From positions 1 through 40,920 of the forward strand of contig JAGVPR010000103.1 in assembly GCA_020052115.1 (NCBI GenBank): a DNA stretch of 40,920 bases, read 5' to 3'. A program made the translations under genes and the position numbers. Of the stretch, positions 1 through 40,920 are shown in pieces. Every line of letters starts with the position of its first letter. Positions within the stretch are counted from its first letter, which is position 1. The notes below the pieces were generated by a model, which saw nothing but the letters and a program-made list of their open reading frames with translations, searched no databases and had not been told where the DNA came from. This DNA comes from Candidatus Eiseniibacteriota bacterium (GTDB taxonomy: Bacteria > Eisenbacteria > RBG-16-71-46 > JAGVPR01).

Positions 1-223
1 CCCGGCCGAGCGTCGTGCAGCGCCGCGTCTCGGCGCTCACATTGGCGGCGAACCCCCGCGAGGAGATGGAGACGACGGTCAGGCAGACCCCGCTCACCGC
101 GATCGAGGCTCCGGGACCCAGATCCGCCATCACCGCGCGGGCCTGGATCTCGAGGTCCGCGCCGCCCTCGCGGGCGACGACCGAGACGATCTCCCCGACC
201 TCTTCGACGATCCCCGTGAACAC
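1..223 (-). CDS. ribE: riboflavin synthase (alpha chain), N-terminal part; gene continues past the left edge
   Basis: Absent from the ORF track because there is no stop in the window. The reverse complement of 223..1 reads GTG-TTC-ACG-GGG-ATC-GTC-GAA... = (M)FTGIVEEVGEIVSVVAREGGADLEIQARAVMADLGPGASIAVSGVCLTVVSISSRGFAANVSAETRR... This is the canonical MFTGIVE...G.SIAV.GVCLTV N-terminus of riboflavin synthase. The GTG sits 4 nt after the ribD stop (TGAcggcGTG). Confidence 0.8.
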   Translation of the reverse strand, partial: MFTGIVEEVGEIVSVVAREGGADLEIQARAVMADLGPGASIAVSGVCLTVVSISSRGFAANVSAETRRCTTLGR

Positions 224-227
224 GCCG

Positions 228-1373
228 TCATCCCCCCGCCGTTTCCGCCGCAGGCCACGTGCCGGAGATCAGCACGTCATCGCCGAAACGCGATACCTCG
301 ACCTGCTCGAGGCGCGGCGCTTCGGACGGATCGCCCAGGCCGAGAGCGCCGGCCCAGGCCAGCCCATCATCACCAAGGACGATCGGGGCCACGAACAGGC
401 GCAGCCGGTCCACGAGCCGCTCGCGAAGCAGCGCCGCCGCCACTCCCGCTCCACCCTCGGCAAGCACCCGGTTCATCCCTTCCGCCCCGCAGCGCTCGAG
501 GAGCGCACCGAGCGACACCCGCCCCGCCGTGTCGGAGGGCAGTCTCCATACGCTCACCCCGAGGGACGCGAGCCGGGAAGCCGCCTCCTCAGACCCCGCG
601 CCGCTTGTCGCCACGATCGTCTCCGCCGCGCCGTCCGTCCACAGGCGCCGATCGAGCGGCAGCGCCAGTCTCGTCGAGACCACGATTCGCCGCGGGCTCC
701 AGCCGCTTTCTTGGCGCGAAGCGGGCGCCGGATCCTCCGCGCGCGCCGTGAGCAGCGGATCGTCCGTTCGAAGCGTCCCCGCTCCCACGAGCACCGCGGA
801 AGCCGCCGCGCGCCAGGCATGGACTGCCGCGCGAGATCCTTCGCTCGAGATCCAGCGCGAGCCGCCTCCCGCCGTGGCCAAACGCCCGTCGAGACTCACG
901 GCCAGCTTCAGCTCGACGAAAGGCCGGCCGGTCGTGACGTGCTTCAGGTACGCCTCGTTGAGACGCCGGGCCGGCTCCTCGAGAAGGCCGACATCCACCA
1001 GCACTCCGTTCGAGCGCAGCCGGTCCATGCCGCCGCCCGCGACCCCGCGGTTCGGATCGTGGACCGCGCACACCACGCGGCCGACGCCGGCGCGGAGAAT
1101 CGCTTCGGTGCAGGGCGGGGTCTTGCCGAGATGGTTGCAGGGTTCGAGAGAGACATACAGTGCCGCGCCGCGCGCTCTTTCCCCGGCTTCGTCGAGGGCA
1201 GCGACCTCCGCGTGGGCGCCGCCGAAGTGGGCGTGGAATCCGCGGCCGACGACCTCGCCGTCACGGACCACGACCGCGCCGACCAGAGGGTTCGGGCTCA
1301 CCCGGCCGCTTCCCTTGGCCGCCAGGCCCAGCGCCTCGACCATGAAGCGCTCCTCTTCGCGCCGGCTTGTCAT
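228..1373 (-). CDS. ribD: bifunctional diaminohydroxyphosphoribosylaminopyrimidine deaminase / 5-amino-6-(5-phosphoribosylamino)uracil reductase
   Basis: ORF 228..1517 (-). The deaminase half has SPNPLVGAVVV...HAEVAAL...SLEPCNHLGKTPPC. The reductase half has ELKLAVSLDGRLA...VGAGTLRTDDPLLTAR. The start was moved to ATG 1373 (MTSRREEERFMVEALGLA...) because codons 1374-1517 overlap the riboswitch terminator and aptamer. ATG 1343 is an alternative start. Confidence 0.9.
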   Translation of the reverse strand: MTSRREEERFMVEALGLAAKGSGRVSPNPLVGAVVVRDGEVVGRGFHAHFGGAHAEVAALDEAGERARGAALYVSLEPCNHLGKTPPCTEAILRAGVGRVVCAVHDPNRGVAGGGMDRLRSNGVLVDVGLLEEPARRLNEAYLKHVTTGRPFVELKLAVSLDGRLATAGGGSRWISSEGSRAAVHAWRAAASAVLVGAGTLRTDDPLLTARAEDPAPASRQESGWSPRRIVVSTRLALPLDRRLWTDGAAETIVATSGAGSEEAASRLASLGVSVWRLPSDTAGRVSLGALLERCGAEGMNRVLAEGGAGVAAALLRERLVDRLRLFVAPIVLGDDGLAWAGALGLGDPSEAPRLEQVEVSRFGDDVLISGTWPAAETAGG

Positions 1374-1404
1374 CCACTCCACGACGCACCTCGCGCCGCC
1401 CAGC

Positions 1405-1446
1405 AAAAAACCCCGAGGCCGTAATTCACTGACTCGGCCGTCGGGG
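1405..1446 (-). terminator. intrinsic terminator, the expression platform of the FMN riboswitch
   Basis: Minus-strand RNA CCCCGAcGGCCG-agucagugaauua-CGGCCUCGGGG forms 11 bp with one bulge. It is followed directly by UUUUUU (1410-1405), about 30 nt upstream of the ribD ATG and about 25 nt downstream of the aptamer. Confidence 0.7.
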
Positions 1447-1470
1447 CGCAAGGGCACACAGCGAGCTCGG

Positions 1471-1598
1471 CTCTCCTTCTCCCATCCAGACTTTGACTGT
1501 CGGCTCCGTGATTTCAACGGATCGGCCCGTTCTCGCCGAACGGGGTCGCGGGCTATGACCGCCGGTGGGGACTTGCACCCCGCCCCGAAGGATGTCCG
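1471..1598 (-). promoter_or_regulatory. FMN (RFN-element) riboswitch aptamer
   Basis: Minus-strand RNA CAUCCUUCGGGGCGGGGUGCAAGUCCCCACCGGCGGUCAUAGCCCGCGACCCCGUUCGGCGAGAACGGGCCGAUCCGUUGAAAUCACGGAGCCGACAGUCAAAGUCUGGAUGGGAGAAGGAGAG. It carries the conserved FMN-aptamer blocks CUUCGGGGC.GGGUG.AA.UCCC.ACCGGCGGU, AGCCCGCGA, GCCGACAGU.AAAGUCUGGAUGGGAGAAGG. P1 pairs CCUUC with GAAGG. It lies directly 5' of ribD. Confidence 0.9.
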
Positions 1599-1607
1599 TT
1601 CCGAGGC

Positions 1608-1637
1608 AGTGTATCAGTGGGCTACGTCGGGTGTCAA
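1608..1637 (-). promoter_or_regulatory. sigma-70-type promoter for the riboswitch-ribDE transcript
   Basis: Minus strand: TTGACA (1637-1632), 18 nt, TACACT (1613-1608). The predicted +1 is near 1601, immediately before the aptamer. It lies just after the stop of the upstream gene (1655). Confidence 0.5.
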
Positions 1638-1654
1638 CGCGGCGCGCTACGGGG

Positions 1655-2014
1655 TTAGGCGCGCCCGGCCACGCGATCGAGGTACTCCCCCACCACACGG
1701 AGAGCGTCCTCGCGGTCTTCTTCGGCGACGAGGATGTCGCCCCAGTAGCCCCTCGCGAACTTCATGAGGTTGTCGTACCAGGGGATCTGGATCGAACGGG
1801 CCCACGACGTGATGCCCGCGCCCTCGAGAACGTACTTCACCGCGATCGCTGCGATCTCATCCGGGGCCCGGTAGACGTTCGCGAGCGGCCTCCACGGCGG
1901 CATCGCCTCGGGCTCCGGCTCGAATGAGGTCCCGCACTCCGGGCAGGCATCCAGCCTTTCCTCGTGCCGGCGCCCGCACTCCGGACAGATCCGCATCGCC
2001 ATCTCCTCCTGCAT
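1655..2014 (-). CDS. zinc-ribbon plus DUF2007-like (putative signal-transducing) small protein
   Basis: ORF 1655..2128 (-). The likely start is ATG 2014 (MQEEMAMRICPECGRRHEERLDACPECG = CxxC...CxxC ribbon). The C-terminal half (YRAPDEIAAIAVKYVLEGAGITS...GDILVAEEDREDALRVV) has the DUF2007 pattern. The upstream 38 codons are Arg/Ala-rich and unlikely to be coding. Confidence 0.65.
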   Translation of the reverse strand: MQEEMAMRICPECGRRHEERLDACPECGTSFEPEPEAMPPWRPLANVYRAPDEIAAIAVKYVLEGAGITSWARSIQIPWYDNLMKFARGYWGDILVAEEDREDALRVVGEYLDRVAGRA

Positions 2015-2085
2015 GGGGGTCCCGCCTGGCCGCGCATTCGTACAAAAGCTAGCACGCCTTCCTGACCCTCGCAAGGCCGCCCCCG

Positions 2086-2115
2086 TTGACACGCACGCGC
2101 TCACGCGGGCAAGAT
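2086..2115 (+). promoter_or_regulatory. candidate sigma-70 promoter for the YkgJ-like gene
   Basis: TTGACA (2086-2091), 18 nt, CAAGAT (2110-2115). The -10 overlaps the first ATG of the ORF-track model (2114), which favours the ATG at 2144 as the start. Confidence 0.35.
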
Positions 2116-2143
2116 GCGGGATGAACAACCCAGGGAGGAGATC

Positions 2144-2605
2144 ATGGAGCTTCCGGTGCTGAACGCCTGCGCTCGCTGCACCGCACTCTGCTGCCGCTAC
2201 GTGGCCGTGGAGATTGACGAGCCGGAGGACGACAGGGACTACGACAACATCCGCTGGTACGTCTCACATGAGAACATCCAGGTCTACCAGGACGACGAGG
2301 GCGGATGGTACATCCAGTTCTTCACACGCTGCCGCCACCTCGGCCGCGAGAACGAATGCACCATCCATCCGAACCACTACCAGATTTGCAAGGACTACAA
2401 GATGCGCGAGTGCGAGTTCACGCTCGGCCAGGGAGGCGAGAAGCGCCTCTTCCGCCTTCCCGAGGACGTTGACCGCTACCTCGCCCTGCAGAGCGCCCGG
2501 CGCGAAGCCCGGGCCGCGCCCCCCCGCGCCTCCTCCCGAAACGGGAAGGGCCGGCCGTCGCGAAACGGCCGGCCGCATCGGCGGCAGAAGACGGGCGCGC
2601 GCTAG
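2144..2605 (+). CDS. YkgJ/UPF0153-family cysteine-cluster (CxxCxxCC-type) protein with an Arg-rich C-terminal tail
   Basis: ORF 2114..2605 (+). MELPVLNACARCTALCCRYV...FTRCRHLGRENECTIHPNHYQICKDY matches the family pattern C..C..CC ... C.fL....C.I(Y/H)..(R/H)P..C(R/K). GGGAGGAG lies 3-5 nt before ATG 2144. ATG 2114 is the alternative start. Confidence 0.7.
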   Translation: MELPVLNACARCTALCCRYVAVEIDEPEDDRDYDNIRWYVSHENIQVYQDDEGGWYIQFFTRCRHLGRENECTIHPNHYQICKDYKMRECEFTLGQGGEKRLFRLPEDVDRYLALQSARREARAAPPRASSRNGKGRPSRNGRPHRRQKTGAR

Positions 2606-2994
2606 GGCGGCGACCAGAGGTGCGCCACGGGATCAATCAAACAGTCCACGTCCGACGGAAGGCCCTGCGTCACGGTGATGTCATAATCCGTGAAGATGCC
2701 GTCGTTACTGAGAGGGCACTCGCTCATCCGCGCCGACATCATGCCCGCGGCCACGAAGAAGCCGCTGTTCACGATGCCGTCGGGCATCGGGTTCTCCATG
2801 CAGTAAACCGTCGTCCACGTGAAGATGTTTTTCTGATTCACGCGGCACCCCCCGAGCCTGGCGTCATCTTCAGCGCGCAGGAAGTTCGGCAGCGCGATAG
2901 CGGCGAGGATTCCGATGATGACGATCACGATCATCATCTCGATGAGCGTGAAGCCGTCCTGGCGGCGTCCGGCGTGTCGTCTCTCGTCTAGCAT
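2602..2994 (-). CDS. type IV pilin / pseudopilin-like protein (prepilin-type N-terminal cleavage/methylation domain)
   Basis: MLDERRHAGRRQDG|FTLIEMMIVIVIIGILAAIALPNF is the classic G/FTLIE prepilin-peptidase site plus a hydrophobic alpha1 helix. The globular part contains four Cys. AAGGAG lies 8 nt before the ATG. No other pil/gsp genes are in the window. Confidence 0.85.
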   Translation of the reverse strand: MLDERRHAGRRQDGFTLIEMMIVIVIIGILAAIALPNFLRAEDDARLGGCRVNQKNIFTWTTVYCMENPMPDGIVNSGFFVAAGMMSARMSECPLSNDGIFTDYDITVTQGLPSDVDCLIDPVAHLWSPP

Positions 2995-3039
2995 CGCTTC
3001 GCTCCTTCGGCATCAAGCGCTGACCCGCCGCCTACTTGG

Positions 3040-3054
3040 GCATAGAGCGTGCCA
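3040..3054 (-). promoter_or_regulatory. sigma-54 (-24/-12) type promoter upstream of the pilin gene
   Basis: Minus strand TGGCACGCTCTATGC (3054->3040) compared with the consensus TGGCACG-N4-TTGC: 7/7 in the -24 box, 3/4 in the -12 box, and correct GG-to-GC spacing. The -12 element is 46 nt upstream of ATG 2994. Confidence 0.5.
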
Positions 3055-3250
3055 CTCGATGTCGCCACCGCGGCCCTTCGCGCGCGGGTGCGCTGCCGCC
3101 TAAACTAATACACCGTAGTCACTTGCGGTACTGGCGACGCTGCGCCCCCGGAGTCCCGCCGTGGCCCCCCCGTGCCGAATGCAACCCCGTTGCGAAGAGC
3201 ACGCCCCCAGCGATCCTACGCCGGAGAGAACCGCTCACCGGCACTCGGAC

Positions 3251-3289
3251 AAAAAGAAAGCAGGGCCCCGCGCCTTCGCGAGGCCCTGC
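3251..3289 (-). terminator. rho-independent terminator closing the giant-gene / barrel-OmpA transcription unit
   Basis: Minus-strand RNA GCAGGGCCUCGCG-AAGG-CGCGGGGCCCUGC forms a 13-bp stem including one G.U pair. It is followed by UUUCUUUUU, 42 nt after the stop at 3332. Confidence 0.8.
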
Positions 3290-3331
3290 CCTTCCTGTCG
3301 GAGATGGAAACCCGCGGGCTGCCTACCGCGG

Positions 3332-4954
3332 CTACTGCTTCAACACCTGGTGGAACTCGATACGCCGGTTCCGGGCCCGACCGAGTTCGGTGTCGTTAGT
3401 GTCAATCGGCTTCGACTCCCCAAAAGTCTTCGGAATGAGCCGATCTGTCTCCACACCCTTGTTGACCAGGTACTGCTTCACCGCCTCGGCGCGCTTCATC
3501 CCGAGCGACTGATTCGCGTCATCCGAACCCACGCCGTCGGTGTGGCCATGAATCTCCACCTGAACTTCCGGATTCTCCCGCATGAGGCGGGCAACCTCCT
3601 CGAGCACAGGAATCGGGTCCGCGCCGACGATCTCGGCCGTCCCGAACTTGAAGTTGATCCACGCCATCGGGAAGTAGAGCGGCGCCTCATCCGGGCAGCC
3701 GTCGGTGTCCTGATAGTTGTTGAACGTCTCCTTGCTGTTCGGGCACTTGTCGTCGGCGTCCAGGATGCCGTCCTGATCGTTGTCCACTTCAGGGCAACCA
3801 TCATCGTCCTGGTAGCCGTCGAAGTCCTCGGCCTGGTTCGGGCACTTGTCCTTGGAGTCAGCTATCCCGTCGCCGTCATTGTCCGACTCCGGGCAGCCGT
3901 CCGTGTCCTCGTACCCGTCGAAGTCCTCGGCCTGGTCCGGGCACTTGTCCATGTCGTCGGCAATGCCGTCCAGATCGCGGTCGTTCACCTTCCGCGCCGA
4001 CCCGCCACCGACCCACTCCTCGCGCCCGAAGGCGACGCCGAGGGAGATGCGGTGGCTCTCATCGAGGAAGTCCTCCGGCTCGATGAGGTAGGCGTAGTCC
4101 AGGTCCACCATCCGGAAGCGGAAACCGACGCCGCCCGAGAAGCGGCCTTCGTCCAACCCCAGGCGCGGACCCGCGCTGAAGTTGTCCGCGAGCGGCATGA
4201 AGTACTCGCCGCCGGCGTGGAAGATGTAATCCTCGTCATCGCGCATCTTCTCGATGTCGAAGGCGAGGGTCAGGCCATCCACCGGAAGCACGCCGATGCC
4301 CACGCGCAGGTTCGACGGGACGGTGTTCGTCCCGTCGTCGCTGCTGCCCGTCTTCGTCGCGATGTCCTGGATCGCCACACCCAGCTTCAGGTAGTCCGTC
4401 AACCTGGCCGACACGCCCAGGTCGAGGCCATAGCCCGTGTAGCCGTCGTCCTTGATGTTCTCAGCCCCGTTCTTTGTGAACAGGAGCTTTCCCGTCGCGC
4501 CCACGGAGACCATCTCGAAGTTCCGCGCGTAGGACAGGAGCACCGCGTTGTCGTTGTAATCGAAATTGCTCGTCGGCGCGCCGACGTCGTCCGCACCGGG
4601 AATGTCGGAAACCCCCGAGTTGATCCACCCGAGGCCCAACGTTCCCCAGTCCCACATGTGAGAGACCGCAAAATAGTTGTGCTTGCGGTCAACGTTCATC
4701 CCGGCTGCCATCGTCGCATGCAGCTGGGTGCCCGTCGCGTATCCGAGCCCCGCGGGATTCCAGACGTTCGCCGTCACGTCGTTCGCAACGCCGACGAATG
4801 CCCCGCCCATCGCGAGCGCGCGGGCGCCGACTCCCATGCGGAGATACGGATTGGCGTCGTTGCTCGTGCTCGTCGCGGATGCGAGCGAGGGCAGGATCAG
4901 CGCCCCCACGGCGATCGCCACGATCACGGAAGGCCACCATCTCCGACCGTGCAT
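3332..4954 (-). CDS. outer-membrane protein: PorV/PorQ-like beta-barrel fused to three thrombospondin type-3 (TSP3) repeats and an OmpA-like peptidoglycan-binding domain
   Basis: Signal peptide MHGRRWWPSVIVAIAVGALILPSLASA. The barrel has the N-terminal hallmark YLRMGVGARALAMGGAFVGVANDVTANVWNPAGLGY (nt 4745-4837). There are 3x DxDxDGIxDxxDKCPxxxEdFdGYqDxDGCP (nt about 3689-3985). The OmpA_C domain is NFKFGTAEI...VEIHGHTDGVGSDDANQSLGMKRAEAVKQYL...GRARNRRIEF (nt about 3341-3667). AAGGAGG precedes the ATG. Confidence 0.85.
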   Translation of the reverse strand: MHGRRWWPSVIVAIAVGALILPSLASATSTSNDANPYLRMGVGARALAMGGAFVGVANDVTANVWNPAGLGYATGTQLHATMAAGMNVDRKHNYFAVSHMWDWGTLGLGWINSGVSDIPGADDVGAPTSNFDYNDNAVLLSYARNFEMVSVGATGKLLFTKNGAENIKDDGYTGYGLDLGVSARLTDYLKLGVAIQDIATKTGSSDDGTNTVPSNLRVGIGVLPVDGLTLAFDIEKMRDDEDYIFHAGGEYFMPLADNFSAGPRLGLDEGRFSGGVGFRFRMVDLDYAYLIEPEDFLDESHRISLGVAFGREEWVGGGSARKVNDRDLDGIADDMDKCPDQAEDFDGYEDTDGCPESDNDGDGIADSKDKCPNQAEDFDGYQDDDGCPEVDNDQDGILDADDKCPNSKETFNNYQDTDGCPDEAPLYFPMAWINFKFGTAEIVGADPIPVLEEVARLMRENPEVQVEIHGHTDGVGSDDANQSLGMKRAEAVKQYLVNKGVETDRLIPKTFGESKPIDTNDTELGRARNRRIEFHQVLKQ

Positions 4955-4988
4955 CTCTTCACCCTCCTTGGCGGGTTGTCCACTGGCG

Positions 4989-5041
4989 CCACCTCGGCAG
5001 CTGAGGTGGGGTCTGGGGGCGGGGCCCGGAGCCCCGCCCCC
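4989..5041 (-). other. two GC-rich intercistronic hairpins between the giant gene and the barrel-OmpA gene
   Basis: Hairpin 1 spans 5015-5041: GGGGGCGGGGC-loop5-GCCCCGCCCCC, 11 bp, starting 12 nt after the stop. Hairpin 2 spans 4989-5009: CCACCUC-loop7-GAGGUGG, 7 bp. No U-tract follows either one. Confidence 0.4.
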
Positions 5042-5052
5042 CGTGGCGCCTA

Positions 5053-8000
5053 CTAATCTCTCCAGATGACGACCTTGAGATTGACGTTCTGCGTCCGCGT
5101 GCCGTCCGTCACCGTCAAGCGCGCAATGTAGACGCCGTTCGCCAAATCACCGCCGTCGTCCGTCTCGCCGGCCCAAAGCATGTCCACCGGACCCGCCGCG
5201 TGAGTGATGCGGCTGGCCAGTGTAACGACCTTGTCGCCTGCGAAGTCGTAGACCTCGAGCGATACATCGGCCTGCCGGCCGAGCGTGAACGTGAAGTGAG
5301 CCGTTCCCTCACCCTCCGCCGAATTCGGATTGAACGGGTTCGGGTAGACCTTCGGAGCGAACACCTCGAGGTTGTCCGTGCAGACCATGAAGTCGAACGG
5401 AACCTCGAAGCGGTTGCCCAGGCGATCCACACCGCTCACCGTTCCGGAGTACGTCCCGAACGAGAGCGGATCGGCGGCCGTAGCCGCCACCGTGACCGTG
5501 AGCGTGCCCTGGTTGTACGTGGGCGGCGCAACGGTCACTTCGCCTTCCGGACCCTGCAGCGCAACCCGGAGGCTTGTCGCGTCCACACCCGCTCCGATGT
5601 CAGCAACCCGGAAGGTGAGGACCACGTTGTCCACCGGGCTCACACAGGCGCCGGTCTTCGGAGCCAGCAACTGGACCGTCGGAGCCGAGCGATCCACGAT
5701 GAACCGCTGCTCGACGTACGGCGATCCGGCGTTGCCGACCTCGTCACGCCAGCCCTGCAGGTAGATGTGCATCTCCTGGCTCTCCCCGTCGAAGAACAGG
5801 CCGTCGCAGAGAAGCACCGGCTCGCTGCCCACCCACAGCGTGTCGAGCTGATCGCAGCCGAAGCCCCAACCGTCGGAGTTCTGCTCGATCTCCTTCACGC
5901 TGTAGAGAGTGACCTCGAGAACGTCGCGGTCATCAATGGCACCGCCGCCAACGATCGGCATGCTCACGAGCAGCGTATCGCTGGGCGAGTACTCCTCGAG
6001 GGACGGGCTCAGGTACGGGACGAGCTCGTCGGCCGTGCCCTGGTGCAGCAGCACGCGCTCTTCGATCTCATCCACGTCGTTCTGGTCATCTTCCCAATCC
6101 ACGAGCCACAGGTCGTACTTCAGGCCCTCATCCCAGTAGGTCGAGATCGGATCCTGAGTCTGCTCTTCGCGGACGTGGATCCCCGCCTCGCCATCGAAAG
6201 CCTGCGCCTGGAGCATCGTGTGCGGGTTCGTCAGGAAGCTCGTCGGTCCGATGTAGCCGGCGATGTTCCTCAGCAGCGGATCGGAGACGAACCCACCGCG
6301 GAACGCCACGGTGGGAGCCTTGCGATCCACCCCGAACGACGCGAACGGGGTCGCCGGGTCGAGATCAACCCAGGTATCCGTCTCGTATGTCCGGAACCGG
6401 ATGTTCAGCGTGTGCTGCCCAGCCGCGAGGTAATCCACCGAGCGGTCGGAGTGCTTGTAGGTGAGTTCGTACATCGTGCCGTCGTTGTTGACCTGCTCGA
6501 CGTCGAAATCACCGTTGCCGAGAACGTAGCCCGTACCGCTAGCCGCGACGATGCGGTTGTCGATCCAGACTTCGATCTCTTCGTCGTCAATGCCTTCACC
6601 GCTGTAGTCGTTCAGGTATGCGAGGATCTTCGGATCGCGATCCGTGAACCCGTTCGACCACGGATGGAAGTTGTACACGTACACCGGAGCGTTCGCCGTC
6701 GGCACGAAGAGCGACCAGATGTGGCCGACATCCTCGTCCGAATCACCGAAGATCTCCGCGTCCAGCGAAGCCGCCCGGAACGTCACCAGGTTGTTCAGCG
6801 TGTCCACGGAAACGTGCGTGACCGCGACGGCGCTCCAGTACTCGTCGTCGTAGTCGTTGCCGCTCTGATCGAGCCACCTCGGCATGATCAGCTGCTCGTT
6901 CCCCTGGAGACCGAGAGCTTCGAGTTCCTCGTCGGTGTAGCTCATCGTGACCAGGGCGTTGTAGCCCAGGTCGAAGGCGCCGCCGCCGGAGGTCCACTCG
7001 ATGTCGTAGACGTTGCCGAAGCGGGTCACGTACAGACCCTGATCGTAAGAGACAGTCGGCGCCTCCGTCGGCGCCAGGAGCAGGCACCCTGCCACGCCGC
7101 AGCCGCTCGGGATGTAGACCGACAGACCGTCGATCGAAACCACCCCGTTCGTGCCGAGCGCGTCGGTCACCTGGTAGCTGGCGATGAGCGTCTCCTGCAT
7201 CTCGATGTCCACCGTGTCCGGCGTCGCCGGGCTGAGGATGTCGTTAGCCCTCTCCGCCAGCGCCGTGACGCTGATGTTCATCTCGCCGCAGTTCGCGATC
7301 CCCGAGAGGTTCAGCACGCCCGTCCACGTCACATCGCTGTCCACCATCTTCGTGAAGTCAACGATCTGCTCGGTCGTGTTCCCGTCGAGGTCCTCGGACA
7401 CGGCGATCGCCTTCGGCATCTCGCTCGGGTCGGCGGTCGCCACCTTCAGGACCACGTTGCCCTGGCTCGGAGCGCTCAGGTCAACGCTGGTGATCCTGTT
7501 GAAGTCGAGCACCGCCACGAGCTTCTTCGACTGATCCGGATTCATGACCAGGTCCGCAACCAGGACCGGCGCGTTCACGTCGTCCCGGTTCCCATCGGAG
7601 TCCTTCGCAAGCGCGCGGATCCGCATCCGCTCCACAACGCTCGCGTCGAAGGCCGAGAGGTTGAACTTGGCCATCCAGAGATTGTCCTTCGGGAACTGGT
7701 CGGCGATGACCTCGCTCCCGATCCCGATGTTGATCCAGCCGAGCCCGTCCGGATCCGTGCCGGCCGCCGGCCAGGTGGCGTTGACGATGTCGTACTGGAA
7801 CTGCACCTCGGTGATCTCATCGTCGCTGTAGGTGAGCGCATACACCGTGGATTCGGTGTTCGGCTCGTCGCCGTGCGGGATGACGTCGGGGTCGAACCCG
7901 GCGATCCGCGCGATCGGCGGCGTCTTGTCAATCACGTTCACCTGGACGATCTTCGAGATCGCCATGTTGCAGGCCGTGTCGTATGCCAGGACCCGCAGGT

Positions 8001-11000
8001 AGTACACACCCTCCGGCAGGCCCGTCGTGTTCCACACCACGTTCGCCGTCACGTCGGTCGGGTCGCCGGCATCGTGGGTCGGCTGAACGATGCCGAGATC
8101 CTGCCAGCCGCCGCCGCCGACCTGCGCCGCGATCTGAACACCCAGCGCCGCCAGATTCTGGCCGAAGTCGCCGTTGATGTCGAACACGGCGCCACCGGTC
8201 TGGAGAGCGGCGTTCGTGTAGTCCAGAACGGCCGCGCCGAGGCTGGTGGTGATCACCGAGTACACGGTGACGTTCGCACCCTGCAGTGCCGGCAGGACCA
8301 CACCGAGTCCGTCGCCCTGAGTCGGCTCATCGCCGACGAGGATGAAGAACTTCTGCGCGCCCGGCCGGAACGTGTAGTGCTGAAGGCTCTCGACGAGGGC
8401 CTCGAGACCATGCTCGGCTCCCGAGCGTCCCGTGCCGACAGCCTGAACCATCGTCTGGAAGACCGACGTGCTCGACGTGAACTGGCCCGTCCCGACCAGC
8501 GGCGTGCCCGTCGAGCCGTCCGTATTGATGATGCCGCTCGGGTCACCGAACCAGGCGACGGCCAGCTGGACGTCCTTGCCCGCGAGGGCGTTCGCGAACA
8601 CCTGGGCGTTCGCGGCGACCGCGCTCTGGTAGGAGCCCATGCTGCCCGACCCGTCAATGACCCACACGATGTCGGCCCTGCCGCCGCCGCCCGCGATGTC
8701 GCCCGCGAGAACCTGGAACTGCAGCTTGTTGACCCAGGTCTCGGCGGAAGCCGGGATGCAGGGCTCGTCGTCGTCGGCAGAGGCGTGGATCTTGACCGCC
8801 GTGCCGAGCGTGACGTCCGTGATCGTCCCGAAGTCCACAGGGTCCACCGTGGTGTCGTTCGTGTAGTTGACGATGTTCGTAATGGCCACTTCAGGCCCGA
8901 TGTGGTCAACCGTCACGTGCCGGAAGGTGCCGTCGGTGTTCGTGTAATTGAGGATGTCCCTGTTGCCCGCACGGTCATCGTAGGTCACCCGGAGATCGTA
9001 GAGGCAGCTCTCGAGGTCCGAGATATCCCACGTGGTCGAGTAGGTGTTCAGGATGTCGTCCACGAGCGGCGTGGACGGCGTGATCGTGGCATACGTCCAG
9101 AACGGATCGTCGTCAGGATCGGACGCCCTCTTGTACTCGTAGATCGGCCGACCCGTGTCATCCCTGCGCCAGACGTCCGTGTCCGTCGAGACCGTGATGA
9201 GGTCCACGATCCGGCCGTCCGTCGAGAAGGTAAACACGTCGCCCACCTCGAAGTCGTCGTTGGCGATCGGCATGCCGTCGCTGTCAACGCCCGGCGTGAA
9301 CTGCACCCAGACCGTCCCTTCGATCCACACCTGCGAACCGGTTGTGACACCGGCGCCGTTGTGGCCGTTGGAGGCTGTCCAGTCGAAGGTCGCCGCGCCG
9401 ACGTCGCCCGAACTCGTCATCATGATGCTGTACACGACGAGAGAGTCAGGCACGGTCCCGTGCGGAGCCACCCAGCCGCGGTTACGCGGATCCGGCCCGC
9501 GGTTCGGGATCATCGACTTCTGCTGCACGATATCGAGACTGTCGTTGATCGTGAGCGTCGCCGCCGTGAAGCCGTCCTGCCACGGCAGGATGCACTCACC
9601 GGCTTCCACGTCGCCTTCGACAGGCAACCACGTCGCCGTCGGAGCCGTGTGGTCAACGATCATGATCACGATCGGCGGAGCGCTGTCGCGGTTACCGGCA
9701 TCGTCCTCGGCGATCGCCGCGAACTCGTACCGGCCTTCAGCGAGCGGCGTGGTGTCCCAGTTCCTGAGCACCCATGTGAAGTCGCCCGTGGTGTCCCTGT
9801 CGCCGTCGGCGAGCGTCCACGTCGTGGCGCCCTCCGGCCGGTAGAAGAACTCCACGAACTCCGTGTCATGGTCGCCCTTGAGGATGGTCGCCCAAATCTC
9901 GACCGCCCCGCGGACGTGCTCCTCCTCCGGGAACTCCACTTCACGCTCGTCGCCCACCGCACGCACGAGCTTGGTGATCGTGGCAACCGGCGCGATCGTG
10001 TCCTGCACGTGCAGCTGCAGGCCACGCCCGTCGATCATCGCCTGGACCGCCGTGTCCGTGTTGAGCAGGAGGTCCGAAGACGCCGCCACGACGTCGTATG
10101 TGGCCCCGACCGTCAGCATCGGGGTCATCTGGTTGAGATCCCAGTCGAACGAGTAAGGCCTCGTCTCGTCCGGGTTCACGTCGGTGTCGTCATAGCCAGG
10201 CTGCGCCGACTGCCACGAGCTGGGCACGTTGAGGTCGGTGTGCAGCTTGTACATGAACTCGATGATGTCATCCTCGGTTTCGGTCTCGGTGCGGGCGAAC
10301 GCCGTGAAGACCTGATTGCGTTCGACCGTTCCCTCGAACTCGAAGGCCGGGGTCGAAGGATCGAAGTCCATCGTCGCCATGGGCGCCGTGTTGTCCACGG
10401 TCACGTCGAACAGGACCGGGGAGCAGGCTCCCGACCCCCAGGCGTCCTTCTCGCTGTTGCCATGCACGTCCACCGCGTATGCCCGGACCTGCCAGTGGCC
10501 GTCCGGATAGATCGCGGCGCCGCTGCCGTCAATCGCGAGCGTGTTCCAGTTGATCATCCAGTCTTCGCCGAGGGTGTTGTCCGCTCCAGCAAACACCTCG
10601 TACGACACCGTGTCCGGCGTCGACTCGATGAGGATCCACTCGCCCGTAGGCATGCCGTCTCGATGCGCCTCGAAGTTCACGAGAGCGCGTCCGCCCGGCA
10701 GCATGGACTGGTCGCCGGCCGCCGTGGTCGCGAACAGCGCCACGGATCCGGCCACCCACGTCCCGTTCTCGAGCGTCGTCTCGGTCACATCCTGCGGCAG
10801 AATCTGGCCGCCGGTGGCCGCGACGTCCGTCAGACGGGTGTTGCAGGGCGCCGTGACGTCCTGGACGAGCACCGCATTATTCCGAACCAACATGGACCAG
10901 TTGCCAGCGCTGTCCCGTGCGGTCGCCCGCAGCGCGAACAGACTGTCGGCCCACGCCGTGTTCGTCGGAGTGGTCCACGAGATCTGCCACAGCGTCGGAT

Positions 11001-14000
11001 ACGGATCAACCGGAGCCGTCATCAGTCCGATGGTCGTCCAGTCGGCCTCGTTGATGCTGCTGGCCGGCCGGTACTCCATCCGGGCGCCGAACATGCCGCC
11101 CGACTCCATCGGAAGGCCCTGAAGAGCCTCGAAGTTATCGTCAATGGCCGCACCCAGCGGAGCGACATCGCCGCCCGCCACGTGCAGAGGATCGGTGTTC
11201 ATGTCGGTGCCGCCACCCTCCATCTCGTAGGTGCCGGCGAAGAGATCCTTGATGTAGGGCGAGGCGGGGTCGATCCGGAGCGACTGGCCCGGATCATCGC
11301 TCGAGCTGTTGCCCGCGTAGTCGGTCGCGAGCGGACGGAACTGGTACGCCTTCACGGCGGCAGCTTCCGACGTCGCGCCGTTGTCCCCGCCCTGCATTGC
11401 GAGGAAGAGGTTCGGCAAGCCGTAGTACTCGAGGATCCACTGACCGTTCGCGGCGCTGTCGCCGCCCGGGTCGTCGCCCTGGTAGTCACGATACTCAAAC
11501 GTGCCGATCGTGAGCCACCGCGGAGCCGTTTCGTCCTCGCGCGGATAGCGGTAATCGTCGCGGAACTCGAGCGTCATCATCTCGATGTCCGTGGACGAGT
11601 CGCCGTCATCCTCAGCCTTGAATGTGACCGTCGTCGGCAGAACCGGCACGAACTGCGTCTCCTCCGGAAGATAGTCCGGGATGATCAGCGTCGTGTGGTT
11701 CTCGACGAGCGGCAGGCCGCCCGCCTTGATGAGCACGGCCGCCGGCGGAGTGTGGTCGAACCGCACCGTGATCATCGGCACCGTCTCCGTGCCGTCGATC
11801 ACCCCGTTGCCGTCCGTGTCGCCGCCGATGTTGCCGTCGGCGTCGCGCACGATGCCCCGGAGCTGGTACAGGCCGTCCGTCCACCGGTCCGTGTCCATCG
11901 TCCAGATGAAGAGCTTCCGGTTCGCCGAGACCGGAGTGTCAACCAGCGGAACCGTGGTGACGTCCTCCCATGCGACGCCGTCGCCGGAGATCTGAAGCGT
12001 GCCCGTGACCGCGTCGTACTCATTGAGACCGGTCGCCATCGCCCAGACCATTGCCTGCCCGGTGAACACCATCAACGGATCATCCGGCCAGTAGGTCTTG
12101 CCGTTGGTCATGTTGGTCAACTGCCAGAAGTGCGCCACCGGGCCGTCCATGTCGTTGAGGATGACGAGGCTCGTCCTCCCCTGCTCGCCGAGGTTGCCCA
12201 CGGCGTCCACGGCCAAGGCCCGGACTTCCACGTACGCGTCGCCCGAGCGGCCGAGGTCGTCGAAGATGACCTGACGGATCGACTCGGTGTTCAGCGTCGC
12301 GGTGTAGTAGTGCTCCCCGTCCTCGACCGTCTCATCGTCGAGGTCCGGGGTCTCGAACTGCACGCCCATGATCGGCGTGAAGTAGTCGTCGTCCTCGTTG
12401 ACCTGAGTGACGTCAATGTCATGCCAGCTGCTGTCCGCCGGCGACGGCGACCACTGGAAGACCACGGCCACCGGCTTCTCGGCCAAAGTGTACTGACCGA
12501 AGAAGGTGACCGGATCCCCGATGCGGACCACCGCTCCGTTGACCGGCTCCGTCGGGCCGCCGTTGATGGAGGCGAGCTTCACCTCCGCCAGCGCCGGCAT
12601 ACCGTCGATCGTGAGGTCGGTAAGGTACTCATCCGGCGTGTAGCTGACGTTGAAGCCGTCATCGAACACCACCGCGCGGATCTGGAACACCGACTGAGCC
12701 TCGTCGGCCTCGTCAATGATCCCGTCGTTGTCGTTGTCAACCTGGTCGCCTTCGGTGGACTCGTCAACGACCAAGTCTCGATCGTTGTCGAGATGGTCGT
12801 CCACGGAACCCGGCGTCGGCGTGGTCCACGTCACGAACCAACCGCTGCTGACCGGATCGGGGTCCTGGCCCACGATGGTCGCCCAGCGCCACGACTGTCC
12901 GTCGTAGTACTGGAAAAGGACCTTCGCCGGGTCAACGATGTTGACCCCGCCCGGCTCATCCACCAGGTACGTCTGCAGCCCGACGAGCCACGCCGCCGGA
13001 GCCGAAGTGATCGGCTCGAGCGTGTTGCTCGGCGTGAACGGGTTGTTCATGACGTTGACGGCGTAGGTCTGCGTGATCGGCGTGCGATCAATCACCGTCC
13101 GCTTGCCGACCGTGCTCGCCGAGCCGTTGCCGTCCTCACCCGAGAACTCCCACCGGTAGACGCCGTCCGGAAGCGTGGAGATGTCCACGTTCGTCCAGTA
13201 ATCAACGTTCGCCGGAAGGATGATCCGGGAATCGCCGAGGTTGAAGTGCCACGGCGTCGGATCGCCGAGTGTCGGAGCGACGTAGCCGACCGGATTCGTG
13301 TCGTTGCGAGGATCGTCAACCGGATTCTCGGTGCCGTTCCCGTCGATGTCGAAGTTGTCGCCGATCGTGTCCACGAGGAACTGGTACCTGATATTGCTGC
13401 CCTCGCTGACCTCACCCACGACCACCGTCCACACATTCGCGGACTGCGTCATCGGGTAGAGCTCGTTGAGCAGGTCCTGCACCCCGTCCGCATCACGATC
13501 GAAGAACAGCGTCACGTTCTCGAAGTCGCCCGGCGTGACCAGGTGATACCAGTCGGCCTCGAAGAACTTGAAGGTGATCGGCATGTAGCCGTGCTCGGTG
13601 ATGTCCTCCGCCAGCGGCGTCATCGTCTGCTCGGCCACCACGGCGCCGGTCGTCTCATTGATGAGGCGCGCGATCACCGAGGACGGAACGAGCGGATCGG
13701 CCGGAGCGTCGTCGTCCACGAGCAACAGATCCACCTCGTCGCCGGAGAGCTTCGTCACCGGCGGGAGGCTAGAGAGTTCGTTGATCGAGTTGCCGAGCTT
13801 CGCCGTAATCACCTCGTAGAAGGCCGGATCATCCACGTCCTGGTGCCCGAGGCCGCCGACATGGAAGTTCGGCGAATCGGTGTCCAGGACCGTGATGATG
13901 GCCCACTCGGCCGTCGGCGGCTCCTTGTTCGTGAGCGGCGACTGCGTCTCGGCGCGGGCCATGATGGACCATACGCCGTTGTTCGTGCCGTCGCGCGCCG

Positions 14001-17000
14001 TCTGCCAGTCCACCGTGTACGGATCGGCCTCGTCGCCGATCGCGATCAGCGTCCACGAGGACGTGTGGTAATCAACCATCACCGCCGCGGCCGGATCGGA
14101 CGCGAAGATGATCTGGTCGGTGCCGTAGTCAATCGCGAAGTCGGTGACCGCCGGACTCGGATCGGCCGCGAGGTCCGCGAACGTCCGGTACGTGCCGGCC
14201 GTGCCGCCGATGTCAACCCGCACGTCCGTGCCGTTCAGGTTGTCGCCGTCCGGATCCGTGGTGTTCTCGAGAAGGTCCGCCACCCAGAAGCCGGCGTACG
14301 TCCCCTGCGTCGTGAACGCCGGAGTGACCGGCTCGTCCAGAACCACGCTCGCGCGATAGAAGCGAACGAGGTCGAACGCGTCGTCCACCGGGTTGCTCGC
14401 CAGGTCAGCAAAGATCGTCGCGATCGCGCCCTCGTTGATGGTCGCGTCGAGCGGATCGGTGACGGTCGCTGCCATGTGCGTGATCATCAGCCAGCCGCCC
14501 TTCGTCTCGTCGATCACCGAGCGGTTGCCCGGCGAATCGGTCGCGACGATGGCGAACTCGTACGGGCCGTTCAGGCCGCTGACGTCCCAATCGAAGATGT
14601 ACGGATACGTCGTATCGGACGCCGCACGCGTCCATGCCATCCACTGGTCGCCGACGGCTCCCGGCTGAGGCAGCAGGTCGTAGTCGGCGAGCCCGTTGGC
14701 GTCGAGATCCTGCTCCCGCGGCCGGAACCACAGGCTGACGTCCACGACGCTACCCTGCTCGTCGAGAACGCCGTGGTCGGCTGCGGTGGCGAAGATGCTC
14801 AGCGTATTGGCCAGAGTCTGCGTGCCGGTCGGGGCGAGGATGTCGCCGTCCGGCTCCGAGACGGTGATCAGGGTCGTGTTCGGAGCGACGTTGTCGGTCA
14901 CATGGACCACGATCTGGGTCATAGCCGCCAGATCGTCGCCGCCTTCGCACTCCTGCTCTGCCGTCGCGCGCAGGTAGACGAGCCTGTCGTTCTCCAGCTC
15001 GCCAAGCGTGTTCTTCGTGAGCCAGACGAAGCGCCACGGAGAGCTGCGCTCCGGGGCCCCGTCAATCGTGGCTTCGTTCGGATCCGCGTTCACGCCGTCC
15101 TTCATGAACGGAAGGAGCGGCAGGCCGCGGTCCTGATCGTTCTCGGTCACGACGGTGGAGATCAGGTAGGCGGGCACCGTCCAGCCGATCGCCGTCCGGC
15201 GCGTGTCGCCCACTTCGACCACCGTCAGGTCCGTATTGCCGGCGCCCTTCGTGTAGACTCCGTCGCTCCCGTCGAACATCTTCAGGAGCCCGGTCGGGGC
15301 GTCGGTGAAGAAGTCTTCGTCGTTGTTGATGCCGTCAATCTGGTTCCAGTTGACACCGTCGAACGACCACTCGAGGAACACCGCGTCGGTGCCGGCCTCG
15401 TCGTTCGTATCAATCAGGACCTCCATCACGGTGTTGCCGTTGTTCTCCGAGATGACAGTCCCGTCCGCCGGCATCAGGAAGGACGGAGCCGGCGCCGTGT
15501 TGTCGATGAAGATGTGGATGCGCTGGCCCGGATCGCTGCGGTCGGCGTCGGAGTTGCCCAGAGTATCCAGGGCGATCGCCTCCACCGTCACGTAGCCGTC
15601 CGGCAGCCCGTTCGTATCCCACGGCCACACGTAGTCGGCCCATGCCGTCGTGTTCGTGCTGCCCGGCGAGTCCGCATCCTCATCCGCACCGATCTCCGTC
15701 CAGAAACCGCCGACGACCGTGCCTGCGATGTCGCTCAGGACCGGCGCGTAGCTGCTGGAAGCGAGTTCGTAGAGGATCCCGCCGGTGGTCAGCGTCACGG
15801 TGTCGTACGCATACACGTCACCGGCGTACTCGCCGTTATTGGCCGCCGCGTCGGCCGCCGCGTTCAGCTCGCAGATCGCGAAGACCTTCGCGTTGGTCGC
15901 ATCGACGATAGCCACCATGGCCGCCTCTTCGGCCGGCTCATGGTTCGCCATGAAGTCGAGGTCCGCCGCCGTCCCGATCTCCGGCGTCGTGTCGGTGATC
16001 AGGATCAGGATGCGCTCAGCGCCCGGCCGCCAGTTGATCCCCATGCCCGCGCCCGCAGCGTTCTGAAGCACATCGTACGTCGGGACTTCGGTCTCGTTCG
16101 GCGTCAAGAGGTTGAGCGCCGTCGAGAACGCTGCGACGTCGGCCGTGAGGTTCTGCCTCAAGACCGGCACCGACTCGACGTCCACGAGCCCGAGACGGAA
16201 GTCCACGTTCGTGGCCGAAAGCTCGTCCGCGAAGCCCTGGACCGCCGCCTGCACGCTCAGAATCGGATCCTGCATCGAGCTCGAAGAGTCGATCAAGAAC
16301 ACGATGTCGGCGACCGACGGACCGGCTTCCTCACCGCGGATGTAGCGGTAGAGGACCCGGGTCGAGCCGACGTCGTCGGCCGGGAGGCCGTAGACCACCG
16401 AATGGAGGTCCACGATGCCGCATACCGTGGAGGAATCGGCCGGCGAACCGTGCGGCGAGAAGTAAGCGTTCAAGCCGCTCCGGTCAACCGTCACCGTCAC
16501 GATCGTCGGATTCGGATCGAAGTTCCCCTCGATGTCGTACGCCACCGCGCGGAGGTCGTACTCGCCTTCGGGGAACAGCGCCGGATCCGTCGTATCCCAC
16601 GTCACGACGACCGGGTACGTGAAGTCGGCGACGTTGCCCGACCCGTCAATCGTCCCTGTCACCGTGGCGATCGGGACCCATGTCACGTGGTCGCTCGTGT
16701 ACTCGAAAACGATCTTCTCGATGTCGTTCTCGCAAGCGGTCGTATCACCGTCATCCACCGCGAGGACGCCGCCCGGCAGAAGGTCATCCAGCCTGCCGTT
16801 CGAGTTCAGATCTTCCGAGTACGTCGTGAATGAGCCGTCCTGGTTGAGGTCCCAAGCGATCTCGTCGCCCGGCGCCGCGAGGCTGTCCACCACGCCGTCA
16901 CCGTTGAGATCGCAACCCATATACCGCTCGGCGTCGTTCTCCGTCACCGAGTCGATGATGTGGTTCTCGTTCACATCTTCGTGCTGGACCCACAGCTCGA

Positions 17001-20000
17001 TCGCGTTGTAGGCCGGGACGCGCACACCGTACTTGAAGTACTCGGTGCCGCTGTCCTCGAACCAGCTCTTCGCGTACACCCGCGTGATCACGGCGTGCGG
17101 CATCGTGCCGTCCACCGCCACCTCGTGCAGCTCGGCCAGGTCGGCCGGGCTGTCGTTACCCATGATCACCTCTTCCTCGTTACCGATCTCGATACCGAGA
17201 GTCGGGTCCGTAGGATTCGGATCCGGGTTCGGACGGAAGATGTACGGCTGCCAGGTCTCGGTCGTGATGTTGTACCACTCGAGCCGGTCGGCAGCGCGGG
17301 CGACGAAGTAGTAGTCGTCCTGCGAGTCGGCCGGGCTGTTCGTCACGAAATCAGGCGTCCAGCTGATGTGCTCCTCGAGCGAGTGGATGCGCCCGGTCGC
17401 GTGCGTCGCGTCGGTGATCAGGTTGACGAAATCAGGATCGCTGTTCTTCGCGTAGAGCAGCTCGACCCACTGGACGTCCGTGTCCACGCTGGTCGCGCCG
17501 GCGTGATAGACCTCGTCGTCGTAGATCGTGCTGTCGTTCGGAATCAGCGTGCCTTCCGTGGTCGCCAGCTTGAACTCGGCCCCCGGCGCCGTGTTGTCCA
17601 GCAGGAAGATCGTCGGCGCCGCGTAGGTCTCGACGACGTTCTCGGCCTGGTCATAGGCCACCGCCTTCACCCAGATCCCGTCCTTGTCGTCAATCGGATT
17701 GCCCGACAGGCGAAGCTGCGTGAGGTACGTGTCCCACTGCCAGGTCCAAGTCGTCGCCGGAGCCGGCTTGTGCACGACGAAGTTGAAGTTGTCGCGCACG
17801 AAGAACATCCCGGTCCGGTCGAGGCCGTCGGCGTAGTCAATGCCGTCCACGCCGTCCTCGTCGTCGTCCATGGAGGTCGTGTAGGTGTTGTCCGACGGCG
17901 TCGGGTCCGGCTCGCCGTTGACCGTGTCGCCATCGAAGTCAACGCCGAAGCCCTCACCGAGGACCCCGTCGTTGTCCAGGTCGGTGCCGGGCGACTCGAA
18001 TTCGAAGTCGTCCACGTAGCCGTCCTGGTCGTTGTCCACGAAGTCGGCGTCGTAGGCGGCGATCGCCTGGCCGACCTGGGCGTCCATTTCATCAACCCCG
18101 ACCTCGCCGGCGGACGGACGTCCGTTGCCGTCGATGTCGAAGGCGATGACCCAGTCGCTGTCGTCGTCGAGGCCGTTGAAGCCGGCCGCGCCGCCGTCAC
18201 CGGCTGCGTCTCCCGCCGGGTCGTAGTTCAGGTCGCTCCAGTCCGCGAGCGGCGGCACCGAGCCCGGCACCGTGAAGTCCGCGTACTGCATCCGGATGAA
18301 GAGGACGTCGTTGTCCGACGGCGTATAGATGTCCAGCTCCGTCAGACGGCGACCCTCGAGAATGTCGTTGAGCTCCCGCCCCTCGCGATCCCTCGCCGCA
18401 CCCTTAGCGGGCTGGGCCGGGATGTAGGGGCTCGAGATCTCGAACTCGTTGTCGCCGAAGAGCTGATTCGGCGGGCTGTCCGAGTGGACGATGCTGACGC
18501 CGTCGCTCATCGTGATCGAGCCGTCGCCGTCGGAATCGAAGAACCCGTACAGCCGGATGTCCGAGATCTTGGTGACGGACGGGGCGTTGTTGTCAATGTG
18601 GATCAAGCCCGCGCCCGGCGCCGACGCGTTGTTGATCGGCGCGTCGGACGGCCCCGTGTTCAGCGACGCGAAGATCATCCCGTCCACCGGGATCGTCGCG
18701 TCGAAGTTGTTGCCCGAGAGAATCTGCTGCGGCTCCGCCGCGACGTTGATCGTGACGAACAGGTTCGTCTGGCTGTCGACGTCGCTGTCCTTCTTGGCCG
18801 CCGGCAGCGCGGAGTTCACTCCGTTGCCGAGCGCCGTCTCATCAATCACGTCGAGGATGTCGCCGTCGCCGTTGTAGTCAACGCCCGCGGCCGGTTCACT
18901 GAGGCCGGCCGTCAGCGTCCCGCTGTGGTTCCGGTCCTCGGTCAGAGCCGGAATCGGCGTCGCGGGCTCGAGCCGCCAGGTGCGGTTGTCACCCGGCGCC
19001 TTGGGAGCGACCAGCGTCGCCTGGCCCCAGTTCGTGTCCACATCCGGGTCGAAGATGCCGTTGCTGTCGGCGTCCACCCAGATGAACACGCCCGAGATGT
19101 CCGTCGGCTCCTGGGCCTGGTACGGGTTCATGACCGTGAACGACGTCAACATGTCGTCGAACGTGTCCACGACCCCGTCGGCGACCGGCGGCACACCTTC
19201 AGGCGTATCGGTGTAGATATCCTCCTCAACGCCCGAGGTCCCGTCGTAGTTGCCGTCGGTGTCCGCATCCACCCAGCCGGCGAGGATGTTGTCGGCGGCG
19301 ATCGGCGGATCCGAATTCGGCACCGTGCCGAAGAACGAGATCGCATGGCCCGGGTCGTAGGACTCGGCGCCCTGGAAGAGGACCACGTCCGCGGCGGCCG
19401 TGTAGTAGCCGTCTCCGTCGAGATCAATGATGATCTCGTCGTTCTCGGCGTAGTCGTAGCCGTTCACCGGCGAGTCCGGATCGCTCTCGACCCGCTCGTT
19501 CCAGAACTTGTAGTCCGCGTCGAACGCGAAGAGCGGCGCACCCAGGACCGTCGTCTTGGTCAACACGTCCTTGCGGATCGTGTCCGGACGGGTCGTGAAG
19601 GTGCCTCCGCCGTCAACGTCGCGGATGATGTCCTCGGCGAGGTTGTCGAACGTCCCGTTCGCCGGGTTGTTATCCACGAACATCTCGAGATCGAAGTCCG
19701 TGATCGCCCCGACGAAGCTCGGGAAGGCGACGACTTCGCCGACGTTCCACGCCTCATTGACGTTGAGGTCGGCCACAACCGCCTCGCCCCACTGGTACGC
19801 CCCGTCACGCGGCGCGATGTCCACGTAGGAAGCCGCCGGGATCGGACCGGCGTTGTCGAGGTCGAGGTTGTGAGCGAGGCCGGCAGCGAGCACCGCCTCG
19901 CCGATGTCGGCGCGCAGATCGGCGTCCGCATCGTTGATGACGGCTTCACCGTAGTCGTAGTTCCCGTTGCCGCCGCCGCCGCCGATTCCGCCGTCGTCGA

Positions 20001-23000
20001 AGTGGCAAGTGCCGTTGGTGAACGCCTGGAGGTTCTCGCCGTCCGGCACCACGTGCGCCCCGTTGTAAAGCAACGCGACGACGTCTTCCTGATCGCGGAA
20101 GACTCCCGGATACGGCTGGTCGCCGGTCTCATCCACCCAGAAGGCGTTCGGGGCGTCGAGCATCTCGTTGAAATTCACGTCCTCCGTCACCGTGTCGTTC
20201 ACGTCGCCGTCACGGTTGAGGTCCACGGCCACGTCCGGATCGAGGATGTCGCCGTCCAAGTTGAGGTCCACCAGGAGGACGGTCTCGTCCAGCGTGTTCT
20301 CGACCAGGCCCGCGTCGAGAACGCCGTTCGCGACGAGGTCCTCGCTGAACGGGGTGCCCAGGGCGCCCGGCAGAATGGGCCCGTCAACCAGGGTGAAGTC
20401 GCCCCAGTTGCGGTCAACGCGCAGGTCGTTCAACTGAACGACGGGCCGGCCGCCGATGAAGTTGAAGCCGCCGCCGCGGAAGTAGACCACGTCGCCGGGG
20501 CTGTACACGCCCGCGGTGGCGCCGCCCGCCTCGTCGCGGATGGCCCACTCATCAACGCCAGCCGAGAAAGCGCTCGCCAACGTCAATGCGCCGCCGGAAT
20601 CCGCGGCGTTCACGAGAACGTTCGAGCCCTCGCGGTAGGCCGTCTCGCGGGTGTCGCCCGGCGAGATGTTCGTATCGAGGTCATTGTCGGCGTAGATCGG
20701 CTCGAGGTTCACGACCCCCGTCGCCAGGTTCGCGCTGTAGTCCCAGTTACCGTCGTTGTCCTCGTCGAACCAGATCGGGGCATCAACGGCGGGCTGGAAG
20801 GCCGTCAGCGGAACCGGCTGAGGATCCGGCATGGCGAACGCGGCGTTCAGCTCCGGATCGCCCGCGCCGACGATGCTGCCCGGCGGGAAGTACTGATTCG
20901 CCGGCAGCGGCGCGCCTTCGAATACGTTGCAACGCTGGATGCCGGACTCGACGTTGGCCCCCAGACCCGAGGCCCGGTAGTAGATCGGTTCGCCCGGGCT
21001 CCAGGCCGTGCTGCCGTCCACGTCGTAGTACTTGAAGTCCGACAGATCAACGGTCTTGGCACGGGCGTCGTCGCTCGTGTCATCCGCCTGGTCCAGGAAC
21101 ACCGGCGATCCGTCCGACATGAAATCCACGCGGACGTCGCCGGCGTTGACCGTCGCGTCCGAGGAGACGTAGCTCGCGTCAATGTTCAGCACCCACGCGC
21201 CGCCCGTCCCGTTGTCCACGCGGAAGTTCGCGAAGAACGAGATCGGGTTCAGCGAGTCACCGAGGTCGTGCTCCAGCGCGCCGACGTTACCGTTCTCGTA
21301 CGTCACCGCGTTGAACACGCCGTCATTGTTCCGATCCCAGAAGATCGGCTCGCCGCTGTTGTAGAAGCCGTTGCCGTTGACATCCACGAAGTAGATGTCG
21401 TTCATGCCCTGGTGATCGCTCTGGAAGTTGTAGACGTTGTCGCCGCCGTTCGTGCTGTTGTCGGCGTTTCCGTCGTGGACCACCCGGACGATGTCGTCAT
21501 CCGAGCTGAAGCCGCCGGTGCCGAGGAAGAACTCGTCATCGCTGCCGGCGCCGTCGTTGTCGAAGCGGACCAGCGTGCCTGCCCCGGACGGCCTGATGAA
21601 GACCTCGCCGACGTCGAGGATCGAGTCGTTGTCCGCATCATTGAAGAACGGGTAAGTCGGGAGAAGGGTCGGGGGCCCGCCGCTCAGATCAACGGCCTGC
21701 TCCAGGGTCGAGAAATCGTTCAGCGACCCGGCCCCGCCGCTCCGCACGGCGGCCTCGGTTGCGTCGAGGGTGGCGTTGACGTCCACCGTCTCGTTGACGA
21801 TGGTCTCGCCGTCCTGCCAGAGCCCGTCGCCGTTCAGGTCAATGTAGCCGAAGGCGAGCGGGAACTCGGTCAGCGCCTGCCCCTCGGTCGCGTTCGGGCC
21901 TTCGTCAACCAGGACGATGTCGGCCGTGGCCGAATAGGTCATCGAGTTGTCCCAGTCGTCGAAGATCTCGTCGCCGCGAGCGGCGTCGGTCTGGTTGCCC
22001 TGGGTCTCGTCGTCGTCCCCGTCGAATCCGGCCACGCCGCTGTCGGCGTAACGCGTGCGGTGAACGACGGCGTTCACGTCGGTGAACGGCGTCGCGAGCG
22101 GAGAGAGCGGGGCGCCCGCGAAGGCATTCACGCCGTCGAAACCGGTCGAGACCGGCGTGTCCGCCGTCTCGGAGAAGACGCCCGTCGCAATCGGCACCCA
22201 GTTCGGGGCCGAGTACACCATCCCGCCGCCGTCAATGACGACCCACTCGTCGCCCGTGTACGCGGGCGGGTTGTAAACGATCGGGTCGTAGTCGAACGCG
22301 TTGTCGCCGTCCGAATCAACCCAGATCAGAGCGTAACCCGCCGAGTAGGACCAGCTAGCCGTGAAGGCAGTGCCCGTCGTGCCCGGGTCCGGTGCCGCGC
22401 CGACGAGAACCGGCTCGCTGTTGAAGACGTTGTTGTTGTTCGAATCCGTGACGGCCGCTTCGCCGAAGTCATACGTGCCGTTGACAACGACGTTGTCACG
22501 GAACTTGACCGGCGTATTCAGAAGCGAGCCGTTCGGAAGGCCAGCCATACCCAGAAGCGGGACGCCAAGGAGAACCGTCTCGCCCAGGTCGAACTGGTTG
22601 TTGACGGTGACGTTGTCACGCCAGATCGCCTCGCCGTTCTCGAAGGTGTCGTCGTGATCATCGTTCTCGAAGCGCGCGTCCGCCGGGAAGGCCGTAAGGG
22701 CGCTCTCATCGACCGGGAAGCCGAAGATAACAGGCTCCGCGTCGAACTGGGCGTTGCCCTGCGTGTCATCCCACACGACGTCGTCGGCCGGCTTGAACGT
22801 CCCGTCGCCGTTGACGTCAGCCCAGACCTCGTCCGCGGTGCTTCCGCCGAAGGTGTTGACCTCCGCGGTCCCCGCGAATGCGGCCTTCTGCACCTCGGTC
22901 AGGCCCTCCGGGAAGATGATCCCTTCCTTCTCGTAGGTCCCGGCCGGGGCCGTGCCGTCAACGTCGAAGAAGATGATCTCATTCGCGTTGTAATCGCCCG

Positions 23001-23574
23001 GGTCCCGGACGTTGCGGAAATAGGCACGGGCGTTGCCGGCGGTGGCGTGTCCCAGGGCCGTCATCCAGGCGGTGATCAAGTAGCCGGGAGTGCCCTCAGG
23101 CGGCGCCGTGCCGTCGGGAGAGAAGGTCAGCGCCTCGCCCGAGTCGAACTCACCGTTGGAGTTCGCGTCCACCCAGATGTCCTCGCCCGGATCCAGCTCG
23201 TTGTTCGCGCCGCCCGGCATGCCCGGGGCGTTCGTGAACATGGCGAGGTCGGGGAGCGCGACCCCCGTCTGGCCGGCCTCCATCGTCTCGACGTTCAGGA
23301 AGCCAGCGAGTCCCTTATCGGGATCGAACGGCGTGATCGGGTCCCCGATAGCGGAGGCCTTCGCGCCGTCGAACTCGATCCCGTCCTCGACTGTGTTGTC
23401 CGGGAGCTGCACGTCCAGGGTCAGGACGTTCTGCGTACCCGGTCCCACAGAGATCTCAGGGACGCCATAGTTGTCGACGTCGCTGGCCAGGAACGCCACG
23501 ACCGCCGAGCTTGCGAGAGCTAGCGCGGCGATCGTCACGATCAGCACCAGCGCCCTCTTGCCGTTCGAATTCAT
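5053..23574 (-). CDS. giant secreted multidomain adhesin-like protein (6,173 aa): N-terminal Ca-loop-like repeat region, Ig-like module array, two VWA domains, T9SS/FlgD-Ig-type C-terminal sorting domain
   Basis: Single open frame 5053..23928 (-). The start is set at ATG 23574: AAGGAGGA lies 7 nt upstream and a signal/anchor peptide follows (MNSNGKRALVLIVTIAALALASSAVVAFLA). The 118 codons upstream use AT-ending codons atypical for this genome. Domain evidence is given in the sub-features and findings. Confidence 0.9.
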   Translation of the reverse strand: MNSNGKRALVLIVTIAALALASSAVVAFLASDVDNYGVPEISVGPGTQNVLTLDVQLPDNTVEDGIEFDGAKASAIGDPITPFDPDKGLAGFLNVETMEAGQTGVALPDLAMFTNAPGMPGGANNELDPGEDIWVDANSNGEFDSGEALTFSPDGTAPPEGTPGYLITAWMTALGHATAGNARAYFRNVRDPGDYNANEIIFFDVDGTAPAGTYEKEGIIFPEGLTEVQKAAFAGTAEVNTFGGSTADEVWADVNGDGTFKPADDVVWDDTQGNAQFDAEPVIFGFPVDESALTAFPADARFENDDHDDTFENGEAIWRDNVTVNNQFDLGETVLLGVPLLGMAGLPNGSLLNTPVKFRDNVVVNGTYDFGEAAVTDSNNNNVFNSEPVLVGAAPDPGTTGTAFTASWSYSAGYALIWVDSDGDNAFDYDPIVYNPPAYTGDEWVVIDGGGMVYSAPNWVPIATGVFSETADTPVSTGFDGVNAFAGAPLSPLATPFTDVNAVVHRTRYADSGVAGFDGDDDETQGNQTDAARGDEIFDDWDNSMTYSATADIVLVDEGPNATEGQALTEFPLAFGYIDLNGDGLWQDGETIVNETVDVNATLDATEAAVRSGGAGSLNDFSTLEQAVDLSGGPPTLLPTYPFFNDADNDSILDVGEVFIRPSGAGTLVRFDNDGAGSDDEFFLGTGGFSSDDDIVRVVHDGNADNSTNGGDNVYNFQSDHQGMNDIYFVDVNGNGFYNSGEPIFWDRNNDGVFNAVTYENGNVGALEHDLGDSLNPISFFANFRVDNGTGGAWVLNIDASYVSSDATVNAGDVRVDFMSDGSPVFLDQADDTSDDARAKTVDLSDFKYYDVDGSTAWSPGEPIYYRASGLGANVESGIQRCNVFEGAPLPANQYFPPGSIVGAGDPELNAAFAMPDPQPVPLTAFQPAVDAPIWFDEDNDGNWDYSANLATGVVNLEPIYADNDLDTNISPGDTRETAYREGSNVLVNAADSGGALTLASAFSAGVDEWAIRDEAGGATAGVYSPGDVVYFRGGGFNFIGGRPVVQLNDLRVDRNWGDFTLVDGPILPGALGTPFSEDLVANGVLDAGLVENTLDETVLLVDLNLDGDILDPDVAVDLNRDGDVNDTVTEDVNFNEMLDAPNAFWVDETGDQPYPGVFRDQEDVVALLYNGAHVVPDGENLQAFTNGTCHFDDGGIGGGGGNGNYDYGEAVINDADADLRADIGEAVLAAGLAHNLDLDNAGPIPAASYVDIAPRDGAYQWGEAVVADLNVNEAWNVGEVVAFPSFVGAITDFDLEMFVDNNPANGTFDNLAEDIIRDVDGGGTFTTRPDTIRKDVLTKTTVLGAPLFAFDADYKFWNERVESDPDSPVNGYDYAENDEIIIDLDGDGYYTAAADVVLFQGAESYDPGHAISFFGTVPNSDPPIAADNILAGWVDADTDGNYDGTSGVEEDIYTDTPEGVPPVADGVVDTFDDMLTSFTVMNPYQAQEPTDISGVFIWVDADSNGIFDPDVDTNWGQATLVAPKAPGDNRTWRLEPATPIPALTEDRNHSGTLTAGLSEPAAGVDYNGDGDILDVIDETALGNGVNSALPAAKKDSDVDSQTNLFVTINVAAEPQQILSGNNFDATIPVDGMIFASLNTGPSDAPINNASAPGAGLIHIDNNAPSVTKISDIRLYGFFDSDGDGSITMSDGVSIVHSDSPPNQLFGDNEFEISSPYIPAQPAKGAARDREGRELNDILEGRRLTELDIYTPSDNDVLFIRMQYADFTVPGSVPPLADWSDLNYDPAGDAAGDGGAAGFNGLDDDSDWVIAFDIDGNGRPSAGEVGVDEMDAQVGQAIAAYDADFVDNDQDGYVDDFEFESPGTDLDNDGVLGEGFGVDFDGDTVNGEPDPTPSDNTYTTSMDDDEDGVDGIDYADGLDRTGMFFVRDNFNFVVHKPAPATTWTWQWDTYLTQLRLSGNPIDDKDGIWVKAVAYDQAENVVETYAAPTIFLLDNTAPGAEFKLATTEGTLIPNDSTIYDDEVYHAGATSVDTDVQWVELLYAKNSDPDFVNLITDATHATGRIHSLEEHISWTPDFVTNSPADSQDDYYFVARAADRLEWYNITTETWQPYIFRPNPDPNPTDPTLGIEIGNEEEVIMGNDSPADLAELHEVAVDGTMPHAVITRVYAKSWFEDSGTEYFKYGVRVPAYNAIELWVQHEDVNENHIIDSVTENDAERYMGCDLNGDGVVDSLAAPGDEIAWDLNQDGSFTTYSEDLNSNGRLDDLLPGGVLAVDDGDTTACENDIEKIVFEYTSDHVTWVPIATVTGTIDGSGNVADFTYPVVVTWDTTDPALFPEGEYDLRAVAYDIEGNFDPNPTIVTVTVDRSGLNAYFSPHGSPADSSTVCGIVDLHSVVYGLPADDVGSTRVLYRYIRGEEAGPSVADIVFLIDSSSSMQDPILSVQAAVQGFADELSATNVDFRLGLVDVESVPVLRQNLTADVAAFSTALNLLTPNETEVPTYDVLQNAAGAGMGINWRPGAERILILITDTTPEIGTAADLDFMANHEPAEEAAMVAIVDATNAKVFAICELNAAADAAANNGEYAGDVYAYDTVTLTTGGILYELASSSYAPVLSDIAGTVVGGFWTEIGADEDADSPGSTNTTAWADYVWPWDTNGLPDGYVTVEAIALDTLGNSDADRSDPGQRIHIFIDNTAPAPSFLMPADGTVISENNGNTVMEVLIDTNDEAGTDAVFLEWSFDGVNWNQIDGINNDEDFFTDAPTGLLKMFDGSDGVYTKGAGNTDLTVVEVGDTRRTAIGWTVPAYLISTVVTENDQDRGLPLLPFMKDGVNADPNEATIDGAPERSSPWRFVWLTKNTLGELENDRLVYLRATAEQECEGGDDLAAMTQIVVHVTDNVAPNTTLITVSEPDGDILAPTGTQTLANTLSIFATAADHGVLDEQGSVVDVSLWFRPREQDLDANGLADYDLLPQPGAVGDQWMAWTRAASDTTYPYIFDWDVSGLNGPYEFAIVATDSPGNRSVIDETKGGWLMITHMAATVTDPLDATINEGAIATIFADLASNPVDDAFDLVRFYRASVVLDEPVTPAFTTQGTYAGFWVADLLENTTDPDGDNLNGTDVRVDIGGTAGTYRTFADLAADPSPAVTDFAIDYGTDQIIFASDPAAAVMVDYHTSSWTLIAIGDEADPYTVDWQTARDGTNNGVWSIMARAETQSPLTNKEPPTAEWAIITVLDTDSPNFHVGGLGHQDVDDPAFYEVITAKLGNSINELSSLPPVTKLSGDEVDLLLVDDDAPADPLVPSSVIARLINETTGAVVAEQTMTPLAEDITEHGYMPITFKFFEADWYHLVTPGDFENVTLFFDRDADGVQDLLNELYPMTQSANVWTVVVGEVSEGSNIRYQFLVDTIGDNFDIDGNGTENPVDDPRNDTNPVGYVAPTLGDPTPWHFNLGDSRIILPANVDYWTNVDISTLPDGVYRWEFSGEDGNGSASTVGKRTVIDRTPITQTYAVNVMNNPFTPSNTLEPITSAPAAWLVGLQTYLVDEPGGVNIVDPAKVLFQYYDGQSWRWATIVGQDPDPVSSGWFVTWTTPTPGSVDDHLDNDRDLVVDESTEGDQVDNDNDGIIDEADEAQSVFQIRAVVFDDGFNVSYTPDEYLTDLTIDGMPALAEVKLASINGGPTEPVNGAVVRIGDPVTFFGQYTLAEKPVAVVFQWSPSPADSSWHDIDVTQVNEDDDYFTPIMGVQFETPDLDDETVEDGEHYYTATLNTESIRQVIFDDLGRSGDAYVEVRALAVDAVGNLGEQGRTSLVILNDMDGPVAHFWQLTNMTNGKTYWPDDPLMVFTGQAMVWAMATGLNEYDAVTGTLQISGDGVAWEDVTTVPLVDTPVSANRKLFIWTMDTDRWTDGLYQLRGIVRDADGNIGGDTDGNGVIDGTETVPMITVRFDHTPPAAVLIKAGGLPLVENHTTLIIPDYLPEETQFVPVLPTTVTFKAEDDGDSSTDIEMMTLEFRDDYRYPREDETAPRWLTIGTFEYRDYQGDDPGGDSAANGQWILEYYGLPNLFLAMQGGDNGATSEAAAVKAYQFRPLATDYAGNSSSDDPGQSLRIDPASPYIKDLFAGTYEMEGGGTDMNTDPLHVAGGDVAPLGAAIDDNFEALQGLPMESGGMFGARMEYRPASSINEADWTTIGLMTAPVDPYPTLWQISWTTPTNTAWADSLFALRATARDSAGNWSMLVRNNAVLVQDVTAPCNTRLTDVAATGGQILPQDVTETTLENGTWVAGSVALFATTAAGDQSMLPGGRALVNFEAHRDGMPTGEWILIESTPDTVSYEVFAGADNTLGEDWMINWNTLAIDGSGAAIYPDGHWQVRAYAVDVHGNSEKDAWGSGACSPVLFDVTVDNTAPMATMDFDPSTPAFEFEGTVERNQVFTAFARTETETEDDIIEFMYKLHTDLNVPSSWQSAQPGYDDTDVNPDETRPYSFDWDLNQMTPMLTVGATYDVVAASSDLLLNTDTAVQAMIDGRGLQLHVQDTIAPVATITKLVRAVGDEREVEFPEEEHVRGAVEIWATILKGDHDTEFVEFFYRPEGATTWTLADGDRDTTGDFTWVLRNWDTTPLAEGRYEFAAIAEDDAGNRDSAPPIVIMIVDHTAPTATWLPVEGDVEAGECILPWQDGFTAATLTINDSLDIVQQKSMIPNRGPDPRNRGWVAPHGTVPDSLVVYSIMMTSSGDVGAATFDWTASNGHNGAGVTTGSQVWIEGTVWVQFTPGVDSDGMPIANDDFEVGDVFTFSTDGRIVDLITVSTDTDVWRRDDTGRPIYEYKRASDPDDDPFWTYATITPSTPLVDDILNTYSTTWDISDLESCLYDLRVTYDDRAGNRDILNYTNTDGTFRHVTVDHIGPEVAITNIVNYTNDTTVDPVDFGTITDVTLGTAVKIHASADDDEPCIPASAETWVNKLQFQVLAGDIAGGGGRADIVWVIDGSGSMGSYQSAVAANAQVFANALAGKDVQLAVAWFGDPSGIINTDGSTGTPLVGTGQFTSSTSVFQTMVQAVGTGRSGAEHGLEALVESLQHYTFRPGAQKFFILVGDEPTQGDGLGVVLPALQGANVTVYSVITTSLGAAVLDYTNAALQTGGAVFDINGDFGQNLAALGVQIAAQVGGGGWQDLGIVQPTHDAGDPTDVTANVVWNTTGLPEGVYYLRVLAYDTACNMAISKIVQVNVIDKTPPIARIAGFDPDVIPHGDEPNTESTVYALTYSDDEITEVQFQYDIVNATWPAAGTDPDGLGWINIGIGSEVIADQFPKDNLWMAKFNLSAFDASVVERMRIRALAKDSDGNRDDVNAPVLVADLVMNPDQSKKLVAVLDFNRITSVDLSAPSQGNVVLKVATADPSEMPKAIAVSEDLDGNTTEQIVDFTKMVDSDVTWTGVLNLSGIANCGEMNISVTALAERANDILSPATPDTVDIEMQETLIASYQVTDALGTNGVVSIDGLSVYIPSGCGVAGCLLLAPTEAPTVSYDQGLYVTRFGNVYDIEWTSGGGAFDLGYNALVTMSYTDEELEALGLQGNEQLIMPRWLDQSGNDYDDEYWSAVAVTHVSVDTLNNLVTFRAASLDAEIFGDSDEDVGHIWSLFVPTANAPVYVYNFHPWSNGFTDRDPKILAYLNDYSGEGIDDEEIEVWIDNRIVAASGTGYVLGNGDFDVEQVNNDGTMYELTYKHSDRSVDYLAAGQHTLNIRFRTYETDTWVDLDPATPFASFGVDRKAPTVAFRGGFVSDPLLRNIAGYIGPTSFLTNPHTMLQAQAFDGEAGIHVREEQTQDPISTYWDEGLKYDLWLVDWEDDQNDVDEIEERVLLHQGTADELVPYLSPSLEEYSPSDTLLVSMPIVGGGAIDDRDVLEVTLYSVKEIEQNSDGWGFGCDQLDTLWVGSEPVLLCDGLFFDGESQEMHIYLQGWRDEVGNAGSPYVEQRFIVDRSAPTVQLLAPKTGACVSPVDNVVLTFRVADIGAGVDATSLRVALQGPEGEVTVAPPTYNQGTLTVTVAATAADPLSFGTYSGTVSGVDRLGNRFEVPFDFMVCTDNLEVFAPKVYPNPFNPNSAEGEGTAHFTFTLGRQADVSLEVYDFAGDKVVTLASRITHAAGPVDMLWAGETDDGGDLANGVYIARLTVTDGTRTQNVNLKVVIWRD
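5056..5352 (-). other. C-terminal sorting domain of the giant protein (T9SS type-A / FlgD-Ig-like)
   Basis: KVYPNPFNPNSAEGEGTAHFTFTLGRQADVSLEVYDFAGDKVVTLASRITHAAGPVDMLWAGETDDGGDLANGVYIARLTVTDGTRTQNVNLKVVIWRD. The blocks PNPFNP, VSL.vYD..G..V..L, W.G.D..G..v.nGvY and a terminal K.v..r match this domain type. The S8 peptidase C-terminus in this window carries the same blocks. Confidence 0.75.
8107..8680 (-). other. VWA domain 2 of the giant protein
   Basis: ADIVWVIDGSGSMGSYQSAVAANAQVFANAL...QKFFILVGDEPTQ...VTVYSVI. The MIDAS DxSxS motif (DGSGS) is encoded at 8641-8655. Gly4 linkers flank the domain (IAGGGGRAD ... QVGGGGWQD). Confidence 0.75.
15712..16317 (-). other. VWA domain 1 of the giant protein
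   Basis: ADIVFLIDSSSSMQDPILSVQAAVQGFADEL...ERILILITDTTPE...AKVFAICE. The MIDAS DxSxS motif (DSSSS) is encoded at 16276-16290. Confidence 0.75.
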
Positions 23575-24016
23575 TCTCGGTTCCTCCTTGGTGGAATGAG
23601 AATTTGAAACCGGACGACGTCTCAAAAAGTTTATGAGTGACCTCCACAGACCAGGATTACCGCCTGCCTCACTTCCGTACGGCTCCACTTTGCGCCTCCT
23701 CTTCCTCGACCGGTCGCCCGCTTCGTGGGTCGCGGTGTGGGGTTCCGTCTCCCGGACCGACCAGCCTTCAGGGATACACACCGTTTCACCGATAGCCTGT
23801 GGGTCACTCGCGTTCAGCGATGCATTGACTTTGTGGCCACCGAGCGTTGCCCTTGAGCCCTCCTTGTCTTCAGCGCCCAACGACGATCGCCCGACCGGTG
23901 CCGCTCCCCTCGCAAGGGGAGACCGCATCGGGCGGGCCCATCCATATGTGCGCCCTGTTACTTGGGACGAATGAACGCCCCAACATCACCTCCGCGACGG
24001 GCTACTCCAAACGGTC

Positions 24017-24046
24017 AATTCGTCGCAGAATAATTCGCGGCAGAAT
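24017..24046 (-). repeat. two abutting 15-nt direct repeats (candidate operator) overlapping the -10 and +1 of the giant-gene promoter
   Basis: Minus strand ATTCTGCCGCGAATT (24046-24032) is immediately followed by ATTCTGCGACGAATT (24031-24017), 13/15 identical. Each unit is an ATTC-N6-GAAT inverted repeat. Confidence 0.6.
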
Positions 24047-24072
24047 ATGCCCACCGCCTCCAACCTTGTCAA
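24044..24072 (-). promoter_or_regulatory. sigma-70-type promoter about 460 nt upstream of the giant gene
   Basis: Minus strand TTGACA (24072-24067), 17 nt, CATATT (24049-24044). This is the best -35/-10 match I found in the 857-nt gap. Confidence 0.55.
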
Positions 24073-24431
24073 CAGCAATTTGTCTTCGCGCTCACCGAAC
24101 GTAGTTCCGTCGGTCCCGGCGGCAACAAGTCCTATTTTCAACATCCTAGGCCCCCGCCCGAGCAATGGACCTCCCTTCGGAGGCCCGCACGCAAAGAGAC
24201 ACGCGCCGTCCAATGTCCAGCGCGAGCACCTCGTTATCAGACCAACATTTGTGCCGTTTCGCGGTTGCCCGAAACCGCGGTACGCTAACATGCGTTTTCG
24301 AAAGGTGTCAAGGGGATTCGAGGAAAACGCCGCACCACACGGAGCGAGTCAGCCTCCCCGACATCGCCACACTTCATCGGAGATGGCGGAAAGACCTTTA
24401 TCATTTTTTCCTGGTCCGGGCGGTTCGATGC

Positions 24432-25472
24432 TCAGGCGCTGAAGCGGATCAAGAGGACATCCCCATCCTCTATCCTGTAATCGCGTCCCTCCAGGCGGAC
24501 GGCTCCTTTGGACCGGGCGGCTGTATGCGACCCCGCGGAGATGAGGTCCTCATATCGGACAACCTCCGCACGGATGAATCCCCTCTCCATATCGCTGTGG
24601 ATCTCCCCAGCCGCCTCGACGGCCGGCGTCCCTCGGCGCACCGTCCAGGCGCGCGCCTCCGGCCGGCCCGCGGTGAAGAACGTGACGAATCCCAACTGCG
24701 TGTACGCGGCCCGGATGAGCTTGTCGCGCCCCAGCTCTCCAATGCCCATCTCGTTGAGGAACCCTTGAAGTTCCTCCGGGGGCAGCTCCGCCAGCTCGCG
24801 CTCCAGCTGGGCGCAGATGGTGGTCACCTCCACGCCCAGCGCCGCCTCACGTTCCCGCAGCTCCGCAAGACCCGGAACTTCCCCGGCCAGATCGCCTTCC
24901 GCCACGTTCAGGATGACGAACCGCGGCTTCATGGTCAGGAGCTGGAAGCCCCGAAGCCGCTTCTCGTCCGCCTCGGAGAGCGCCGTCGAGCGGAGCGATC
25001 GCCCCTCCTCGAGGCAGCTCTTGCAGCGCAGCAGAAGCTCCATTTCAGGAGTCTCCTCCTTGCGCCCGACACGGATCATGTGCGTCACGCGCTCGAGCCT
25101 CGATTCAACGAGGCCCTGGTCGAGCAGGATCATCTCCTCTTCCAGAGCCCGGATCTCCTTCGCGGCAACGCCCTTCACGTTTCCGGGATCCACGTAGGCC
25201 CCGACCACATGGGCGAGGAGGTCCACGCCGCGAGCCGCTGCGACCGATTCGGCCTCCTGGCTCCCACGAAGACTCAACGCCGGCATGTCGTGGAGGATTA
25301 TCTCGGCCGGTGTCGTCTTCTTCGCGTCCACCAGGGTGGCCAACCGCAAGAGGCGTTCATCCGGCACGTGAATGGCCGCAGCCCGGACCGATGCGGGGCC
25401 TTGCAACCGCGCCAGCGCGCGAAACAGTGTGGACTTACCACTCCCAGGCACTCCAACGAGACCAACCCTCAT
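24432..25472 (-). CDS. ychF: YchF/OLA1-family P-loop ATPase (ribosome-binding)
   Basis: MRVGLVGVPGSGKSTLF (Walker A). LNVAEGD is the YchF-type NxxE G4 motif. The C-terminal YchF/TGS-like region is FFTAGRPEARAWTVRRGTPAVEAAGEIHSDMERGFIRAEVV...GRDYRIEDGDVLLIRF. AAGGAG precedes the ATG. Confidence 0.85.
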   Translation of the reverse strand: MRVGLVGVPGSGKSTLFRALARLQGPASVRAAAIHVPDERLLRLATLVDAKKTTPAEIILHDMPALSLRGSQEAESVAAARGVDLLAHVVGAYVDPGNVKGVAAKEIRALEEEMILLDQGLVESRLERVTHMIRVGRKEETPEMELLLRCKSCLEEGRSLRSTALSEADEKRLRGFQLLTMKPRFVILNVAEGDLAGEVPGLAELREREAALGVEVTTICAQLERELAELPPEELQGFLNEMGIGELGRDKLIRAAYTQLGFVTFFTAGRPEARAWTVRRGTPAVEAAGEIHSDMERGFIRAEVVRYEDLISAGSHTAARSKGAVRLEGRDYRIEDGDVLLIRFSA

Positions 25473-25555
25473 TCAACTCTCCTTGGTGTTCTCCACGTCG
25501 TGAACCCGGGGCAGGGTAAGGCCGCTCCCATCAGGGTCCGGAGGAAATCAGGCGG

Positions 25556-25631
25556 TGGTGAGCCGTGCTGGGATCGAACCAGCGACCCTCTGCTTAAAAG
25601 GCAGGTGCTCTACCGACTGAGCTAACGGCTC
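25556..25631 (-). tRNA. tRNA-Lys (anticodon UUU), CCA encoded
   Basis: GAGCCGU-UA-GCUC-AGUCGGUA-GAGC-A-CCUGC-CUUUUAA-GCAGA-GGGUC-GCUGG-UUCGAUC-CCAGC-ACGGCUC-A-CCA. This is a 76-nt cloverleaf with anticodon loop CU-UUU-AA. It lies 12 nt downstream of the purA stop. Confidence 0.9.
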
Positions 25632-25643
25632 ACACAGAACAGA

Positions 25644-26924
<1,281 letters not shown>

Positions 26925-26962
26925 CGCTCATCCACCTCCGCCGGATCTCCAGCGCCGACTCT

Positions 26963-27883
26963 CTATCGGCGGGCGGCCAGTGCCGCAACCACTTTCTCGG
27001 CGATCAGCACCGACACCTTCTCCTGGGCCTCATGAGTCGCCGCCCCGACGTGCGGGGTGACGATCACCTTGGGGTGTCCGACGAGAGGACTCCCGGAGGG
27101 GGGCTCCTGCTCGAAGACGTCAAGCGCGGCGCCCGCGACCCTTCCGCTGTCGAGCCCGGCCAGCAGCGCCCGCTCGTCAACGACCCCGCCCCGCGATGTG
27201 TTCACGACGAGGACGCCCGGTCGAAGGCGAGCGATCGCCTCCGCGTCGAGCAACCCCCGGGTCGCGGCCGTCAGGGGCACGTGGAAGGACAGCACATCCG
27301 CCCGCTCGAGGACCTCTTCGAAGGAGCGCCACTCGACGATCGTCTCGCCTGACCTCGCCGCCTCGCGCGTCGAATCAAACGCGATCACCCGCATGTCGAA
27401 GGCGGCCGCCCGCTTCGCCACGGCCCGCCCGATGCGGCCCAGACCGATGATGCCGAGCGTTCTTCCGGCGAGCTCGACGCCCGTGAAGACCCCGCGCTCC
27501 CAACGGCCCGCGATCATGGAGGCATGGGCCCAAGGGACCCGCCGCGCCAGGGCCAGGATGAGAGCCATCGTGTGCTCGGCCACCGTGACCGTGCTGCCCT
27601 CCGCCGCCGTGAGCACCTCGATGCCCCTTGCCTCGGCCGCGGCGACGTCAATGTTGTCCACGCCGACCCCCGCGCGGCCTACCAGACGAAGCGAGCGCGC
27701 CCCGGCGATCAGCTCCGCCGTCACACGCGTTCCGCTCCGCACGACCAGCGCCTCCGCTTCACTGAGAGCCGAAACCAGCTCCGCACCCTTGAGCCCTGGC
27801 CGGTAGGCCACGGTATGTCCCGCCGCGCGCAGGATCTCCAGGCCGCGCTCCGAAAGCGCGTCGCTCACGAGGATGGAGGCCAT
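26963..27883 (-). CDS. D-isomer-specific 2-hydroxyacid dehydrogenase (short SerA/hydroxypyruvate-reductase-like, no ACT domain)
   Basis: MASILVSDAL.... NAD-binding motif GIIGLGRIGRAVAKRA. Catalytic R/E/H context NTSRGGVVD, DVFEQEP, TPHVGA. The start is set at ATG 27883, whose A is the last base of the upstream stop (TGATG). The ORF-track start 27904 adds 7 codons. Confidence 0.8.
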   Translation of the reverse strand: MASILVSDALSERGLEILRAAGHTVAYRPGLKGAELVSALSEAEALVVRSGTRVTAELIAGARSLRLVGRAGVGVDNIDVAAAEARGIEVLTAAEGSTVTVAEHTMALILALARRVPWAHASMIAGRWERGVFTGVELAGRTLGIIGLGRIGRAVAKRAAAFDMRVIAFDSTREAARSGETIVEWRSFEEVLERADVLSFHVPLTAATRGLLDAEAIARLRPGVLVVNTSRGGVVDERALLAGLDSGRVAGAALDVFEQEPPSGSPLVGHPKVIVTPHVGAATHEAQEKVSVLIAEKVVAALAARR

Positions 27884-29031
27884 CAGCGCTCCCCACCCTC
27901 CCATAGGGCGTCCTGGATCGCCCGCAAACCGGCGCCCCGGGTCCCCTTGTGACCGAGTGCTTCGAGCGTCCGCTCCAGCGCGTGAACGGCGCCGATCAGA
28001 TCGAGGTCGTCGAAGTAGCCCATGTGTCCGAAGCGGAAGATCTTCCCCTTGAGCGAACCTTGCCCTCCGGCGAAGCGCACGCCGAAGTCGCTGTCCAATC
28101 TCTTGACAAGGACGCCGGTGTCAATCCCGCTCGGGGCGTAGCACGCCGTCAGCGCATTGCTCGGTCGTTCGGGCAAGAGCCGGAGCCCCATCGCCTGCAT
28201 CGCCCCCCGCACGGCAGCGGCCGCGCGCGCATGACGGCGGATGCTCCCAGCAACGCCCCCGCCGTCGCGGATGACTCCGAGGCTCTCACGCAGTGCGAGG
28301 ACGAGCGAGATCGCGGTCGTCCATGGCGTGTCGTCCTTCGCCAGCGCGTCCACGGCGAGCGGCAGGTTGAAGTAGTACCGAGGCGACTTCGAACGCCGGG
28401 CGGCCTCGAGAGCCCGTGGCGAGACCGACAGGAAGGCCATCCCCGGCGGGACCATGAACGCCTTCTGCGAACCGGTCACGACGACGTCCACCTTCCAGCT
28501 CTCGACCGGCAAATCGTGGATGAGGATGCTCGTGATCGCGTCCACGACGAAGAGCACGCCGTGCTTCTGCGCGATCCTCGAGAGGGCCTCGACGTCGTGG
28601 AGTGCCCCGGTCGAGGTCTCGCTGTGGGTTACGAAGAGGACCTTCGCCCCCGGAGTCTCCCCCAAGGCCTTCTCGACCGCCGCGGGATCCACGCTCTGGC
28701 CCCACTCCACGTCCACAGGAGTGCATTCGATCCCCCAGGCGTCGCAGATCTCGCCCCAGCGCTCCCCGAACTTCCCGCCCCGCACGGCCACTGCCTTCTC
28801 GCCGGGGGACAGGAGGTTGATGACCGCCGTCTCGAGCCCCCCGCTGCCGGATGCGGTCAGCGGTACGATCGGCCACGAGGTCTGGTGGAACTCCTTCAAC
28901 AGGCCGAGGACCTCGCGCATCGCCGAGCGGAACTCCTCCGTGCGGTGATGCGGGAAGGGCGTGCCCATCGCACGGAAGGCGGCGTCAGGCAGCATGGTCG
29001 GTCCCGGAGTCAGAAGCCGTCGCTTTCTCAT
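27883..29031 (-). CDS. class-V pyridoxal-phosphate aminotransferase (serine-pyruvate / alanine-glyoxylate / phosphoserine aminotransferase family)
   Basis: MRKRRLLTPGPTMLP...VTHSETSTGALHDV...VVDAITS...VTGSQKAFMVPPG (PLP-Lys in SQK). The start at ATG 29031 is preceded by GGAGGAGGAGAGG. The ORF-track start 29067 is the alternative. Confidence 0.85.
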   Translation of the reverse strand: MRKRRLLTPGPTMLPDAAFRAMGTPFPHHRTEEFRSAMREVLGLLKEFHQTSWPIVPLTASGSGGLETAVINLLSPGEKAVAVRGGKFGERWGEICDAWGIECTPVDVEWGQSVDPAAVEKALGETPGAKVLFVTHSETSTGALHDVEALSRIAQKHGVLFVVDAITSILIHDLPVESWKVDVVVTGSQKAFMVPPGMAFLSVSPRALEAARRSKSPRYYFNLPLAVDALAKDDTPWTTAISLVLALRESLGVIRDGGGVAGSIRRHARAAAAVRGAMQAMGLRLLPERPSNALTACYAPSGIDTGVLVKRLDSDFGVRFAGGQGSLKGKIFRFGHMGYFDDLDLIGAVHALERTLEALGHKGTRGAGLRAIQDALWEGGER

Positions 29032-29151
29032 CACAGGATTCCTCTCCTCCTCCATCAAGCAAGACAAGGCGCCCGCGCGACAGCCCGCATCGCCGAGCGC
29101 CTGAAGTCCGTTCTCTGGTCAGCGGGCGGCGGCGTGCGGCCGCCGCCGTGA

Positions 29152-31563
29152 TCAATGGGCGTACAGCGCCCCCTCCTCCCCCTCACCCGCCTTCCGAGGC
29201 TGGGCCGGCTCGACTCCGGGCGGCCGCTCGAAGGCGATCCTAAGGGTTTCGTCCATGTTTTCGACGAGCTGAATCTCGACGCCCTCGCGCACCTCCCGCG
29301 GGATCTCTTGGAGCGATTTCGCGTTCTTCTTCGGCACGATGACCGTGCGGATGCCCGCGCGGCGCGCGGCCACGAGCTTCTCGTTGAGGCCGCCGATCGG
29401 CAGGACGTTGCCCCTCAGGGTGATCTCCCCGGTCATCGCCACGTCACCGCGGGTCGCCACCCCCGTGAGCGCCGAGATCAGCGCAACCGCCATCGTGATC
29501 CCTGCCGACGGCCCGTCCTTCGGTATGGATCCCTCAGGGATGTGCACGTGCAGGTCCACGTCGCGGTAGAACTTCTTGTCGAGGCCGAGCGCCTCGCTTC
29601 TCGAGCGCGTGTAGGATAGCGCCGCCTTCGCCGACTCGCGCATGATCTCGCCGAGCTTGCCGGTGAGGAGCAGTTTCCCGCGCCCGGGCAGGACGCTCAC
29701 CTCGACGGTCAGGATATCGCCGCCGCAATCGGTCCAGGCGAGGCCCGTGGCGACACCCACGCGGTTGCCCTTCTCGACCTCACCCTCGATGAACCGCGGG
29801 GCCCCGATGTAGCGGTCGAGGTTACGGCGCGTGACCGAGACCGTGCCGCGATCGGGCTTGGACGCCTTGCGGCGCGCCACCTTGCGGCAGATGTTCGCGA
29901 TCTCCCTTTCCAGATTCCGCACGCCGGCCTCGCGGGTGTAGGAGCGGACCATCTCCTCCAGGGCGGCCGGGGCGAGCTTCACGTCCTCGGGCTTGAGGCC
30001 GTTCGCCTTGACCTGCTTCGGAATCAAGAACCGCTTCGCGATCTCGAGCTTCTCGTGCTCCAGGTAGCCCGGCAGGCGGATGACCTCCATCCGGTCGCGG
30101 AGCGCCGGAGGGATCGTATGGAGCACGTTCGCCGTCGTCACGAAGAGGACGTGCGAGAGATCGAAATCCACTTCGAGATAATGGTCGTTGAACGAGTGGT
30201 TCTGTTCGGGGTCCAGCACCTCGAGCAGCGCGGCAGAGGGATCGCCGCGGTAGTCCTGGCCGAGCTTGTCCACCTCGTCGAGCAGGAGCACCGGGTTCCT
30301 GGCCTCCGCGCGGCGCATCGCCTGGATGATCCGCCCCGGCAGCGAGCCGATGTAAGTGCGCCGGTGGCCGCGGATCTCCGCCTCGTCGCGGACGCCCCCG
30401 AGCGACATGCGCACGAAGCGGCGTCCCAGGGCCCGCGCGATCGAGCGGCCCAGGGAGGTCTTCCCGACACCCGGCGGCCCCACCAAACAGAGGATGGGAC
30501 CCTTGACCTCGCCGGAGAGCTTGATGACGGCGATGTACTCGAGGATCCGTTCCTTGACCTTTTTGAGGCCGTAATGATCCTCCTCGAGAATCCGCTCGAC
30601 CTCCTTCATGTCCGCACGGTCGCGCGTGCGGCGCGACCAGGGCAGGGCGACGAGCCAGTCAATGTAGTTGCGAGAGACGGTCGCCTCCGGGGACATGTAG
30701 GACATCTTCCCCAGCCGGTCCAGCTCCTTCATCGCCTTCTCGTTGACCGACTTCGGCATCTTCGCCTTCTTGACGGCTGCTTCCAGGTCCTCCATCTCCG
30801 AAGCGAACTCGTTCTGGTGGCCGAGTTCCTTGCGGATCGCCTTCAACTGCTCGTTGAGATAGAACTCCTTCTGGTTCTTCGAGACCTGGCTGCGGACCTG
30901 CCCCTCGATCTTCCGCTCCAGCTTGACGATCTCGAGCTCGCTCGCGAGCGTGCGCCCGAGGAGCTTGAGCCGATCGCGAGCGTCCACGGCTTCGAGGAAC
31001 TCCTGCTTCTGGCTGACCTTGAGAACGAGGTGGGCCGCGACGGTGAAGGAGAGGCTCGTCGGCTCGTTCAAATTGTTCGCCGTCATGAGCACGTCTTCGG
31101 AGACCCGCCGGTTGAGCCGCACGTAGTCGTTGAACTGCGAGAGGACGTTCCGCATGAGCGCTTCCATCTCGGCGGACGCCGGGAGCTTGTCCTCCATCGG
31201 CGACAGGAGCGCCGAGGTGAACTCGCCGCCGCTATAGATGCGGCGGGCCTGCATCCTCGCGATCCCCTCGACGAGGACGCGCATCGTGCCGTCCGGCAGA
31301 CGGAAGAGCTGCAGGACGCGCACGACCGTCCCGATCCGGTAGAGATCCTCGCGCGCGGGTTCCGCGATGTCCGGCCGGCGCTGCGCCGTCGCGAACAGGA
31401 GCCGGTCGCGGGAGACCGCTTCCTCGATGGCGCTCACCGAGGGGGGCCGCCCGACGAACAGCGGGATCGTCATGAACGGGAAGATCACGACATCGCGAAG
31501 CGGCAGAAGCGGCAATCGCTCGGCGATCTCGAAGACCTCGTCGTTTCTCTCGATACGATACAC
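29152..31563 (-). CDS. lon: ATP-dependent Lon protease (endopeptidase La)
   Basis: [16 protein letters not shown]-domain. Walker [16 protein letters not shown], then [22 protein letters not shown]. Protease domain [21 protein letters not shown]. The start codon is GTG (31563-31561). Confidence 0.95.
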
Positions 31564-31645
31564 GGATCCCCTTTCCCTCGGATGACTGCCCAGCCAAGAA
31601 CGGCGCGCCGCGCCCCGGCTCTATGCGCCGGGGCGAAACGGCCTG

Positions 31646-32902
31646 TCAGGAGGCTTCTTTCTTCTTACGCTCGCGCAGGGACAGCACGGGGGTCGCGCGC
31701 CTCGAGATCACCTCTTCGGTGATCGTGCACGAGATGATGTCGTCCTTGGACGGCATGTCGTACATGATGTCGAGCATCGCGTCCTCTAGAACGGCGCGCA
31801 GCCCGCGGGCGCCGGTGCCGCGCTTCATGGCCGCCCGCGCTATCGCTGTGAGCGCTCCGGGGGCGAACTCCAGCCGCACGTCTTCCATGTCGAAGAACTT
31901 CTGGTACTGCTTGACGATCGCGTTCTTCGGTTTCGTCAGGATCTCCACGAGCGCCGGCTCGTCCAGGTCGTGCAGTGTTGCCACGATCGGCAGACGGCCC
32001 ACCAGCTCCGGAATGAGGCCGTAGCGCAGCATGTCCTCGGGCTCGACCATTTCCAGAAGCTCGCCGGTCTTGCGCTGGGACTTCGAGCGGATGTCCGCCC
32101 CGAATCCCATCGTCTTCTGCCCGACGCGCCGCTCCACGATCTTGTCCAGTCCGTCGAATGCGCCGCCGCAGTTGAAGAGGATCTCCTTCGAGTTCACCTC
32201 GATGTACTTCTGCTGCGGGTGCTTACGGCCGCCCTGTGGCGGCACGTTTGCGACCGTTCCTTCGAGAATCTTCAAGAGCGCCTGCTGGACCCCCTCGCCC
32301 GAAACGTCACGGGTGATCGAGGGGTTCTCGCTCTTGCGGCTGATCTTGTCTATCTCGTCAATGTACACGATCCCGCGCTCGGCCTGGATCAGATTGAAAT
32401 CCGCGGCCTGGAGGAGCCGGACCAGGATGTTCTCGACATCCTCGCCTACATAGCCCGCCTCGGTGAGGCAGGTGGCGTCAATCATCGCGAACGGGACCTT
32501 CAAGAAGCGCGACAGGGTGCGCGCCAGGAGGGTCTTCCCCGAGCCGGTAGGGCCGATCAGCAGGATGTTGCCCTTCTCCAGCTCGACATCGTCCGGCGAG
32601 GTCGTCGTCGAGTAGATGCGCTTGTAATGATTGTAGACGGCCACGGAGAGCGTCTTCTTCGCCTTCTCCTGGCCGATGACGTATTCGTCCAGAACCCGCT
32701 TGATCTCAGAGGGCTTCGGCAGCGTCTCGCGAACGGCTGGAAGCTCGGGTTCGACGTCCCCCTCGAGGATGTCGTTGCAGAGGCGGACGCACTCGCTGCA
32801 GATGTAGACCGACGGCCCGGAGACGAGCCGTGCCACTTCGTCCTGCCCCCGGCCACAGAAGGAGCAGCGGATCGGATGCGGCGACGAGATGCGCTTCTTC
32901 AT
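31646..32902 (-). CDS. clpX: ATP-dependent Clp protease ATP-binding subunit ClpX
   Basis: Zinc-binding N-terminus [11 protein letters not shown]...YICSECV. Walker [16 protein letters not shown], then [10 protein letters not shown]. Confidence 0.95.
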
Positions 32903-32941
32903 GAGTCAGATCCCTCGACCCGGCGATGGCGCGCCGCGCGC

Positions 32942-33526
32942 TCAGCGGCGCTTGACCAGGACCTCATCCACGATACCGTATTCCTTCGACTCCTCCGCGG
33001 ACATGAAGAAATTGCGATCGGTGTCTTTCTTGATCCGTTCCAGCGGCTGGCCCGTGTGTTTCGAGAGGATCTCGTCCAGGCGGTCACGGATCGTCAGGAT
33101 CTCCTTCGTCTGGATCTCGAGATCAATGGCCTGCCCCTGCATGCCCCCAAGCGGCTGGTGGATCATGATCCGGGCGTGAGGCAGAGCCAGACGCTTGCCC
33201 TTTGCTCCGGCCGCCAAGAGGATCGCCGCCATGCTGGCGGCCTGCCCCATGCAAATCGTCTCGACGTCCGGCTTGATGAACTCCATCGTGTCGTAGATCG
33301 CAAGCCCCGCCGAGACGATTCCTCCCGGCGAGTGGATGTACAGGTGGATATCCCGATCCGGTTCCTCGGCTTCGAGGAACAGCATCTGAGCGATGACCAG
33401 GTTCGCGACGACGTCATCAATGGGCGAGCCGATGAAGATGATCCGGTCCTTCAGCAGACGCGAGAAAATGTCGTACGCGCGCTCGCCACGGCTCGTCTGT
33501 TCGACGACGATTGGGACCAGGGACAT
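32942..33526 (-). CDS. clpP: ATP-dependent Clp protease proteolytic subunit
   Basis: [30 protein letters not shown]. Catalytic context GQAASMAA and IMIHQPLGG. Confidence 0.95.
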
Positions 33527-33559
33527 TCCGTCTCTCCTTCGGCGATCCCGCGAGGGATC

Positions 33560-34882
33560 CTATGGAACGATGAGTCGGCTCGCCTCCGGGCGCGGCTCCT
33601 TCGGACGCGGTCGCGTCACGCTCGTCACCGTCGCCTTCGAAACGATCCGCTCCAGAACCTTCTGCTCGAAGAGCGTCTCGGCGAGGCGCCTGAGCCGTCC
33701 GCTCTCGGCCAGATCGTCCGCGACCTCGCGAATGCTCTGGCCCGTGCGGCTCGCCACCGCCTCCACGCCTCTGCGAAGCTCGTCGGCCGCTACCTCGATC
33801 TTCTCCTGGTGCCCGATCGCCTCCACGGCCATGTCGTGCCTGAGCCGGCGGATCACCTGGGGCCGGACACCCTCCATGAGCTTCTTCAAATCGTCATCGG
33901 CCATCTGGGGCCGATCTTGCCGGAATTCTGCCACGATCCCGTCCACACCGCGTTCGACCCACAGTTCCGGGGGTTCGTAGCGATTGACGTCCACGATCTG
34001 GTCCAGAAGGGCCTCTTCGGTGCGCCGGTCGGCATCCCGCTCCGCGCGGGTCCCCAGCTCCCCGCGCACCTTCGCGCGAAGCTCCTCGACCGTCTCCACG
34101 CCCGCTACCCGCTTCGCGAAATCCGCGTCCATCGCGGGCACGAGGCGCCGGCGAAGGTCCGTGACGTGGACGCGATAGGTCACGATGCGCCCGCGCAGGC
34201 GCTTCTCGCTGTAGTCGGCCGGGTAGGAGACGGTGATCTGCCGCTCCTCGCCGGGCCGAGAGCCCATCAGATCGTTCTCGAACTCGGGCAGCAGGCCCTC
34301 CCGCCCCATCTCGAGGACCGTCTCGCGGTCCTCCGAACCCGGCGCCGGATTGCGGTCCGGATCCAGCTCACGGAACCGCACCGCGAGGAAGTCGCCGCGC
34401 TCGGCGCCGCGATCCTCGATCTTCTCGTACGTTGCGTTTCGGTCACGGAGCTCCTCGAGGAAAGTCTCCATGTCCTCGTTCTCCACCCCGTGAACGACGC
34501 GCTCGACAGCCAGTCCTTCGTAGCCGCGAATCTCGATCCGGGGGCGCACATCCACCGTCGCCGTCACGCGGACCAGCTGACCGGGCTCGTACTTCTCCGG
34601 CCCTCGCGCCACGGGGGGCTCGATCGGCTCCATCCCTTCCTTCTCGAGAGCCTCGCGAACCGTGTCCTCGGTCAGCGTCTCGAGGAACTCCTCCTCCAGG
34701 GCGGGGCCGTACGCCTTTTCGACCAGCGCGAGCGGGGCCTTTCCGGGACGGAAGCCCGGCAATTTCGCCTTGCGCCGGAACTCATTGAAGACCTTGGCGC
34801 GCCGCTCCGCGGCCTCTTCGCCAGGCAGTTCGACCAGAAGCTCGCGCCGCCAGGGCGCCAGATCACGAACCTCGATTCTCAA
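33560..34882 (-). CDS. tig: trigger factor
   Basis: MRIEVRDLAPWRRELLVELPGEE...KLPGFRPGKAPLALVEK (ribosome-binding GFRxGxxP signature). It sits upstream of clpP-clpX-lon. The start codon is TTG (34882-34880), preceded by GAGAGGA. Confidence 0.9.
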   Translation of the reverse strand: MRIEVRDLAPWRRELLVELPGEEAAERRAKVFNEFRRKAKLPGFRPGKAPLALVEKAYGPALEEEFLETLTEDTVREALEKEGMEPIEPPVARGPEKYEPGQLVRVTATVDVRPRIEIRGYEGLAVERVVHGVENEDMETFLEELRDRNATYEKIEDRGAERGDFLAVRFRELDPDRNPAPGSEDRETVLEMGREGLLPEFENDLMGSRPGEERQITVSYPADYSEKRLRGRIVTYRVHVTDLRRRLVPAMDADFAKRVAGVETVEELRAKVRGELGTRAERDADRRTEEALLDQIVDVNRYEPPELWVERGVDGIVAEFRQDRPQMADDDLKKLMEGVRPQVIRRLRHDMAVEAIGHQEKIEVAADELRRGVEAVASRTGQSIREVADDLAESGRLRRLAETLFEQKVLERIVSKATVTSVTRPRPKEPRPEASRLIVP

Positions 34883-34941
34883 GTCGTCCTCTCACGTCGT
34901 TCCGGCCGCCCCGCGGGGCGCGGCGCCCGGGTTCCTCGCGC

Positions 34942-35026
<85 letters not shown>

Positions 35027-35084
35027 TTCGAGAGCCATCATAACAGGAGCGGTCCGGGGGGTCTCCCCGGACCGCCGCCGACAC

Positions 35085-35114
35085 AGTATAGCACCCGATT
35101 CGCACGGAGAACAA
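35085..35114 (-). promoter_or_regulatory. candidate sigma-70 promoter upstream of tRNA-Leu/tig
   Basis: Minus strand TTGTTC (35114-35109), 18 nt, TATACT (35090-35085). A 9-bp hairpin GGUCCGGGG...CCCCGGACC (35073-35051) and a TGtTATGAT extended -10-like element lie between it and the tRNA, so the true start site is uncertain. Confidence 0.3.
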
Positions 35115-35166
35115 GGCGCCGAGACCGGCGATGTCGCCTCTGGATCTCGTGATCCGAGGCGTGCAA

Positions 35167-36237
35167 TCAAGCCGCCGGCTTCTGCACCTCCTGGATGACG
35201 AGATCGCCGATGGCGGAGGTCGAGAGCCCGCTCTCGGCGCCCACGGACGGGATCTTCCGGGTGACGAGCAGGGTCTCGATCGCCTTCTCGAGCGTCTTGG
35301 CCGACTCCTTCTCGCCCAGATAATCGAGCATCATCTGCGCGGCCGAGATCGCAGCGAGCGGATTCGCGGTGTTCTTGCCGGCGTACTTGGGCGCGGAGCC
35401 GTGGATCGGCTCGAACATCGAGACGCGGCCCGGATGGATGTTGCCGGAAGCCGCGATCCCCATTCCGCCCTGCAGCATCGCGCCCAGGTCTGTGATGATA
35501 TCGCCGAACATGTTCGTCGTGACGACGACGTCGAACCACTCCGGGCTGCGGATCATCCACATCGCGCAGGCGTCAACGTAAGCGTGGTCCTTCTCCACGT
35601 CCTGGTACTCGCGCCCCACTTCCTCAAACGTCCGTGTCCAGAGGTCGTGCGCGCGGATGGCGTTGGCCTTGTCCACGAGCGTGAGCCGGGGACGCGCCTT
35701 GCCGCGCGCGCGCGCCTTTTCGAACGCGTAGCGGATCACGCGCTCGGTCCCCTTGCGCGTGCAGATCATCTCCTGGATCGAGACCTCGTCCGGCGTGCCC
35801 TTCTTGAAGAAGCCGCCCATGCCGGTGTAGAGGTCCTCGGTGTTCTCGCGCACCACGAGGAGATTGATGTCCTGAGGGCGCTTGTTCTTGAGCGGGCACA
35901 GGTGCTCCGCGTAGAGGCGGATGGGGCGAAGGTTCACGTAGAGATCGAGTTCGAAACGGAGGCCACCCACGATGGCGCGCTCGAGAAGCCCCACCTCGAC
36001 GCGCGGATCGCCGATCGCGCCGAGAAAGATCGCATCCATCTCGCGCATCTCCGCGACGGCGGCCGGCGGCATCAGTTCGCGGGTCTTGAGGTAGTGGTTG
36101 GCGCCGAAGGGGTAATGCTGGAAACGGCACTTGAAGCCGTGGAAGCTCGCGAGGGCCTCGAGAGCCCGGAGACCCTCGCGCACGACCTCCGGTCCGATGC
36201 CGTCCCCGCCGACCACTGCGATCCGGTAATCCTTCAT
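35167..36237 (-). CDS. isocitrate/isopropylmalate dehydrogenase-family enzyme (3-isopropylmalate or tartrate dehydrogenase-like)
   Basis: MKDYRIAVVGGDGIGPEVV...LYVNLRPIR...LLVVRENTEDLYTG...TTNMFGDIITDLGAMLQGGMGIAASGNI. These are family signatures. No other leu genes are adjacent, so substrate specificity is open. Confidence 0.85.
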   Translation of the reverse strand: MKDYRIAVVGGDGIGPEVVREGLRALEALASFHGFKCRFQHYPFGANHYLKTRELMPPAAVAEMREMDAIFLGAIGDPRVEVGLLERAIVGGLRFELDLYVNLRPIRLYAEHLCPLKNKRPQDINLLVVRENTEDLYTGMGGFFKKGTPDEVSIQEMICTRKGTERVIRYAFEKARARGKARPRLTLVDKANAIRAHDLWTRTFEEVGREYQDVEKDHAYVDACAMWMIRSPEWFDVVVTTNMFGDIITDLGAMLQGGMGIAASGNIHPGRVSMFEPIHGSAPKYAGKNTANPLAAISAAQMMLDYLGEKESAKTLEKAIETLLVTRKIPSVGAESGLSTSAIGDLVIQEVQKPAA

Positions 36238-36464
36238 TGATCACCCCTTCGTAAAAGCCCTGGCCCATGCCGGCGCGCCGTCGTGCGCCCCGCTGGAGAA
36301 TACATTAATAGAGCGGCGGGCGTTCGGCCGGGGCGCGTCCCCTGCCGTGCCGCCCCGTGCAATCCGTGCCTATCGAGCGATCCGGTGACATCCTCCGACA
36401 TGGGCGTGCGGGCCCCGGGCGAGACGACGTCCTCGCAGCCGGCCATCGCGCCGATCCGCGCTTC

Positions 36465-37247
36465 TCATCGGTTCTTGAAGACCGGCTTCCGCTTCTCGAG
36501 GAACGCGTTCAGCCCCTCGTGCATGTCCTCCGTGGCGCTGATCAGGCCGAAGAAGGTCGCCTCGAGCCGGCTTCCCTCTTCGAGTGTGGTCTCGAGCCCG
36601 TGGTTCACGGAGTCCAGAGCGAAGCGGACCGCGATCGGGCCGTTCGCGAGGATCAAGTTCGCGATCGCCGTGCACGCGGACATCAGCTCCTCCGCGGGCA
36701 CGACGCGGTTCACGAGCCCTATCCGGTGTGCTTCGGCCGCGTCCACCGGCTTGCCGGTGAGCATGATCTCGAATGCGCGTCCCTTGCCGACGAGCCGTGC
36801 CAGGCGCTGTGTGCCGGCGTAACCCGGGATGATCCCGAGCGTCACCTCGGGAAGCCCGATCTTCGCCTTCTCGCTCGCGACGCGCATCGTGCACGCGAGC
36901 GCCAATTCGCACCCGCCGCCGAGCGCGTAGCCGTTGACCGCGGCGATGACGGGCTTGCCGAGGTTTTCGATGCTCGCGAAGATCTCCTGCCCCCGGAGCG
37001 AGGTGCGGCGGGCGGAGATCGCCGTCATGGCCGCAAGTTCCGCGATGTCGGCGCCCGCGACGAACGCCTTTTCGCCGGCGCCCGTGACGATCACGACCCC
37101 GACGCCGTCGTCTTCGCCCAGCTCGCGGATCGCCGCCCCGATCTCCTCCAGCGTGGCCGCGTTCAGCGCGTTCAACACCTGGGGCCGGTTCACCGTCAGT
37201 ACGGCGATCCTGTCCCGCTTCTCGACGAGGATGTTCTGATAGCTCAT
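36465..37247 (-). CDS. enoyl-CoA hydratase (crotonase family)
   Basis: MSYQNILVEKRDRIAVLTVNRPQVLNALN...KAFVAGADI...NGYALGGGCELALAC. The start at ATG 37247 is preceded by GAGGGGG, 10 nt after the upstream stop. The ORF-track start 37316 lies inside the upstream gene. Confidence 0.85.
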   Translation of the reverse strand: MSYQNILVEKRDRIAVLTVNRPQVLNALNAATLEEIGAAIRELGEDDGVGVVIVTGAGEKAFVAGADIAELAAMTAISARRTSLRGQEIFASIENLGKPVIAAVNGYALGGGCELALACTMRVASEKAKIGLPEVTLGIIPGYAGTQRLARLVGKGRAFEIMLTGKPVDAAEAHRIGLVNRVVPAEELMSACTAIANLILANGPIAVRFALDSVNHGLETTLEEGSRLEATFFGLISATEDMHEGLNAFLEKRKPVFKNR

Positions 37248-37257
37248 GTCCGCCCCC

Positions 37258-38115
37258 TCACTTGCCCGGGTAGTCGTAGAAACCCTTCCCTGTCTTGCGG
37301 CCGTGGTGGCCCGCAAGCACCATTCGCTTCATGAGCGTCGGCGCAGCGTAGCGCGTTTCCTTGAACTCGTCGAAGAGGATGTTCGCGATGTAGTAAGTGG
37401 TGTCAATCCCGACGAAATCGAGGAGCGTGAGCGGCCCCATCGGATAGCCGCAACCGAGTACCATTCCCTGGTCTATGTCCTCGACGCTCGCCACGCCGCG
37501 CTCCAGCGCCCGGACCGCGTCCAGAAGATAGGGCACGAGCAACAGGTTCACGACGAAGCCGGGCGTGTCCTTCGCGAGGATCGGTGTCTTCCCCAGCGAG
37601 CGGACGAACCCCATCCCCGCGCTCACCGTCGCGTCCGAGGTGGTCAGCGCGCGGACGACCTCGACGAGCTTCATGAGCGGGACCGGGTTGAAGAAGTGCA
37701 TGCCGAGCACCTGCGACGGCCGCTTGGTCACGCCGGACATCTCCGCGATGCAGACCGAGCTCGTGTTCGAGGCGAGCAGCGCCTCCGGCTTGCAGATCCG
37801 GTCGAGCGTGGCGAAGACCTCGCGCTTCAGCTCGACGTTCTCGGTGACCGCCTCGATCACGAGATCGCAGGCGGCGAGATCGTCGAGGCTCGTGGTTCCG
37901 CGGATCCGGGAGAGGGCCTCTCGCTTCTGAGCCTCGGTCACCTTCCCCTTCTCGACGCCGGCCTGGAGAAACTTCTCGATCCGGCCTGTGCCCTTCGCGA
38001 GCAACTCCGAGTTCGCCTCTCGCACCACGACCTGGTATCCGGACTGCGCGCAGACCTGCCCGATCCCGGAGCCCATGAGCCCGCACCCCACCACACCCAC
38101 CTGCTGGATGTTCAT
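37258..38115 (-). CDS. 3-hydroxybutyryl/3-hydroxyacyl-CoA dehydrogenase (NAD-binding)
   Basis: MNIQQVGVVGCGLMGSGIGQVCAQSGYQVVV (GxGxxG)...GFVVNLLLVPYL...GCGYPMGPLTLLDFVGIDT. ATG 38115 has GGAGG 7 nt upstream. The ORF-track start 38121 is a GTG two codons earlier. Confidence 0.9.
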   Translation of the reverse strand: MNIQQVGVVGCGLMGSGIGQVCAQSGYQVVVREANSELLAKGTGRIEKFLQAGVEKGKVTEAQKREALSRIRGTTSLDDLAACDLVIEAVTENVELKREVFATLDRICKPEALLASNTSSVCIAEMSGVTKRPSQVLGMHFFNPVPLMKLVEVVRALTTSDATVSAGMGFVRSLGKTPILAKDTPGFVVNLLLVPYLLDAVRALERGVASVEDIDQGMVLGCGYPMGPLTLLDFVGIDTTYYIANILFDEFKETRYAAPTLMKRMVLAGHHGRKTGKGFYDYPGK

Positions 38116-38291
38116 GCGCACGCCTCCACGAGAATGAGGTCACGGACCGTCAGGGAATTCGCCGGCCGCGATTGCGCTCTGCGGACCCCGCCCGAGAGCC
38201 CGGGACGGGCCCGGAGAGGCGAGCGGACGGGGGCGGCCCTTCGTTTGGCGAGCAGGCCGCCATCGCGCCAAGCCTGCGATCATGAGGCGGC

Positions 38292-38347
38292 AAGAAGAGA
38301 AACCCCGCGGCCACCGGTGCCCCGATTCTATCCGGATGGCCGCGGGG
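38292..38347 (-). terminator. rho-independent terminator after the S8 peptidase gene
   Basis: Minus-strand RNA CCCCGCGGCCA (38347-38337), 23-nt loop, UGGCCGCGGGG (38313-38303), then UUUCUCUUCUU. It starts 18 nt after the stop at 38365. Confidence 0.65.
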
Positions 38348-38364
38348 CTTTCAAGACGGTGTGA

Positions 38365-40920
38365 TCAGCGGATGAGGAGCAGCCTCCGCGAGCCGATCTC
38401 TCTCCCGTCGGCCTCGAGAGCGCCGAAGTACGTGCCGCTTGCGACCGGCCGGCCCGCCGCGTCGGTTCCGTCCCATCGAACCGTGTGCAGGCCCGCGTCG
38501 TAGCGTCCTTGCGCGAGCGCCCGCACGAGCCGCCCGGAGGAATCGAAGAGCCGGAGCGAGACGGTGGCCGGCGCCGGCAGGCGAAACGCGAGAGTGGTCG
38601 CCGCGGAGAAAGGATTCGGGCTCCCGGCGAGCAGAAGCGCGCGGCCCGGCGCCCCGGGGCTCTCCGCGGCCACGGCCACGTACCGCACATCGAGGGCGAC
38701 GTCATCAATGTACCAGCCGGGAGCCGTCACGCCCGAGTCGCTCCCGAACAGGAAGCGGATCCGGACGTCGGAGGAGATATGCGGCGTAAGATCGAACACG
38801 GCCGGATGCCAGCCGTCCGAGAGACCGCTGTAGCCGGAACCGAAGCCCAGCCCGCCGAGGAAGTCGAGGGAGTAGCCGCCGATGGGTTCGACAATCGTCC
38901 ACGCACCGCCGGACCAGACCTGCACCTGGCCGCCGTCGAATCCAGCCTCCATGTCATACCAGTGGGTGAAGCTCAGGAAGAGATTCGTCGCGCCGGAGAA
39001 GTTGTACGAACCGGATGTGAGGTACGCGGAGACGTTGTCCGCGTAGTTGGCGTTCAGGTCCGTGCCCCAGAGCGTCGTCCCCGAGAATGCACCTGGAGGG
39101 CCGACGACCGTAGGCGTGCCGCGCTCCCATGGCGCGCCGCCGGAGAAGCCCCCGGCGCCGCTCTCGAACGTCTCGGCGTCAACCAGTTTCGCGTTGGCCG
39201 CCGTCGTGTTCTCGGCGGTGATGTCGAAGCCTGTCGCGGCCGCGCCGCGGCCGGGCACCAGCCCGTACACGGCCTGATAGCCGGTTGCGGCCGGGATGCC
39301 GCTGATGAGATAGGTCCCACCGGTGCCCGTCGTGTCCGGCGCGAGTGGCACGCCGATCACGCGCGCCTGGGCGCCCGCCAGCAAGACGCCTCCGTCGCCG
39401 AATACCAAGCCTGCGAGGGCGCCTGCCGGCTTCAGCGCGAGCGATACATCATGGGTGAGCGTCTGCCCCGCGGAGACGGAGACCGGCTGTTCGTCCGTCA
39501 CGTGGAAGAACTCGCTCGCGCGCACGGTGTACGTGCCGGAGAGAACCGTCGTCTGGTACTGCCCCGCCGCATCGGTGCGGACGAGGACATTGGGCTCGGC
39601 GAGCAGCACGTCGGCGTCGGGGATCGGATTGCCCGAGGCGAGATCGAGCACGGTGCCCGCGATGATCCCGATGCCCTGCAGGAGCAGCGCGCGGGCCGCG
39701 ACGAGATCCGGCCTCCGCCCGATGCGAAGCGTGCCGGCCCACGGCGTTCCGGTCTGGTAGAGAATCTGCGATGCCAGAGGGCCGTTCAGCGGAATCCCCC
39801 ACGTCGCTTCGCTCATCCCCTGCAAGCACGCGACCGCCCCGGAGACGATCGGGCTCGCGCTCGAGGTGCCGCTGAAACCCGCCGTGTACCACTGCGTCTC
39901 GGCGCCGCCCTGGAGCGATCCGTAGCCGCATGTGGTCACCGATGAGCCCCAGCCGTTGAGATCGAGGCGGCTGCCGTAGTTCGTGAACCACTCCGCCACG
40001 ACGCCCGTGGGCGTCCCGGCCCCGACCATGATCGCTCCCGAGTTGCGAATGCTGCGGTCGAAGAGGCCCTGGTAGACCGCGCCGTCCAGGTCCTGCTGGC
40101 CGTTGCCGCCCGCCTCGATGCAGATGCGCCCGTTGGCGACCGCCGTCTGGATCGCGTCGAAGTTGTCCTGCCAGAACTCCATCGGCACGTAGCCGAACTG
40201 GCCGCTGCCGGTCGCGTTCGGCCCCGGCGCGTGCAGCTCGATGAGAAACAGATCACCCGCATCGAGGTTCGCGGCCGCGAGATCTATCGCCGCGGCCACG
40301 CTCATGTCGCCGACCGAGACGGCGCCGGCCTGGAGATCGGTCGCGATTCCGGTGACCCCGAATCCGTTCGGACGCCCGATCATCTCGCCCATCACCGCGG
40401 TCCCGTGGTTTCGCCAGCTCTGATCGGCGATCGGCGTTCCGCCGGTGAAGAACGGCGCCTGGAGATCTTCGTGCGTCCAGAGCCAGGCGCCCTCGATATC
40501 AATGATCTTCACGCCCGCCCCTCGCCCGCCGGAAAAACCCCAGACCGCCTGGGCGTTGATGCCGGCCGGCGGCGCGTACAGGTACCCCTGCTGGGCGGTG
40601 TAGTCCGGCGTCGTCGGAATGAGCGGCGCGCGCGCGGGACGCGGCTCGATCACAGCGGGCTCCGCGATCGGCTCCGCGAAGGCCAGCTCGACAAGCGGCA
40701 TCGAACGAAGCTGCTCGATAACGTCGGCACGCTGCGATGCCGAGGAACTTGGGAGATGAAGCTCGTAATAGAGATTGAGATCCGCGAGGCGAACACCGCC
40801 ACGGCGCTCGCCGTCCGCGCGGTCGCGATCGAGATCCGCCTCGCTTCGTGAGAAGTGGCGGGAGACGGTCGCGCCCGGTTGCGCCGCAAGCCACTCCCGG
40901 AAGCCACGCAGGTCCGCATC
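38365..40920 (-). CDS. secreted subtilisin-like (S8) serine peptidase with two CarboxypepD_reg-like domains, a MAM/choice-of-anchor-J-like jelly-roll and a T9SS/FlgD-Ig-type C-terminal domain; 5' end outside the window
   Basis: Catalytic triad contexts: KIIDIEGAW (Asp, nt 40498-40500), NHGTAVMGE (His, 40405-40407), FSGTSSASP (Ser, 39862-39864). The C-terminus is SPNPFSAATTLAFRLPAPATVSLRLFDSSGRLVRAL...VRWDGTDAAGRPVASGTYFGAL...RRLLLIR. The same frame has no stop from 40701 to 40920 (...LADLNLYYELHLPSSSASQRADVIEQLRSMPLVELAFAEP, propeptide-like). The ORF-track Met at 40701 is therefore internal. Confidence 0.85.
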   Translation of the reverse strand, partial: DADLRGFREWLAAQPGATVSRHFSRSEADLDRDRADGERRGGVRLADLNLYYELHLPSSSASQRADVIEQLRSMPLVELAFAEPIAEPAVIEPRPARAPLIPTTPDYTAQQGYLYAPPAGINAQAVWGFSGGRGAGVKIIDIEGAWLWTHEDLQAPFFTGGTPIADQSWRNHGTAVMGEMIGRPNGFGVTGIATDLQAGAVSVGDMSVAAAIDLAAANLDAGDLFLIELHAPGPNATGSGQFGYVPMEFWQDNFDAIQTAVANGRICIEAGGNGQQDLDGAVYQGLFDRSIRNSGAIMVGAGTPTGVVAEWFTNYGSRLDLNGWGSSVTTCGYGSLQGGAETQWYTAGFSGTSSASPIVSGAVACLQGMSEATWGIPLNGPLASQILYQTGTPWAGTLRIGRRPDLVAARALLLQGIGIIAGTVLDLASGNPIPDADVLLAEPNVLVRTDAAGQYQTTVLSGTYTVRASEFFHVTDEQPVSVSAGQTLTHDVSLALKPAGALAGLVFGDGGVLLAGAQARVIGVPLAPDTTGTGGTYLISGIPAATGYQAVYGLVPGRGAAATGFDITAENTTAANAKLVDAETFESGAGGFSGGAPWERGTPTVVGPPGAFSGTTLWGTDLNANYADNVSAYLTSGSYNFSGATNLFLSFTHWYDMEAGFDGGQVQVWSGGAWTIVEPIGGYSLDFLGGLGFGSGYSGLSDGWHPAVFDLTPHISSDVRIRFLFGSDSGVTAPGWYIDDVALDVRYVAVAAESPGAPGRALLLAGSPNPFSAATTLAFRLPAPATVSLRLFDSSGRLVRALAQGRYDAGLHTVRWDGTDAAGRPVASGTYFGALEADGREIGSRRLLLIR

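Follow-up and report, generated by a model that had tools for sequence, protein, structure and literature searches.

The stretch of DNA analyzed here (the window, 40,920 nt of a Candidatus Eiseniibacteriota contig) poses the question of why a gene for a PorV/PorQ-family barrel that carries a predicted peptidoglycan-binding domain of its own (3332..4954, minus strand) lies directly behind the gene for a giant protein that ends in a candidate C-terminal sorting domain (CTD) (5053..23574, minus strand). The reading that we favor, at a probability of about 0.65, is that the two genes encode a giant surface protein and a dedicated, wall-tethered outer-membrane socket that holds it on the cell. Those checks suggested in the first-pass annotation that were carried out all turned out in favor of its interpretation.

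The giant and barrel genes form one unit. The giant gene begins at an ATG at 23574 preceded by the ribosome-binding site AAGGAGGAA, and its stop codon is separated from the ATG of the barrel gene by 98 nt, exactly the distance given in the first-pass annotation. This spacer (4955..5052, minus strand) folds into nested GC-rich hairpins (MFE -54.2 kcal/mol, z -2.2) with no T-run and is followed by AAGGAGG, the Shine-Dalgarno sequence of the barrel gene, 7 nt ahead of the ATG at 4954. No terminator-like site was found in the 98-nt spacer; the first one lies behind the barrel gene (3247..3292, minus strand), where a 16-bp stem with 11 GC pairs and a T-run bears out the strong terminator described earlier and closes the two-gene unit. 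The short spacer, the strong ribosome-binding site, and the absence of a terminator until 3292 all support an operon. A consensus scan placed one sigma-70-like promoter candidate some 470 nt ahead of the giant gene (TTGACA-17-CATATT; 24044..24072, minus strand; 0.3 sites expected), which is a match to the consensus alone.

The surroundings of the unit comprise ribD, purA, a serA-like gene, an aminotransferase gene, lon, clpX, clpP, tig, and fatty-acid oxidation genes, and family scans of the 40.9-kb window detected none of the T9SS core genes SprA/Sov, PorK/L/M/N, PorU, and PorZ. The gene that actually precedes the giant gene encodes a YchF-like GTPase (24432..25472, minus strand), as read from its translation. 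Four further open reading frames were set aside as high-GC artifacts on the grounds of zero family matches and an Arg-rich, junk-like composition: those at 24165..25625 (plus strand) and 34892..35560 (minus strand), and two of 3,877 and 2,187 aa that run antisense to the giant gene.

The barrel gene encodes a single 540-aa polypeptide that consists of a signal peptide, a PorV/PorQ-family barrel of 14 strands, three TSP3 units, and an OmpA_C domain. The signal peptide, read from the sequence, spans residues 1-27 (4874..4954, minus strand; MHGRRWWPSVIVAIAVGALILPSLASA, ending ...LASA and followed by TS) and has no lipobox cysteine, all six cysteines of the protein lying within the TSP3 units. The PorV/PorQ-family domain (residues 34-309; 4028..4855, minus strand) opens with a conserved plug-like segment, GVGARALAMGGA...WNPAGL, that leads into the barrel. 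It matches the NCBIfam model NF033709 (PorV_fam) over model positions 3-326 of 326, scoring 114 bits with the whole protein and 117 bits when only the barrel is scanned, where the cut-off is 90; in Pfam, where the family corresponds to the PF19572/PF03687 clan, the PorV model by itself is weak on the protein (14.5 bits). The AF2 model places a plug-like, non-strand segment at residues 35-72 and 14 strands at 76-309, with a barrel pLDDT of ~85-90. Searched with Foldseek, this model finds Flavobacterium johnsoniae PorV best (8gl6_F and 6h3i_F, E ~3e-13, TMt 0.61-0.66), followed by FadL/TodX, and a profile of 32 homologues matches PorV among PDB sequences (E 8.7e-17). The PorP/SprF models (PF11751, TIGR03519) gave zero Pfam match at E<=1, and at E<=1e-6 the NCBIfam matches of the barrel are PorV-type models only. 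The barrel belongs, as had been proposed, to the PorV/PorQ family; it is a FadL-type barrel of 14 strands and not an unrelated porin or a member of the PorP/SprF family.

The three predicted Ca-binding TSP3 units (residues 325-421; 3692..3982, minus strand) repeat the pattern DxDxDGxxDxxDxCP...DGCP, in which the D, G, and C columns are invariant in the homologue alignment and the six cysteines pair as 338/354, 371/387, and 404/420. Although the Pfam model TSP_3 (PF02412) stays below threshold (20.9 vs 25), the 32-homologue profile matches the solved TSP3+OmpA_C structure of Capnocytophaga OmpA (5wtl) over residues 322-536 with E 3.4e-62, and the three units read in the first pass hold. The OmpA_C domain (residues 435-530; 3365..3652, minus strand) is identified by PF00691 (72.4 bits vs 27.2), and its Foldseek matches are the C-terminal domains of OprF, Pal, OmpA, and PorE (rmsd 1.2-2.5 Å). 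D473 (in GHTD) and R488 (in LSxxRA) are invariant in the 32 homologues, and we take them to be the Asp and Arg that contact diaminopimelate in the A. baumannii OmpA-peptide complexes (3TD5). With these residues in place, the domain is predicted to bind peptidoglycan. A barrel tethered to the wall agrees poorly, however, with PorV as a mobile shuttle, the role in which PorV has been described, and this counts against the favored reading.

The equivalog models are all far under their cut-offs (PorV 39.8 vs 250, PorQ 41.7 vs 220, PorV2 81.5 vs 325), and function is therefore not transferable by orthology. The best NCBIfam match of the barrel protein by E-value is the TraB model (NF033763); TraB identity was rejected because the score is 131.5 bits vs a cut-off of 700 and the best stretch, model positions 341-496, is the TSP3-OmpA part alone. 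The comparison, made with the NF033763 model, detected no barrel-to-barrel similarity with TraB. On these results, none of PorV, PorQ, PorP/SprF, and TraB is orthologous to the barrel protein.

The low equivalog score of 39.8 bits also bears on the proposal that the barrel is simply the organism's general PorV. As a shared carrier, it would take every type-A CTD cargo from translocon to attachment complex, and its place beside the largest cargo gene would be due to chance. PorV is the best family and fold match, and the window holds at least one second CTD protein, an S8 peptidase (38365..40701) without a barrel gene of its own, as a general carrier would lead one to expect. A peptidoglycan tether is nevertheless hard to square with a shuttle that leaves the translocon (PMC10994853). 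Together with the nature of the giant's CTD and the conservation of the locus, described below, this makes a general PorV quite improbable in our estimation.

The giant protein has 6,173 residues and a computed mass of 663 kDa, short of the megadalton scale first ascribed to it, with a pI of 4.05 and an Asp content of 11.4%. It comprises an N-terminal signal/anchor, two VWA domains, Ig-like domains of the Big_3_3 and Big_13 families, and 25 DxDxDG-like motifs. Its C-terminus (5053..5349, minus strand) is a predicted beta-sandwich of the FlgD_ig/T9SS type-A-like kind that ends ...LKVVIWRD. This tail passes the T9SS type A model TIGR04183 marginally (24.9 bits vs a cut-off of 23) and Pfam FlgD_ig (PF13860) with 28.3 vs 27, and it has zero matches to the type B model TIGR04131 at E<=0.1. 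The AF2 model of the CTD is a beta-sandwich with pLDDT ~90 whose Foldseek matches include PorU, FlgD, PorZ, and the NucA CTD; these matches are compatible with a T9SS CTD but unspecific, since equally high scores go to Fn3 and FlgD Ig-like folds. The tail aligns with proteins bearing Por_Secre_tail (PF18962), with 4-5 extra residues in the last hairpin, and the last hairpin is likewise longer in barrel-adjacent CTDs than in the generic CTDs of the same loci; that the giant-type CTD is unlike the generic one speaks against a general carrier. Giant orthologues keep the CTD tail. A homologue search with the last 215 aa of the giant returned 6 weak matches, which gave a thin CTD alignment and included no named PorU or T9SS protein of Eisenbacteria.

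Whether such a tail would stay on the barrel is the point at issue in another explanation, namely that the barrel is a transient, cargo-specific carrier that picks up the giant at the translocon, that the CTD is then cleaved and the giant released or attached elsewhere (e.g. to LPS), and that the OmpA domain serves envelope stability in general. PorU normally cleaves type-A CTDs (PMC9143113), the giant CTD matches the type-A model, and sister loci show that the anchor can be left out, all of which would suit a carrier of this kind. The known cognate barrels, however, retain the CTD of their partner (PorQ-PorZ, PorV-PorU, PorP-PG1035, SprF-SprB), and the C-terminal 134 aa of the giant match the model of the PorU C-terminus (E 4e-13), which is a retained one. 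Weighing in addition the recurrence of anchor fusions considered below, we regard transient carriage as unlikely.

The pairing of a giant CTD gene with a barrel-OmpA gene, which the first-pass annotation saw at this locus, is conserved. A CTD-tailed protein is encoded directly upstream in 14 of the 15 evaluable OmpA-fused homologues (pairing loci L001, L002, L003, L081, L082, L086, L092, L093, L095, L108, L111, L112, and L114), and it is a giant wherever enough sequence is visible; the exception, P0099 (L085), follows an ApbE gene. Among these loci the pairing is kept down to 43% identity, with differing downstream genes. It also extends to distant relatives of the barrel in metagenome loci, where a CTD-ending open reading frame lies directly upstream in 47 of 66 evaluable cases (71%) and is absent in the other 19. 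In a scan of 3,308 open reading frames from those 66 loci, the ones that precede a barrel gene make up 47/61 of all that are CTD-positive. Relatives of the barrel that stand alone, without OmpA, start 89-92 nt after their giants.

This conservation returns us to the general-PorV proposal, since adjacency to the giant is kept while the surrounding genes vary and since a genome can have more than one PorV_fam paralogue, each of them behind a CTD gene (L003). One MAG contig carries two such CTD-gene/barrel pairs, which argues for cognate partners and against one general carrier.

The same data address a third explanation, in which the barrel protein serves as a structural tether like OmpA, or admits hydrophobic substrates as a FadL-type channel, is functionally unconnected with the giant, and lies beside the giant gene through operon history only. 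The barrel does have the FadL/TodX fold, and TSP3+OmpA_C cassettes are found joined to many N-terminal domains of unrelated kinds in Myxococcota, Fibrobacterota, Krumholzibacteriota, and further groups. A contig scan with the full-length alignment was discarded, as 77 of its 80 loci were unrelated TSP3-OmpA proteins and the patterns that it had picked were TSP3 motifs; a barrel HMM and NCBIfam found a PorV-type N-terminus in none of those 77. Judging by these 77 loci, TSP3-OmpA is a promiscuous cassette. A mere tether or channel is nonetheless difficult to reconcile with the high share of relatives and of CTD genes in which the two genes adjoin, with the survival of the pairing at 28-47% barrel identity whether OmpA is present or absent, and with PorV surpassing FadL as the best match, and we consider it very unlikely.

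The sister loci encode the barrel alone, the barrel with OmpA, or the barrel with 2-4 TSP3 units and OmpA. The wall anchor is thus a modular, optional add-on that is dispensable in sister lineages. Its fusion recurs across several barrel clades, which suggests a load-bearing role and is at odds with a merely transient carrier. Against the favored reading stand the dispensable anchor, the homologue behind an ApbE gene, the 19 distant relatives with no CTD frame upstream, and the lack of T9SS core genes in the window.

A giant held in a dedicated, wall-tethered socket would operate as follows. The giant would be exported by Sec and would cross the outer membrane by a T9SS-type route that recognizes its CTD. 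The loops of PorV contact type-A CTDs within the translocon (PMC10994853), and by analogy we infer that the extracellular loops of the giant's own barrel bind the giant CTD. The CTDs of PorU and PorZ stay uncleaved and are permanently held by PorV and PorQ (PMC10202324); were the barrel to retain the giant CTD in the same manner, or as PorP/SprF barrels do with PG1035 and SprB, the 663-kDa giant would therefore remain plugged into its outer-membrane socket by non-covalent contacts. In the periplasm, the TSP3 spacer, braced by disulfides and loaded with Ca, would span to the wall, where OmpA_C would bind peptidoglycan, and this tether would immobilize the complex and transmit the mechanical load of a long surface fiber to the sacculus.

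A broader reading, which we put forward as possible though rather doubtful, is that Eisenbacteria and neighboring uncultured lineages practice a "one cargo, one carrier" form of type IX sorting that combines a CTD subtype, a dedicated barrel, and a tether. In that case a distinct type-A-like CTD subtype, marked by an extended final hairpin that ends K[IV][AT]V.., may be recognized by the barrel encoded behind it, and the barrels of the largest adhesins may repeatedly have gained an OmpA tether, with or without TSP3. If this is true, the giant would be a load-bearing fiber anchored from tip to sacculus, and the barrels would add a third class of carrier to PorV for type A and PorP/SprF for type B, making the system the T9SS equivalent of TraAB.

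To our knowledge, the biology of the T9SS is known almost solely from Bacteroidota, and we found no literature tying it to Eisenbacteria or other candidate phyla. In Bacteroidota, one carrier (PorV) serves the type-A cargos, and private PorP/SprF barrels exist for type-B cargos only. The locus and the survey suggest that in uncultured lineages type-A-like cargos commonly own private PorV-family barrels and that the wall anchor given in trans by PorE can be fused in cis. They offer a compact two-gene system for asking how CTDs select their carrier, one that also bears on a retained CTD as a surface anchor and on the mechanical coupling of a 0.66-MDa fiber to peptidoglycan, as well as a functional label for thousands of metagenomic proteins named just "OmpA family" or "PorV/PorQ family".

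Among known proteins, PorV (Fjoh_1555; 6H3I, 8GL6) and PorQ share the family and the fold of the barrel, but they have no periplasmic extension and their genes do not lie behind a giant cargo gene. Capnocytophaga gingivalis OmpA (5WTL) has a homologous periplasmic TSP3+OmpA_C cassette with the same Cys-paired units. The barrel of that protein is probably a small one of the OmpA type, and its role is probably to tether the envelope in general. At the present locus the cassette follows a 14-strand PorV-family barrel that is coupled to a cargo gene. The idea of a cognate PorV-like barrel has itself already been proposed (PMC10202324).

For the pairing with a giant, the nearest parallel is SprB of Flavobacterium johnsoniae, a repetitive protein of 669 kDa that requires its cognate FadL-type barrel, SprF, for secretion and surface attachment (PMC9143113). 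In both systems the barrel gene lies directly behind the gene for a giant surface protein. SprF, however, is a PorP-family barrel without a wall anchor, and SprB is mobile and carries a type B CTD; that the partner is wall-tethered here, unlike SprF, implies a static fiber.

The first-pass annotation knew of no characterized precedent for the three-part architecture or for its pairing with a cargo gene, a claim that has to be tempered in view of two systems: TraB-TraA has both the parts and the pairing (PMC12045341), and PorE-PorP-PG1035 has the same arrangement in separate proteins (PMC9143113). In the latter, from Porphyromonas gingivalis, a FadL-family, 14-strand barrel whose gene adjoins the cargo gene holds a CTD cargo at the surface, and an OmpA_C domain links the barrel to peptidoglycan; pairs of porP-like and porE-like genes also occur in F. 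johnsoniae (PMC9143113). A CTD cargo, a 14-strand barrel, OmpA_C, and the adjacency of cargo and barrel genes recur at the present locus. The differences are that barrel and OmpA_C are one polypeptide here and separate proteins there, that the barrel is of the PorV/PorQ rather than the PorP/SprF family, that the cargo tail is type-A-like rather than type B, that a TSP3 spacer takes the place of TPR/beta-propeller/CarboxypepD_reg, and that the host belongs to the Eisenbacteria and not the Bacteroidota.

The outer-membrane-exchange protein TraB of Myxococcus xanthus comprises a signal peptide, an outer-membrane beta-barrel, TSP3, and OmpA and is encoded bicistronically with the surface receptor TraA, with which it forms a 1:1 complex atop the barrel that the OmpA domain of TraB anchors to peptidoglycan (PMC12045341). 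The order of signal peptide, barrel, TSP3, and OmpA and the surface partner encoded alongside are common to both systems, whereas TraA is sorted via MYXO-CTERM/myxosortase and the partner here ends in a FlgD_ig/type-A-like CTD. By analogy with these two systems, and with SprF-SprB and PorQ-PorZ, the barrel protein most likely unites PorP and PorE in a single chain, in effect, or serves a CTD cargo as TraB serves TraA.

The open reading frame at 3332..4954 on the minus strand was confirmed as a real gene encoding 540 aa. At the N terminus of the product is a signal peptide of the classical kind (…LPSLASA|TS) without a lipobox. Residues 34–309 align to the whole of NF033709, the NCBIfam model "PorV/PorQ family protein," scoring 114 bits where the curated cut-off is 90; on its own, the barrel part scores 117 bits. 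Pfam places an OmpA_C domain at residues 435–530 (72.4 bits vs 27.2) and gives a sub-threshold TSP_3 signal (20.9 vs 25). In an alignment of 32 homologues with 43–81% identity, the TSP3 region consists of three DxDxDGxxDxxDxCP…DGCP units, whose six cysteines, the only ones in the protein, are invariant, as are Asp473 (GHTD) and Arg488 (…KRAEA) of OmpA_C. The profile derived from this alignment matches the TSP3+OmpA_C structure of Capnocytophaga gingivalis OmpA (5wtl) with an E value of 3.4e-62 and the sequence of Flavobacterium johnsoniae PorV (6h3i_F) with 8.7e-17.

The AlphaFold2 model predicts a confident barrel of 14 strands (pLDDT about 85–90), a well-folded OmpA_C domain, and a floppy TSP3 linker. 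Residues 35–72, N-terminal to the barrel strands, are modeled as non-strand, and it is in this segment that the most conserved motif of the family, GVGARALAMGGA…WNPAGL, is found. The top Foldseek matches in the PDB are PorV structures from the T9SS translocon (8gl6_F and 6h3i_F; E about 3e-13, target TM 0.61–0.66). By sequence, the 540-aa protein belongs to the PorV/PorQ superfamily. The first-pass annotation, which had called a PorV/PorQ-type barrel, was right in every detail of the ORF, signal peptide, barrel, TSP3 units, OmpA_C, 98-nt spacer, and terminator.

The giant gene lies directly upstream on the same strand and extends from an ATG at 23574, preceded by AAGGAGGAA, to a stop at 5053. 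It encodes a 6,173-aa protein of 663 kDa with a pI of 4.05 and 11.4% Asp, comprising two VWA domains plus Ig-like Big_3_3 and Big_13 domains; describing this cargo as "megadalton-scale" was the sole overstatement of the first-pass annotation. The last ~90 residues are matched by FlgD_ig (28.3 vs a cut-off of 27) and by TIGR04183, the T9SS type-A sorting domain (24.9 vs 23), and the final 134 residues align with the C terminus of the PorU model (E 4e-13). AlphaFold2 models the tail as a confident β-sandwich, the PDB neighbors of which include PorU, FlgD, PorZ, and a translocon-bound C-terminal sorting domain (CTD); the predicted fold is compatible with, but not specific for, a T9SS CTD.

Between a YchF-like gene and the giant gene is a ~850-nt non-coding stretch, 23575..24431(-), that matches no Rfam family. 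Within it, a promoter-like site, TTGACA-17-CATATT, sits at 24072..24044(-); a transcript starting there would have a 5' leader of about 470 nt. The spacer separating the giant and barrel genes, 4955..5052(-), is exactly 98 nt and folds into strong nested hairpins that are GC-rich and lack a T-run (−54 kcal/mol, z −2.2), and a Shine-Dalgarno sequence sits 7 nt ahead of the barrel-gene ATG. The hairpins might make the mRNA more stable or adjust the relative amounts of the two proteins. The only terminator-like site following the gene pair, a 16-bp stem with a T-run, is at 3292..3247. Just past it, a 130-aa prepilin-type protein with the N_methyl motif GFTLIEMMIV is encoded at 2602..2994(-), a gene missing from the equivalent position in the related loci examined. 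Opposite the giant gene are two antisense ORFs, 5200..16833(+) of 3,877 aa and 16960..23523(+) of 2,187 aa, that we take as high-GC artefacts because of this position and their Arg-rich translations; such ORFs could mislead gene callers.

The remaining genes of the window are housekeeping genes (ribD with its FMN riboswitch, purA, lon, clpXP, tig, and others), and no T9SS core genes are present within it. The riboswitch (1470..1596(-); Rfam RF00050, 103.5 bits) precedes ribD (228..1517), and in several related loci (L086, L092), too, the giant/barrel pair is followed by the riboflavin cluster. Two tRNA genes (RF00005) are found at 25559..25631 and 34945..35026, both (-); the ORF at 34892..35560(-) overlaps the latter, has no family match, and is probably not a gene. 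A second CTD cargo of the window is a secreted S8 subtilase of 778 aa, 38365..40701(-), which also has CarboxypepD_reg and MAM-like domains and whose CTD is of the FlgD_ig/Por_Secre_tail type; its tail is short and generic (...LLLIR), and no barrel gene adjoins it.

The nearest proteins to the 540-aa product come from Candidatus Eisenbacteria MAGs and are listed at NCBI as "PorV/PorQ family protein" or "OmpA family protein"; Eisenbacteria also account for all three full-length matches in the collection of species-representative genomes. Three related loci (L001, L002, and L003) carry a huge same-strand ORF directly upstream that is truncated where the locus ends (>3,290, >379, and >2,490 aa, respectively) and shares the giant's tail, …LANGxY…K[VA][VA]IWR[ED]. 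Genes of 5,068, 5,085 (with FlgD_ig), and 5,111 aa lie upstream of the homologues P0092 (43% identity), P0052, and P0077, respectively, and the downstream genes differ from locus to locus; the exception is P0099, which is preceded by an ApbE gene and no giant. Homologue P0121 (470 aa), a barrel with OmpA and without TSP3, sits between a FlgD_ig giant and ribD, the same placement as in the window. The closest barrels devoid of a periplasmic extension (about 304 aa, NF033709 95–113 bits) likewise start 89–92 nt downstream of giants, which measure 2,849 and >3,332 aa, and one of these barrels (L088, Eisenbacteria) has the same flanks, MazG, alanine racemase, and PBP, as a fused version with four TSP3 units (L081). 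Because the pairing persists with or without the OmpA/TSP3 extension, giant and barrel constitute a conserved unit, and the wall anchor is a modular part that related loci carry, carry in shortened form, or lack. On the Eisenbacteria contig L003, a second pair lies 4 kb downstream of the fused pair (11798..13821), in which a 442-aa protein whose end is CTD-like overlaps by 4 nt an unfused NF033709 barrel, itself incomplete at the contig end.

An exhaustive barrel-only search returned 8,447 cluster representatives at E≤1e-3, the best 150 of which comprise 90 stand-alone barrels (about 300 aa), 15 with OmpA (0–4 TSP3 units), and 45 with other C-terminal extensions, including TPR, LysM, and PBP transpeptidase among those sampled. 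In a neighbor-joining tree of the barrel domain, to be read with caution as it carries no support values, the window barrel falls in an all-OmpA-fused clade with 0, 2, 3, or 4 TSP3 units, and further OmpA-fused groups are dispersed among stand-alone barrels. The TSP3+OmpA_C cassette also joins many other N-terminal domains in Myxococcota, Fibrobacterota, Krumholzibacteriota, KSB1, and Latescibacteria (L004–L080), in proteins of 300 to 2,900 aa and, in some loci (L009, L010, L011), in tandem copies.

A metagenome scan with the barrel-only alignment yielded 80 loci (28–47% identity), which were ORF-called and searched with our own HMMs for the barrel, the OmpA domain, and ten CTDs. By these ORF-level gene calls and this small home-made CTD HMM, a same-strand CTD-ending ORF (272 to >3,299 aa) immediately precedes the barrel in 47 of 66 loci (71%) with enough upstream DNA, accounting for 47 of all 61 CTD-positive ORFs among 3,308 scanned. 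Six OmpA-fused barrels of this set could be evaluated, and each is so preceded: five partners are >2,500 aa and the sixth is cut at 534 aa. With all loci pooled, 14 of the 15 fused homologues that can be evaluated come after a CTD-ending protein, which is a giant in every case where the visible sequence suffices. These counts bear out a conserved pairing with a giant CTD gene. FadL and TodX rank after PorV in the Foldseek list; the reading of the barrel protein as a FadL-type channel, or as an unrelated tether, is contradicted, being at odds with these adjacency statistics. The CTDs preceding barrels (L093–L172; window 5053..5349) mostly continue 24–31 residues past a conserved GxY motif and end in K[IV][AT]V…. 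In the window S8 peptidase, as in most of the generic CTDs of these loci, about 20 residues follow the motif and the end is …K[LM][IV][LV]x[KR]. This rough measure hints at a cognate CTD subtype next to the barrels.

Type-A CTDs are wrapped by the extracellular loops of PorV inside the SprA translocon (PMC10994853). PorU and PorZ retain their CTDs and remain bound to PorV and PorQ, and reviewers have proposed that cognate PorV-like barrels shield the CTD from cleavage (PMC10202324). From the domain identities, operon layout, and conserved adjacency observed directly here, we infer a CTD socket and a sacculus tie: the barrel would serve the giant alone, as both carrier and socket of its CTD, and the TSP3-OmpA_C arm would tie this socket to the sacculus, such that a very long acidic Ca-binding fiber would be mechanically grounded. 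We assign this reading, drawn by analogy, a probability of roughly two in three. Service as a general PorV is unlikely, as equivalog models reject orthology to PorV, PorQ, and PorV2 (PorV score only 39.8 vs 250), each genome has several paralogues, adjacency to the giant is conserved, and a shuttle role conflicts with a wall tether. Alternatively, the barrel may be a carrier only, with the CTD cleaved later.

A literature search of incomplete coverage found no published description of a PorV-family barrel fused to OmpA and no paper in which type-A-like cargos have PorV-family barrels of their own outside Bacteroidota. The carrier and wall-tied socket proposed here can be compared with two known systems. 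PorP binds the type-B cargo PG1035 plus PorE, whose OmpA_C binds peptidoglycan; PorP-PorE pairs are thought to wall-anchor non-mobile cargos, and the 669-kDa SprB is held by SprF (PMC9143113). The barrel protein has no HMM match to the PorP/SprF family and is thus not a member, but it resembles PorP and PorE combined in one chain and most likely acts analogously. Myxococcus TraB, with its signal peptide, barrel, TSP3, and OmpA regions, is co-transcribed with the surface receptor TraA and sits 1:1 under it, and TraB function requires the OmpA domain (PMC12045341). Since alignment with TraB is limited to the TSP3-OmpA part, the barrel protein is not TraB; it shares the same layout and most likely acts as TraB does, with a CTD cargo as its partner.

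Follow-up and report, generated by a model that had tools for sequence, protein, structure and literature searches.

The window, as we call the whole stretch of 40,920 nt analysed here, carries on its reverse strand a giant gene for an acidic protein of SprB-like size and, directly behind it, a second gene whose product joins an outer-membrane barrel of the PorV/PorQ family to calcium-binding-type repeats and a peptidoglycan-binding domain. In the following this second gene and its product are called the partner. All features are compiled in Table 1.

Table 1. Features of the giant gene, the partner gene and their surroundings, with positions in the window.
Feature	Position	Strand	Basis or remark
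Intrinsic-terminator-like hairpin	3257..3292	(-)	16 pairs + T-run, 40 nt 3' of partner gene
Partner gene, PorV/PorQ-family barrel + TSP3 + OmpA	3332..4954	(-)	directly 3' of giant gene
Partner: OmpA peptidoglycan-binding domain	3365..3652	(-)	PF00691, 72 bits
Partner: three TSP3-type repeats, predicted Ca-binding	3680..3997	(-)	
Partner: 14-strand barrel	4028..4855	(-)	NF033709, AF2
Giant gene	5053..23574	(-)	18.5 kb, 6,173 aa + stop, 663 kDa, pI 4.05
Sorting domain, T9SS type A / FlgD-Ig-like, aa 6070-6173	5056..5367	(-)	TIGR04183, PF13860
Conserved beta-rich pre-CTD region, aa 5348-6069	5368..7533	(-)	best-conserved part of giant protein
About 15 Ig-like (Big_13 / Big_3_3-like) modules, aa 1896-5347	7534..17889	(-)	iterated local HMM
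VWA domain 2, aa 4968-5107	8254..8673	(-)	DGSGS MIDAS start at aa 4974
VWA domain 1, aa 2423-2600	15775..16308	(-)	Pfam; DSSSS MIDAS start at aa 2429
Ca-loop repeat region, aa 124-1510, ~12-16 degenerate units	19045..23205	(-)	local HMM from related repeats
Putative Sec-type signal or anchor peptide, aa 1 to ~31	23482..23574	(-)	read from sequence
RBS AAGGAGGA	23589..23582	(-)	7 nt 5' of ATG 23574, read from sequence
Putative promoter TTGACA-17-CATATT	24044..24072	(-)	consensus scan, ~470 nt 5' of start codon
YchF-like gene	24432..25472	(-)	upstream of giant gene, tRNA-Lys nearby
S8 peptidase with CarboxypepD_reg, InhA-like MAM and FlgD_ig tail	38365..40701	(-)	second same-type tail in window

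The giant gene

The initial annotation had described the gene as one uninterrupted frame starting at ATG 23574 behind a Shine-Dalgarno sequence, and both statements hold: a single frame is open throughout 5053..23928 (-), with no internal stop over 6,173 codons, and the ribosome binding site lies at the proposed distance. A CATTCCAYYAAGGAGGA block is kept in this zone in all four aligned upstream regions. ATG 23574 is preferred as start because the orthologues from other assemblies begin at the same position with the same residue (MNSNGKR or MNRRGK); the in-frame ATG 23928 further upstream, which has no ribosome binding site, was rejected. The promoter-like block has a near-identical copy in the related contig L089. 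For a regulatory RNA in the conserved 5' leader there is no support, as an Rfam search of this leader returned nothing even at E ≤ 1 and its fold z-score is +0.6. An ORF of 486 aa at 24165..25625 (+) was regarded as spurious, the real features there being the YchF-like gene and the tRNA-Lys.

The synonymous codon fractions of the giant gene correlate with those of 14 neighbouring genes with r = 0.984, and its GC3 of 0.886 compares with 0.80-0.91 in the neighbours. It contains no TTA, one CTA (codon 18) and one TCA (codon 2248), where 12.3 such codons would be expected at the rate of the 14 neighbours. This near-absence explains an antisense ORF of 3,877 codons (5200..16833, +) that shares the codon register of the sense frame; we consider it and the other long antisense ORFs to be by-products of the GC3-rich codon usage and not genes. 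Thus the stop-free antisense frame, the scarcity of the three codons and the host-typical codon usage reported earlier were all reproduced, and the accompanying view that the gene is not an obvious recent import is supported by the synteny conserved across several related assemblies.

The protein is indeed rich in Asp, Thr, Gly and Val and poor in Lys and Cys (D 11.4%, T 8.5%, G 9.2%, V 8.9%, K 1.2%, C 0.32%). Searches for repeats in protein and DNA also agreed with the earlier impression of heterogeneous modules free of long near-identical DNA repeats: internal protein repeats share a pairwise identity of only 24-42%, and the DNA shows just two tandem rows (40 and 49 nt), both with two copies, besides dispersed families of at most 51 nt with 60-87% identity. 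These repeats are too short to mislead an assembler.

Domain architecture of the giant protein

The putative signal or anchor peptide proposed in the initial annotation is visible as a sequence feature at the N-terminus, where MNSNGKR is followed by the hydrophobic stretch ALVLIVTIAALALA/SS. This stretch shows candidate sites ALA/SS and FLA/SD, is long enough for an uncleaved anchor and is kept in P0003, P0004, P0006, L089 and L090. The Ca-loop region behind it is built from units of the form [FW]xDxNxNGx[FWY]DxGExVxxDxNxNxx[FY]DxGEP. In the whole protein 29 loops of the DxDxDG type were counted (3.2 ± 1.8 in shuffled sequences) and nine full EF-hand-like loops (0.16 expected), and the loop residues of the predicted Ca loops are invariant among orthologues with 39-56% overall identity. 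Searches of Pfam and PDB with this region of ~1,400 aa gave no match, and a PDB sequence search with the repeat profile nothing useful. An exhaustive search with aa 1-1200 led to only 21 matches among 1.84 billion representatives, and a word-indexed homologue search with the N-terminal 1,500 aa to none, as low-complexity D/G/N words swamped the candidates. The Ca-loop repeat is a candidate new fold, since it has neither a Pfam model nor a solved relative.

The Ig-like modules, which form an array interrupted by other segments, are ~110 aa long each and end in ...YxLxxxAxDxxGNxxx...vDxTxP. They were found with domain E-values of 1e-15 to 1e-29 by the iterated local HMM, while Pfam gave weak Big_13 and Big_3_3 matches. 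Of the two VWA domains, the first is above the cutoff of PF00092 (31.6-33.7 bits, cutoff 23.8) and of PF13519; the second is borderline, slightly under the PF00092 cutoff (20.8-23.6 bits), and can be aligned with the first. The protein contains two DxSxS motifs in total, one at the start of each VWA domain. Ca loops (at the level of motifs), Ig array and paired VWA domains, the three elements named in the initial annotation, were therefore all recovered. Domain 1 is missing from the orthologue L090 and domain 2 from L085 and L092; judged by these sequences the VWA domains are lineage-specific inserts outside the conserved core. About two thirds of the protein received no family assignment, and PDB sequence searches with both halves and with two orthologue profiles gave nothing useful.

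The pre-CTD region shares 73-87% of its residues with close orthologues and 28-40% with those in Eisenbacteria MAGs, with sub-threshold Ig-type matches only in Pfam and no match in an orthologue-profile search of PDB sequences. For the tail, the hmmscan that had been proposed together with its assignment as a T9SS-type domain placed it above the curated cutoffs of TIGR04183 (25.4-27.4 bits, cutoff 23) and PF13860 (FlgD_ig; 27.6-31.5 bits, cutoff 27), by just a few bits in both cases. Four orthologue tails reached 26.4, 32.8, 32.2 and 23.3 bits with TIGR04183, so that all five tested passed, and in every orthologue the tail forms the very end of the protein. As PF18962 gave no match (the L085 tail has 23 bits, under the cutoff of 27), membership in the type A CTD rests on the NCBIfam model and FlgD_ig. 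No type B or type C model was among the NCBIfam matches of the tail at E ≤ 0.1 or of the C-terminal half. The tail also matches the C-termini of PorU (partially, 49 bits), PorZ and models of T9SS-dependent peptidases. Its AF2 model is a 7-strand sandwich (pLDDT 81), for which Foldseek found PorU (6za2, E 4e-5, TMq 0.71) and PorZ (5m11, E 6.5e-4), though FlgD and generic Fn/Ig sandwiches matched as well and streptococcal C5a peptidase was top-ranked; the predicted fold is consistent with a T9SS CTD and not diagnostic. The similarity to the C-terminus of the S8 peptidase, noticed already in the initial annotation, amounts to 29% identity over 92 aa (pairwise E 2e-5), and the peptidase tail itself scores 47 bits with PF13860 and, slightly under the cutoff, 21.4 bits with TIGR04183.

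The partner gene and its conservation

Overlooked in the earlier work, the partner gene tells more about the locus than any other feature. Its product matches NF033709 (PorV/PorQ family) with 114 bits (cutoff 90) over model positions 3-326 of 326; it is assigned to PorV/PorQ at the family level only, because it stays below the equivalog cutoffs for PorV2 (81.9 vs 325 bits) and PorQ (42.2 vs 220 bits). No PorP/SprF model was among the best 25 of its 46 matches. In the AF2 model (pLDDT 79) the 14 strands of the barrel are predicted with a pLDDT of ~90, and the best fold matches are the PorV chains 8gl6_F and 6h3i_F (E 2e-12, TMt 0.60-0.64), followed by FadL and TodX (TMt 0.45-0.54). These PorV chains come from SprA translocon complexes, including the one with bound RemA CTD. 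A profile search also led to PorV (E 6e-18), and the C-domain of PorE (6top) was a further fold match. By E-value the best NCBIfam match is a partial one to myxobacterial TraB (131 bits, cutoff 700), its best stretch being confined to the TSP3/OmpA part. A literature search on PorV-thrombospondin fusions found nothing relevant. As the 98-nt gap between the two genes shows no terminator-like site and a strong one follows the partner gene, the sequence suggests a two-gene transcription unit.

The pair of a giant CTD protein (4,378-6,173 aa) and the partner was found in eight of the nine lineages sampled, two of which are MAGs named 'Candidatus Eisenbacteria' by NCBI with the same flanking housekeeping genes. 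In the eight lineages the adjacency, with a gap of 90-260 nt, is kept even where the flanking genes differ. Across these lineages the identity of the partner goes from 81% down to 42%. Collinear orthologues of the giant gene (4,378-6,161 aa, collinearity being judged on the available sequence stretches) exist in at least eight independent assemblies, with products of 6,161 aa in three separate assemblies and of 5,509, 5,127, 5,085 and 5,068 aa in others, and they include a stop-free N-terminal part of 3,450 codons. The N-terminal and the C-terminal half of the gene are each conserved beside the same flanking genes. Upstream, L090 shares the gene order tig-clpP-clpX-lon-...-purA-ychF with the window; downstream, the Eisenbacteria MAG loci L085 and L086 show the partner, a pilin-like gene and rib genes as the window does. 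In the closer lineages this prepilin-type gene is kept two genes downstream; the contexts of L092, L094 and L096 lack it. In L095 a partner homologue has no giant gene visible upstream, where an ApbE fragment is followed by the contig end at a distance of 345 nt, and in L098 the orthologous region consists of seven consecutive ORFs.

Wherever a partner homologue is named, it comes from Candidatus Eisenbacteria, which supports the earlier placement of the locus outside the Bacteroidota. Placement by ClpX led no further than two 'uncultured bacterium' MAGs with 75-76% identity. The orthologues of the giant gene were reached only via the partner gene and the N-terminal alignment: a word-indexed search with the C-terminal 1,000 aa found one fragment only, and the W-rich peptides of the giant protein had no match in scans of genomes and metagenomes. 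As to the T9SS, whose absence from the genome the initial annotation had named as an argument against its own reading, the PorV-family gene that adjoins the giant gene is a partial answer; none of the core genes (SprA/Sov, PorK/L/M/N, PorT, PorU) is located within the window. In the open literature searched no paper joins T9SS with Eisenbacteria or Eiseniibacteriota.

Relation to known systems and proposed function

SprB of F. johnsoniae, a gliding adhesin of 669 kDa that is anchored as a giant T9SS cargo by its cognate FadL-family barrel SprF (PMC9143113), was the comparison drawn in the initial annotation. Its size class and logic do apply to the giant protein, which likewise ends in a T9SS sorting domain, and by analogy the putatively co-expressed 14-strand FadL-family barrel of the partner may hold the cargo on the surface as SprF is thought to do. 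No sequence similarity to SprB was found, the tail is of type A / FlgD-Ig-like and gave no match to type B (TIGR04131), and the barrel belongs to the PorV family and not to PorP/SprF, so that we rejected membership in the SprB family. Moreover, the phylum is a different one and no gliding genes were seen. The partner carries TSP3 repeats and an OmpA domain that SprF lacks, which argues for a static, wall-tethered dock.

Among solved structures PorV (LptO) of Porphyromonas and Flavobacterium is closest to the partner, with 18% identity in the structural alignment, but the partner has an extra C-terminal extension of ~230 aa and is encoded straight after a single giant cargo gene. In P. gingivalis PorP-PorE-PG1035 a barrel and an OmpA_C-like protein tether the cargo to the wall (PMC9143113). 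The partner might tie CTD cargo to peptidoglycan in a similar way, with the difference that here barrel and OmpA domain are located in one polypeptide that lacks PorE's TPR, WD40 and CRD parts, and that the tail of the cargo is type A-like instead of type B. The giant protein also resembles the T1SS adhesins LapA, MpIBP, SiiE and BapA in being very large, acidic and Cys-poor, with Ig-like arrays, Asp-rich predicted Ca sites, VWA-type modules and presumably an extended fibre. Unlike them it has a Sec-like N-terminal signal and a T9SS-type tail, and its modules are highly diverged whereas theirs are near-identical tandem repeats; with no RTX motif GGxGxD in the protein, no match to HemolysinCabind or Ca_tandemer and the signal-like N-terminus, it was not counted among the RTX/T1SS adhesins. 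Finally, TraA and TraB of Myxococcus xanthus form a bicistronic system in which a surface receptor carrying a C-terminal sorting tag is coupled with an OmpA-domain protein (PMC3325183). The partial TraB match would fit such a system, but that match is far from its cutoff, PA14, Cys-rich repeat and MYXO-CTERM are lacking here, and the barrel is of the PorV family.

Taken together, the giant gene is real and intact, and we favour, with a probability of about 0.6, that it encodes a vertically inherited giant cell-surface protein, exported by Sec and T9SS and forming a Ca2+-stiffened fibre or adhesin. It is very improbable that the 18.5-kb frame is an artefact in the form of a chimeric assembly, several fused genes or a pseudogene in decay, for which the uncultured source organism and the seven ORFs in L098 could be cited; the long stop-free frame with host-typical codon usage, the lack of repeats that could misguide an assembler, the long collinear products from separate assemblies and the flanking genes shared by both halves all speak against it. 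It is improbable, if less extreme, that the CTD serves no secretion and is only a further Ig module of the FlgD-like type, the protein being periplasmic or reaching the surface via a pilin/T2SS-related pathway or a system like TraA/TraB. Marginal tail scores and an unspecific fold search would agree with this, as would the nearby prepilin-type gene, the receptor-plus-OmpA organisation of TraA/TraB with the TraB match of the partner, and the lack of T9SS core genes in the window. Yet the tail is always C-terminal, passes TIGR04183 in every case tested and resembles the ends of PorU, PorZ and T9SS-dependent peptidases, the barrel is PorV-like by curated HMM and structure, the pilin-like gene is situated past the strong terminator and is not kept in all lineages, and the TraB match is far from its cutoff, with its best stretch confined to TSP3/OmpA.

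A rather unlikely explanation, though one to be taken seriously, is that the giant protein is an ordinary type A cargo and the partner the general PorV shuttle of the lineage and no dedicated anchor. A PorU-like sortase would then cut the tail, the product would be linked to a surface glycolipid or released, and the adjacency would reflect co-expression of the largest cargo. One PorV serves the type A cargo in Bacteroidota (PMC9143113), and the partner, matching the general PorV/PorQ model and solved PorV, is better conserved (42-81%) than the giant protein (26-40% to the same Eisenbacteria MAGs). It may be a general PorV also because the S8 peptidase has the same type of tail without a PorV-like neighbour, and L095 shows a partner without visible giant gene. 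Against this stand the adjacency in eight of nine lineages despite differing flanks and the C-terminal extension, which known PorV proteins do not have (6h3i PorV has 402 aa); a shuttle diffusing between translocon and attachment complex is unlikely to bear a peptidoglycan-binding domain.

For the favoured surface fibre the following model can be proposed. The predicted N-terminal signal peptide would direct passage through Sec, and the type A / FlgD-Ig-like CTD would be recognised by the T9SS for crossing the outer membrane, where the putatively co-transcribed PorV-family barrel may receive or hold it, as the analogy with PorV-CTD, SprF-SprB and PorP-PG1035 suggests. With the barrel fused via TSP3 to the OmpA-type domain, the fibre would be docked at a wall-tethered site and act as a static anchor and not as a moving gliding adhesin. 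The C-terminus would be cell-proximal, followed by a stalk of ~15 Ig-like modules with the two MIDAS-type VWA inserts as possible ligand-binding sites for adhesion, and the EF-hand-like Ca loops in the N-terminal ~1,400 aa would be the distal and most variable part of a molecule probably stiffened by Ca2+. Going further, we tentatively propose that this two-gene module of the Eisenbacteria merges a PorV-type CTD receptor and a PorP/PorE-type peptidoglycan tether in one polypeptide, as a fixed and dedicated dock for a type A-CTD fibre of ~5,000-6,000 aa whose distal end is an undescribed EF-hand-like Ca-loop repeat common only to a few dockerin/BNR proteins.

Most likely the giant protein belongs to a known general kind of surface fibre or adhesin in an unstudied lineage, and the Ca-loop repeat adds ~1,400 aa of a new repeat. 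If the surface assignment is correct, the pairing of giant adhesin and cognate FadL-family barrel extends to an uncultured high-GC candidate phylum. A receptor barrel and a peptidoglycan tether in one protein would also bear on how non-covalently held T9SS cargo is fixed to the envelope and, if true, would represent a new anchoring mode in a phylum without a described T9SS. The giant protein is likely the largest surface structure of Eisenbacteria-like organisms and, as it is kept at the same chromosomal position in eight of nine lineages sampled, it may be relevant for their attachment to particles or other cells.

The giant gene, its relatives and its surroundings

The initial annotation, read from the sequence alone, had described the giant gene as a single uninterrupted frame, and ORF listing and translation bear this out: the frame is open over 5053..23928 (-) and gives 6,173 aa from ATG 23574, with the ribosome-binding site, AAGGAGGA, at 23589..23582, 7 nt 5' of this ATG. 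The in-frame ATG 23928 was rejected as start because fragments and orthologues from other assemblies share a beginning at MNSNGKR / MNRRGK. The product has a mass of 663 kDa and a pI of 4.05 and is Asp-rich and poor in Lys and Cys, as described (D 11.4%, K 1.2%, C 0.32%). The stop-free codon-aligned antisense frame was also recovered at 5200..16833 as an ORF of 3,877 codons and is fully explained by the near-absence of TTA, CTA and TCA that had been proposed, as the giant gene contains 0, 1 and 1 of these codons, respectively, where 12.3 are expected from the rate in neighbouring genes. Codon usage is indeed host-typical (synonymous codon fractions, r = 0.984 against 14 neighbouring genes). 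Heterogeneous modules and a lack of long near-identical DNA repeats had been noted as well; internal protein repeats are 24-42% identical, and no DNA repeat exceeds 51 nt, with identities of 60-87%.

It is very unlikely that the giant gene is an assembly artefact. Three separate assemblies, two from JGI samples and one from a Logan run, each carry a called product of 6,161 aa that is 64-84% identical to and collinear with aa 2894-6173 of the window protein. Collinear orthologues of 26-40% identity are encoded by two 'Candidatus Eisenbacteria' MAGs at NCBI, GCA_020851285.1 (5,509 aa as called; the same one is present on an ENA contig) and GCA_016712505.1 (4,378 aa as called), and additional lineages carry versions of 5,085, 5,068 and 5,127 aa. 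Using N-terminal alignment we recovered two further relatives, L089 with 55-73% identity and L090 with 30-40%, the latter stop-free over 3,450 codons and collinear with aa 1-3504. The upstream flank tig-clpP-clpX-lon-...-purA-ychF is common to the window and L090, and the window shares with related contigs a downstream flank of partner gene, pilin-like gene, small ORFs and ribD, after which ribE-ribBA-ribH carry on in those contigs. The giant gene is thus a conserved, vertically inherited chromosomal locus and no recent import, as the initial annotation had suspected. In a further related contig (L098:1-9935) seven consecutive same-strand ORFs of 1,090+, 730, 178, 281, 140, 244 and 1,305 aa, of which the last ends in a FlgD_ig tail, lie upstream of the partner gene and probably represent an orthologous giant gene that frameshift errors or decay have split up.

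Upstream of the giant gene, the last ~270 nt of the leader are by eye about 90% identical to L089, the N-terminal protein there being only 64% identical, and the leader contains two conserved TTGACA-type promoter-like blocks. It has no match in Rfam at E <= 1 and folds no stabler than shuffles (z = +0.6). On the other side, the position of the pilin-like gene is kept in closer lineages (L081-L088), not in L092, L094 and L096, and the two small ORFs next to it are kept in closer lineages at 52-70% identity. As the TTG of the ribD ORF overlaps the riboswitch, translation of ribD probably begins further in, at an ATG near 1373 or 1343. Two ORFs were rejected as spurious, namely one of 486 aa (24165..25625, +), where the YchF-like gene and tRNA-Lys(ttt) occupy the region, and one of 222 aa with tRNA-Leu(tag) beneath.

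Features of the giant locus and of the giant protein (nt, window positions; aa, residues of the giant protein)
Feature	Position	Strand	Remarks
ribD mechanical ORF	228..1517	-	TTG start at 1517
FMN riboswitch	1470..1596	-	RF00050, 103.5 bits; upstream of ribD
Zinc-ribbon + DUF2007 ORF	1655..2128	-	between pilin-like gene and ribD
Cys-cluster ORF (CxxCxxCC-type)	2114..2605	+	between pilin-like gene and ribD
Prepilin-type pilin/pseudopilin gene	2602..2994	-	130 aa, N_methyl, GFTLIEM; just past terminator
Partner gene	3332..4954	-	540 aa; 98 nt downstream of giant gene
Giant gene	5053..23574	-
Leader	23575..24431	-	857-nt intergenic
YchF/Obg-like GTPase gene	24432..25472	-	73% identical in L089
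tRNA-Lys(ttt)	25556..25631	-
tRNA-Leu(tag)	34942..35026	-
S8 peptidase gene	38365..40701	-
Signal- or anchor-like peptide (candidate)	aa 1 to about 31
Ca-loop repeat region	aa 124-1510 (19045..23205)	-	about 12-16 degenerate ~50-aa units
Ig-like modules	aa 1896-5347		about 15 confident, ~110 aa, related to Big_13 and Big_3_3
VWA 1	aa 2423-2600		DxSxS motif at start
VWA 2	aa 4968-5107		DxSxS motif at start
Beta-rich pre-CTD region	aa 5348-6069		best-conserved part; no family assignment
Sorting domain	aa 6070-6173		C-terminus

Modules and sorting domain of the giant protein

The Ca-loop repeats seen in the initial annotation are well above chance, with 29 DxDxDG-type loops against 3.2 +/- 1.8 in shuffles and nine full 12-residue EF-hand-like loops against 0.16. 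Each unit has the form [FW]xDxNxNGx[FWY]DxGExVxxDxNxNxx[FY]DxGEP with two EF-hand-like loops, and the loop residues do not vary between orthologues whose overall identity is only 39-56%. Besides trivial loop matches the region has no Pfam match even at E <= 1, its repeat profile matched nothing in the PDB, and only 21 matches came out of an exhaustive search among 1.84 billion representatives. The distant ones among them are dockerin/BNR proteins with a regular version of the repeat, for which there is no Pfam model either. This much more regular form of the ~50-aa double Ca-loop repeat occurs in a few proteins (P0005, P0008, P0009 and P0010) of about 1,150-1,500 aa that also have BNR/sialidase-like repeats and end in a dockerin. 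The double Ca-loop repeat is a candidate for a new repeat family. The region is also the most variable part of the giant protein, about 520 aa of it being absent from L089.

The Ig array and the two VWA domains of the initial annotation were both recovered, the latter headed by the only two DxSxS motifs of the protein. VWA 1 is absent from L090, and VWA 2 from L085 (a MAG locus) and L092, the VWA domains being lineage-specific inserts within a conserved scaffold. Comparison with L090, L085 and L089 places the lineage-variable blocks at aa 2393-2624, 4969-5121 and about 600-1200 (~520 aa of Ca-loop repeats). Variable VWA and Ca-loop blocks with a collinear remainder amount to modular gain or loss within a conserved giant gene.

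For the tail, both family assignments proposed earlier hold: TIGR04183 is matched with 25.4-27.4 bits (cutoff 23) and PF13860 with 27.6-31.5 bits (cutoff 27), and the PorU model is matched at its C-terminus by the last ~130 aa (45-49 bits). All four orthologous tails tested reach the TIGR04183 cutoff (26.4, 32.8, 32.2 and 23.3 bits) and also match the C-termini of PorZ and T9SS-dependent peptidase models; none of the five tails matched a type B CTD. An AF2 model from a three-row alignment gives a seven-strand sandwich (pLDDT 81) with fold matches in the PDB to PorU (E 4e-5), FlgD and PorZ, streptococcal C5a-peptidase Fn-like domains ranking first, so that the predicted fold fits a T9SS CTD without proving one. 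The reported likeness to the tail of the S8 peptidase amounts to 29% over 92 aa (E 2e-5). This peptidase, with CarboxypepD_reg and InhA-like MAM domains, has a FlgD_ig-type tail (PF13860 47 bits; TIGR04183 21.4 bits, slightly under the cutoff) and no adjoining PorV-like gene, and is likely a second cargo of the same system.

A PorV-like barrel as partner

The partner gene, unmentioned in the initial annotation, encodes a member of the PorV/PorQ family (NF033709, full-length, 114 bits, cutoff 90), whose barrel is followed by three TSP3 repeats and an OmpA peptidoglycan-binding domain (PF00691, 72 bits). AF2 with a 66-sequence alignment predicts an OmpA-like domain and a 14-strand barrel, the barrel with a pLDDT of about 90. 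The best PDB matches of this barrel are the PorV chains 8gl6_F and 6h3i_F (E 2e-12, TMt 0.60-0.64) of F. johnsoniae SprA-PorV complexes, including the RemA-CTD-bound one, with FadL and TodX ranking below. The partner sequence profile also finds PorV (E 6e-18), the only barrel protein among the best 60 matches listed. 'PorV/PorQ family protein' is already NCBI's name for the partner in MAG annotations, and the parts are therefore catalogued but without interpretation.

Giant gene and partner stand in an operon-like arrangement: no terminator-like site was found between them, and 3' of the partner lies a GC-rich hairpin of 16 bp with a T-run (3292..3257). The pairing is conserved in eight of nine lineages sampled, with partner identity falling from 81% to 42%, and is kept where the other neighbouring genes differ; in the exception, L095, the contig extends for just 345 nt upstream of the partner, with an ApbE fragment there. 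The Eisenbacteria MAGs with the pair include GCA_942491735.1 besides GCA_020851285.1 and GCA_016712505.1. The main rival to a barrel dedicated to the giant protein is that the partner may simply be the general PorV of the phylum. Its homologues number more than 5,800 proteins at E <= 1e-5, many of them probably owed to the OmpA domain alone, and those with an organism name are all Candidatus Eisenbacteria (43-64% identity; full-length 43-55%).

The window has a G+C content of 63-71%, and its ClpX has a nearest match of 75-76% identity in a genome set of 185,579 species. We assign the window to an Eisenbacteria-like lineage. This candidate phylum is commonly assigned to the FCB superphylum or its vicinity; NCBI lists it among the 'Bacteria candidate phyla' as Candidatus Eiseniibacteriota. 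In the literature searched we found no paper on T9SS together with Eisenbacteria, and no T9SS core genes lie within the 40.9-kb window. According to a recent review, T9SS and CTD proteins occur only within the FCB superphylum (PMC12398890).

Proposed surface fibre

The general kind is known, namely giant surface proteins that carry a CTD and have a cognate FadL-family barrel. Our searches of curated family and structure libraries and of papers turned up neither a PorV-family barrel fused to TSP3 and OmpA, nor such a barrel in fixed pairing with a single giant type A-like cargo throughout a candidate phylum, nor a family model for the Ca-loop repeat, and they detected no relatives outside the lineage for most of the giant protein.

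For the giant protein we infer expression, Ca binding, adhesion and tail cleavage. It would be exported by Sec, its type A-like tail would be recognised by a T9SS, and the co-expressed PorV-like barrel, presumably anchored to peptidoglycan via its own OmpA domain, may take over or retain it. The result would be a fibre with the C-terminus proximal, an Ig stalk, VWA/MIDAS inserts for ligand binding and a distal Ca-loop head. Mechanistically, the nearest precedents are SprB, bound to the co-expressed PorP-like barrel SprF, and PG1035, bound to PorP and wall-tied through the OmpA_C-like protein PorE (PMC9143113). Mobile adhesins have been postulated to be held by the barrel alone and non-mobile ones to be wall-tethered too (PMC9143113). 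Because the partner fuses the barrel with an OmpA domain, this logic argues for the giant protein being a static fibre and no gliding adhesin.

Follow-up and report, generated by a model that had tools for sequence, protein, structure and literature searches.

Degenerate EF-hand-like loop repeats in a giant surface protein of a Candidatus Eiseniibacteriota bacterium are related by sequence to a rare repeat family of archaeal and bacterial surface proteins

Introduction

The canonical EF-hand loop is described by the PROSITE pattern PS00018. The RTX beta-roll is built from the nonapeptide GGxGxDxUx, and the extender domains of giant adhesins have Ca2+ sites between Ig-like domains; these proteins follow the T1SS route. 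Dx[DN]xDG loops bind Ca2+ in a near-identical manner across many unrelated folds, and the calcium blades of the integrin-type beta-propellers (FG-GAP/VCBS; Rigden et al. 2011) are widespread (PMC3123361). The B-I site of the SdrD B domain is helix-free and was described as "EF-hand like… right after A strand", and the Ca2+ held there is structural (PMC13174682). This domain is Pfam family PF17210 (SdrD_B), with structures PDB 4jdz, 10ps, and 3irp. As judged by sequence, the helix-free EF-hand-like site of SdrD-type B domains is the closest known element to the repeat described here, and the match is local only.

The stretch of DNA analyzed (the window) is 40,920 nucleotides long and comes from a Candidatus Eiseniibacteriota bacterium (GCA_020052115.1, JAGVPR010000103.1:1-40920). 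An initial annotation reported a degenerate repeat at 18595-23480, which corresponds to ORF residues 150-1778 of a giant surface protein.

Results

Giant Protein and Gene Neighborhood

One ORF covers 5053-23928 on the minus strand of the window, as evidenced by the ORF list and the translation. The true start is likely the ATG at ORF residue 119 rather than the first ATG of the ORF. It is preceded by AAGGAGG at a distance of 8 nt, as read from the sequence, and in an ortholog (L002) no Met precedes the equivalent MNSNGKR. The N-terminal segment is a putative export signal, judging by its sequence. The C-terminal sorting domain scored above cut-off with both models (TIGR04183, 25.4 bits compared to a cut-off of 23; FlgD_ig, 28.1 compared to 27). 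The OmpA-family gene downstream may be co-transcribed with the giant gene, given its position. Housekeeping genes are present on the 40.9 kb contig. The features are listed in Table 1.

Table 1. Features of the giant gene and its surroundings, with window coordinates and ORF residues (aa).
Feature	Coordinates	Strand	Evidence
Shine-Dalgarno-like AAGGAGG	23583..23589	-	direct sequence reading
Giant surface protein CDS	5053..23574	-	6,173 aa from likely ATG 23574; mechanical ORF reaches 23928
Putative N-terminal signal peptide or signal anchor, MNSNGKRALVLIVTIAALALASSAVVAFLASD	23479..23574	-	basic n-region and 23-residue hydrophobic stretch
Repeat-bearing N-terminal region, aa 239-1634, degenerate strand and EF-hand-like loop array	19027..23214	-	motif statistics, foreign profile, unit map
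Unit aa 239-281 (…DPGEDIWVDANSNGEFDSGEAL…)	23086..23214	-	24.5 bits; foreign position-specific matrix 14.7 bits; pLDDT 74-78
Degenerate double-loop unit aa 303-352 (YFRNVRDPGDYNANEIIFFDVDGTAPAGTYEKEG…)	22873..23022	-	weak matches; in register with archaeal units in MAFFT; kept in L002
Double-loop unit aa 369-413 (WADVNGDGTFKPADDVVWDDTQGNAQFDAEPVIFG)	22690..22824	-	19.8 bits
Double-loop unit aa 418-464 (RFENDDHDDTFENGEAIWRDNVTVNNQFDLGETVLLG)	22537..22677	-	15.3 bits; best-modelled part, pLDDT 71-93
Double-loop unit aa 474-520 (VKFRDNVVVNGTYDFGEAAVTDSNNNNVFNSEPVLVGAAPDPG)	22369..22509	-	35.2 bits; 29.2 bits with purely foreign profile
Single loop aa 533-553 (IWVDSDGDNAFDYDPIVYN)	22270..22332	-	motif match; kept in L002
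Unit aa 694-737 (GYIDLNGDGLWQDGETIVNETVDVNATLD…)	21718..21849	-	15.6 bits; foreign position-specific matrix 14.0 bits
Double-loop unit aa 845-877 (IYFVDVNGNGFYNSGEPIFWDRNNDGVFNAVTY)	21298..21396	-	27.1 bits; foreign position-specific matrix 29.5 bits
Three single loops (YYDVDGSTAWSPGEPIYY, IWFDEDNDGNWDY, …GVYSPGDVVYFR) in ~190-aa arrangement, aa 965-1151	20476..21036	-	BLASTP to P0004
Plain DxDxDG loop cluster aa 1220-1245, without position-8 aromatic or G-E	20194..20271	-	inside segment absent from L002
Three consecutive degenerate double-loop units aa 1318-1466	19531..19977	-	15.8, 18.0, 7.2 bits; kept in L002
Three single loops aa 1497-1517, 1550-1568, 1614-1634	19027..19440	-	kept in L002
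C-terminal sorting domain (T9SS type A / FlgD Ig-like), aa 6194-6282	5083..5349	-	TIGR04183, FlgD_ig
OmpA-family protein, next gene downstream, 98-nt gap	3332..4954	-	Pfam OmpA 4.1e-20

Repeat Motif and Unit Architecture

All 14 peptides quoted in the initial annotation, including the plain DxDxDG cluster, were found at the places given. The strict motif [FYW]-x-D-x-[DN]-x-[DN]-G-x-[FYW]-[DN] occurs six times in the region compared to 0.00 in composition-matched shuffles. It has 0 matches in the remaining 4,513 residues of the giant protein. G-x-[FYW]-[DN]-x-G-E was found four times (0.03 in shuffles) and GE-x-[IVL] 12 times (1.7 in shuffles). The motif is far above chance and restricted to the N-terminal region. 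Outside this region, the protein has a further 14 plain DxDxDG strings.

The 1,629-residue region contains 12.6% D, 7.6% N, 11.1% G, and 3.2% K+R, and has a net charge of -234. F makes up 5.3%, V 8.7%, and Y+W 4.5%. The region had been called extremely acidic and rich in Asn and Gly. The enrichment in Asn and Gly was confirmed but the acidity is not specific to the region, as the remaining protein is almost equally acidic. BLASTP within the protein gave no internal matches. Tandem Repeats Finder predicted two trivial short arrays in the DNA and no array matching the protein repeats, and recent duplication at the DNA level was rejected on this basis. These are old, degenerate repeats.

The elementary module spans about 16 residues. 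A short beta-strand of 3-4 residues, which closes with an aromatic or aliphatic pair, leads into a 12-residue loop in EF-hand ligand register. The loop consensus is D1-x-(N/D)3-x-(N/D)5-(G/N)6-x-(W/Y/F)8-(D/N)9-x-G11-(E/D)12, after which x-(V/I/L) opens the next strand. Among 711 distinct foreign modules, loop position 1 was D in 91%, position 3 N/D in 84%, position 5 N/D in 80%, position 6 G/N in 78%, position 8 aromatic in 97%, position 9 D in 57%, position 11 G in 81%, position 12 E/D in 95%, and position 14 V/I/L in 91%. Two modules and a return segment of ~18 residues containing Pro and Gly make up the ~50-residue unit of the regular relatives.

The loop motif first described is real but the unit was drawn wrongly, as the repeating element is the 16-residue strand-plus-loop module, usually doubled, and mostly the better loop of each pair had been listed. 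About 25-28 loop positions were mapped in place of the 15-20 copies reported, made up of 10 double-loop units and about seven single loops. The identical procedure found 0 double-loop units in 25 shuffled controls. The spacing, given earlier as 40-120 aa, is 16-17 residues within a unit, and neighboring units are about 40-210 residues apart. In the giant protein, decay or expansion has affected many of the second loops and linkers. Many window loops are off consensus due to one-residue insertions or the loss of G6 or E12, and only three pass an EF-hand-type pattern in which position 8 is relaxed. Due to these deviations a sizeable share of the window loops may no longer bind Ca2+.

Conservation in an Ortholog

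A metagenome scan using the N-terminal region gave no match. A scan using 921 residues adjacent to it found L002, a syntenic ortholog in which 19 of 20 motifs are kept at homologous positions. Changes at signature positions are conservative swaps. L002 lacks ~420 residues of the array. Since the identity to L002 is the same inside and outside the motif segments (0.57 for both), the motif segments as a whole are under no extra constraint.

Relatives of the Repeat

A tblastn search identified L001, a giant protein of a Brocadiaceae MAG, which has the same motif in regular double-loop units of ~55-60 residues. In an exhaustive HMMER search, 1.84 billion representatives yielded only 10 matches, eight of them proteins of very regular ~50-residue units with the consensus IKFVDSNGNGVWDPGETVVYDSNNNGLYDSGEPVIAGTAPALGTSLKSDP. 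The foreign relatives are mostly Bathyarchaeia dockerin proteins (P0001, P0002, P0005, P0006, and P0025-P0054, "dockerin type I domain-containing proteins"). The relatives have 6-19 tandem ~50-residue units per protein, and 368 regular units were collected.

A profile made from foreign units only scored 94 bits on the window region compared to at most 7.3 bits in 200 shuffles. It recovered nine window domains of at least 5 bits (0.005 in shuffles). The matches of a profile made from L001 units only were almost all in the N-terminal region, with a sole outside match at aa 5771 (-1.9 bits). The residues at aa 963-1151 aligned to a ~225-aa super-repeat of the archaeal protein P0004 along its length (BLASTP, E = 2.4e-10), and a foreign position-specific matrix scored 26.4 bits at aa 965. 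At the level of sequence profiles, a relationship between the window repeat and the foreign repeat family (Bathyarchaeia and Brocadiaceae) was demonstrated. The suggestion that the repeat defines a family was borne out. Restriction of this family to T9SS-CTD proteins was refuted: among the relatives, dockerins, PKD/CARDB domains, or a possible PGF-CTERM stand at the C-terminus, or a TonB plug at the N-terminus.

The Bathyarchaeia proteins and L001 share the identical loop consensus and the double-loop unit with the window array. They differ in having regular tandem units and in ending in a BNR-like region with a dockerin, or in PKD domains. The window array is degenerate, interrupted, and about three times more spread out, and unlike the relatives it is joined to an Ig/VWA stalk and a T9SS-type C-terminal domain.

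Other searches returned little. A homolog search with the whole N-terminal region found nothing at E ≤ 1e-3, where the composition had probably swamped the word index. The same search with a 44-unit alignment gave 94 candidates and 0 matches; short queries fail with that index. PDB sequence searches using the N-terminal region, the unit profile, and an 8-unit profile found nothing meaningful, and the unit profile had no match at E ≤ 10. No description of the repeat was found in a literature search on motif strings and Bathyarchaeota dockerin proteins, the coverage of which was limited, making this absence weak evidence.

Predicted Structures

An AF2 model of eight units of the relative P0005 was built on a 31-sequence orthologous alignment. 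It had a mean pLDDT of 83.5 and was free of helices, with about four short strands in each unit. How the units pack against each other is uncertain due to the pTM of 0.40. The all-beta, helix-free fold is predicted for the relatives only. Foldseek with the P0005 model retrieved nothing at E ≤ 1e-3, no SdrD or UafA chain, and neither 4jdz nor 3irp. A Foldseek search of viral structures also gave nothing at E ≤ 1e-3. As modelled, the predicted fold of the family is without a match among solved structures.

A model of 340 residues of the window region had a mean pLDDT of 54.2, and 178 of the 340 residues (52%) were below 50. In its best unit (aa 418-464) it showed strand-loop-strand-loop-strand with a pLDDT of 71-93, as in P0005. 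The all-beta unit of ~4 strands was visible in this low-confidence model at aa ~406-455 and ~246-265 only, the rest being below 50. DSSP placed strands, and no helices, on both sides of the loops in both models.

Between the loops, long stretches of the window model are below 50, which raises the question of disorder. The region could be a largely disordered polyanionic tether that sequesters Ca2+ or folds when Ca2+ is bound, with scattered ordered loops and no repeating fold. The irregular spacing, the net charge, the high Asn and Gly content, the lack of internal BLASTP similarity, and the tolerance of a ~420-residue indel between orthologs are all consistent with such a tether. However, the window alignment was shallow and heterologous, and for this reason a low pLDDT is expected whatever the true state. 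At 57% identity, the segments between the motifs match the motifs in conservation, and they have many hydrophobic and aromatic residues; a typical disordered acidic tether would look different. The regular relatives are modelled confidently as folded, and aa 963-1151 aligns lengthwise with a repeated archaeal domain. A disordered tether is considered unlikely.

Comparison With Known Calcium-Binding Families

The initial annotation took the repeat to be unnamed and outside the FG-GAP/VCBS, TSP3, and dockerin families. This was upheld, as each was excluded and each exclusion had a positive control. No Pfam or NCBIfam model matched the window region or the cleaner copies in L001 at E ≤ 1. FG-GAP, FG-GAP_3, and VCBS were among the models without a match at this threshold in the window repeats and in the L001 repeat region, TSP_3 (Pfam) had no match in the window repeats at E ≤ 1, and Dockerin_1 (Pfam) had no match there. 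As controls, FG-GAP_3 was found elsewhere in the L001 protein in the same scan (5.3e-16), TSP_3 was weakly detected in the neighboring OmpA-family gene (2.8e-4, below threshold), and dockerins were detected in the relatives at the C-termini only. The hhalign Prob was 0.2% against the FG-GAP repeats of L001 and 0.6% against dockerin.

The G-E after the loop had been thought not to fit the consensus of EF-hand-like, FG-GAP/VCBS, TSP3, or dockerin repeats. It does fit one of these, the EF-hand loop, where G-E falls at positions 11-12 and the last canonical ligand is Glu12. The best window loops follow the 12-residue ligand register. The strict EF-hand pattern gave 0 matches because position 8 is aromatic instead of I/V/L, and this aromatic is the genuinely unusual trait. 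Pfam EF-hand models had no match in the window repeats. In the relative P0009, EF-hand_1 was detected in the repeat region and EF-hand_5 in the C-terminal dockerin, both sub-threshold. The loops share the ligand register (1, 3, 5, 7, 9, 12), Gly6, Glu12, and the adjacent pairing of loops with canonical EF-hands. They differ from these in lacking E and F helices, in being flanked by strands, in their extracellular location, and in numbering tens of copies. Lanmodulin-like, lanthanide-specific loops were rejected, as Asn predominates at positions 3 and 5 and Pro2 is absent. The RTX and extender proteins serve as a working analogy, in which many tandem short Ca2+ sites would order and stiffen a long segment of a giant acidic adhesin. 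They differ in motif and in their T1SS secretion route, and no sequence relationship is known.

The pattern aromatic-x-D-x-N-x-N-G-x-x-D-x-G-E is common, in register, to the repeat and to the helix-free EF-hand-like site that opens SdrD-type B domains. In both, a strand that closes with aromatic-x-D leads directly into a 12-residue Dx(N/D)x(N/D)GxxDxxE loop lacking flanking helices, in the context of extracellular adhesin stalk repeats. The unit profile aligned in register to SdrD/UafA B domains (hhalign Prob 39.6%, pairwise E 3e-4) over 24 of 108 columns. The units might be highly divergent SdrD_B or Cna-B-type beta-sandwiches with an EF-hand-like A-B loop, and the array an ordinary B-repeat stalk. 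The regular relatives score sub- to near-threshold with SdrD_B, and P0005 reached 33.9 bits summed compared to a cut-off of 29.7. However, P0005 is the sole protein with a summed score above the cut-off and has no single significant stretch, while P0002 and P0009 have one or two short stretches and are sub-threshold overall. The matches of the relatives span profile positions 2-27 (up to ~51) of 112, and the correspondence does not extend beyond the first ~24 of ~110 residues. In SdrD_B such a loop occurs once in each seven-strand sandwich of ~110 residues, compared to one every 16 residues here. Position 8 is Gln or aliphatic in SdrD and aromatic (97%) here. The window repeats have no SdrD_B match at E ≤ 1, and neither Foldseek with the P0005 model nor the PDB sequence search with the unit profile retrieved these domains. 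Divergent B domains are quite improbable.

The repeat also resembles the calcium blades. In both, a Dx[DN]xDG loop lies in a repeat unit of 50-60 residues in extracellular proteins of bacteria and archaea, and the unit here is predicted to be all-beta with ~4 strands, much like a blade. The units could be divergent FG-GAP/VCBS blades building one or more beta-propellers; blades are widespread, and the Foldseek top list, although insignificant, was mostly propellers including the PVL lectin 4up4. Against this, the FG-GAP, FG-GAP_3, and VCBS models missed the window repeats and the L001 repeats in a scan that found the FG-GAP_3 control, and the hhalign Prob was negligible. Calcium blades have one loop per blade and an extra ligand at +2 only, whereas the units here have two loops and a Glu ligand at position 12. 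As predicted, the structure does not form a closed propeller, and the number of units ranges from 6 to 19 among the relatives. Propellers are considered very improbable. Finally, the motif might have arisen from D/N/G-rich composition and have no specific structure or function, as the acidity of the entire protein and the plain DxDxDG strings outside the region might suggest. This was refuted by the shuffling controls; the absence of the full motif from the equally acidic remainder, the foreign profile score, and the conserved motif positions in L002 also speak against it.

Discussion

The N-terminal ~1,400-1,600 residues of the giant protein are probably a degenerate, helix-free array of calcium-loop repeats. 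The most likely role is that of a Ca2+-stabilized distal stalk or adhesive region, in which Ca2+ binding, rigidification, distal position, and adhesion are all inferred. Each intact loop would bind one Ca2+, to which residue 7 would offer its carbonyl and residues 1, 3, 5, 9, and 12 their side chains. The position-8 aromatic would contribute to the packing of a small beta core. The protein would be exported by Sec and then attached to the surface by its T9SS-type C-terminal domain, the one feature from which the distal position would follow. The repeat segment would project from a stalk of ~4,400 residues of Ig-like and VWA domains. Bound Ca2+ would stiffen this distal segment and shield it against proteases, and the segment itself may bear a binding surface.

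The strand-plus-aromatic-EF-loop module may represent an undescribed helix-free, tandem calcium-binding beta-repeat fold found across phyla and present here as a decayed mosaic, a reading given slightly less than an even chance. The module would be common to surface proteins of Bathyarchaeia, Planctomycetota, and bacteria with T9SS-type sorting domains. It would occur in at least three arrangements, namely single-loop tandems of 15-16 residues, double-loop units of ~50 residues, and loops placed in super-repeats of ~200 residues. The giant protein would hold a decayed mosaic of these arrangements at its distal end.

The biology itself is unsurprising, as adhesin stalks stiffened by Ca2+ are a common theme, and no sign of a new mechanism emerged. 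Helix-free tandem loops in EF-hand register every 16 residues, with an invariant aromatic at position 8, would be a new independent use of the Dx[DN]xDG loop. The position-8 aromatic would make Tb3+-sensitized luminescence an easy assay. The repeat family is rare and so far unnamed in archaeal and bacterial surface proteins. The giant, very acidic surface proteins of uncultured microbes have thousands of residues that are mostly unannotated. The module has a clear consensus and register, relatives in Archaea and Bacteria, and no Pfam or NCBIfam model, and the 368 regular units are a direct seed for a Pfam-style family. Once defined, the module would allow tens of such proteins to be annotated as Ca2+-dependent surface structures.

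Repeat motif and loop register

Every peptide quoted in the initial annotation was found in the N region of the giant surface protein, at the place assigned to it. The motif [FYW]-x-D-x-[DN]-x-[DN]-G-x-[FYW]-[DN] occurs six times in the N region compared to 0.00 times in composition-preserving shuffles. It is absent from the other 4,513 residues of the protein, though these are nearly as acidic. No tandem repeat was found in the N region at the DNA level and BLASTP found no internal similarity within it, so the array is an old, degenerate repeat at the protein level.

The repeat unit of about 50 residues contains two loops, A and B, which start 16 residues apart, and is closed by a Pro/Gly segment of about 18 residues. 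Loop position frequencies were computed over 711 distinct foreign modules (strand plus loop, 16 residues). Position 1 was D (91%), position 3 N/D (84%), position 5 N/D (80%), position 6 G/N (78%), position 8 W/Y/F (97%), position 9 D (57%), position 11 G (81%), position 12 E/D (95%) and position 14 V/I/L (91%). Both residues immediately ahead of position 1 were hydrophobic or aromatic. By these frequencies the loop is in EF-hand register. In the classical EF-hand loop Glu12 is the bidentate ligand (see also PMC3123361). The motif first described is this loop, but the "G-E" thought to fit the consensus of none of the EF-hand-like, FG-GAP/VCBS, TSP3 and dockerin families corresponds to EF-hand positions 11-12 and does fit one. 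The repeat departs from the canonical EF-hand loop by the aromatic at position 8. A PS00018-type pattern in its strict form gave no matches; relaxed to admit aromatics at position 8 it gave 3 in the window, 6 in the syntenic ortholog contig L002, 14 in the regular relative P0005 and 27 in the relative P0076, which thus has 27 EF-type loops whose position 8 is aromatic.

Among the Ig-like and VWA domains, plain DxDxDGxxD loops were also seen, at residues 1965, 2340, 2373, 3074, 3477, 3527, 3731 and 4037. Position 8 of these is mostly aliphatic (Ala or Thr in two) and none is followed by G-E. They are a different class of putative Ca2+ site from the N-terminal repeat.

Comparison with named families

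The N region matched no Pfam or NCBIfam family at E<=1. The same was true of the repeat region of L001, a Brocadiaceae MAG locus with a related giant protein, and of the repeat in regular relatives except for SdrD_B fragments. As positive controls, FG-GAP_3 (5e-16), FG-GAP and PPC were detected elsewhere in the L001 protein, TSP_3 in the neighbouring OmpA protein and Dockerin_1 at the C-termini of relatives. A unit profile aligned to the dockerins of relatives with a probability of 0.6% (14 aligned columns) and to the FG-GAP repeats of L001 with a probability of 0.2% (1 aligned column). With profile searches negative and the controls working, the initial proposal that the repeat lies outside FG-GAP/VCBS, TSP3 and dockerin was upheld.

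The closest match was to the SdrD/UafA B domains (PDB 10ps_A and 3irp_X sequences; probability 39.6%, 24 aligned columns). The alignment covered the first 24 of 108 positions with the loop register kept. Of the 112 positions of the Pfam SdrD_B profile, matches in relatives covered 2-27 only, reaching about 51 at the furthest. A recent structural study (PMC13174682) describes the SdrD site as EF-hand-like and helix-free, with strand A running straight into it. Since the match is confined to the start of the domain, the nearest known element is a local motif and not a domain. Membership of SdrD_B was rejected because domain length, spacing of the loops and predicted fold all disagree.

Relatives of the repeat

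Two word-index homolog searches found nothing. A genome scan identified the L001 giant protein (25% identity over 340 residues), in which the repeat is much better preserved than in the window and shows the double loop LFFxDxNxNGxWDxGEDiWaDxNxNGxYNxGxDxxiYxG…WTT…GIQG. Exhaustive HMMER searching of 1,200 N-region residues against 1.84 billion representatives gave only 10 matches at E<=1e-3, eight of which carry 6-19 tandem units of about 50 residues with the consensus IKFVDSNGNGVWDPGETVVYDSNNNGLYDSGEPVIAGTAPALGTSLKSDP. A follow-up search from the best match gave 77 proteins. Those with a name come from Candidatus Bathyarchaeia/Bathyarchaeota, where they are called "dockerin type I domain-containing protein", and one more is binned as Dormibacteraeota.

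The L001 giant ORF starts at nt 6905 and runs off the locus. Besides the loop repeat it encodes FG-GAP/VCBS repeats and PPC domains, as well as dozens of Ig-like repeats of about 95 residues, each with its own FYRDxNGNGTLE loop. Relatives P0074, P0076 and P0077 contain long back-to-back tandems of single-loop modules of 15-16 residues (FTDxNGNGxWDxxE…), for which there is no Pfam model. These three proteins are about 2,000 residues each, with hundreds of residues in such modules. Por_Secre_tail and FlgD_ig are present in P0076 and P0077, and a TonB-dependent-receptor plug is combined with the modules in P0074. P0004, a protein of 787 aa that may end in a PGF-CTERM anchor, contains a super-repeat of about 225 residues with three putative calcium loops per copy. 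Residues 963-1151 of the window protein align with every one of these copies (E 2.4e-10). The super-repeat is the third kind of architecture in which the loop occurs.

Kinship of the N region to the foreign family is statistically sound. A profile of foreign units only scored 94 bits on residues 150-1778, compared to at most 7.3 in 200 shuffles, and gave nine domains of at least 5 bits in the N region (shuffle mean 0.005). Matches to a profile of six L001 units were essentially confined to the N region. Iteration from the foreign profile placed 10 double-loop units there, compared to 0 in 25 identically treated shuffles, and about seven extra single loops could be placed with the seed HMM. A position-specific matrix of foreign modules gave six ungapped N-region matches of at least 8 bits (0.00 expected).

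Conservation in a syntenic ortholog

L002 is contig Ga0214473_10014295, which came up when metagenomes were scanned using the 921 residues next to the N region as query. Its gene order is that of the window: 2-hydroxyacid dehydrogenase, purA, ychF and giant gene. The L002 N region shares 52% identity with residues 44-887 and 67% with residues 1306-1939. Nineteen of the 20 window motifs are found at homologous positions, with D1 and the aromatics retained or conservatively swapped. The twentieth falls in a segment missing from L002, residues ~888-1305, about 420 residues of the repeat region. An indel of this size shows that the set of units can vary, much as it does in other repeat adhesins, and points to recombination between repeats as the way in which units were gained or lost. 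Motif segments and the sequence between them have the same identity (0.57), so the linkers are under constraint as well. This argues against the N region being a mere disordered tether.

Predicted structure

P0005 was modelled with AF2 (431 residues, eight units, 31 orthologous sequences). Mean pLDDT was 83.5, with 372 of 431 residues at 70 or above, and pTM was 0.40. The low pTM would be expected of an elongated array and is also compatible with uncertain packing. The model is all-beta with about four strands of 3-4 residues per unit (KFVD / VVY / (L/V)IA / SLK) and no helix. Foldseek against 350,542 PDB chains gave nothing at E<=1e-3. The best match had an E of 0.12, TM was at most 0.15 and the list was mostly propellers. 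The family is thus predicted to form no closed propeller and no Cna-B sandwich, and a solved counterpart was not detected among these chains.

The N region was modelled over residues 236-575. The alignment added 24 segments from archaeal proteins and two from elsewhere in the window, and MAFFT placed their units in register. Mean pLDDT was 54.2. The model was confident only at residues ~246-265 (pLDDT 74-78) and ~406-455 (pLDDT 71-93), both again strand-loop-strand-loop-strand.

Giant gene and genomic context

The true start of the giant gene is most likely the ATG at residue 119, because AAGGAGG lies 8 nt before it and the product has a signal-peptide-like beginning, MNSNGKRALVLIVTIAALALASSAVVAFLASD. 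The protein from this start has 6,173 residues. Pfam and NCBIfam identified two VWA domains and Big_13/Big_3_3 Ig-like domains downstream of the N region, and at the C-terminus a sorting domain of the FlgD_ig / T9SS type A kind (FlgD_ig 28.1 bits, cut-off 27; TIGR04183 25.4 bits, cut-off 23).

Ahead of the likely start the reading frame stays open for 118 codons, and its translation looks conserved in L002, with the string …KRRRKVEP.GSE…LWRSLI…RRRPVSNSHSTKEE.RMNSNGKR. The stretch is AT-richer than its surroundings and its L002 counterpart has no Met.

Features of the window (residues numbered from 23928)
Feature	Coordinates	Strand	Remarks
FMN riboswitch	1470-1596	-	103.5 bits; upstream of ribD (228-1517)
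OmpA-family protein gene	3332-4954	-	weak TSP3 repeat; 98 nt downstream of giant gene, same strand
Giant ORF	23928-5053	-	single; 6,291 codons
Giant gene, most likely extent	23574-5053	-	
N region, initial annotation	18595-23480	-	residues 150-1778
Segment absent from L002	~20014-21267	-	
Segment aligning with P0004	20476-21036	-	
Upstream open stretch	23575-23928	-	probably conserved 5' leader or promoter region, not coding
ORF overlapping ychF	24165-25625	+	family-less; probably spurious
YchF-type GTPase gene	24432-25472	-	listed ORF begins at P-loop
tRNA-Lys(TTT)	25556-25631	-	
tRNA-Leu(TAG)	34942-35026	-	
Subtilase	38365-40701	-	CarboxypepD_reg, MAM-like domain, C-terminal FlgD_ig

The surroundings are chromosomal housekeeping genes (ribD, purA, ychF, lon, clpX, clpP, tig and leuB-like). 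The OmpA-family gene may belong to one operon with the giant gene, or its product may serve as an anchor in the outer membrane. FlgD_ig is also found on the subtilase, so the sorting-type domain is predicted in at least two secreted proteins of the contig. Translation of ychF probably begins further upstream, at a GTG or TTG, given where the listed ORF begins and an L002 ortholog 40 residues longer. The clpP, clpX, purA and leuB-like products were all singletons at 90% identity among ~15 billion sequences, with this 40,920-bp contig as their sole record; the source lineage is poorly sampled.

Putative function

By analogy with EF-hand and other Dx[DN]xDG loops, each intact loop would bind one Ca2+. 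The position-8 aromatic and flanking strands may form a small beta core, and many putative Ca2+ sites in series could give Ca2+-dependent folding and stiffness. Should the protein be anchored through its T9SS-type domain at the C-terminus, the N region would lie at the greatest distance from the cell, at the tip of Ig-like and VWA domains that add up to about 4,400 residues. A role in adhesion or spacing would be plausible for this position. The repeat is real and conserved, and its family is rare, unnamed and found in Archaea and Bacteria. Its chemistry belongs to a known motif class. The helix-free arrangement of loops every 16 residues with an aromatic at position 8, and the predicted fold, appear to be new.

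Follow-up and report, generated by a model that had tools for sequence, protein, structure and literature searches.

The giant surface-protein gene described here is probably preceded by a structured 5′ leader RNA of a new, clade-restricted kind that gates translation, with conserved promoters ahead of it and a partner whose presence we infer; we put the probability of this reading at roughly 0.55. Transcription would begin at P3, a strong promoter of the sigma-70 type, with P1, some 240 nt upstream, as a further conserved promoter. The P3 transcript would carry a non-coding 5′ leader of about 460 nt made up of domain I, domain II, an A/U-rich linker and a start-site hairpin. The main control would be post-transcriptional: by default the start-site hairpin would limit ribosome loading on a costly mRNA, and a trans-acting partner (a protein, a small RNA or a ligand) acting on the invariant linker, a loop or domain II would open or lock the hairpin. 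The transcription start, the translational gating and the existence of a partner are all predictions from sequence.

More tentatively, the leader together with the first approximately 120 coding nucleotides may constitute an undescribed large cis-regulatory RNA, in which domain I or domain II binds a ligand, protein or small RNA and so gates the start hairpin. If true, a sensor of a new class would exist in a bacterial lineage that genome databases hardly cover. Few genes cost a bacterium more to express than those for giant surface proteins, and outside model organisms little is known of their control. Should the leader RNA sense a signal, it would represent a new class of regulatory RNA and help to reveal when an uncultured lineage produces its main adhesin. 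The alignment of the locus can also serve as a well-defined seed for a new RNA family.

The gap between ychF and the giant gene

The whole stretch of DNA analysed, 40,920 nt in length, is referred to as the window; all features discussed below lie on its minus strand. The upstream neighbour is ychF (24432–25472; 346 aa), which matches the Pfam families YchF-GTPase_C and MMR_HSR1. On the same strand follows the giant gene (5053–23574; 18.5 kb, 6173 aa), which encodes an adhesin-like surface protein with an N-terminal signal/anchor segment, VWA and bacterial Ig-like domains, and a C-terminal FlgD_ig domain. Between the ychF stop at 24432 and the giant-gene ATG at 23574 lies a gap of 857 nt with a GC content of 0.57–0.60, compared with 0.64–0.70 in the flanks. 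A preliminary description of this DNA had drawn attention to both the gap and its lower GC, and the minus-strand reading and composition profile bear it out. Its statement that the gap holds no credible ORF stands in so far as the substitution pattern is non-coding, with the qualification that the frame of the giant gene is mechanically open upstream as far as 23928. No small ORF is conserved in the gap on either strand. Coding readings of the gap (small ORFs, antisense ORFs and the extension from a GTG codon considered below) were ruled out by substitution pattern or inconsistent length.

In protein clusters, every protein of the window is an unnamed singleton. Searches with the N-terminus of the giant protein yielded no homologues for a 700-aa query and only a fragment from locus L168 for a 160-aa query, so orthologous loci had to be reached with YchF as the anchor. 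The order ychF, gap, giant gene is kept in the metagenomic loci L081, L161, L163 and L168, with gaps of 849–857 nt, and the L163 orthologue of the giant protein is called at 6161 aa from the same ATG. Our comparison set consisted of the window, L081, L161 and L163, representing four independent lineages, with L168 as a noisy extra. The last of these was rejected as an independent sixth sequence: it carries an inverted second copy, many indel-type differences and a ychF split into two reading frames, and we take it for a noisy long-read contig of fold-back or chimeric origin. Two further loci added nothing, L164 being identical to L163 across the gap and L170 differing from it at two positions. 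When a genome collection was scanned with YchF, the nearest species representatives were only about 42% identical and lacked synteny; in the next-closest YchF clade (45–46%) the gap and the giant gene are both absent.

Identity within ychF is 0.77/0.86/0.46 by codon position and only 36–41% at four-fold sites between loci, so neutral sites are saturated. Against this background the gap is approximately 71–73% identical over more than 800 nt (blastn), and identity reaches 93–100% across the last 110 nt or so (0.93–1.0 from 23624 to about 23546). The non-coding sequence of the gap is thus conserved above the neutral rate, and we interpret the gap as a dense control region under selection. Nucleotide-level constraint extends over the first 40 codons of the giant gene (23455–23574), a segment that includes a hairpin GAUCGCCG...CGGCGGUC at 23533–23500: synonymous third positions here are 79–81% identical, while later 40-codon bins range from 0.20 to 0.90 and mostly fall between 0.3 and 0.7. 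The giant protein, at only about 50–70% identity between orthologues across most of its first 1000 residues, is much less well conserved than the control region. No paralogous copies of the leader were found by blastn or nhmmer in the window or in the approximately 1.5 Mb of fetched loci.

The preliminary description had supposed that any RNA element here would be of an unrecognised type and had proposed a scan against Rfam, which we carried out and which returned no known element that accounts for the leader. At gathering thresholds, the whole window yielded only an FMN riboswitch and two tRNAs, all outside the gap; c-di-GMP-I and -II, other riboswitches, OLE, GOLLD, ROOL and raiA gave no match in the gap at this threshold. 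Relaxing the cut-off to E ≤ 10 for positions 23300–24700 added nothing but a chance CRISPR-repeat match (18.8 bits against a 45-bit threshold), and the gaps of L081, L161 and L168 gave no match at E ≤ 5. The supposition of an unrecognised type thus holds up, as the leader has no Rfam match in the window or in three orthologues, yet conservation and structural signal are strong.

Promoters and the tandem repeats

P3 (24072–24044), the promoter of the preliminary description, reads TTGACA-17-CATATT, with its hexamers at 24072–24067 and 24049–24044. A promoter scan returned it as the sole sigma-70-like site in 23300–24700 (shuffles, 0.1 ± 0.5), and its hexamers match the consensus at 10 of 12 positions. 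Since these hexamers are invariant across all orthologues while the spacer has drifted (17 or 18 nt), P3 is very probably a real promoter; its +1 is predicted at 24038–24035. The scan revealed no second conserved promoter near the giant-gene ATG.

Pattern matching located P1, a promoter-like site not mentioned in the preliminary description, about 240 nt upstream of P3 (24311–24282; TTGACA-N18-(TGn)TAGCGT). All orthologues have TTGAC and TGnTAGCkT here, and local identity is 0.73–0.81. Directly after it lies an element, ACCGCGGTTTCGGGCAACCGCGAAACGG (24281–24254), that is conserved in four of five sequences and predicted to form a hairpin CGCGGUU/AACCGCG with a 7-bp helix (RNAalifold). The alignments also show a middle promoter, P2, that is intact as TTGACG-N17/18-(TGn)TAGCkT only in L081, L161 and L163 and survives in the window as a degenerate remnant (24220–24190). 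Upstream of the P3 −35 hexamer, an inverted repeat ACCGA-N11-TCGGT (24114–24094) becomes ATCGA-N11-TCGAT in L081, with both arms changed; the repeat may serve as a binding site for a factor or form an RNA helix in P1 transcripts. Reading the conserved blocks as a sigma-54 or ECF-type promoter was discarded after a by-eye check of the alignment, where no such promoter is conserved. Elsewhere in the window, a P3-type promoter stands 12 nt upstream of the FMN riboswitch, which suggests that the organism uses promoters of this type.

An eye-catching feature of the region is a pair of adjoining 15-nt repeats, 13 of 15 positions identical, each an ATTC-N6-GAAT palindrome: repeat 1, ATTCTGCCGCGAATT (24046–24032), overlaps the −10 hexamer, the GC-rich discriminator and the predicted +1, and repeat 2, ATTCTGCGACGAATT, occupies 24031–24017. 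The preliminary description had suggested that they could be two adjacent sites for a dimeric repressor. The pair is present in the window as reported, and the motif occurs there exactly twice, both times in these repeats (shuffle mean 0.40; 4 of 100 shuffles reach two), but the pair is not conserved. Repeat 1 is nearly invariant, with (C/G)TGCCGCGAATT following the invariant CATATT in every orthologue. Repeat 2 is lineage-specific: outside the window its palindrome is found only in L168 (ATTCTGCGACGGATT), a close relative with an error-prone sequence. Repeat 2 is absent from L081, L161 and L163, and only its TCTG(C/A)G recurs in more orthologues. Its restriction to the window's own sub-clade leaves a conserved double operator unsupported.

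A single operator, at which a dimeric repressor bound across the P3 −10/+1 region silences the giant gene and to which one sub-clade has added a second adjacent site, deserves separate consideration, and we regard it as rather unlikely. In its favour, CATATT(C/G)TGCCGCGAATT, approximately 20 nt long, has hardly changed at a divergence where neutral sites are saturated and the promoter spacer has varied freely; the window, L081, L161 and L168 all have an unbroken palindrome; and the motif is rare, at one per approximately 56 kb in unrelated loci, so that two in the window compare with 0.4 expected. However, L163 breaks the first palindrome (ATTG...GAAT), the second site is missing from three of the four lineages, and the left half-site ATT is simply the end of the −10 hexamer. 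The same bases also form the GC-rich discriminator and the transcript 5′ end, which RNAalifold places in a helix. Neither a regulator gene nor a transcription-factor domain was found among the ORFs of the 40-kb window, and the regulon expected from further ATTC-N6-GAAT copies did not materialize in the rest of the window or in the orthologous loci. Promoter or 5′-end function explains repeat 1 at least as well as an operator does. In the translational model that we favour, repeat 1 would be part of the core promoter and of the transcript 5′ end, and repeat 2 a recent, lineage-specific feature; as a pair, the conspicuous tandem repeats are not what is conserved in the system.

The predicted leader RNA and start-site hairpin

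A leader of approximately 460 nt beginning near 24036, as posited previously, fits the data: the conserved-structure signal starts downstream of P3, not upstream of it. The leader could be longer through read-through from ychF or from P1. Domain I (24038–23815) is dominated in the RNAalifold model by a long stem (23942–23919 / 23908–23882) capped by a hairpin CUCCCCU-UGCG-AGGGGAG at 23921–23904, which had already been picked out by eye and is indeed present. Eight of the 17 pairs in this stem have changed on both sides and still pair. The domain has an alignment-shuffle z-score of −4.8, with a structure conservation index (SCI) of only 0.38, and it scores equally well on the antisense strand. 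Domain II (23809–23635; SCI 0.76, z = −6.4) is enclosed by a long-range helix between GAGUGACCCACAGGCU (23809–23794) and GGUCUGUGGAGGUCACUC (23652–23635) and contains an inner helix 23766–23758 / 23716–23708. As we read the aligned sequences, the closing helix persists in L163 by way of C>G and A>C changes and a register shift, a shifted pairing that the tool does not score. The A/U-rich linker AUAAACUUUUUGAGAC (23634–23619) is unpaired in both single-sequence and consensus folds.

Several comparisons converge on a conserved fold. The remaining one of the three leader parts has an alignment-shuffle z-score of −5.1, and the whole leader reaches −7.4, compared with −1.6 to +1.7 for six windows of ychF coding sequence and −0.8 and −1.9 for the gap upstream of P3; the column shuffles behind these scores do not preserve dinucleotide content. 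The sense strand is more stable than the antisense strand in all three parts, and RNAalifold recovers the same main helices from five sequences and from four. Twenty-two leader pairs have changed on both sides, against 4–10 for slid partners and 9.5 ± 2.4 for shuffles, with the pair counts made on the same four to five sequences from which the RNAalifold structure was derived. Four independent lineages and the noisy L168 give covariation little statistical power. Taken together, the secondary structure of the leader is conserved beyond sequence conservation alone.

Domains I and II are self-contained folds, with a long helix closing the second and an unpaired linker behind it, and no cis switch connects them to the start-site hairpin. 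These features would also suit a separate non-coding RNA gene occupying part of the sequence downstream of P3, with the giant gene transcribed from a start of its own nearer the ATG. We consider this improbable: no intrinsic terminator or attenuator is conserved between P3 and the ATG, a U-run after domain II being found only in the window; a second conserved promoter near the ATG is likewise lacking; conservation runs without a break and increases on approach to the start codon; and the gap length is fixed at 849–857 nt in all orthologues.

The translation initiation region itself is predicted to fold into a hairpin (23618–23560). The Shine–Dalgarno (SD) sequence AAGGAGGA (23589–23582), 7 nt before the ATG, and the A/U-rich stretch ahead of it are both present, as first described; the hairpin, and the constraint reaching approximately 120 nt into the coding region, had both been missed. 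The predicted fold pairs the 3′ half of the SD, including its GGAA, and the AUG (23574–23572), with a minimum free energy of −20.6 kcal/mol (z = −2.1 against shuffles), and is unchanged when the full leader is folded. Conservation here is extreme, with 20 of 21 pairs invariant, SCI 0.98, an alignment-shuffle z-score of −3.3 and identity of 0.93–1.0. Such invariance leaves no covariation evidence either way, and it could equally stem from constraint at the DNA level or from protein binding. No alternative pairing that would open the hairpin is conserved: RNAduplex comparisons of its arms with the upstream leader scored no better than shuffled arms, at inconsistent positions.

Repression of the CsrA/RsmA type, with the protein bound to the GGA of the apical loop and to further GGA sites in domain II, would place the control at the same hairpin. 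A GGA in a hairpin loop overlapping the SD is a recognition site for CsrA (PMC7652899, PMC4894983). The apical loop ACCAAGGA does show a GGA overlapping the SD, and three of the five universally conserved GGA motifs, this one included, are unpaired in the consensus fold. However, GGA is not enriched (13–15 per 480 nt, against approximately 13 from base composition), and any SD placed in a loop will expose a GGA, so we rate this explanation as very improbable.

Least credible of all is that the giant protein starts at a GTG inside domain II (23688–23686). This GTG would supply the initiator Met of a 38-residue extension and shorten the leader to approximately 345 nt, and AAGGAGGA and its ATG would become internal or alternative. 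The sequence GAGGAGG-N6-GTG (23701–23686) is in frame with the giant gene and kept in all orthologues, and the 117 nt up to the ATG are free of stop codons and indels in all four good sequences, but at this GC content a 39-codon open frame is no rarity (chance approximately 0.25 by our estimate), variable sites number 11/8/9 by codon position with mostly non-synonymous changes, which is not coding-like, and the upstream SD-like run is paired within domain II in the consensus fold. Furthermore, in one 42-nt stretch the five sequences show only two substitutions, of which one falls at a third codon position; this is constraint at the nucleotide rather than the protein level. The annotated N-terminus, MNSNGKRALVLIV..., already resembles a typical signal/anchor segment and has an optimally spaced SD, and the ATG is the start chosen by gene callers in other assemblies.

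Comparison with known regulatory systems

Classic palindromic repressor operators resemble the region around P3 in that one ATTC-N6-GAAT palindrome lies across −10/+1 and is kept in most orthologues. They differ in that here the tandem arrangement is unconserved, neither a cognate regulator gene nor regulon copies were found, and the −10 hexamer itself makes up half of the left arm. The RfaH/ops (JUMPStart) leaders of long surface-structure operons share with the present locus a long leader ahead of a very long transcription unit. The ops consensus is GGCGGTAGnnTG; near-matches occur in domain I only in L081 (CGGTAGCGTG) and L161 (GCGGTAGCGTG), with the same position reading CGGTGGCCAC in the window, CGGTGGTGCC in L163 and CGGTGGCGGC in L168. 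An ops element was rejected on this basis, as it is not conserved across orthologues and the position falls in a predicted helix.

The c-di-GMP-I and c-di-GMP-II riboswitch classes are linked to adhesin and motility genes. With translational riboswitches in general, the leader shares a multi-helix domain with a long closing helix, placed upstream of an SD-occluding hairpin and ahead of a surface-protein gene. Unlike them, it matches no Rfam model at E ≤ 10, is much larger than typical aptamers at approximately 460 nt, and shows no alternative pairing between the closing helix and the expression platform.

Ribosome standby sites next to structured ribosome-binding sites, as modelled for the MS2 coat gene (PMC5934652), offer a second parallel, since in both a stable ribosome-binding-site hairpin is immediately preceded by an unstructured A/U-rich segment. 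The analogy is a mechanistic one only; the linker here is 16 nt long and its sequence is conserved in part only.

A further likeness in overall design is to the rpoS mRNA of E. coli, whose long leader holds an inhibitory stem over the ribosome-binding site that is opened by DsrA, RprA or ArcZ with Hfq (PMC2831331, PMC3783183). There is no sequence or Rfam relationship between the two. Both have a leader of several hundred nucleotides, an SD and AUG blocked intramolecularly, and a single-stranded A/U-rich segment just upstream. In both, a cis-encoded opener is not visible, which for the giant gene would imply a trans-acting activator. The leader described here differs in having much more upstream structure, in the form of two conserved multi-helix domains, and in being conserved more strongly than the protein whose translation it would control.

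Orthologous loci and constraint on the ychF–giant gene gap

The gap runs for 857 nt on the minus strand, from the end of ychF at 24432 to the SD-preceded ATG of the giant ORF at 23574 (minus-strand reading of 23300-24700), and has a lower GC content than its flanks (0.57-0.60 versus 0.64-0.70). It lies in ordinary chromosome of a high-GC bacterium, with tig, clpP, clpX, lon, purA, tRNA-Lys and ychF, then the giant gene, then OmpA-like and pilin-like genes; no transcription factor is encoded in these 40 kb. The giant protein (6173 aa) starts with a signal/anchor segment, contains VWA and bacterial Ig-like domains and ends in FlgD_ig. Downstream (2602-4954, minus strand), an OmpA-family protein (540 aa) starts 98 nt past the giant-gene stop and is followed by a pilin-like N_methyl protein; both may be transcribed together with the giant gene and act as partners of its product. 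FlgD_ig is also the C-terminal domain of a secreted S8 peptidase (38365-40701, minus strand; CarboxypepD_reg and MAM-like domains), and may serve proteins of this lineage as a common signal for export or sorting.

The lineage is barely sampled: every window protein looked up is a singleton at 90% clustering, and among 5.8 billion proteins the N-terminal 160 residues of the giant protein have one detectable homologue. Searches with YchF yielded four further lineages with the gene order of the window, in metagenomic contigs L081, L161, L163 and L168 (YchF 73, 75, 66 and 78% identical to that of the window, respectively, the last over a partial gene). Two close relatives of L163 are identical to it across the gap (L164) or differ at two positions (L170). 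In the same 5.8 billion proteins, the best YchF match beyond the five metagenomic contigs was only 45-46% identical, and this next clade lacks both the gap and the giant gene. Gap length is 849-857 nt in all orthologous loci. L168 was used with caution, as it holds the whole region a second time in inverted orientation, the copies differing by many indel-type changes; its ychF is frameshifted and split over two reading frames. The two copies of its control region and gene start (1775-2662, plus strand, and 4728-5531, minus strand) are convergent and error-laden, and the contig is probably an assembly artefact, a noisy fold-back or chimeric long-read product.

Four-fold degenerate sites of ychF are 36-41% identical among lineages (0.77/0.86/0.46 by codon position), and neutral divergence is saturated. 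Even so, the gap can be aligned over more than 800 nt at 71-73% identity, with conservation peaks at 24329-24251 (upstream promoter, approx. 0.78), 24083-24025 (the originally proposed promoter, P3, and first repeat, 0.76-0.88), 23815-23796, 23724-23675 (approx. 0.9) and 23624 to approximately 23546 (0.93-1.0). Over most of residues 1-1000, the giant protein reaches only approximately 50-70% identity, and synonymous sites in codons 1-40 (23455-23574) are 79-81% conserved, compared with 0.20-0.90, mostly 0.3-0.7, in later 40-codon bins. Together, these patterns indicate nucleotide-level constraint that extends from the promoters across the leader to approximately nucleotide 120 of the coding sequence. 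The segment encoding the membrane anchor or signal includes a GC-rich hairpin, GAUCGCCG...CGGCGGUC (23500-23533, minus strand).

Coding potential was considered for the leader, the stretch of approximately 460 nt between P3 and the ATG. The giant-gene frame is open upstream of the ATG, and GAGGAGG-N6-GTG (23701-23686, minus strand) is conserved in all orthologues, in frame and 114 nt upstream, followed by 117 nt with no stops or indels. However, variable sites between GTG and ATG fall 11/8/9 at codon positions 1/2/3, as in non-coding sequence. This spread, with a majority of amino acid-changing substitutions and a 42-nt stretch that has only two substitutions among five sequences, argues for constraint on nucleotides rather than protein. 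The SD-like GAGGAGG run is paired in the consensus fold. Neither strand has a small ORF conserved in start, length and sequence, and the leader is, as far as its evolution can tell, non-coding.

Tandem promoters and the operator question

The promoter proposed in the preliminary description, P3, comprises TTGACA (24072-24067), a 17-nt spacer and CATATT (24049-24044), and is the sole sigma-70-like site in 1.4 kb (0.1 in shuffles). Its hexamers are invariant across the orthologues and its spacer has diverged in sequence and length (17 or 18 nt), so that the proposal holds: in alignment, P3 reads as a classic promoter footprint. Further upstream, P1 (TTGACA-N18-(TGn)TAGCGT, 24311-24282, minus strand) is conserved in all orthologues. 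P2, of the same design (alignment A2, columns about 232-262), is complete in L081, L161 and L163 alone; in the window it is degenerate, the site having been lost in the window's sub-clade. There are thus up to three tandem promoters of one design, TTGAC-N17/18-TGnTAGCkT or CATATT. A similar promoter-like sequence (TTGACA-N18-TACACT, 1637-1608, minus strand) ends 12 nt before an FMN riboswitch (1470-1596, minus strand, 103.5 bits), which lies upstream of a ribD-like ORF (228-1517, minus strand; deaminase and RibD_C), and suggests that the organism uses such promoters.

Several other elements were observed in the gap. A conserved hairpin-forming element, CGCGGTTTC-GGC-AACCGCGAAAC (24254-24281, minus strand), lies 3' of P1. 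Within the leader, an ops-like motif (alignment A3, columns about 219-230) occurs in L081 (CGGTAGCGTG, approx. 5176-5185) and L161 (GCGGTAGCGTG, approx. 2361-2371) and is absent from the window (CGGTGGCCAC), L163 and L168. An inverted repeat, ACCGA-N11-TCGGT (24094-24114, minus strand), precedes the P3 -35 hexamer by approximately 22 nt. Its two arms have changed in concert in L081, to ATCGA-N11-TCGAT; it may bind an activator or, in P1 transcripts, form an RNA helix.

Two abutting repeats, ATTCTGCCGCGAATT (24046-24032) and ATTCTGCGACGAATT (24031-24017), do overlap P3, and they are the only ATTC-N6-GAAT sequences in the 40.9-kb window (shuffle mean 0.40, with 4/100 shuffles reaching two). The double repressor operator read into them is not conserved, being limited to the window's own sub-clade: the second repeat is palindromic only in the window and L168, its 3' half is unrelated in L081, L161 and L163, and no further copies were found elsewhere in the window or in the orthologous loci. 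A conserved two-site operator is therefore unsupported. A single operator at the first repeat is possible, given that (C/G)TGCCGCGAATT, spanning the remainder of this repeat, follows the invariant CATATT in every orthologue. However, the same bases double as GC-rich discriminator, predicted start site and first transcribed nucleotides, which the consensus folds place in a helix; the ATT of the left half-site is itself the 3' end of the -10 hexamer, and the palindrome is broken in L163 (ATTG).

A structured leader

RNAalifold returned the same main helices from five and from four sequences, and the single-sequence fold of the window has the same layout. Domain I is a long stem (23942-23919/23908-23882, minus strand) capped by the hairpin already described at 23921-23904; 8/17 pairs of this stem are changed on both sides yet still paired. 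Domain II has a long-range closing helix (23809-23794/23652-23635, minus strand) and an inner helix (23766-23758/23716-23708); in L163 the closing helix is kept via both-strand changes and a register shift, as read from the alignment by the author rather than scored by a tool. An unpaired, A/U-rich 16-nt linker and a start-site hairpin (23618-23560, minus strand) follow. Double-change pairs number 22, versus 4-10 for slid partners and 9.5 ± 2.4 for shuffles (0/500 reach 22), in a comparison that draws on few sequences and on a structure derived from the alignment used for testing.

Consensus folding energy was also compared with that of shuffled alignment columns, a procedure that does not keep dinucleotide content, giving z-scores of -4.8 for Domain I, -6.4 for Domain II, -5.1 for the start-site hairpin plus CDS and -7.4 for the whole leader. 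Controls gave -1.6 to +1.7 (six ychF CDS windows), -0.8 (ychF stop to P1) and -1.9 (P1 to P3). The sense strand is more stable than the antisense in all three leader parts. The structural signal thus begins at P3, which provides independent support for the predicted start site there and bears out the long leader.

The start-site hairpin and comparison with known leaders

The SD, AAGGAGGA, is at 23589-23582 as previously noted. In the predicted start-site hairpin (MFE -20.6 kcal/mol, z -2.1; alignment-shuffle z -3.3), its GGAA pairs with UUCC and the AUG lies within the stem; 20/21 pairs are invariant. No conserved pairing of the hairpin arms with other parts of the leader was found as an alternative, so that any regulation of the hairpin would probably need an opener acting in trans. 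The hairpin loop and part of the 16-nt linker are invariant, which points to sequence-specific recognition. CsrA-like control of such a hairpin is a possible reading, weakened by the lack of GGA enrichment in the leader.

Against Rfam, 23300-24700 gave no match at E ≤ 10 save one chance CRISPR-repeat hit, which places the leader in none of the described families tested, and the window and fetched loci contain no paralogue of it. The giant adhesin-like gene is therefore best regarded as having a new structured 5' leader that is restricted to this clade and driven, to judge from sequence conservation, by tandem promoters. Promoter and long leader thus stand from the original model, and the tandem operator does not extend beyond the window's sub-clade. 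Among known systems, the closest functional analogues are leaders of the rpoS type and translational riboswitches. The rpoS leader is long, and its inhibitory structure blocks the ribosome-binding site until opened in trans (PMC2831331, PMC3783183). Here too a predicted structure covers the ribosome-binding site; the unpaired segment beside the start-site hairpin is reminiscent of ribosome standby (PMC5934652).
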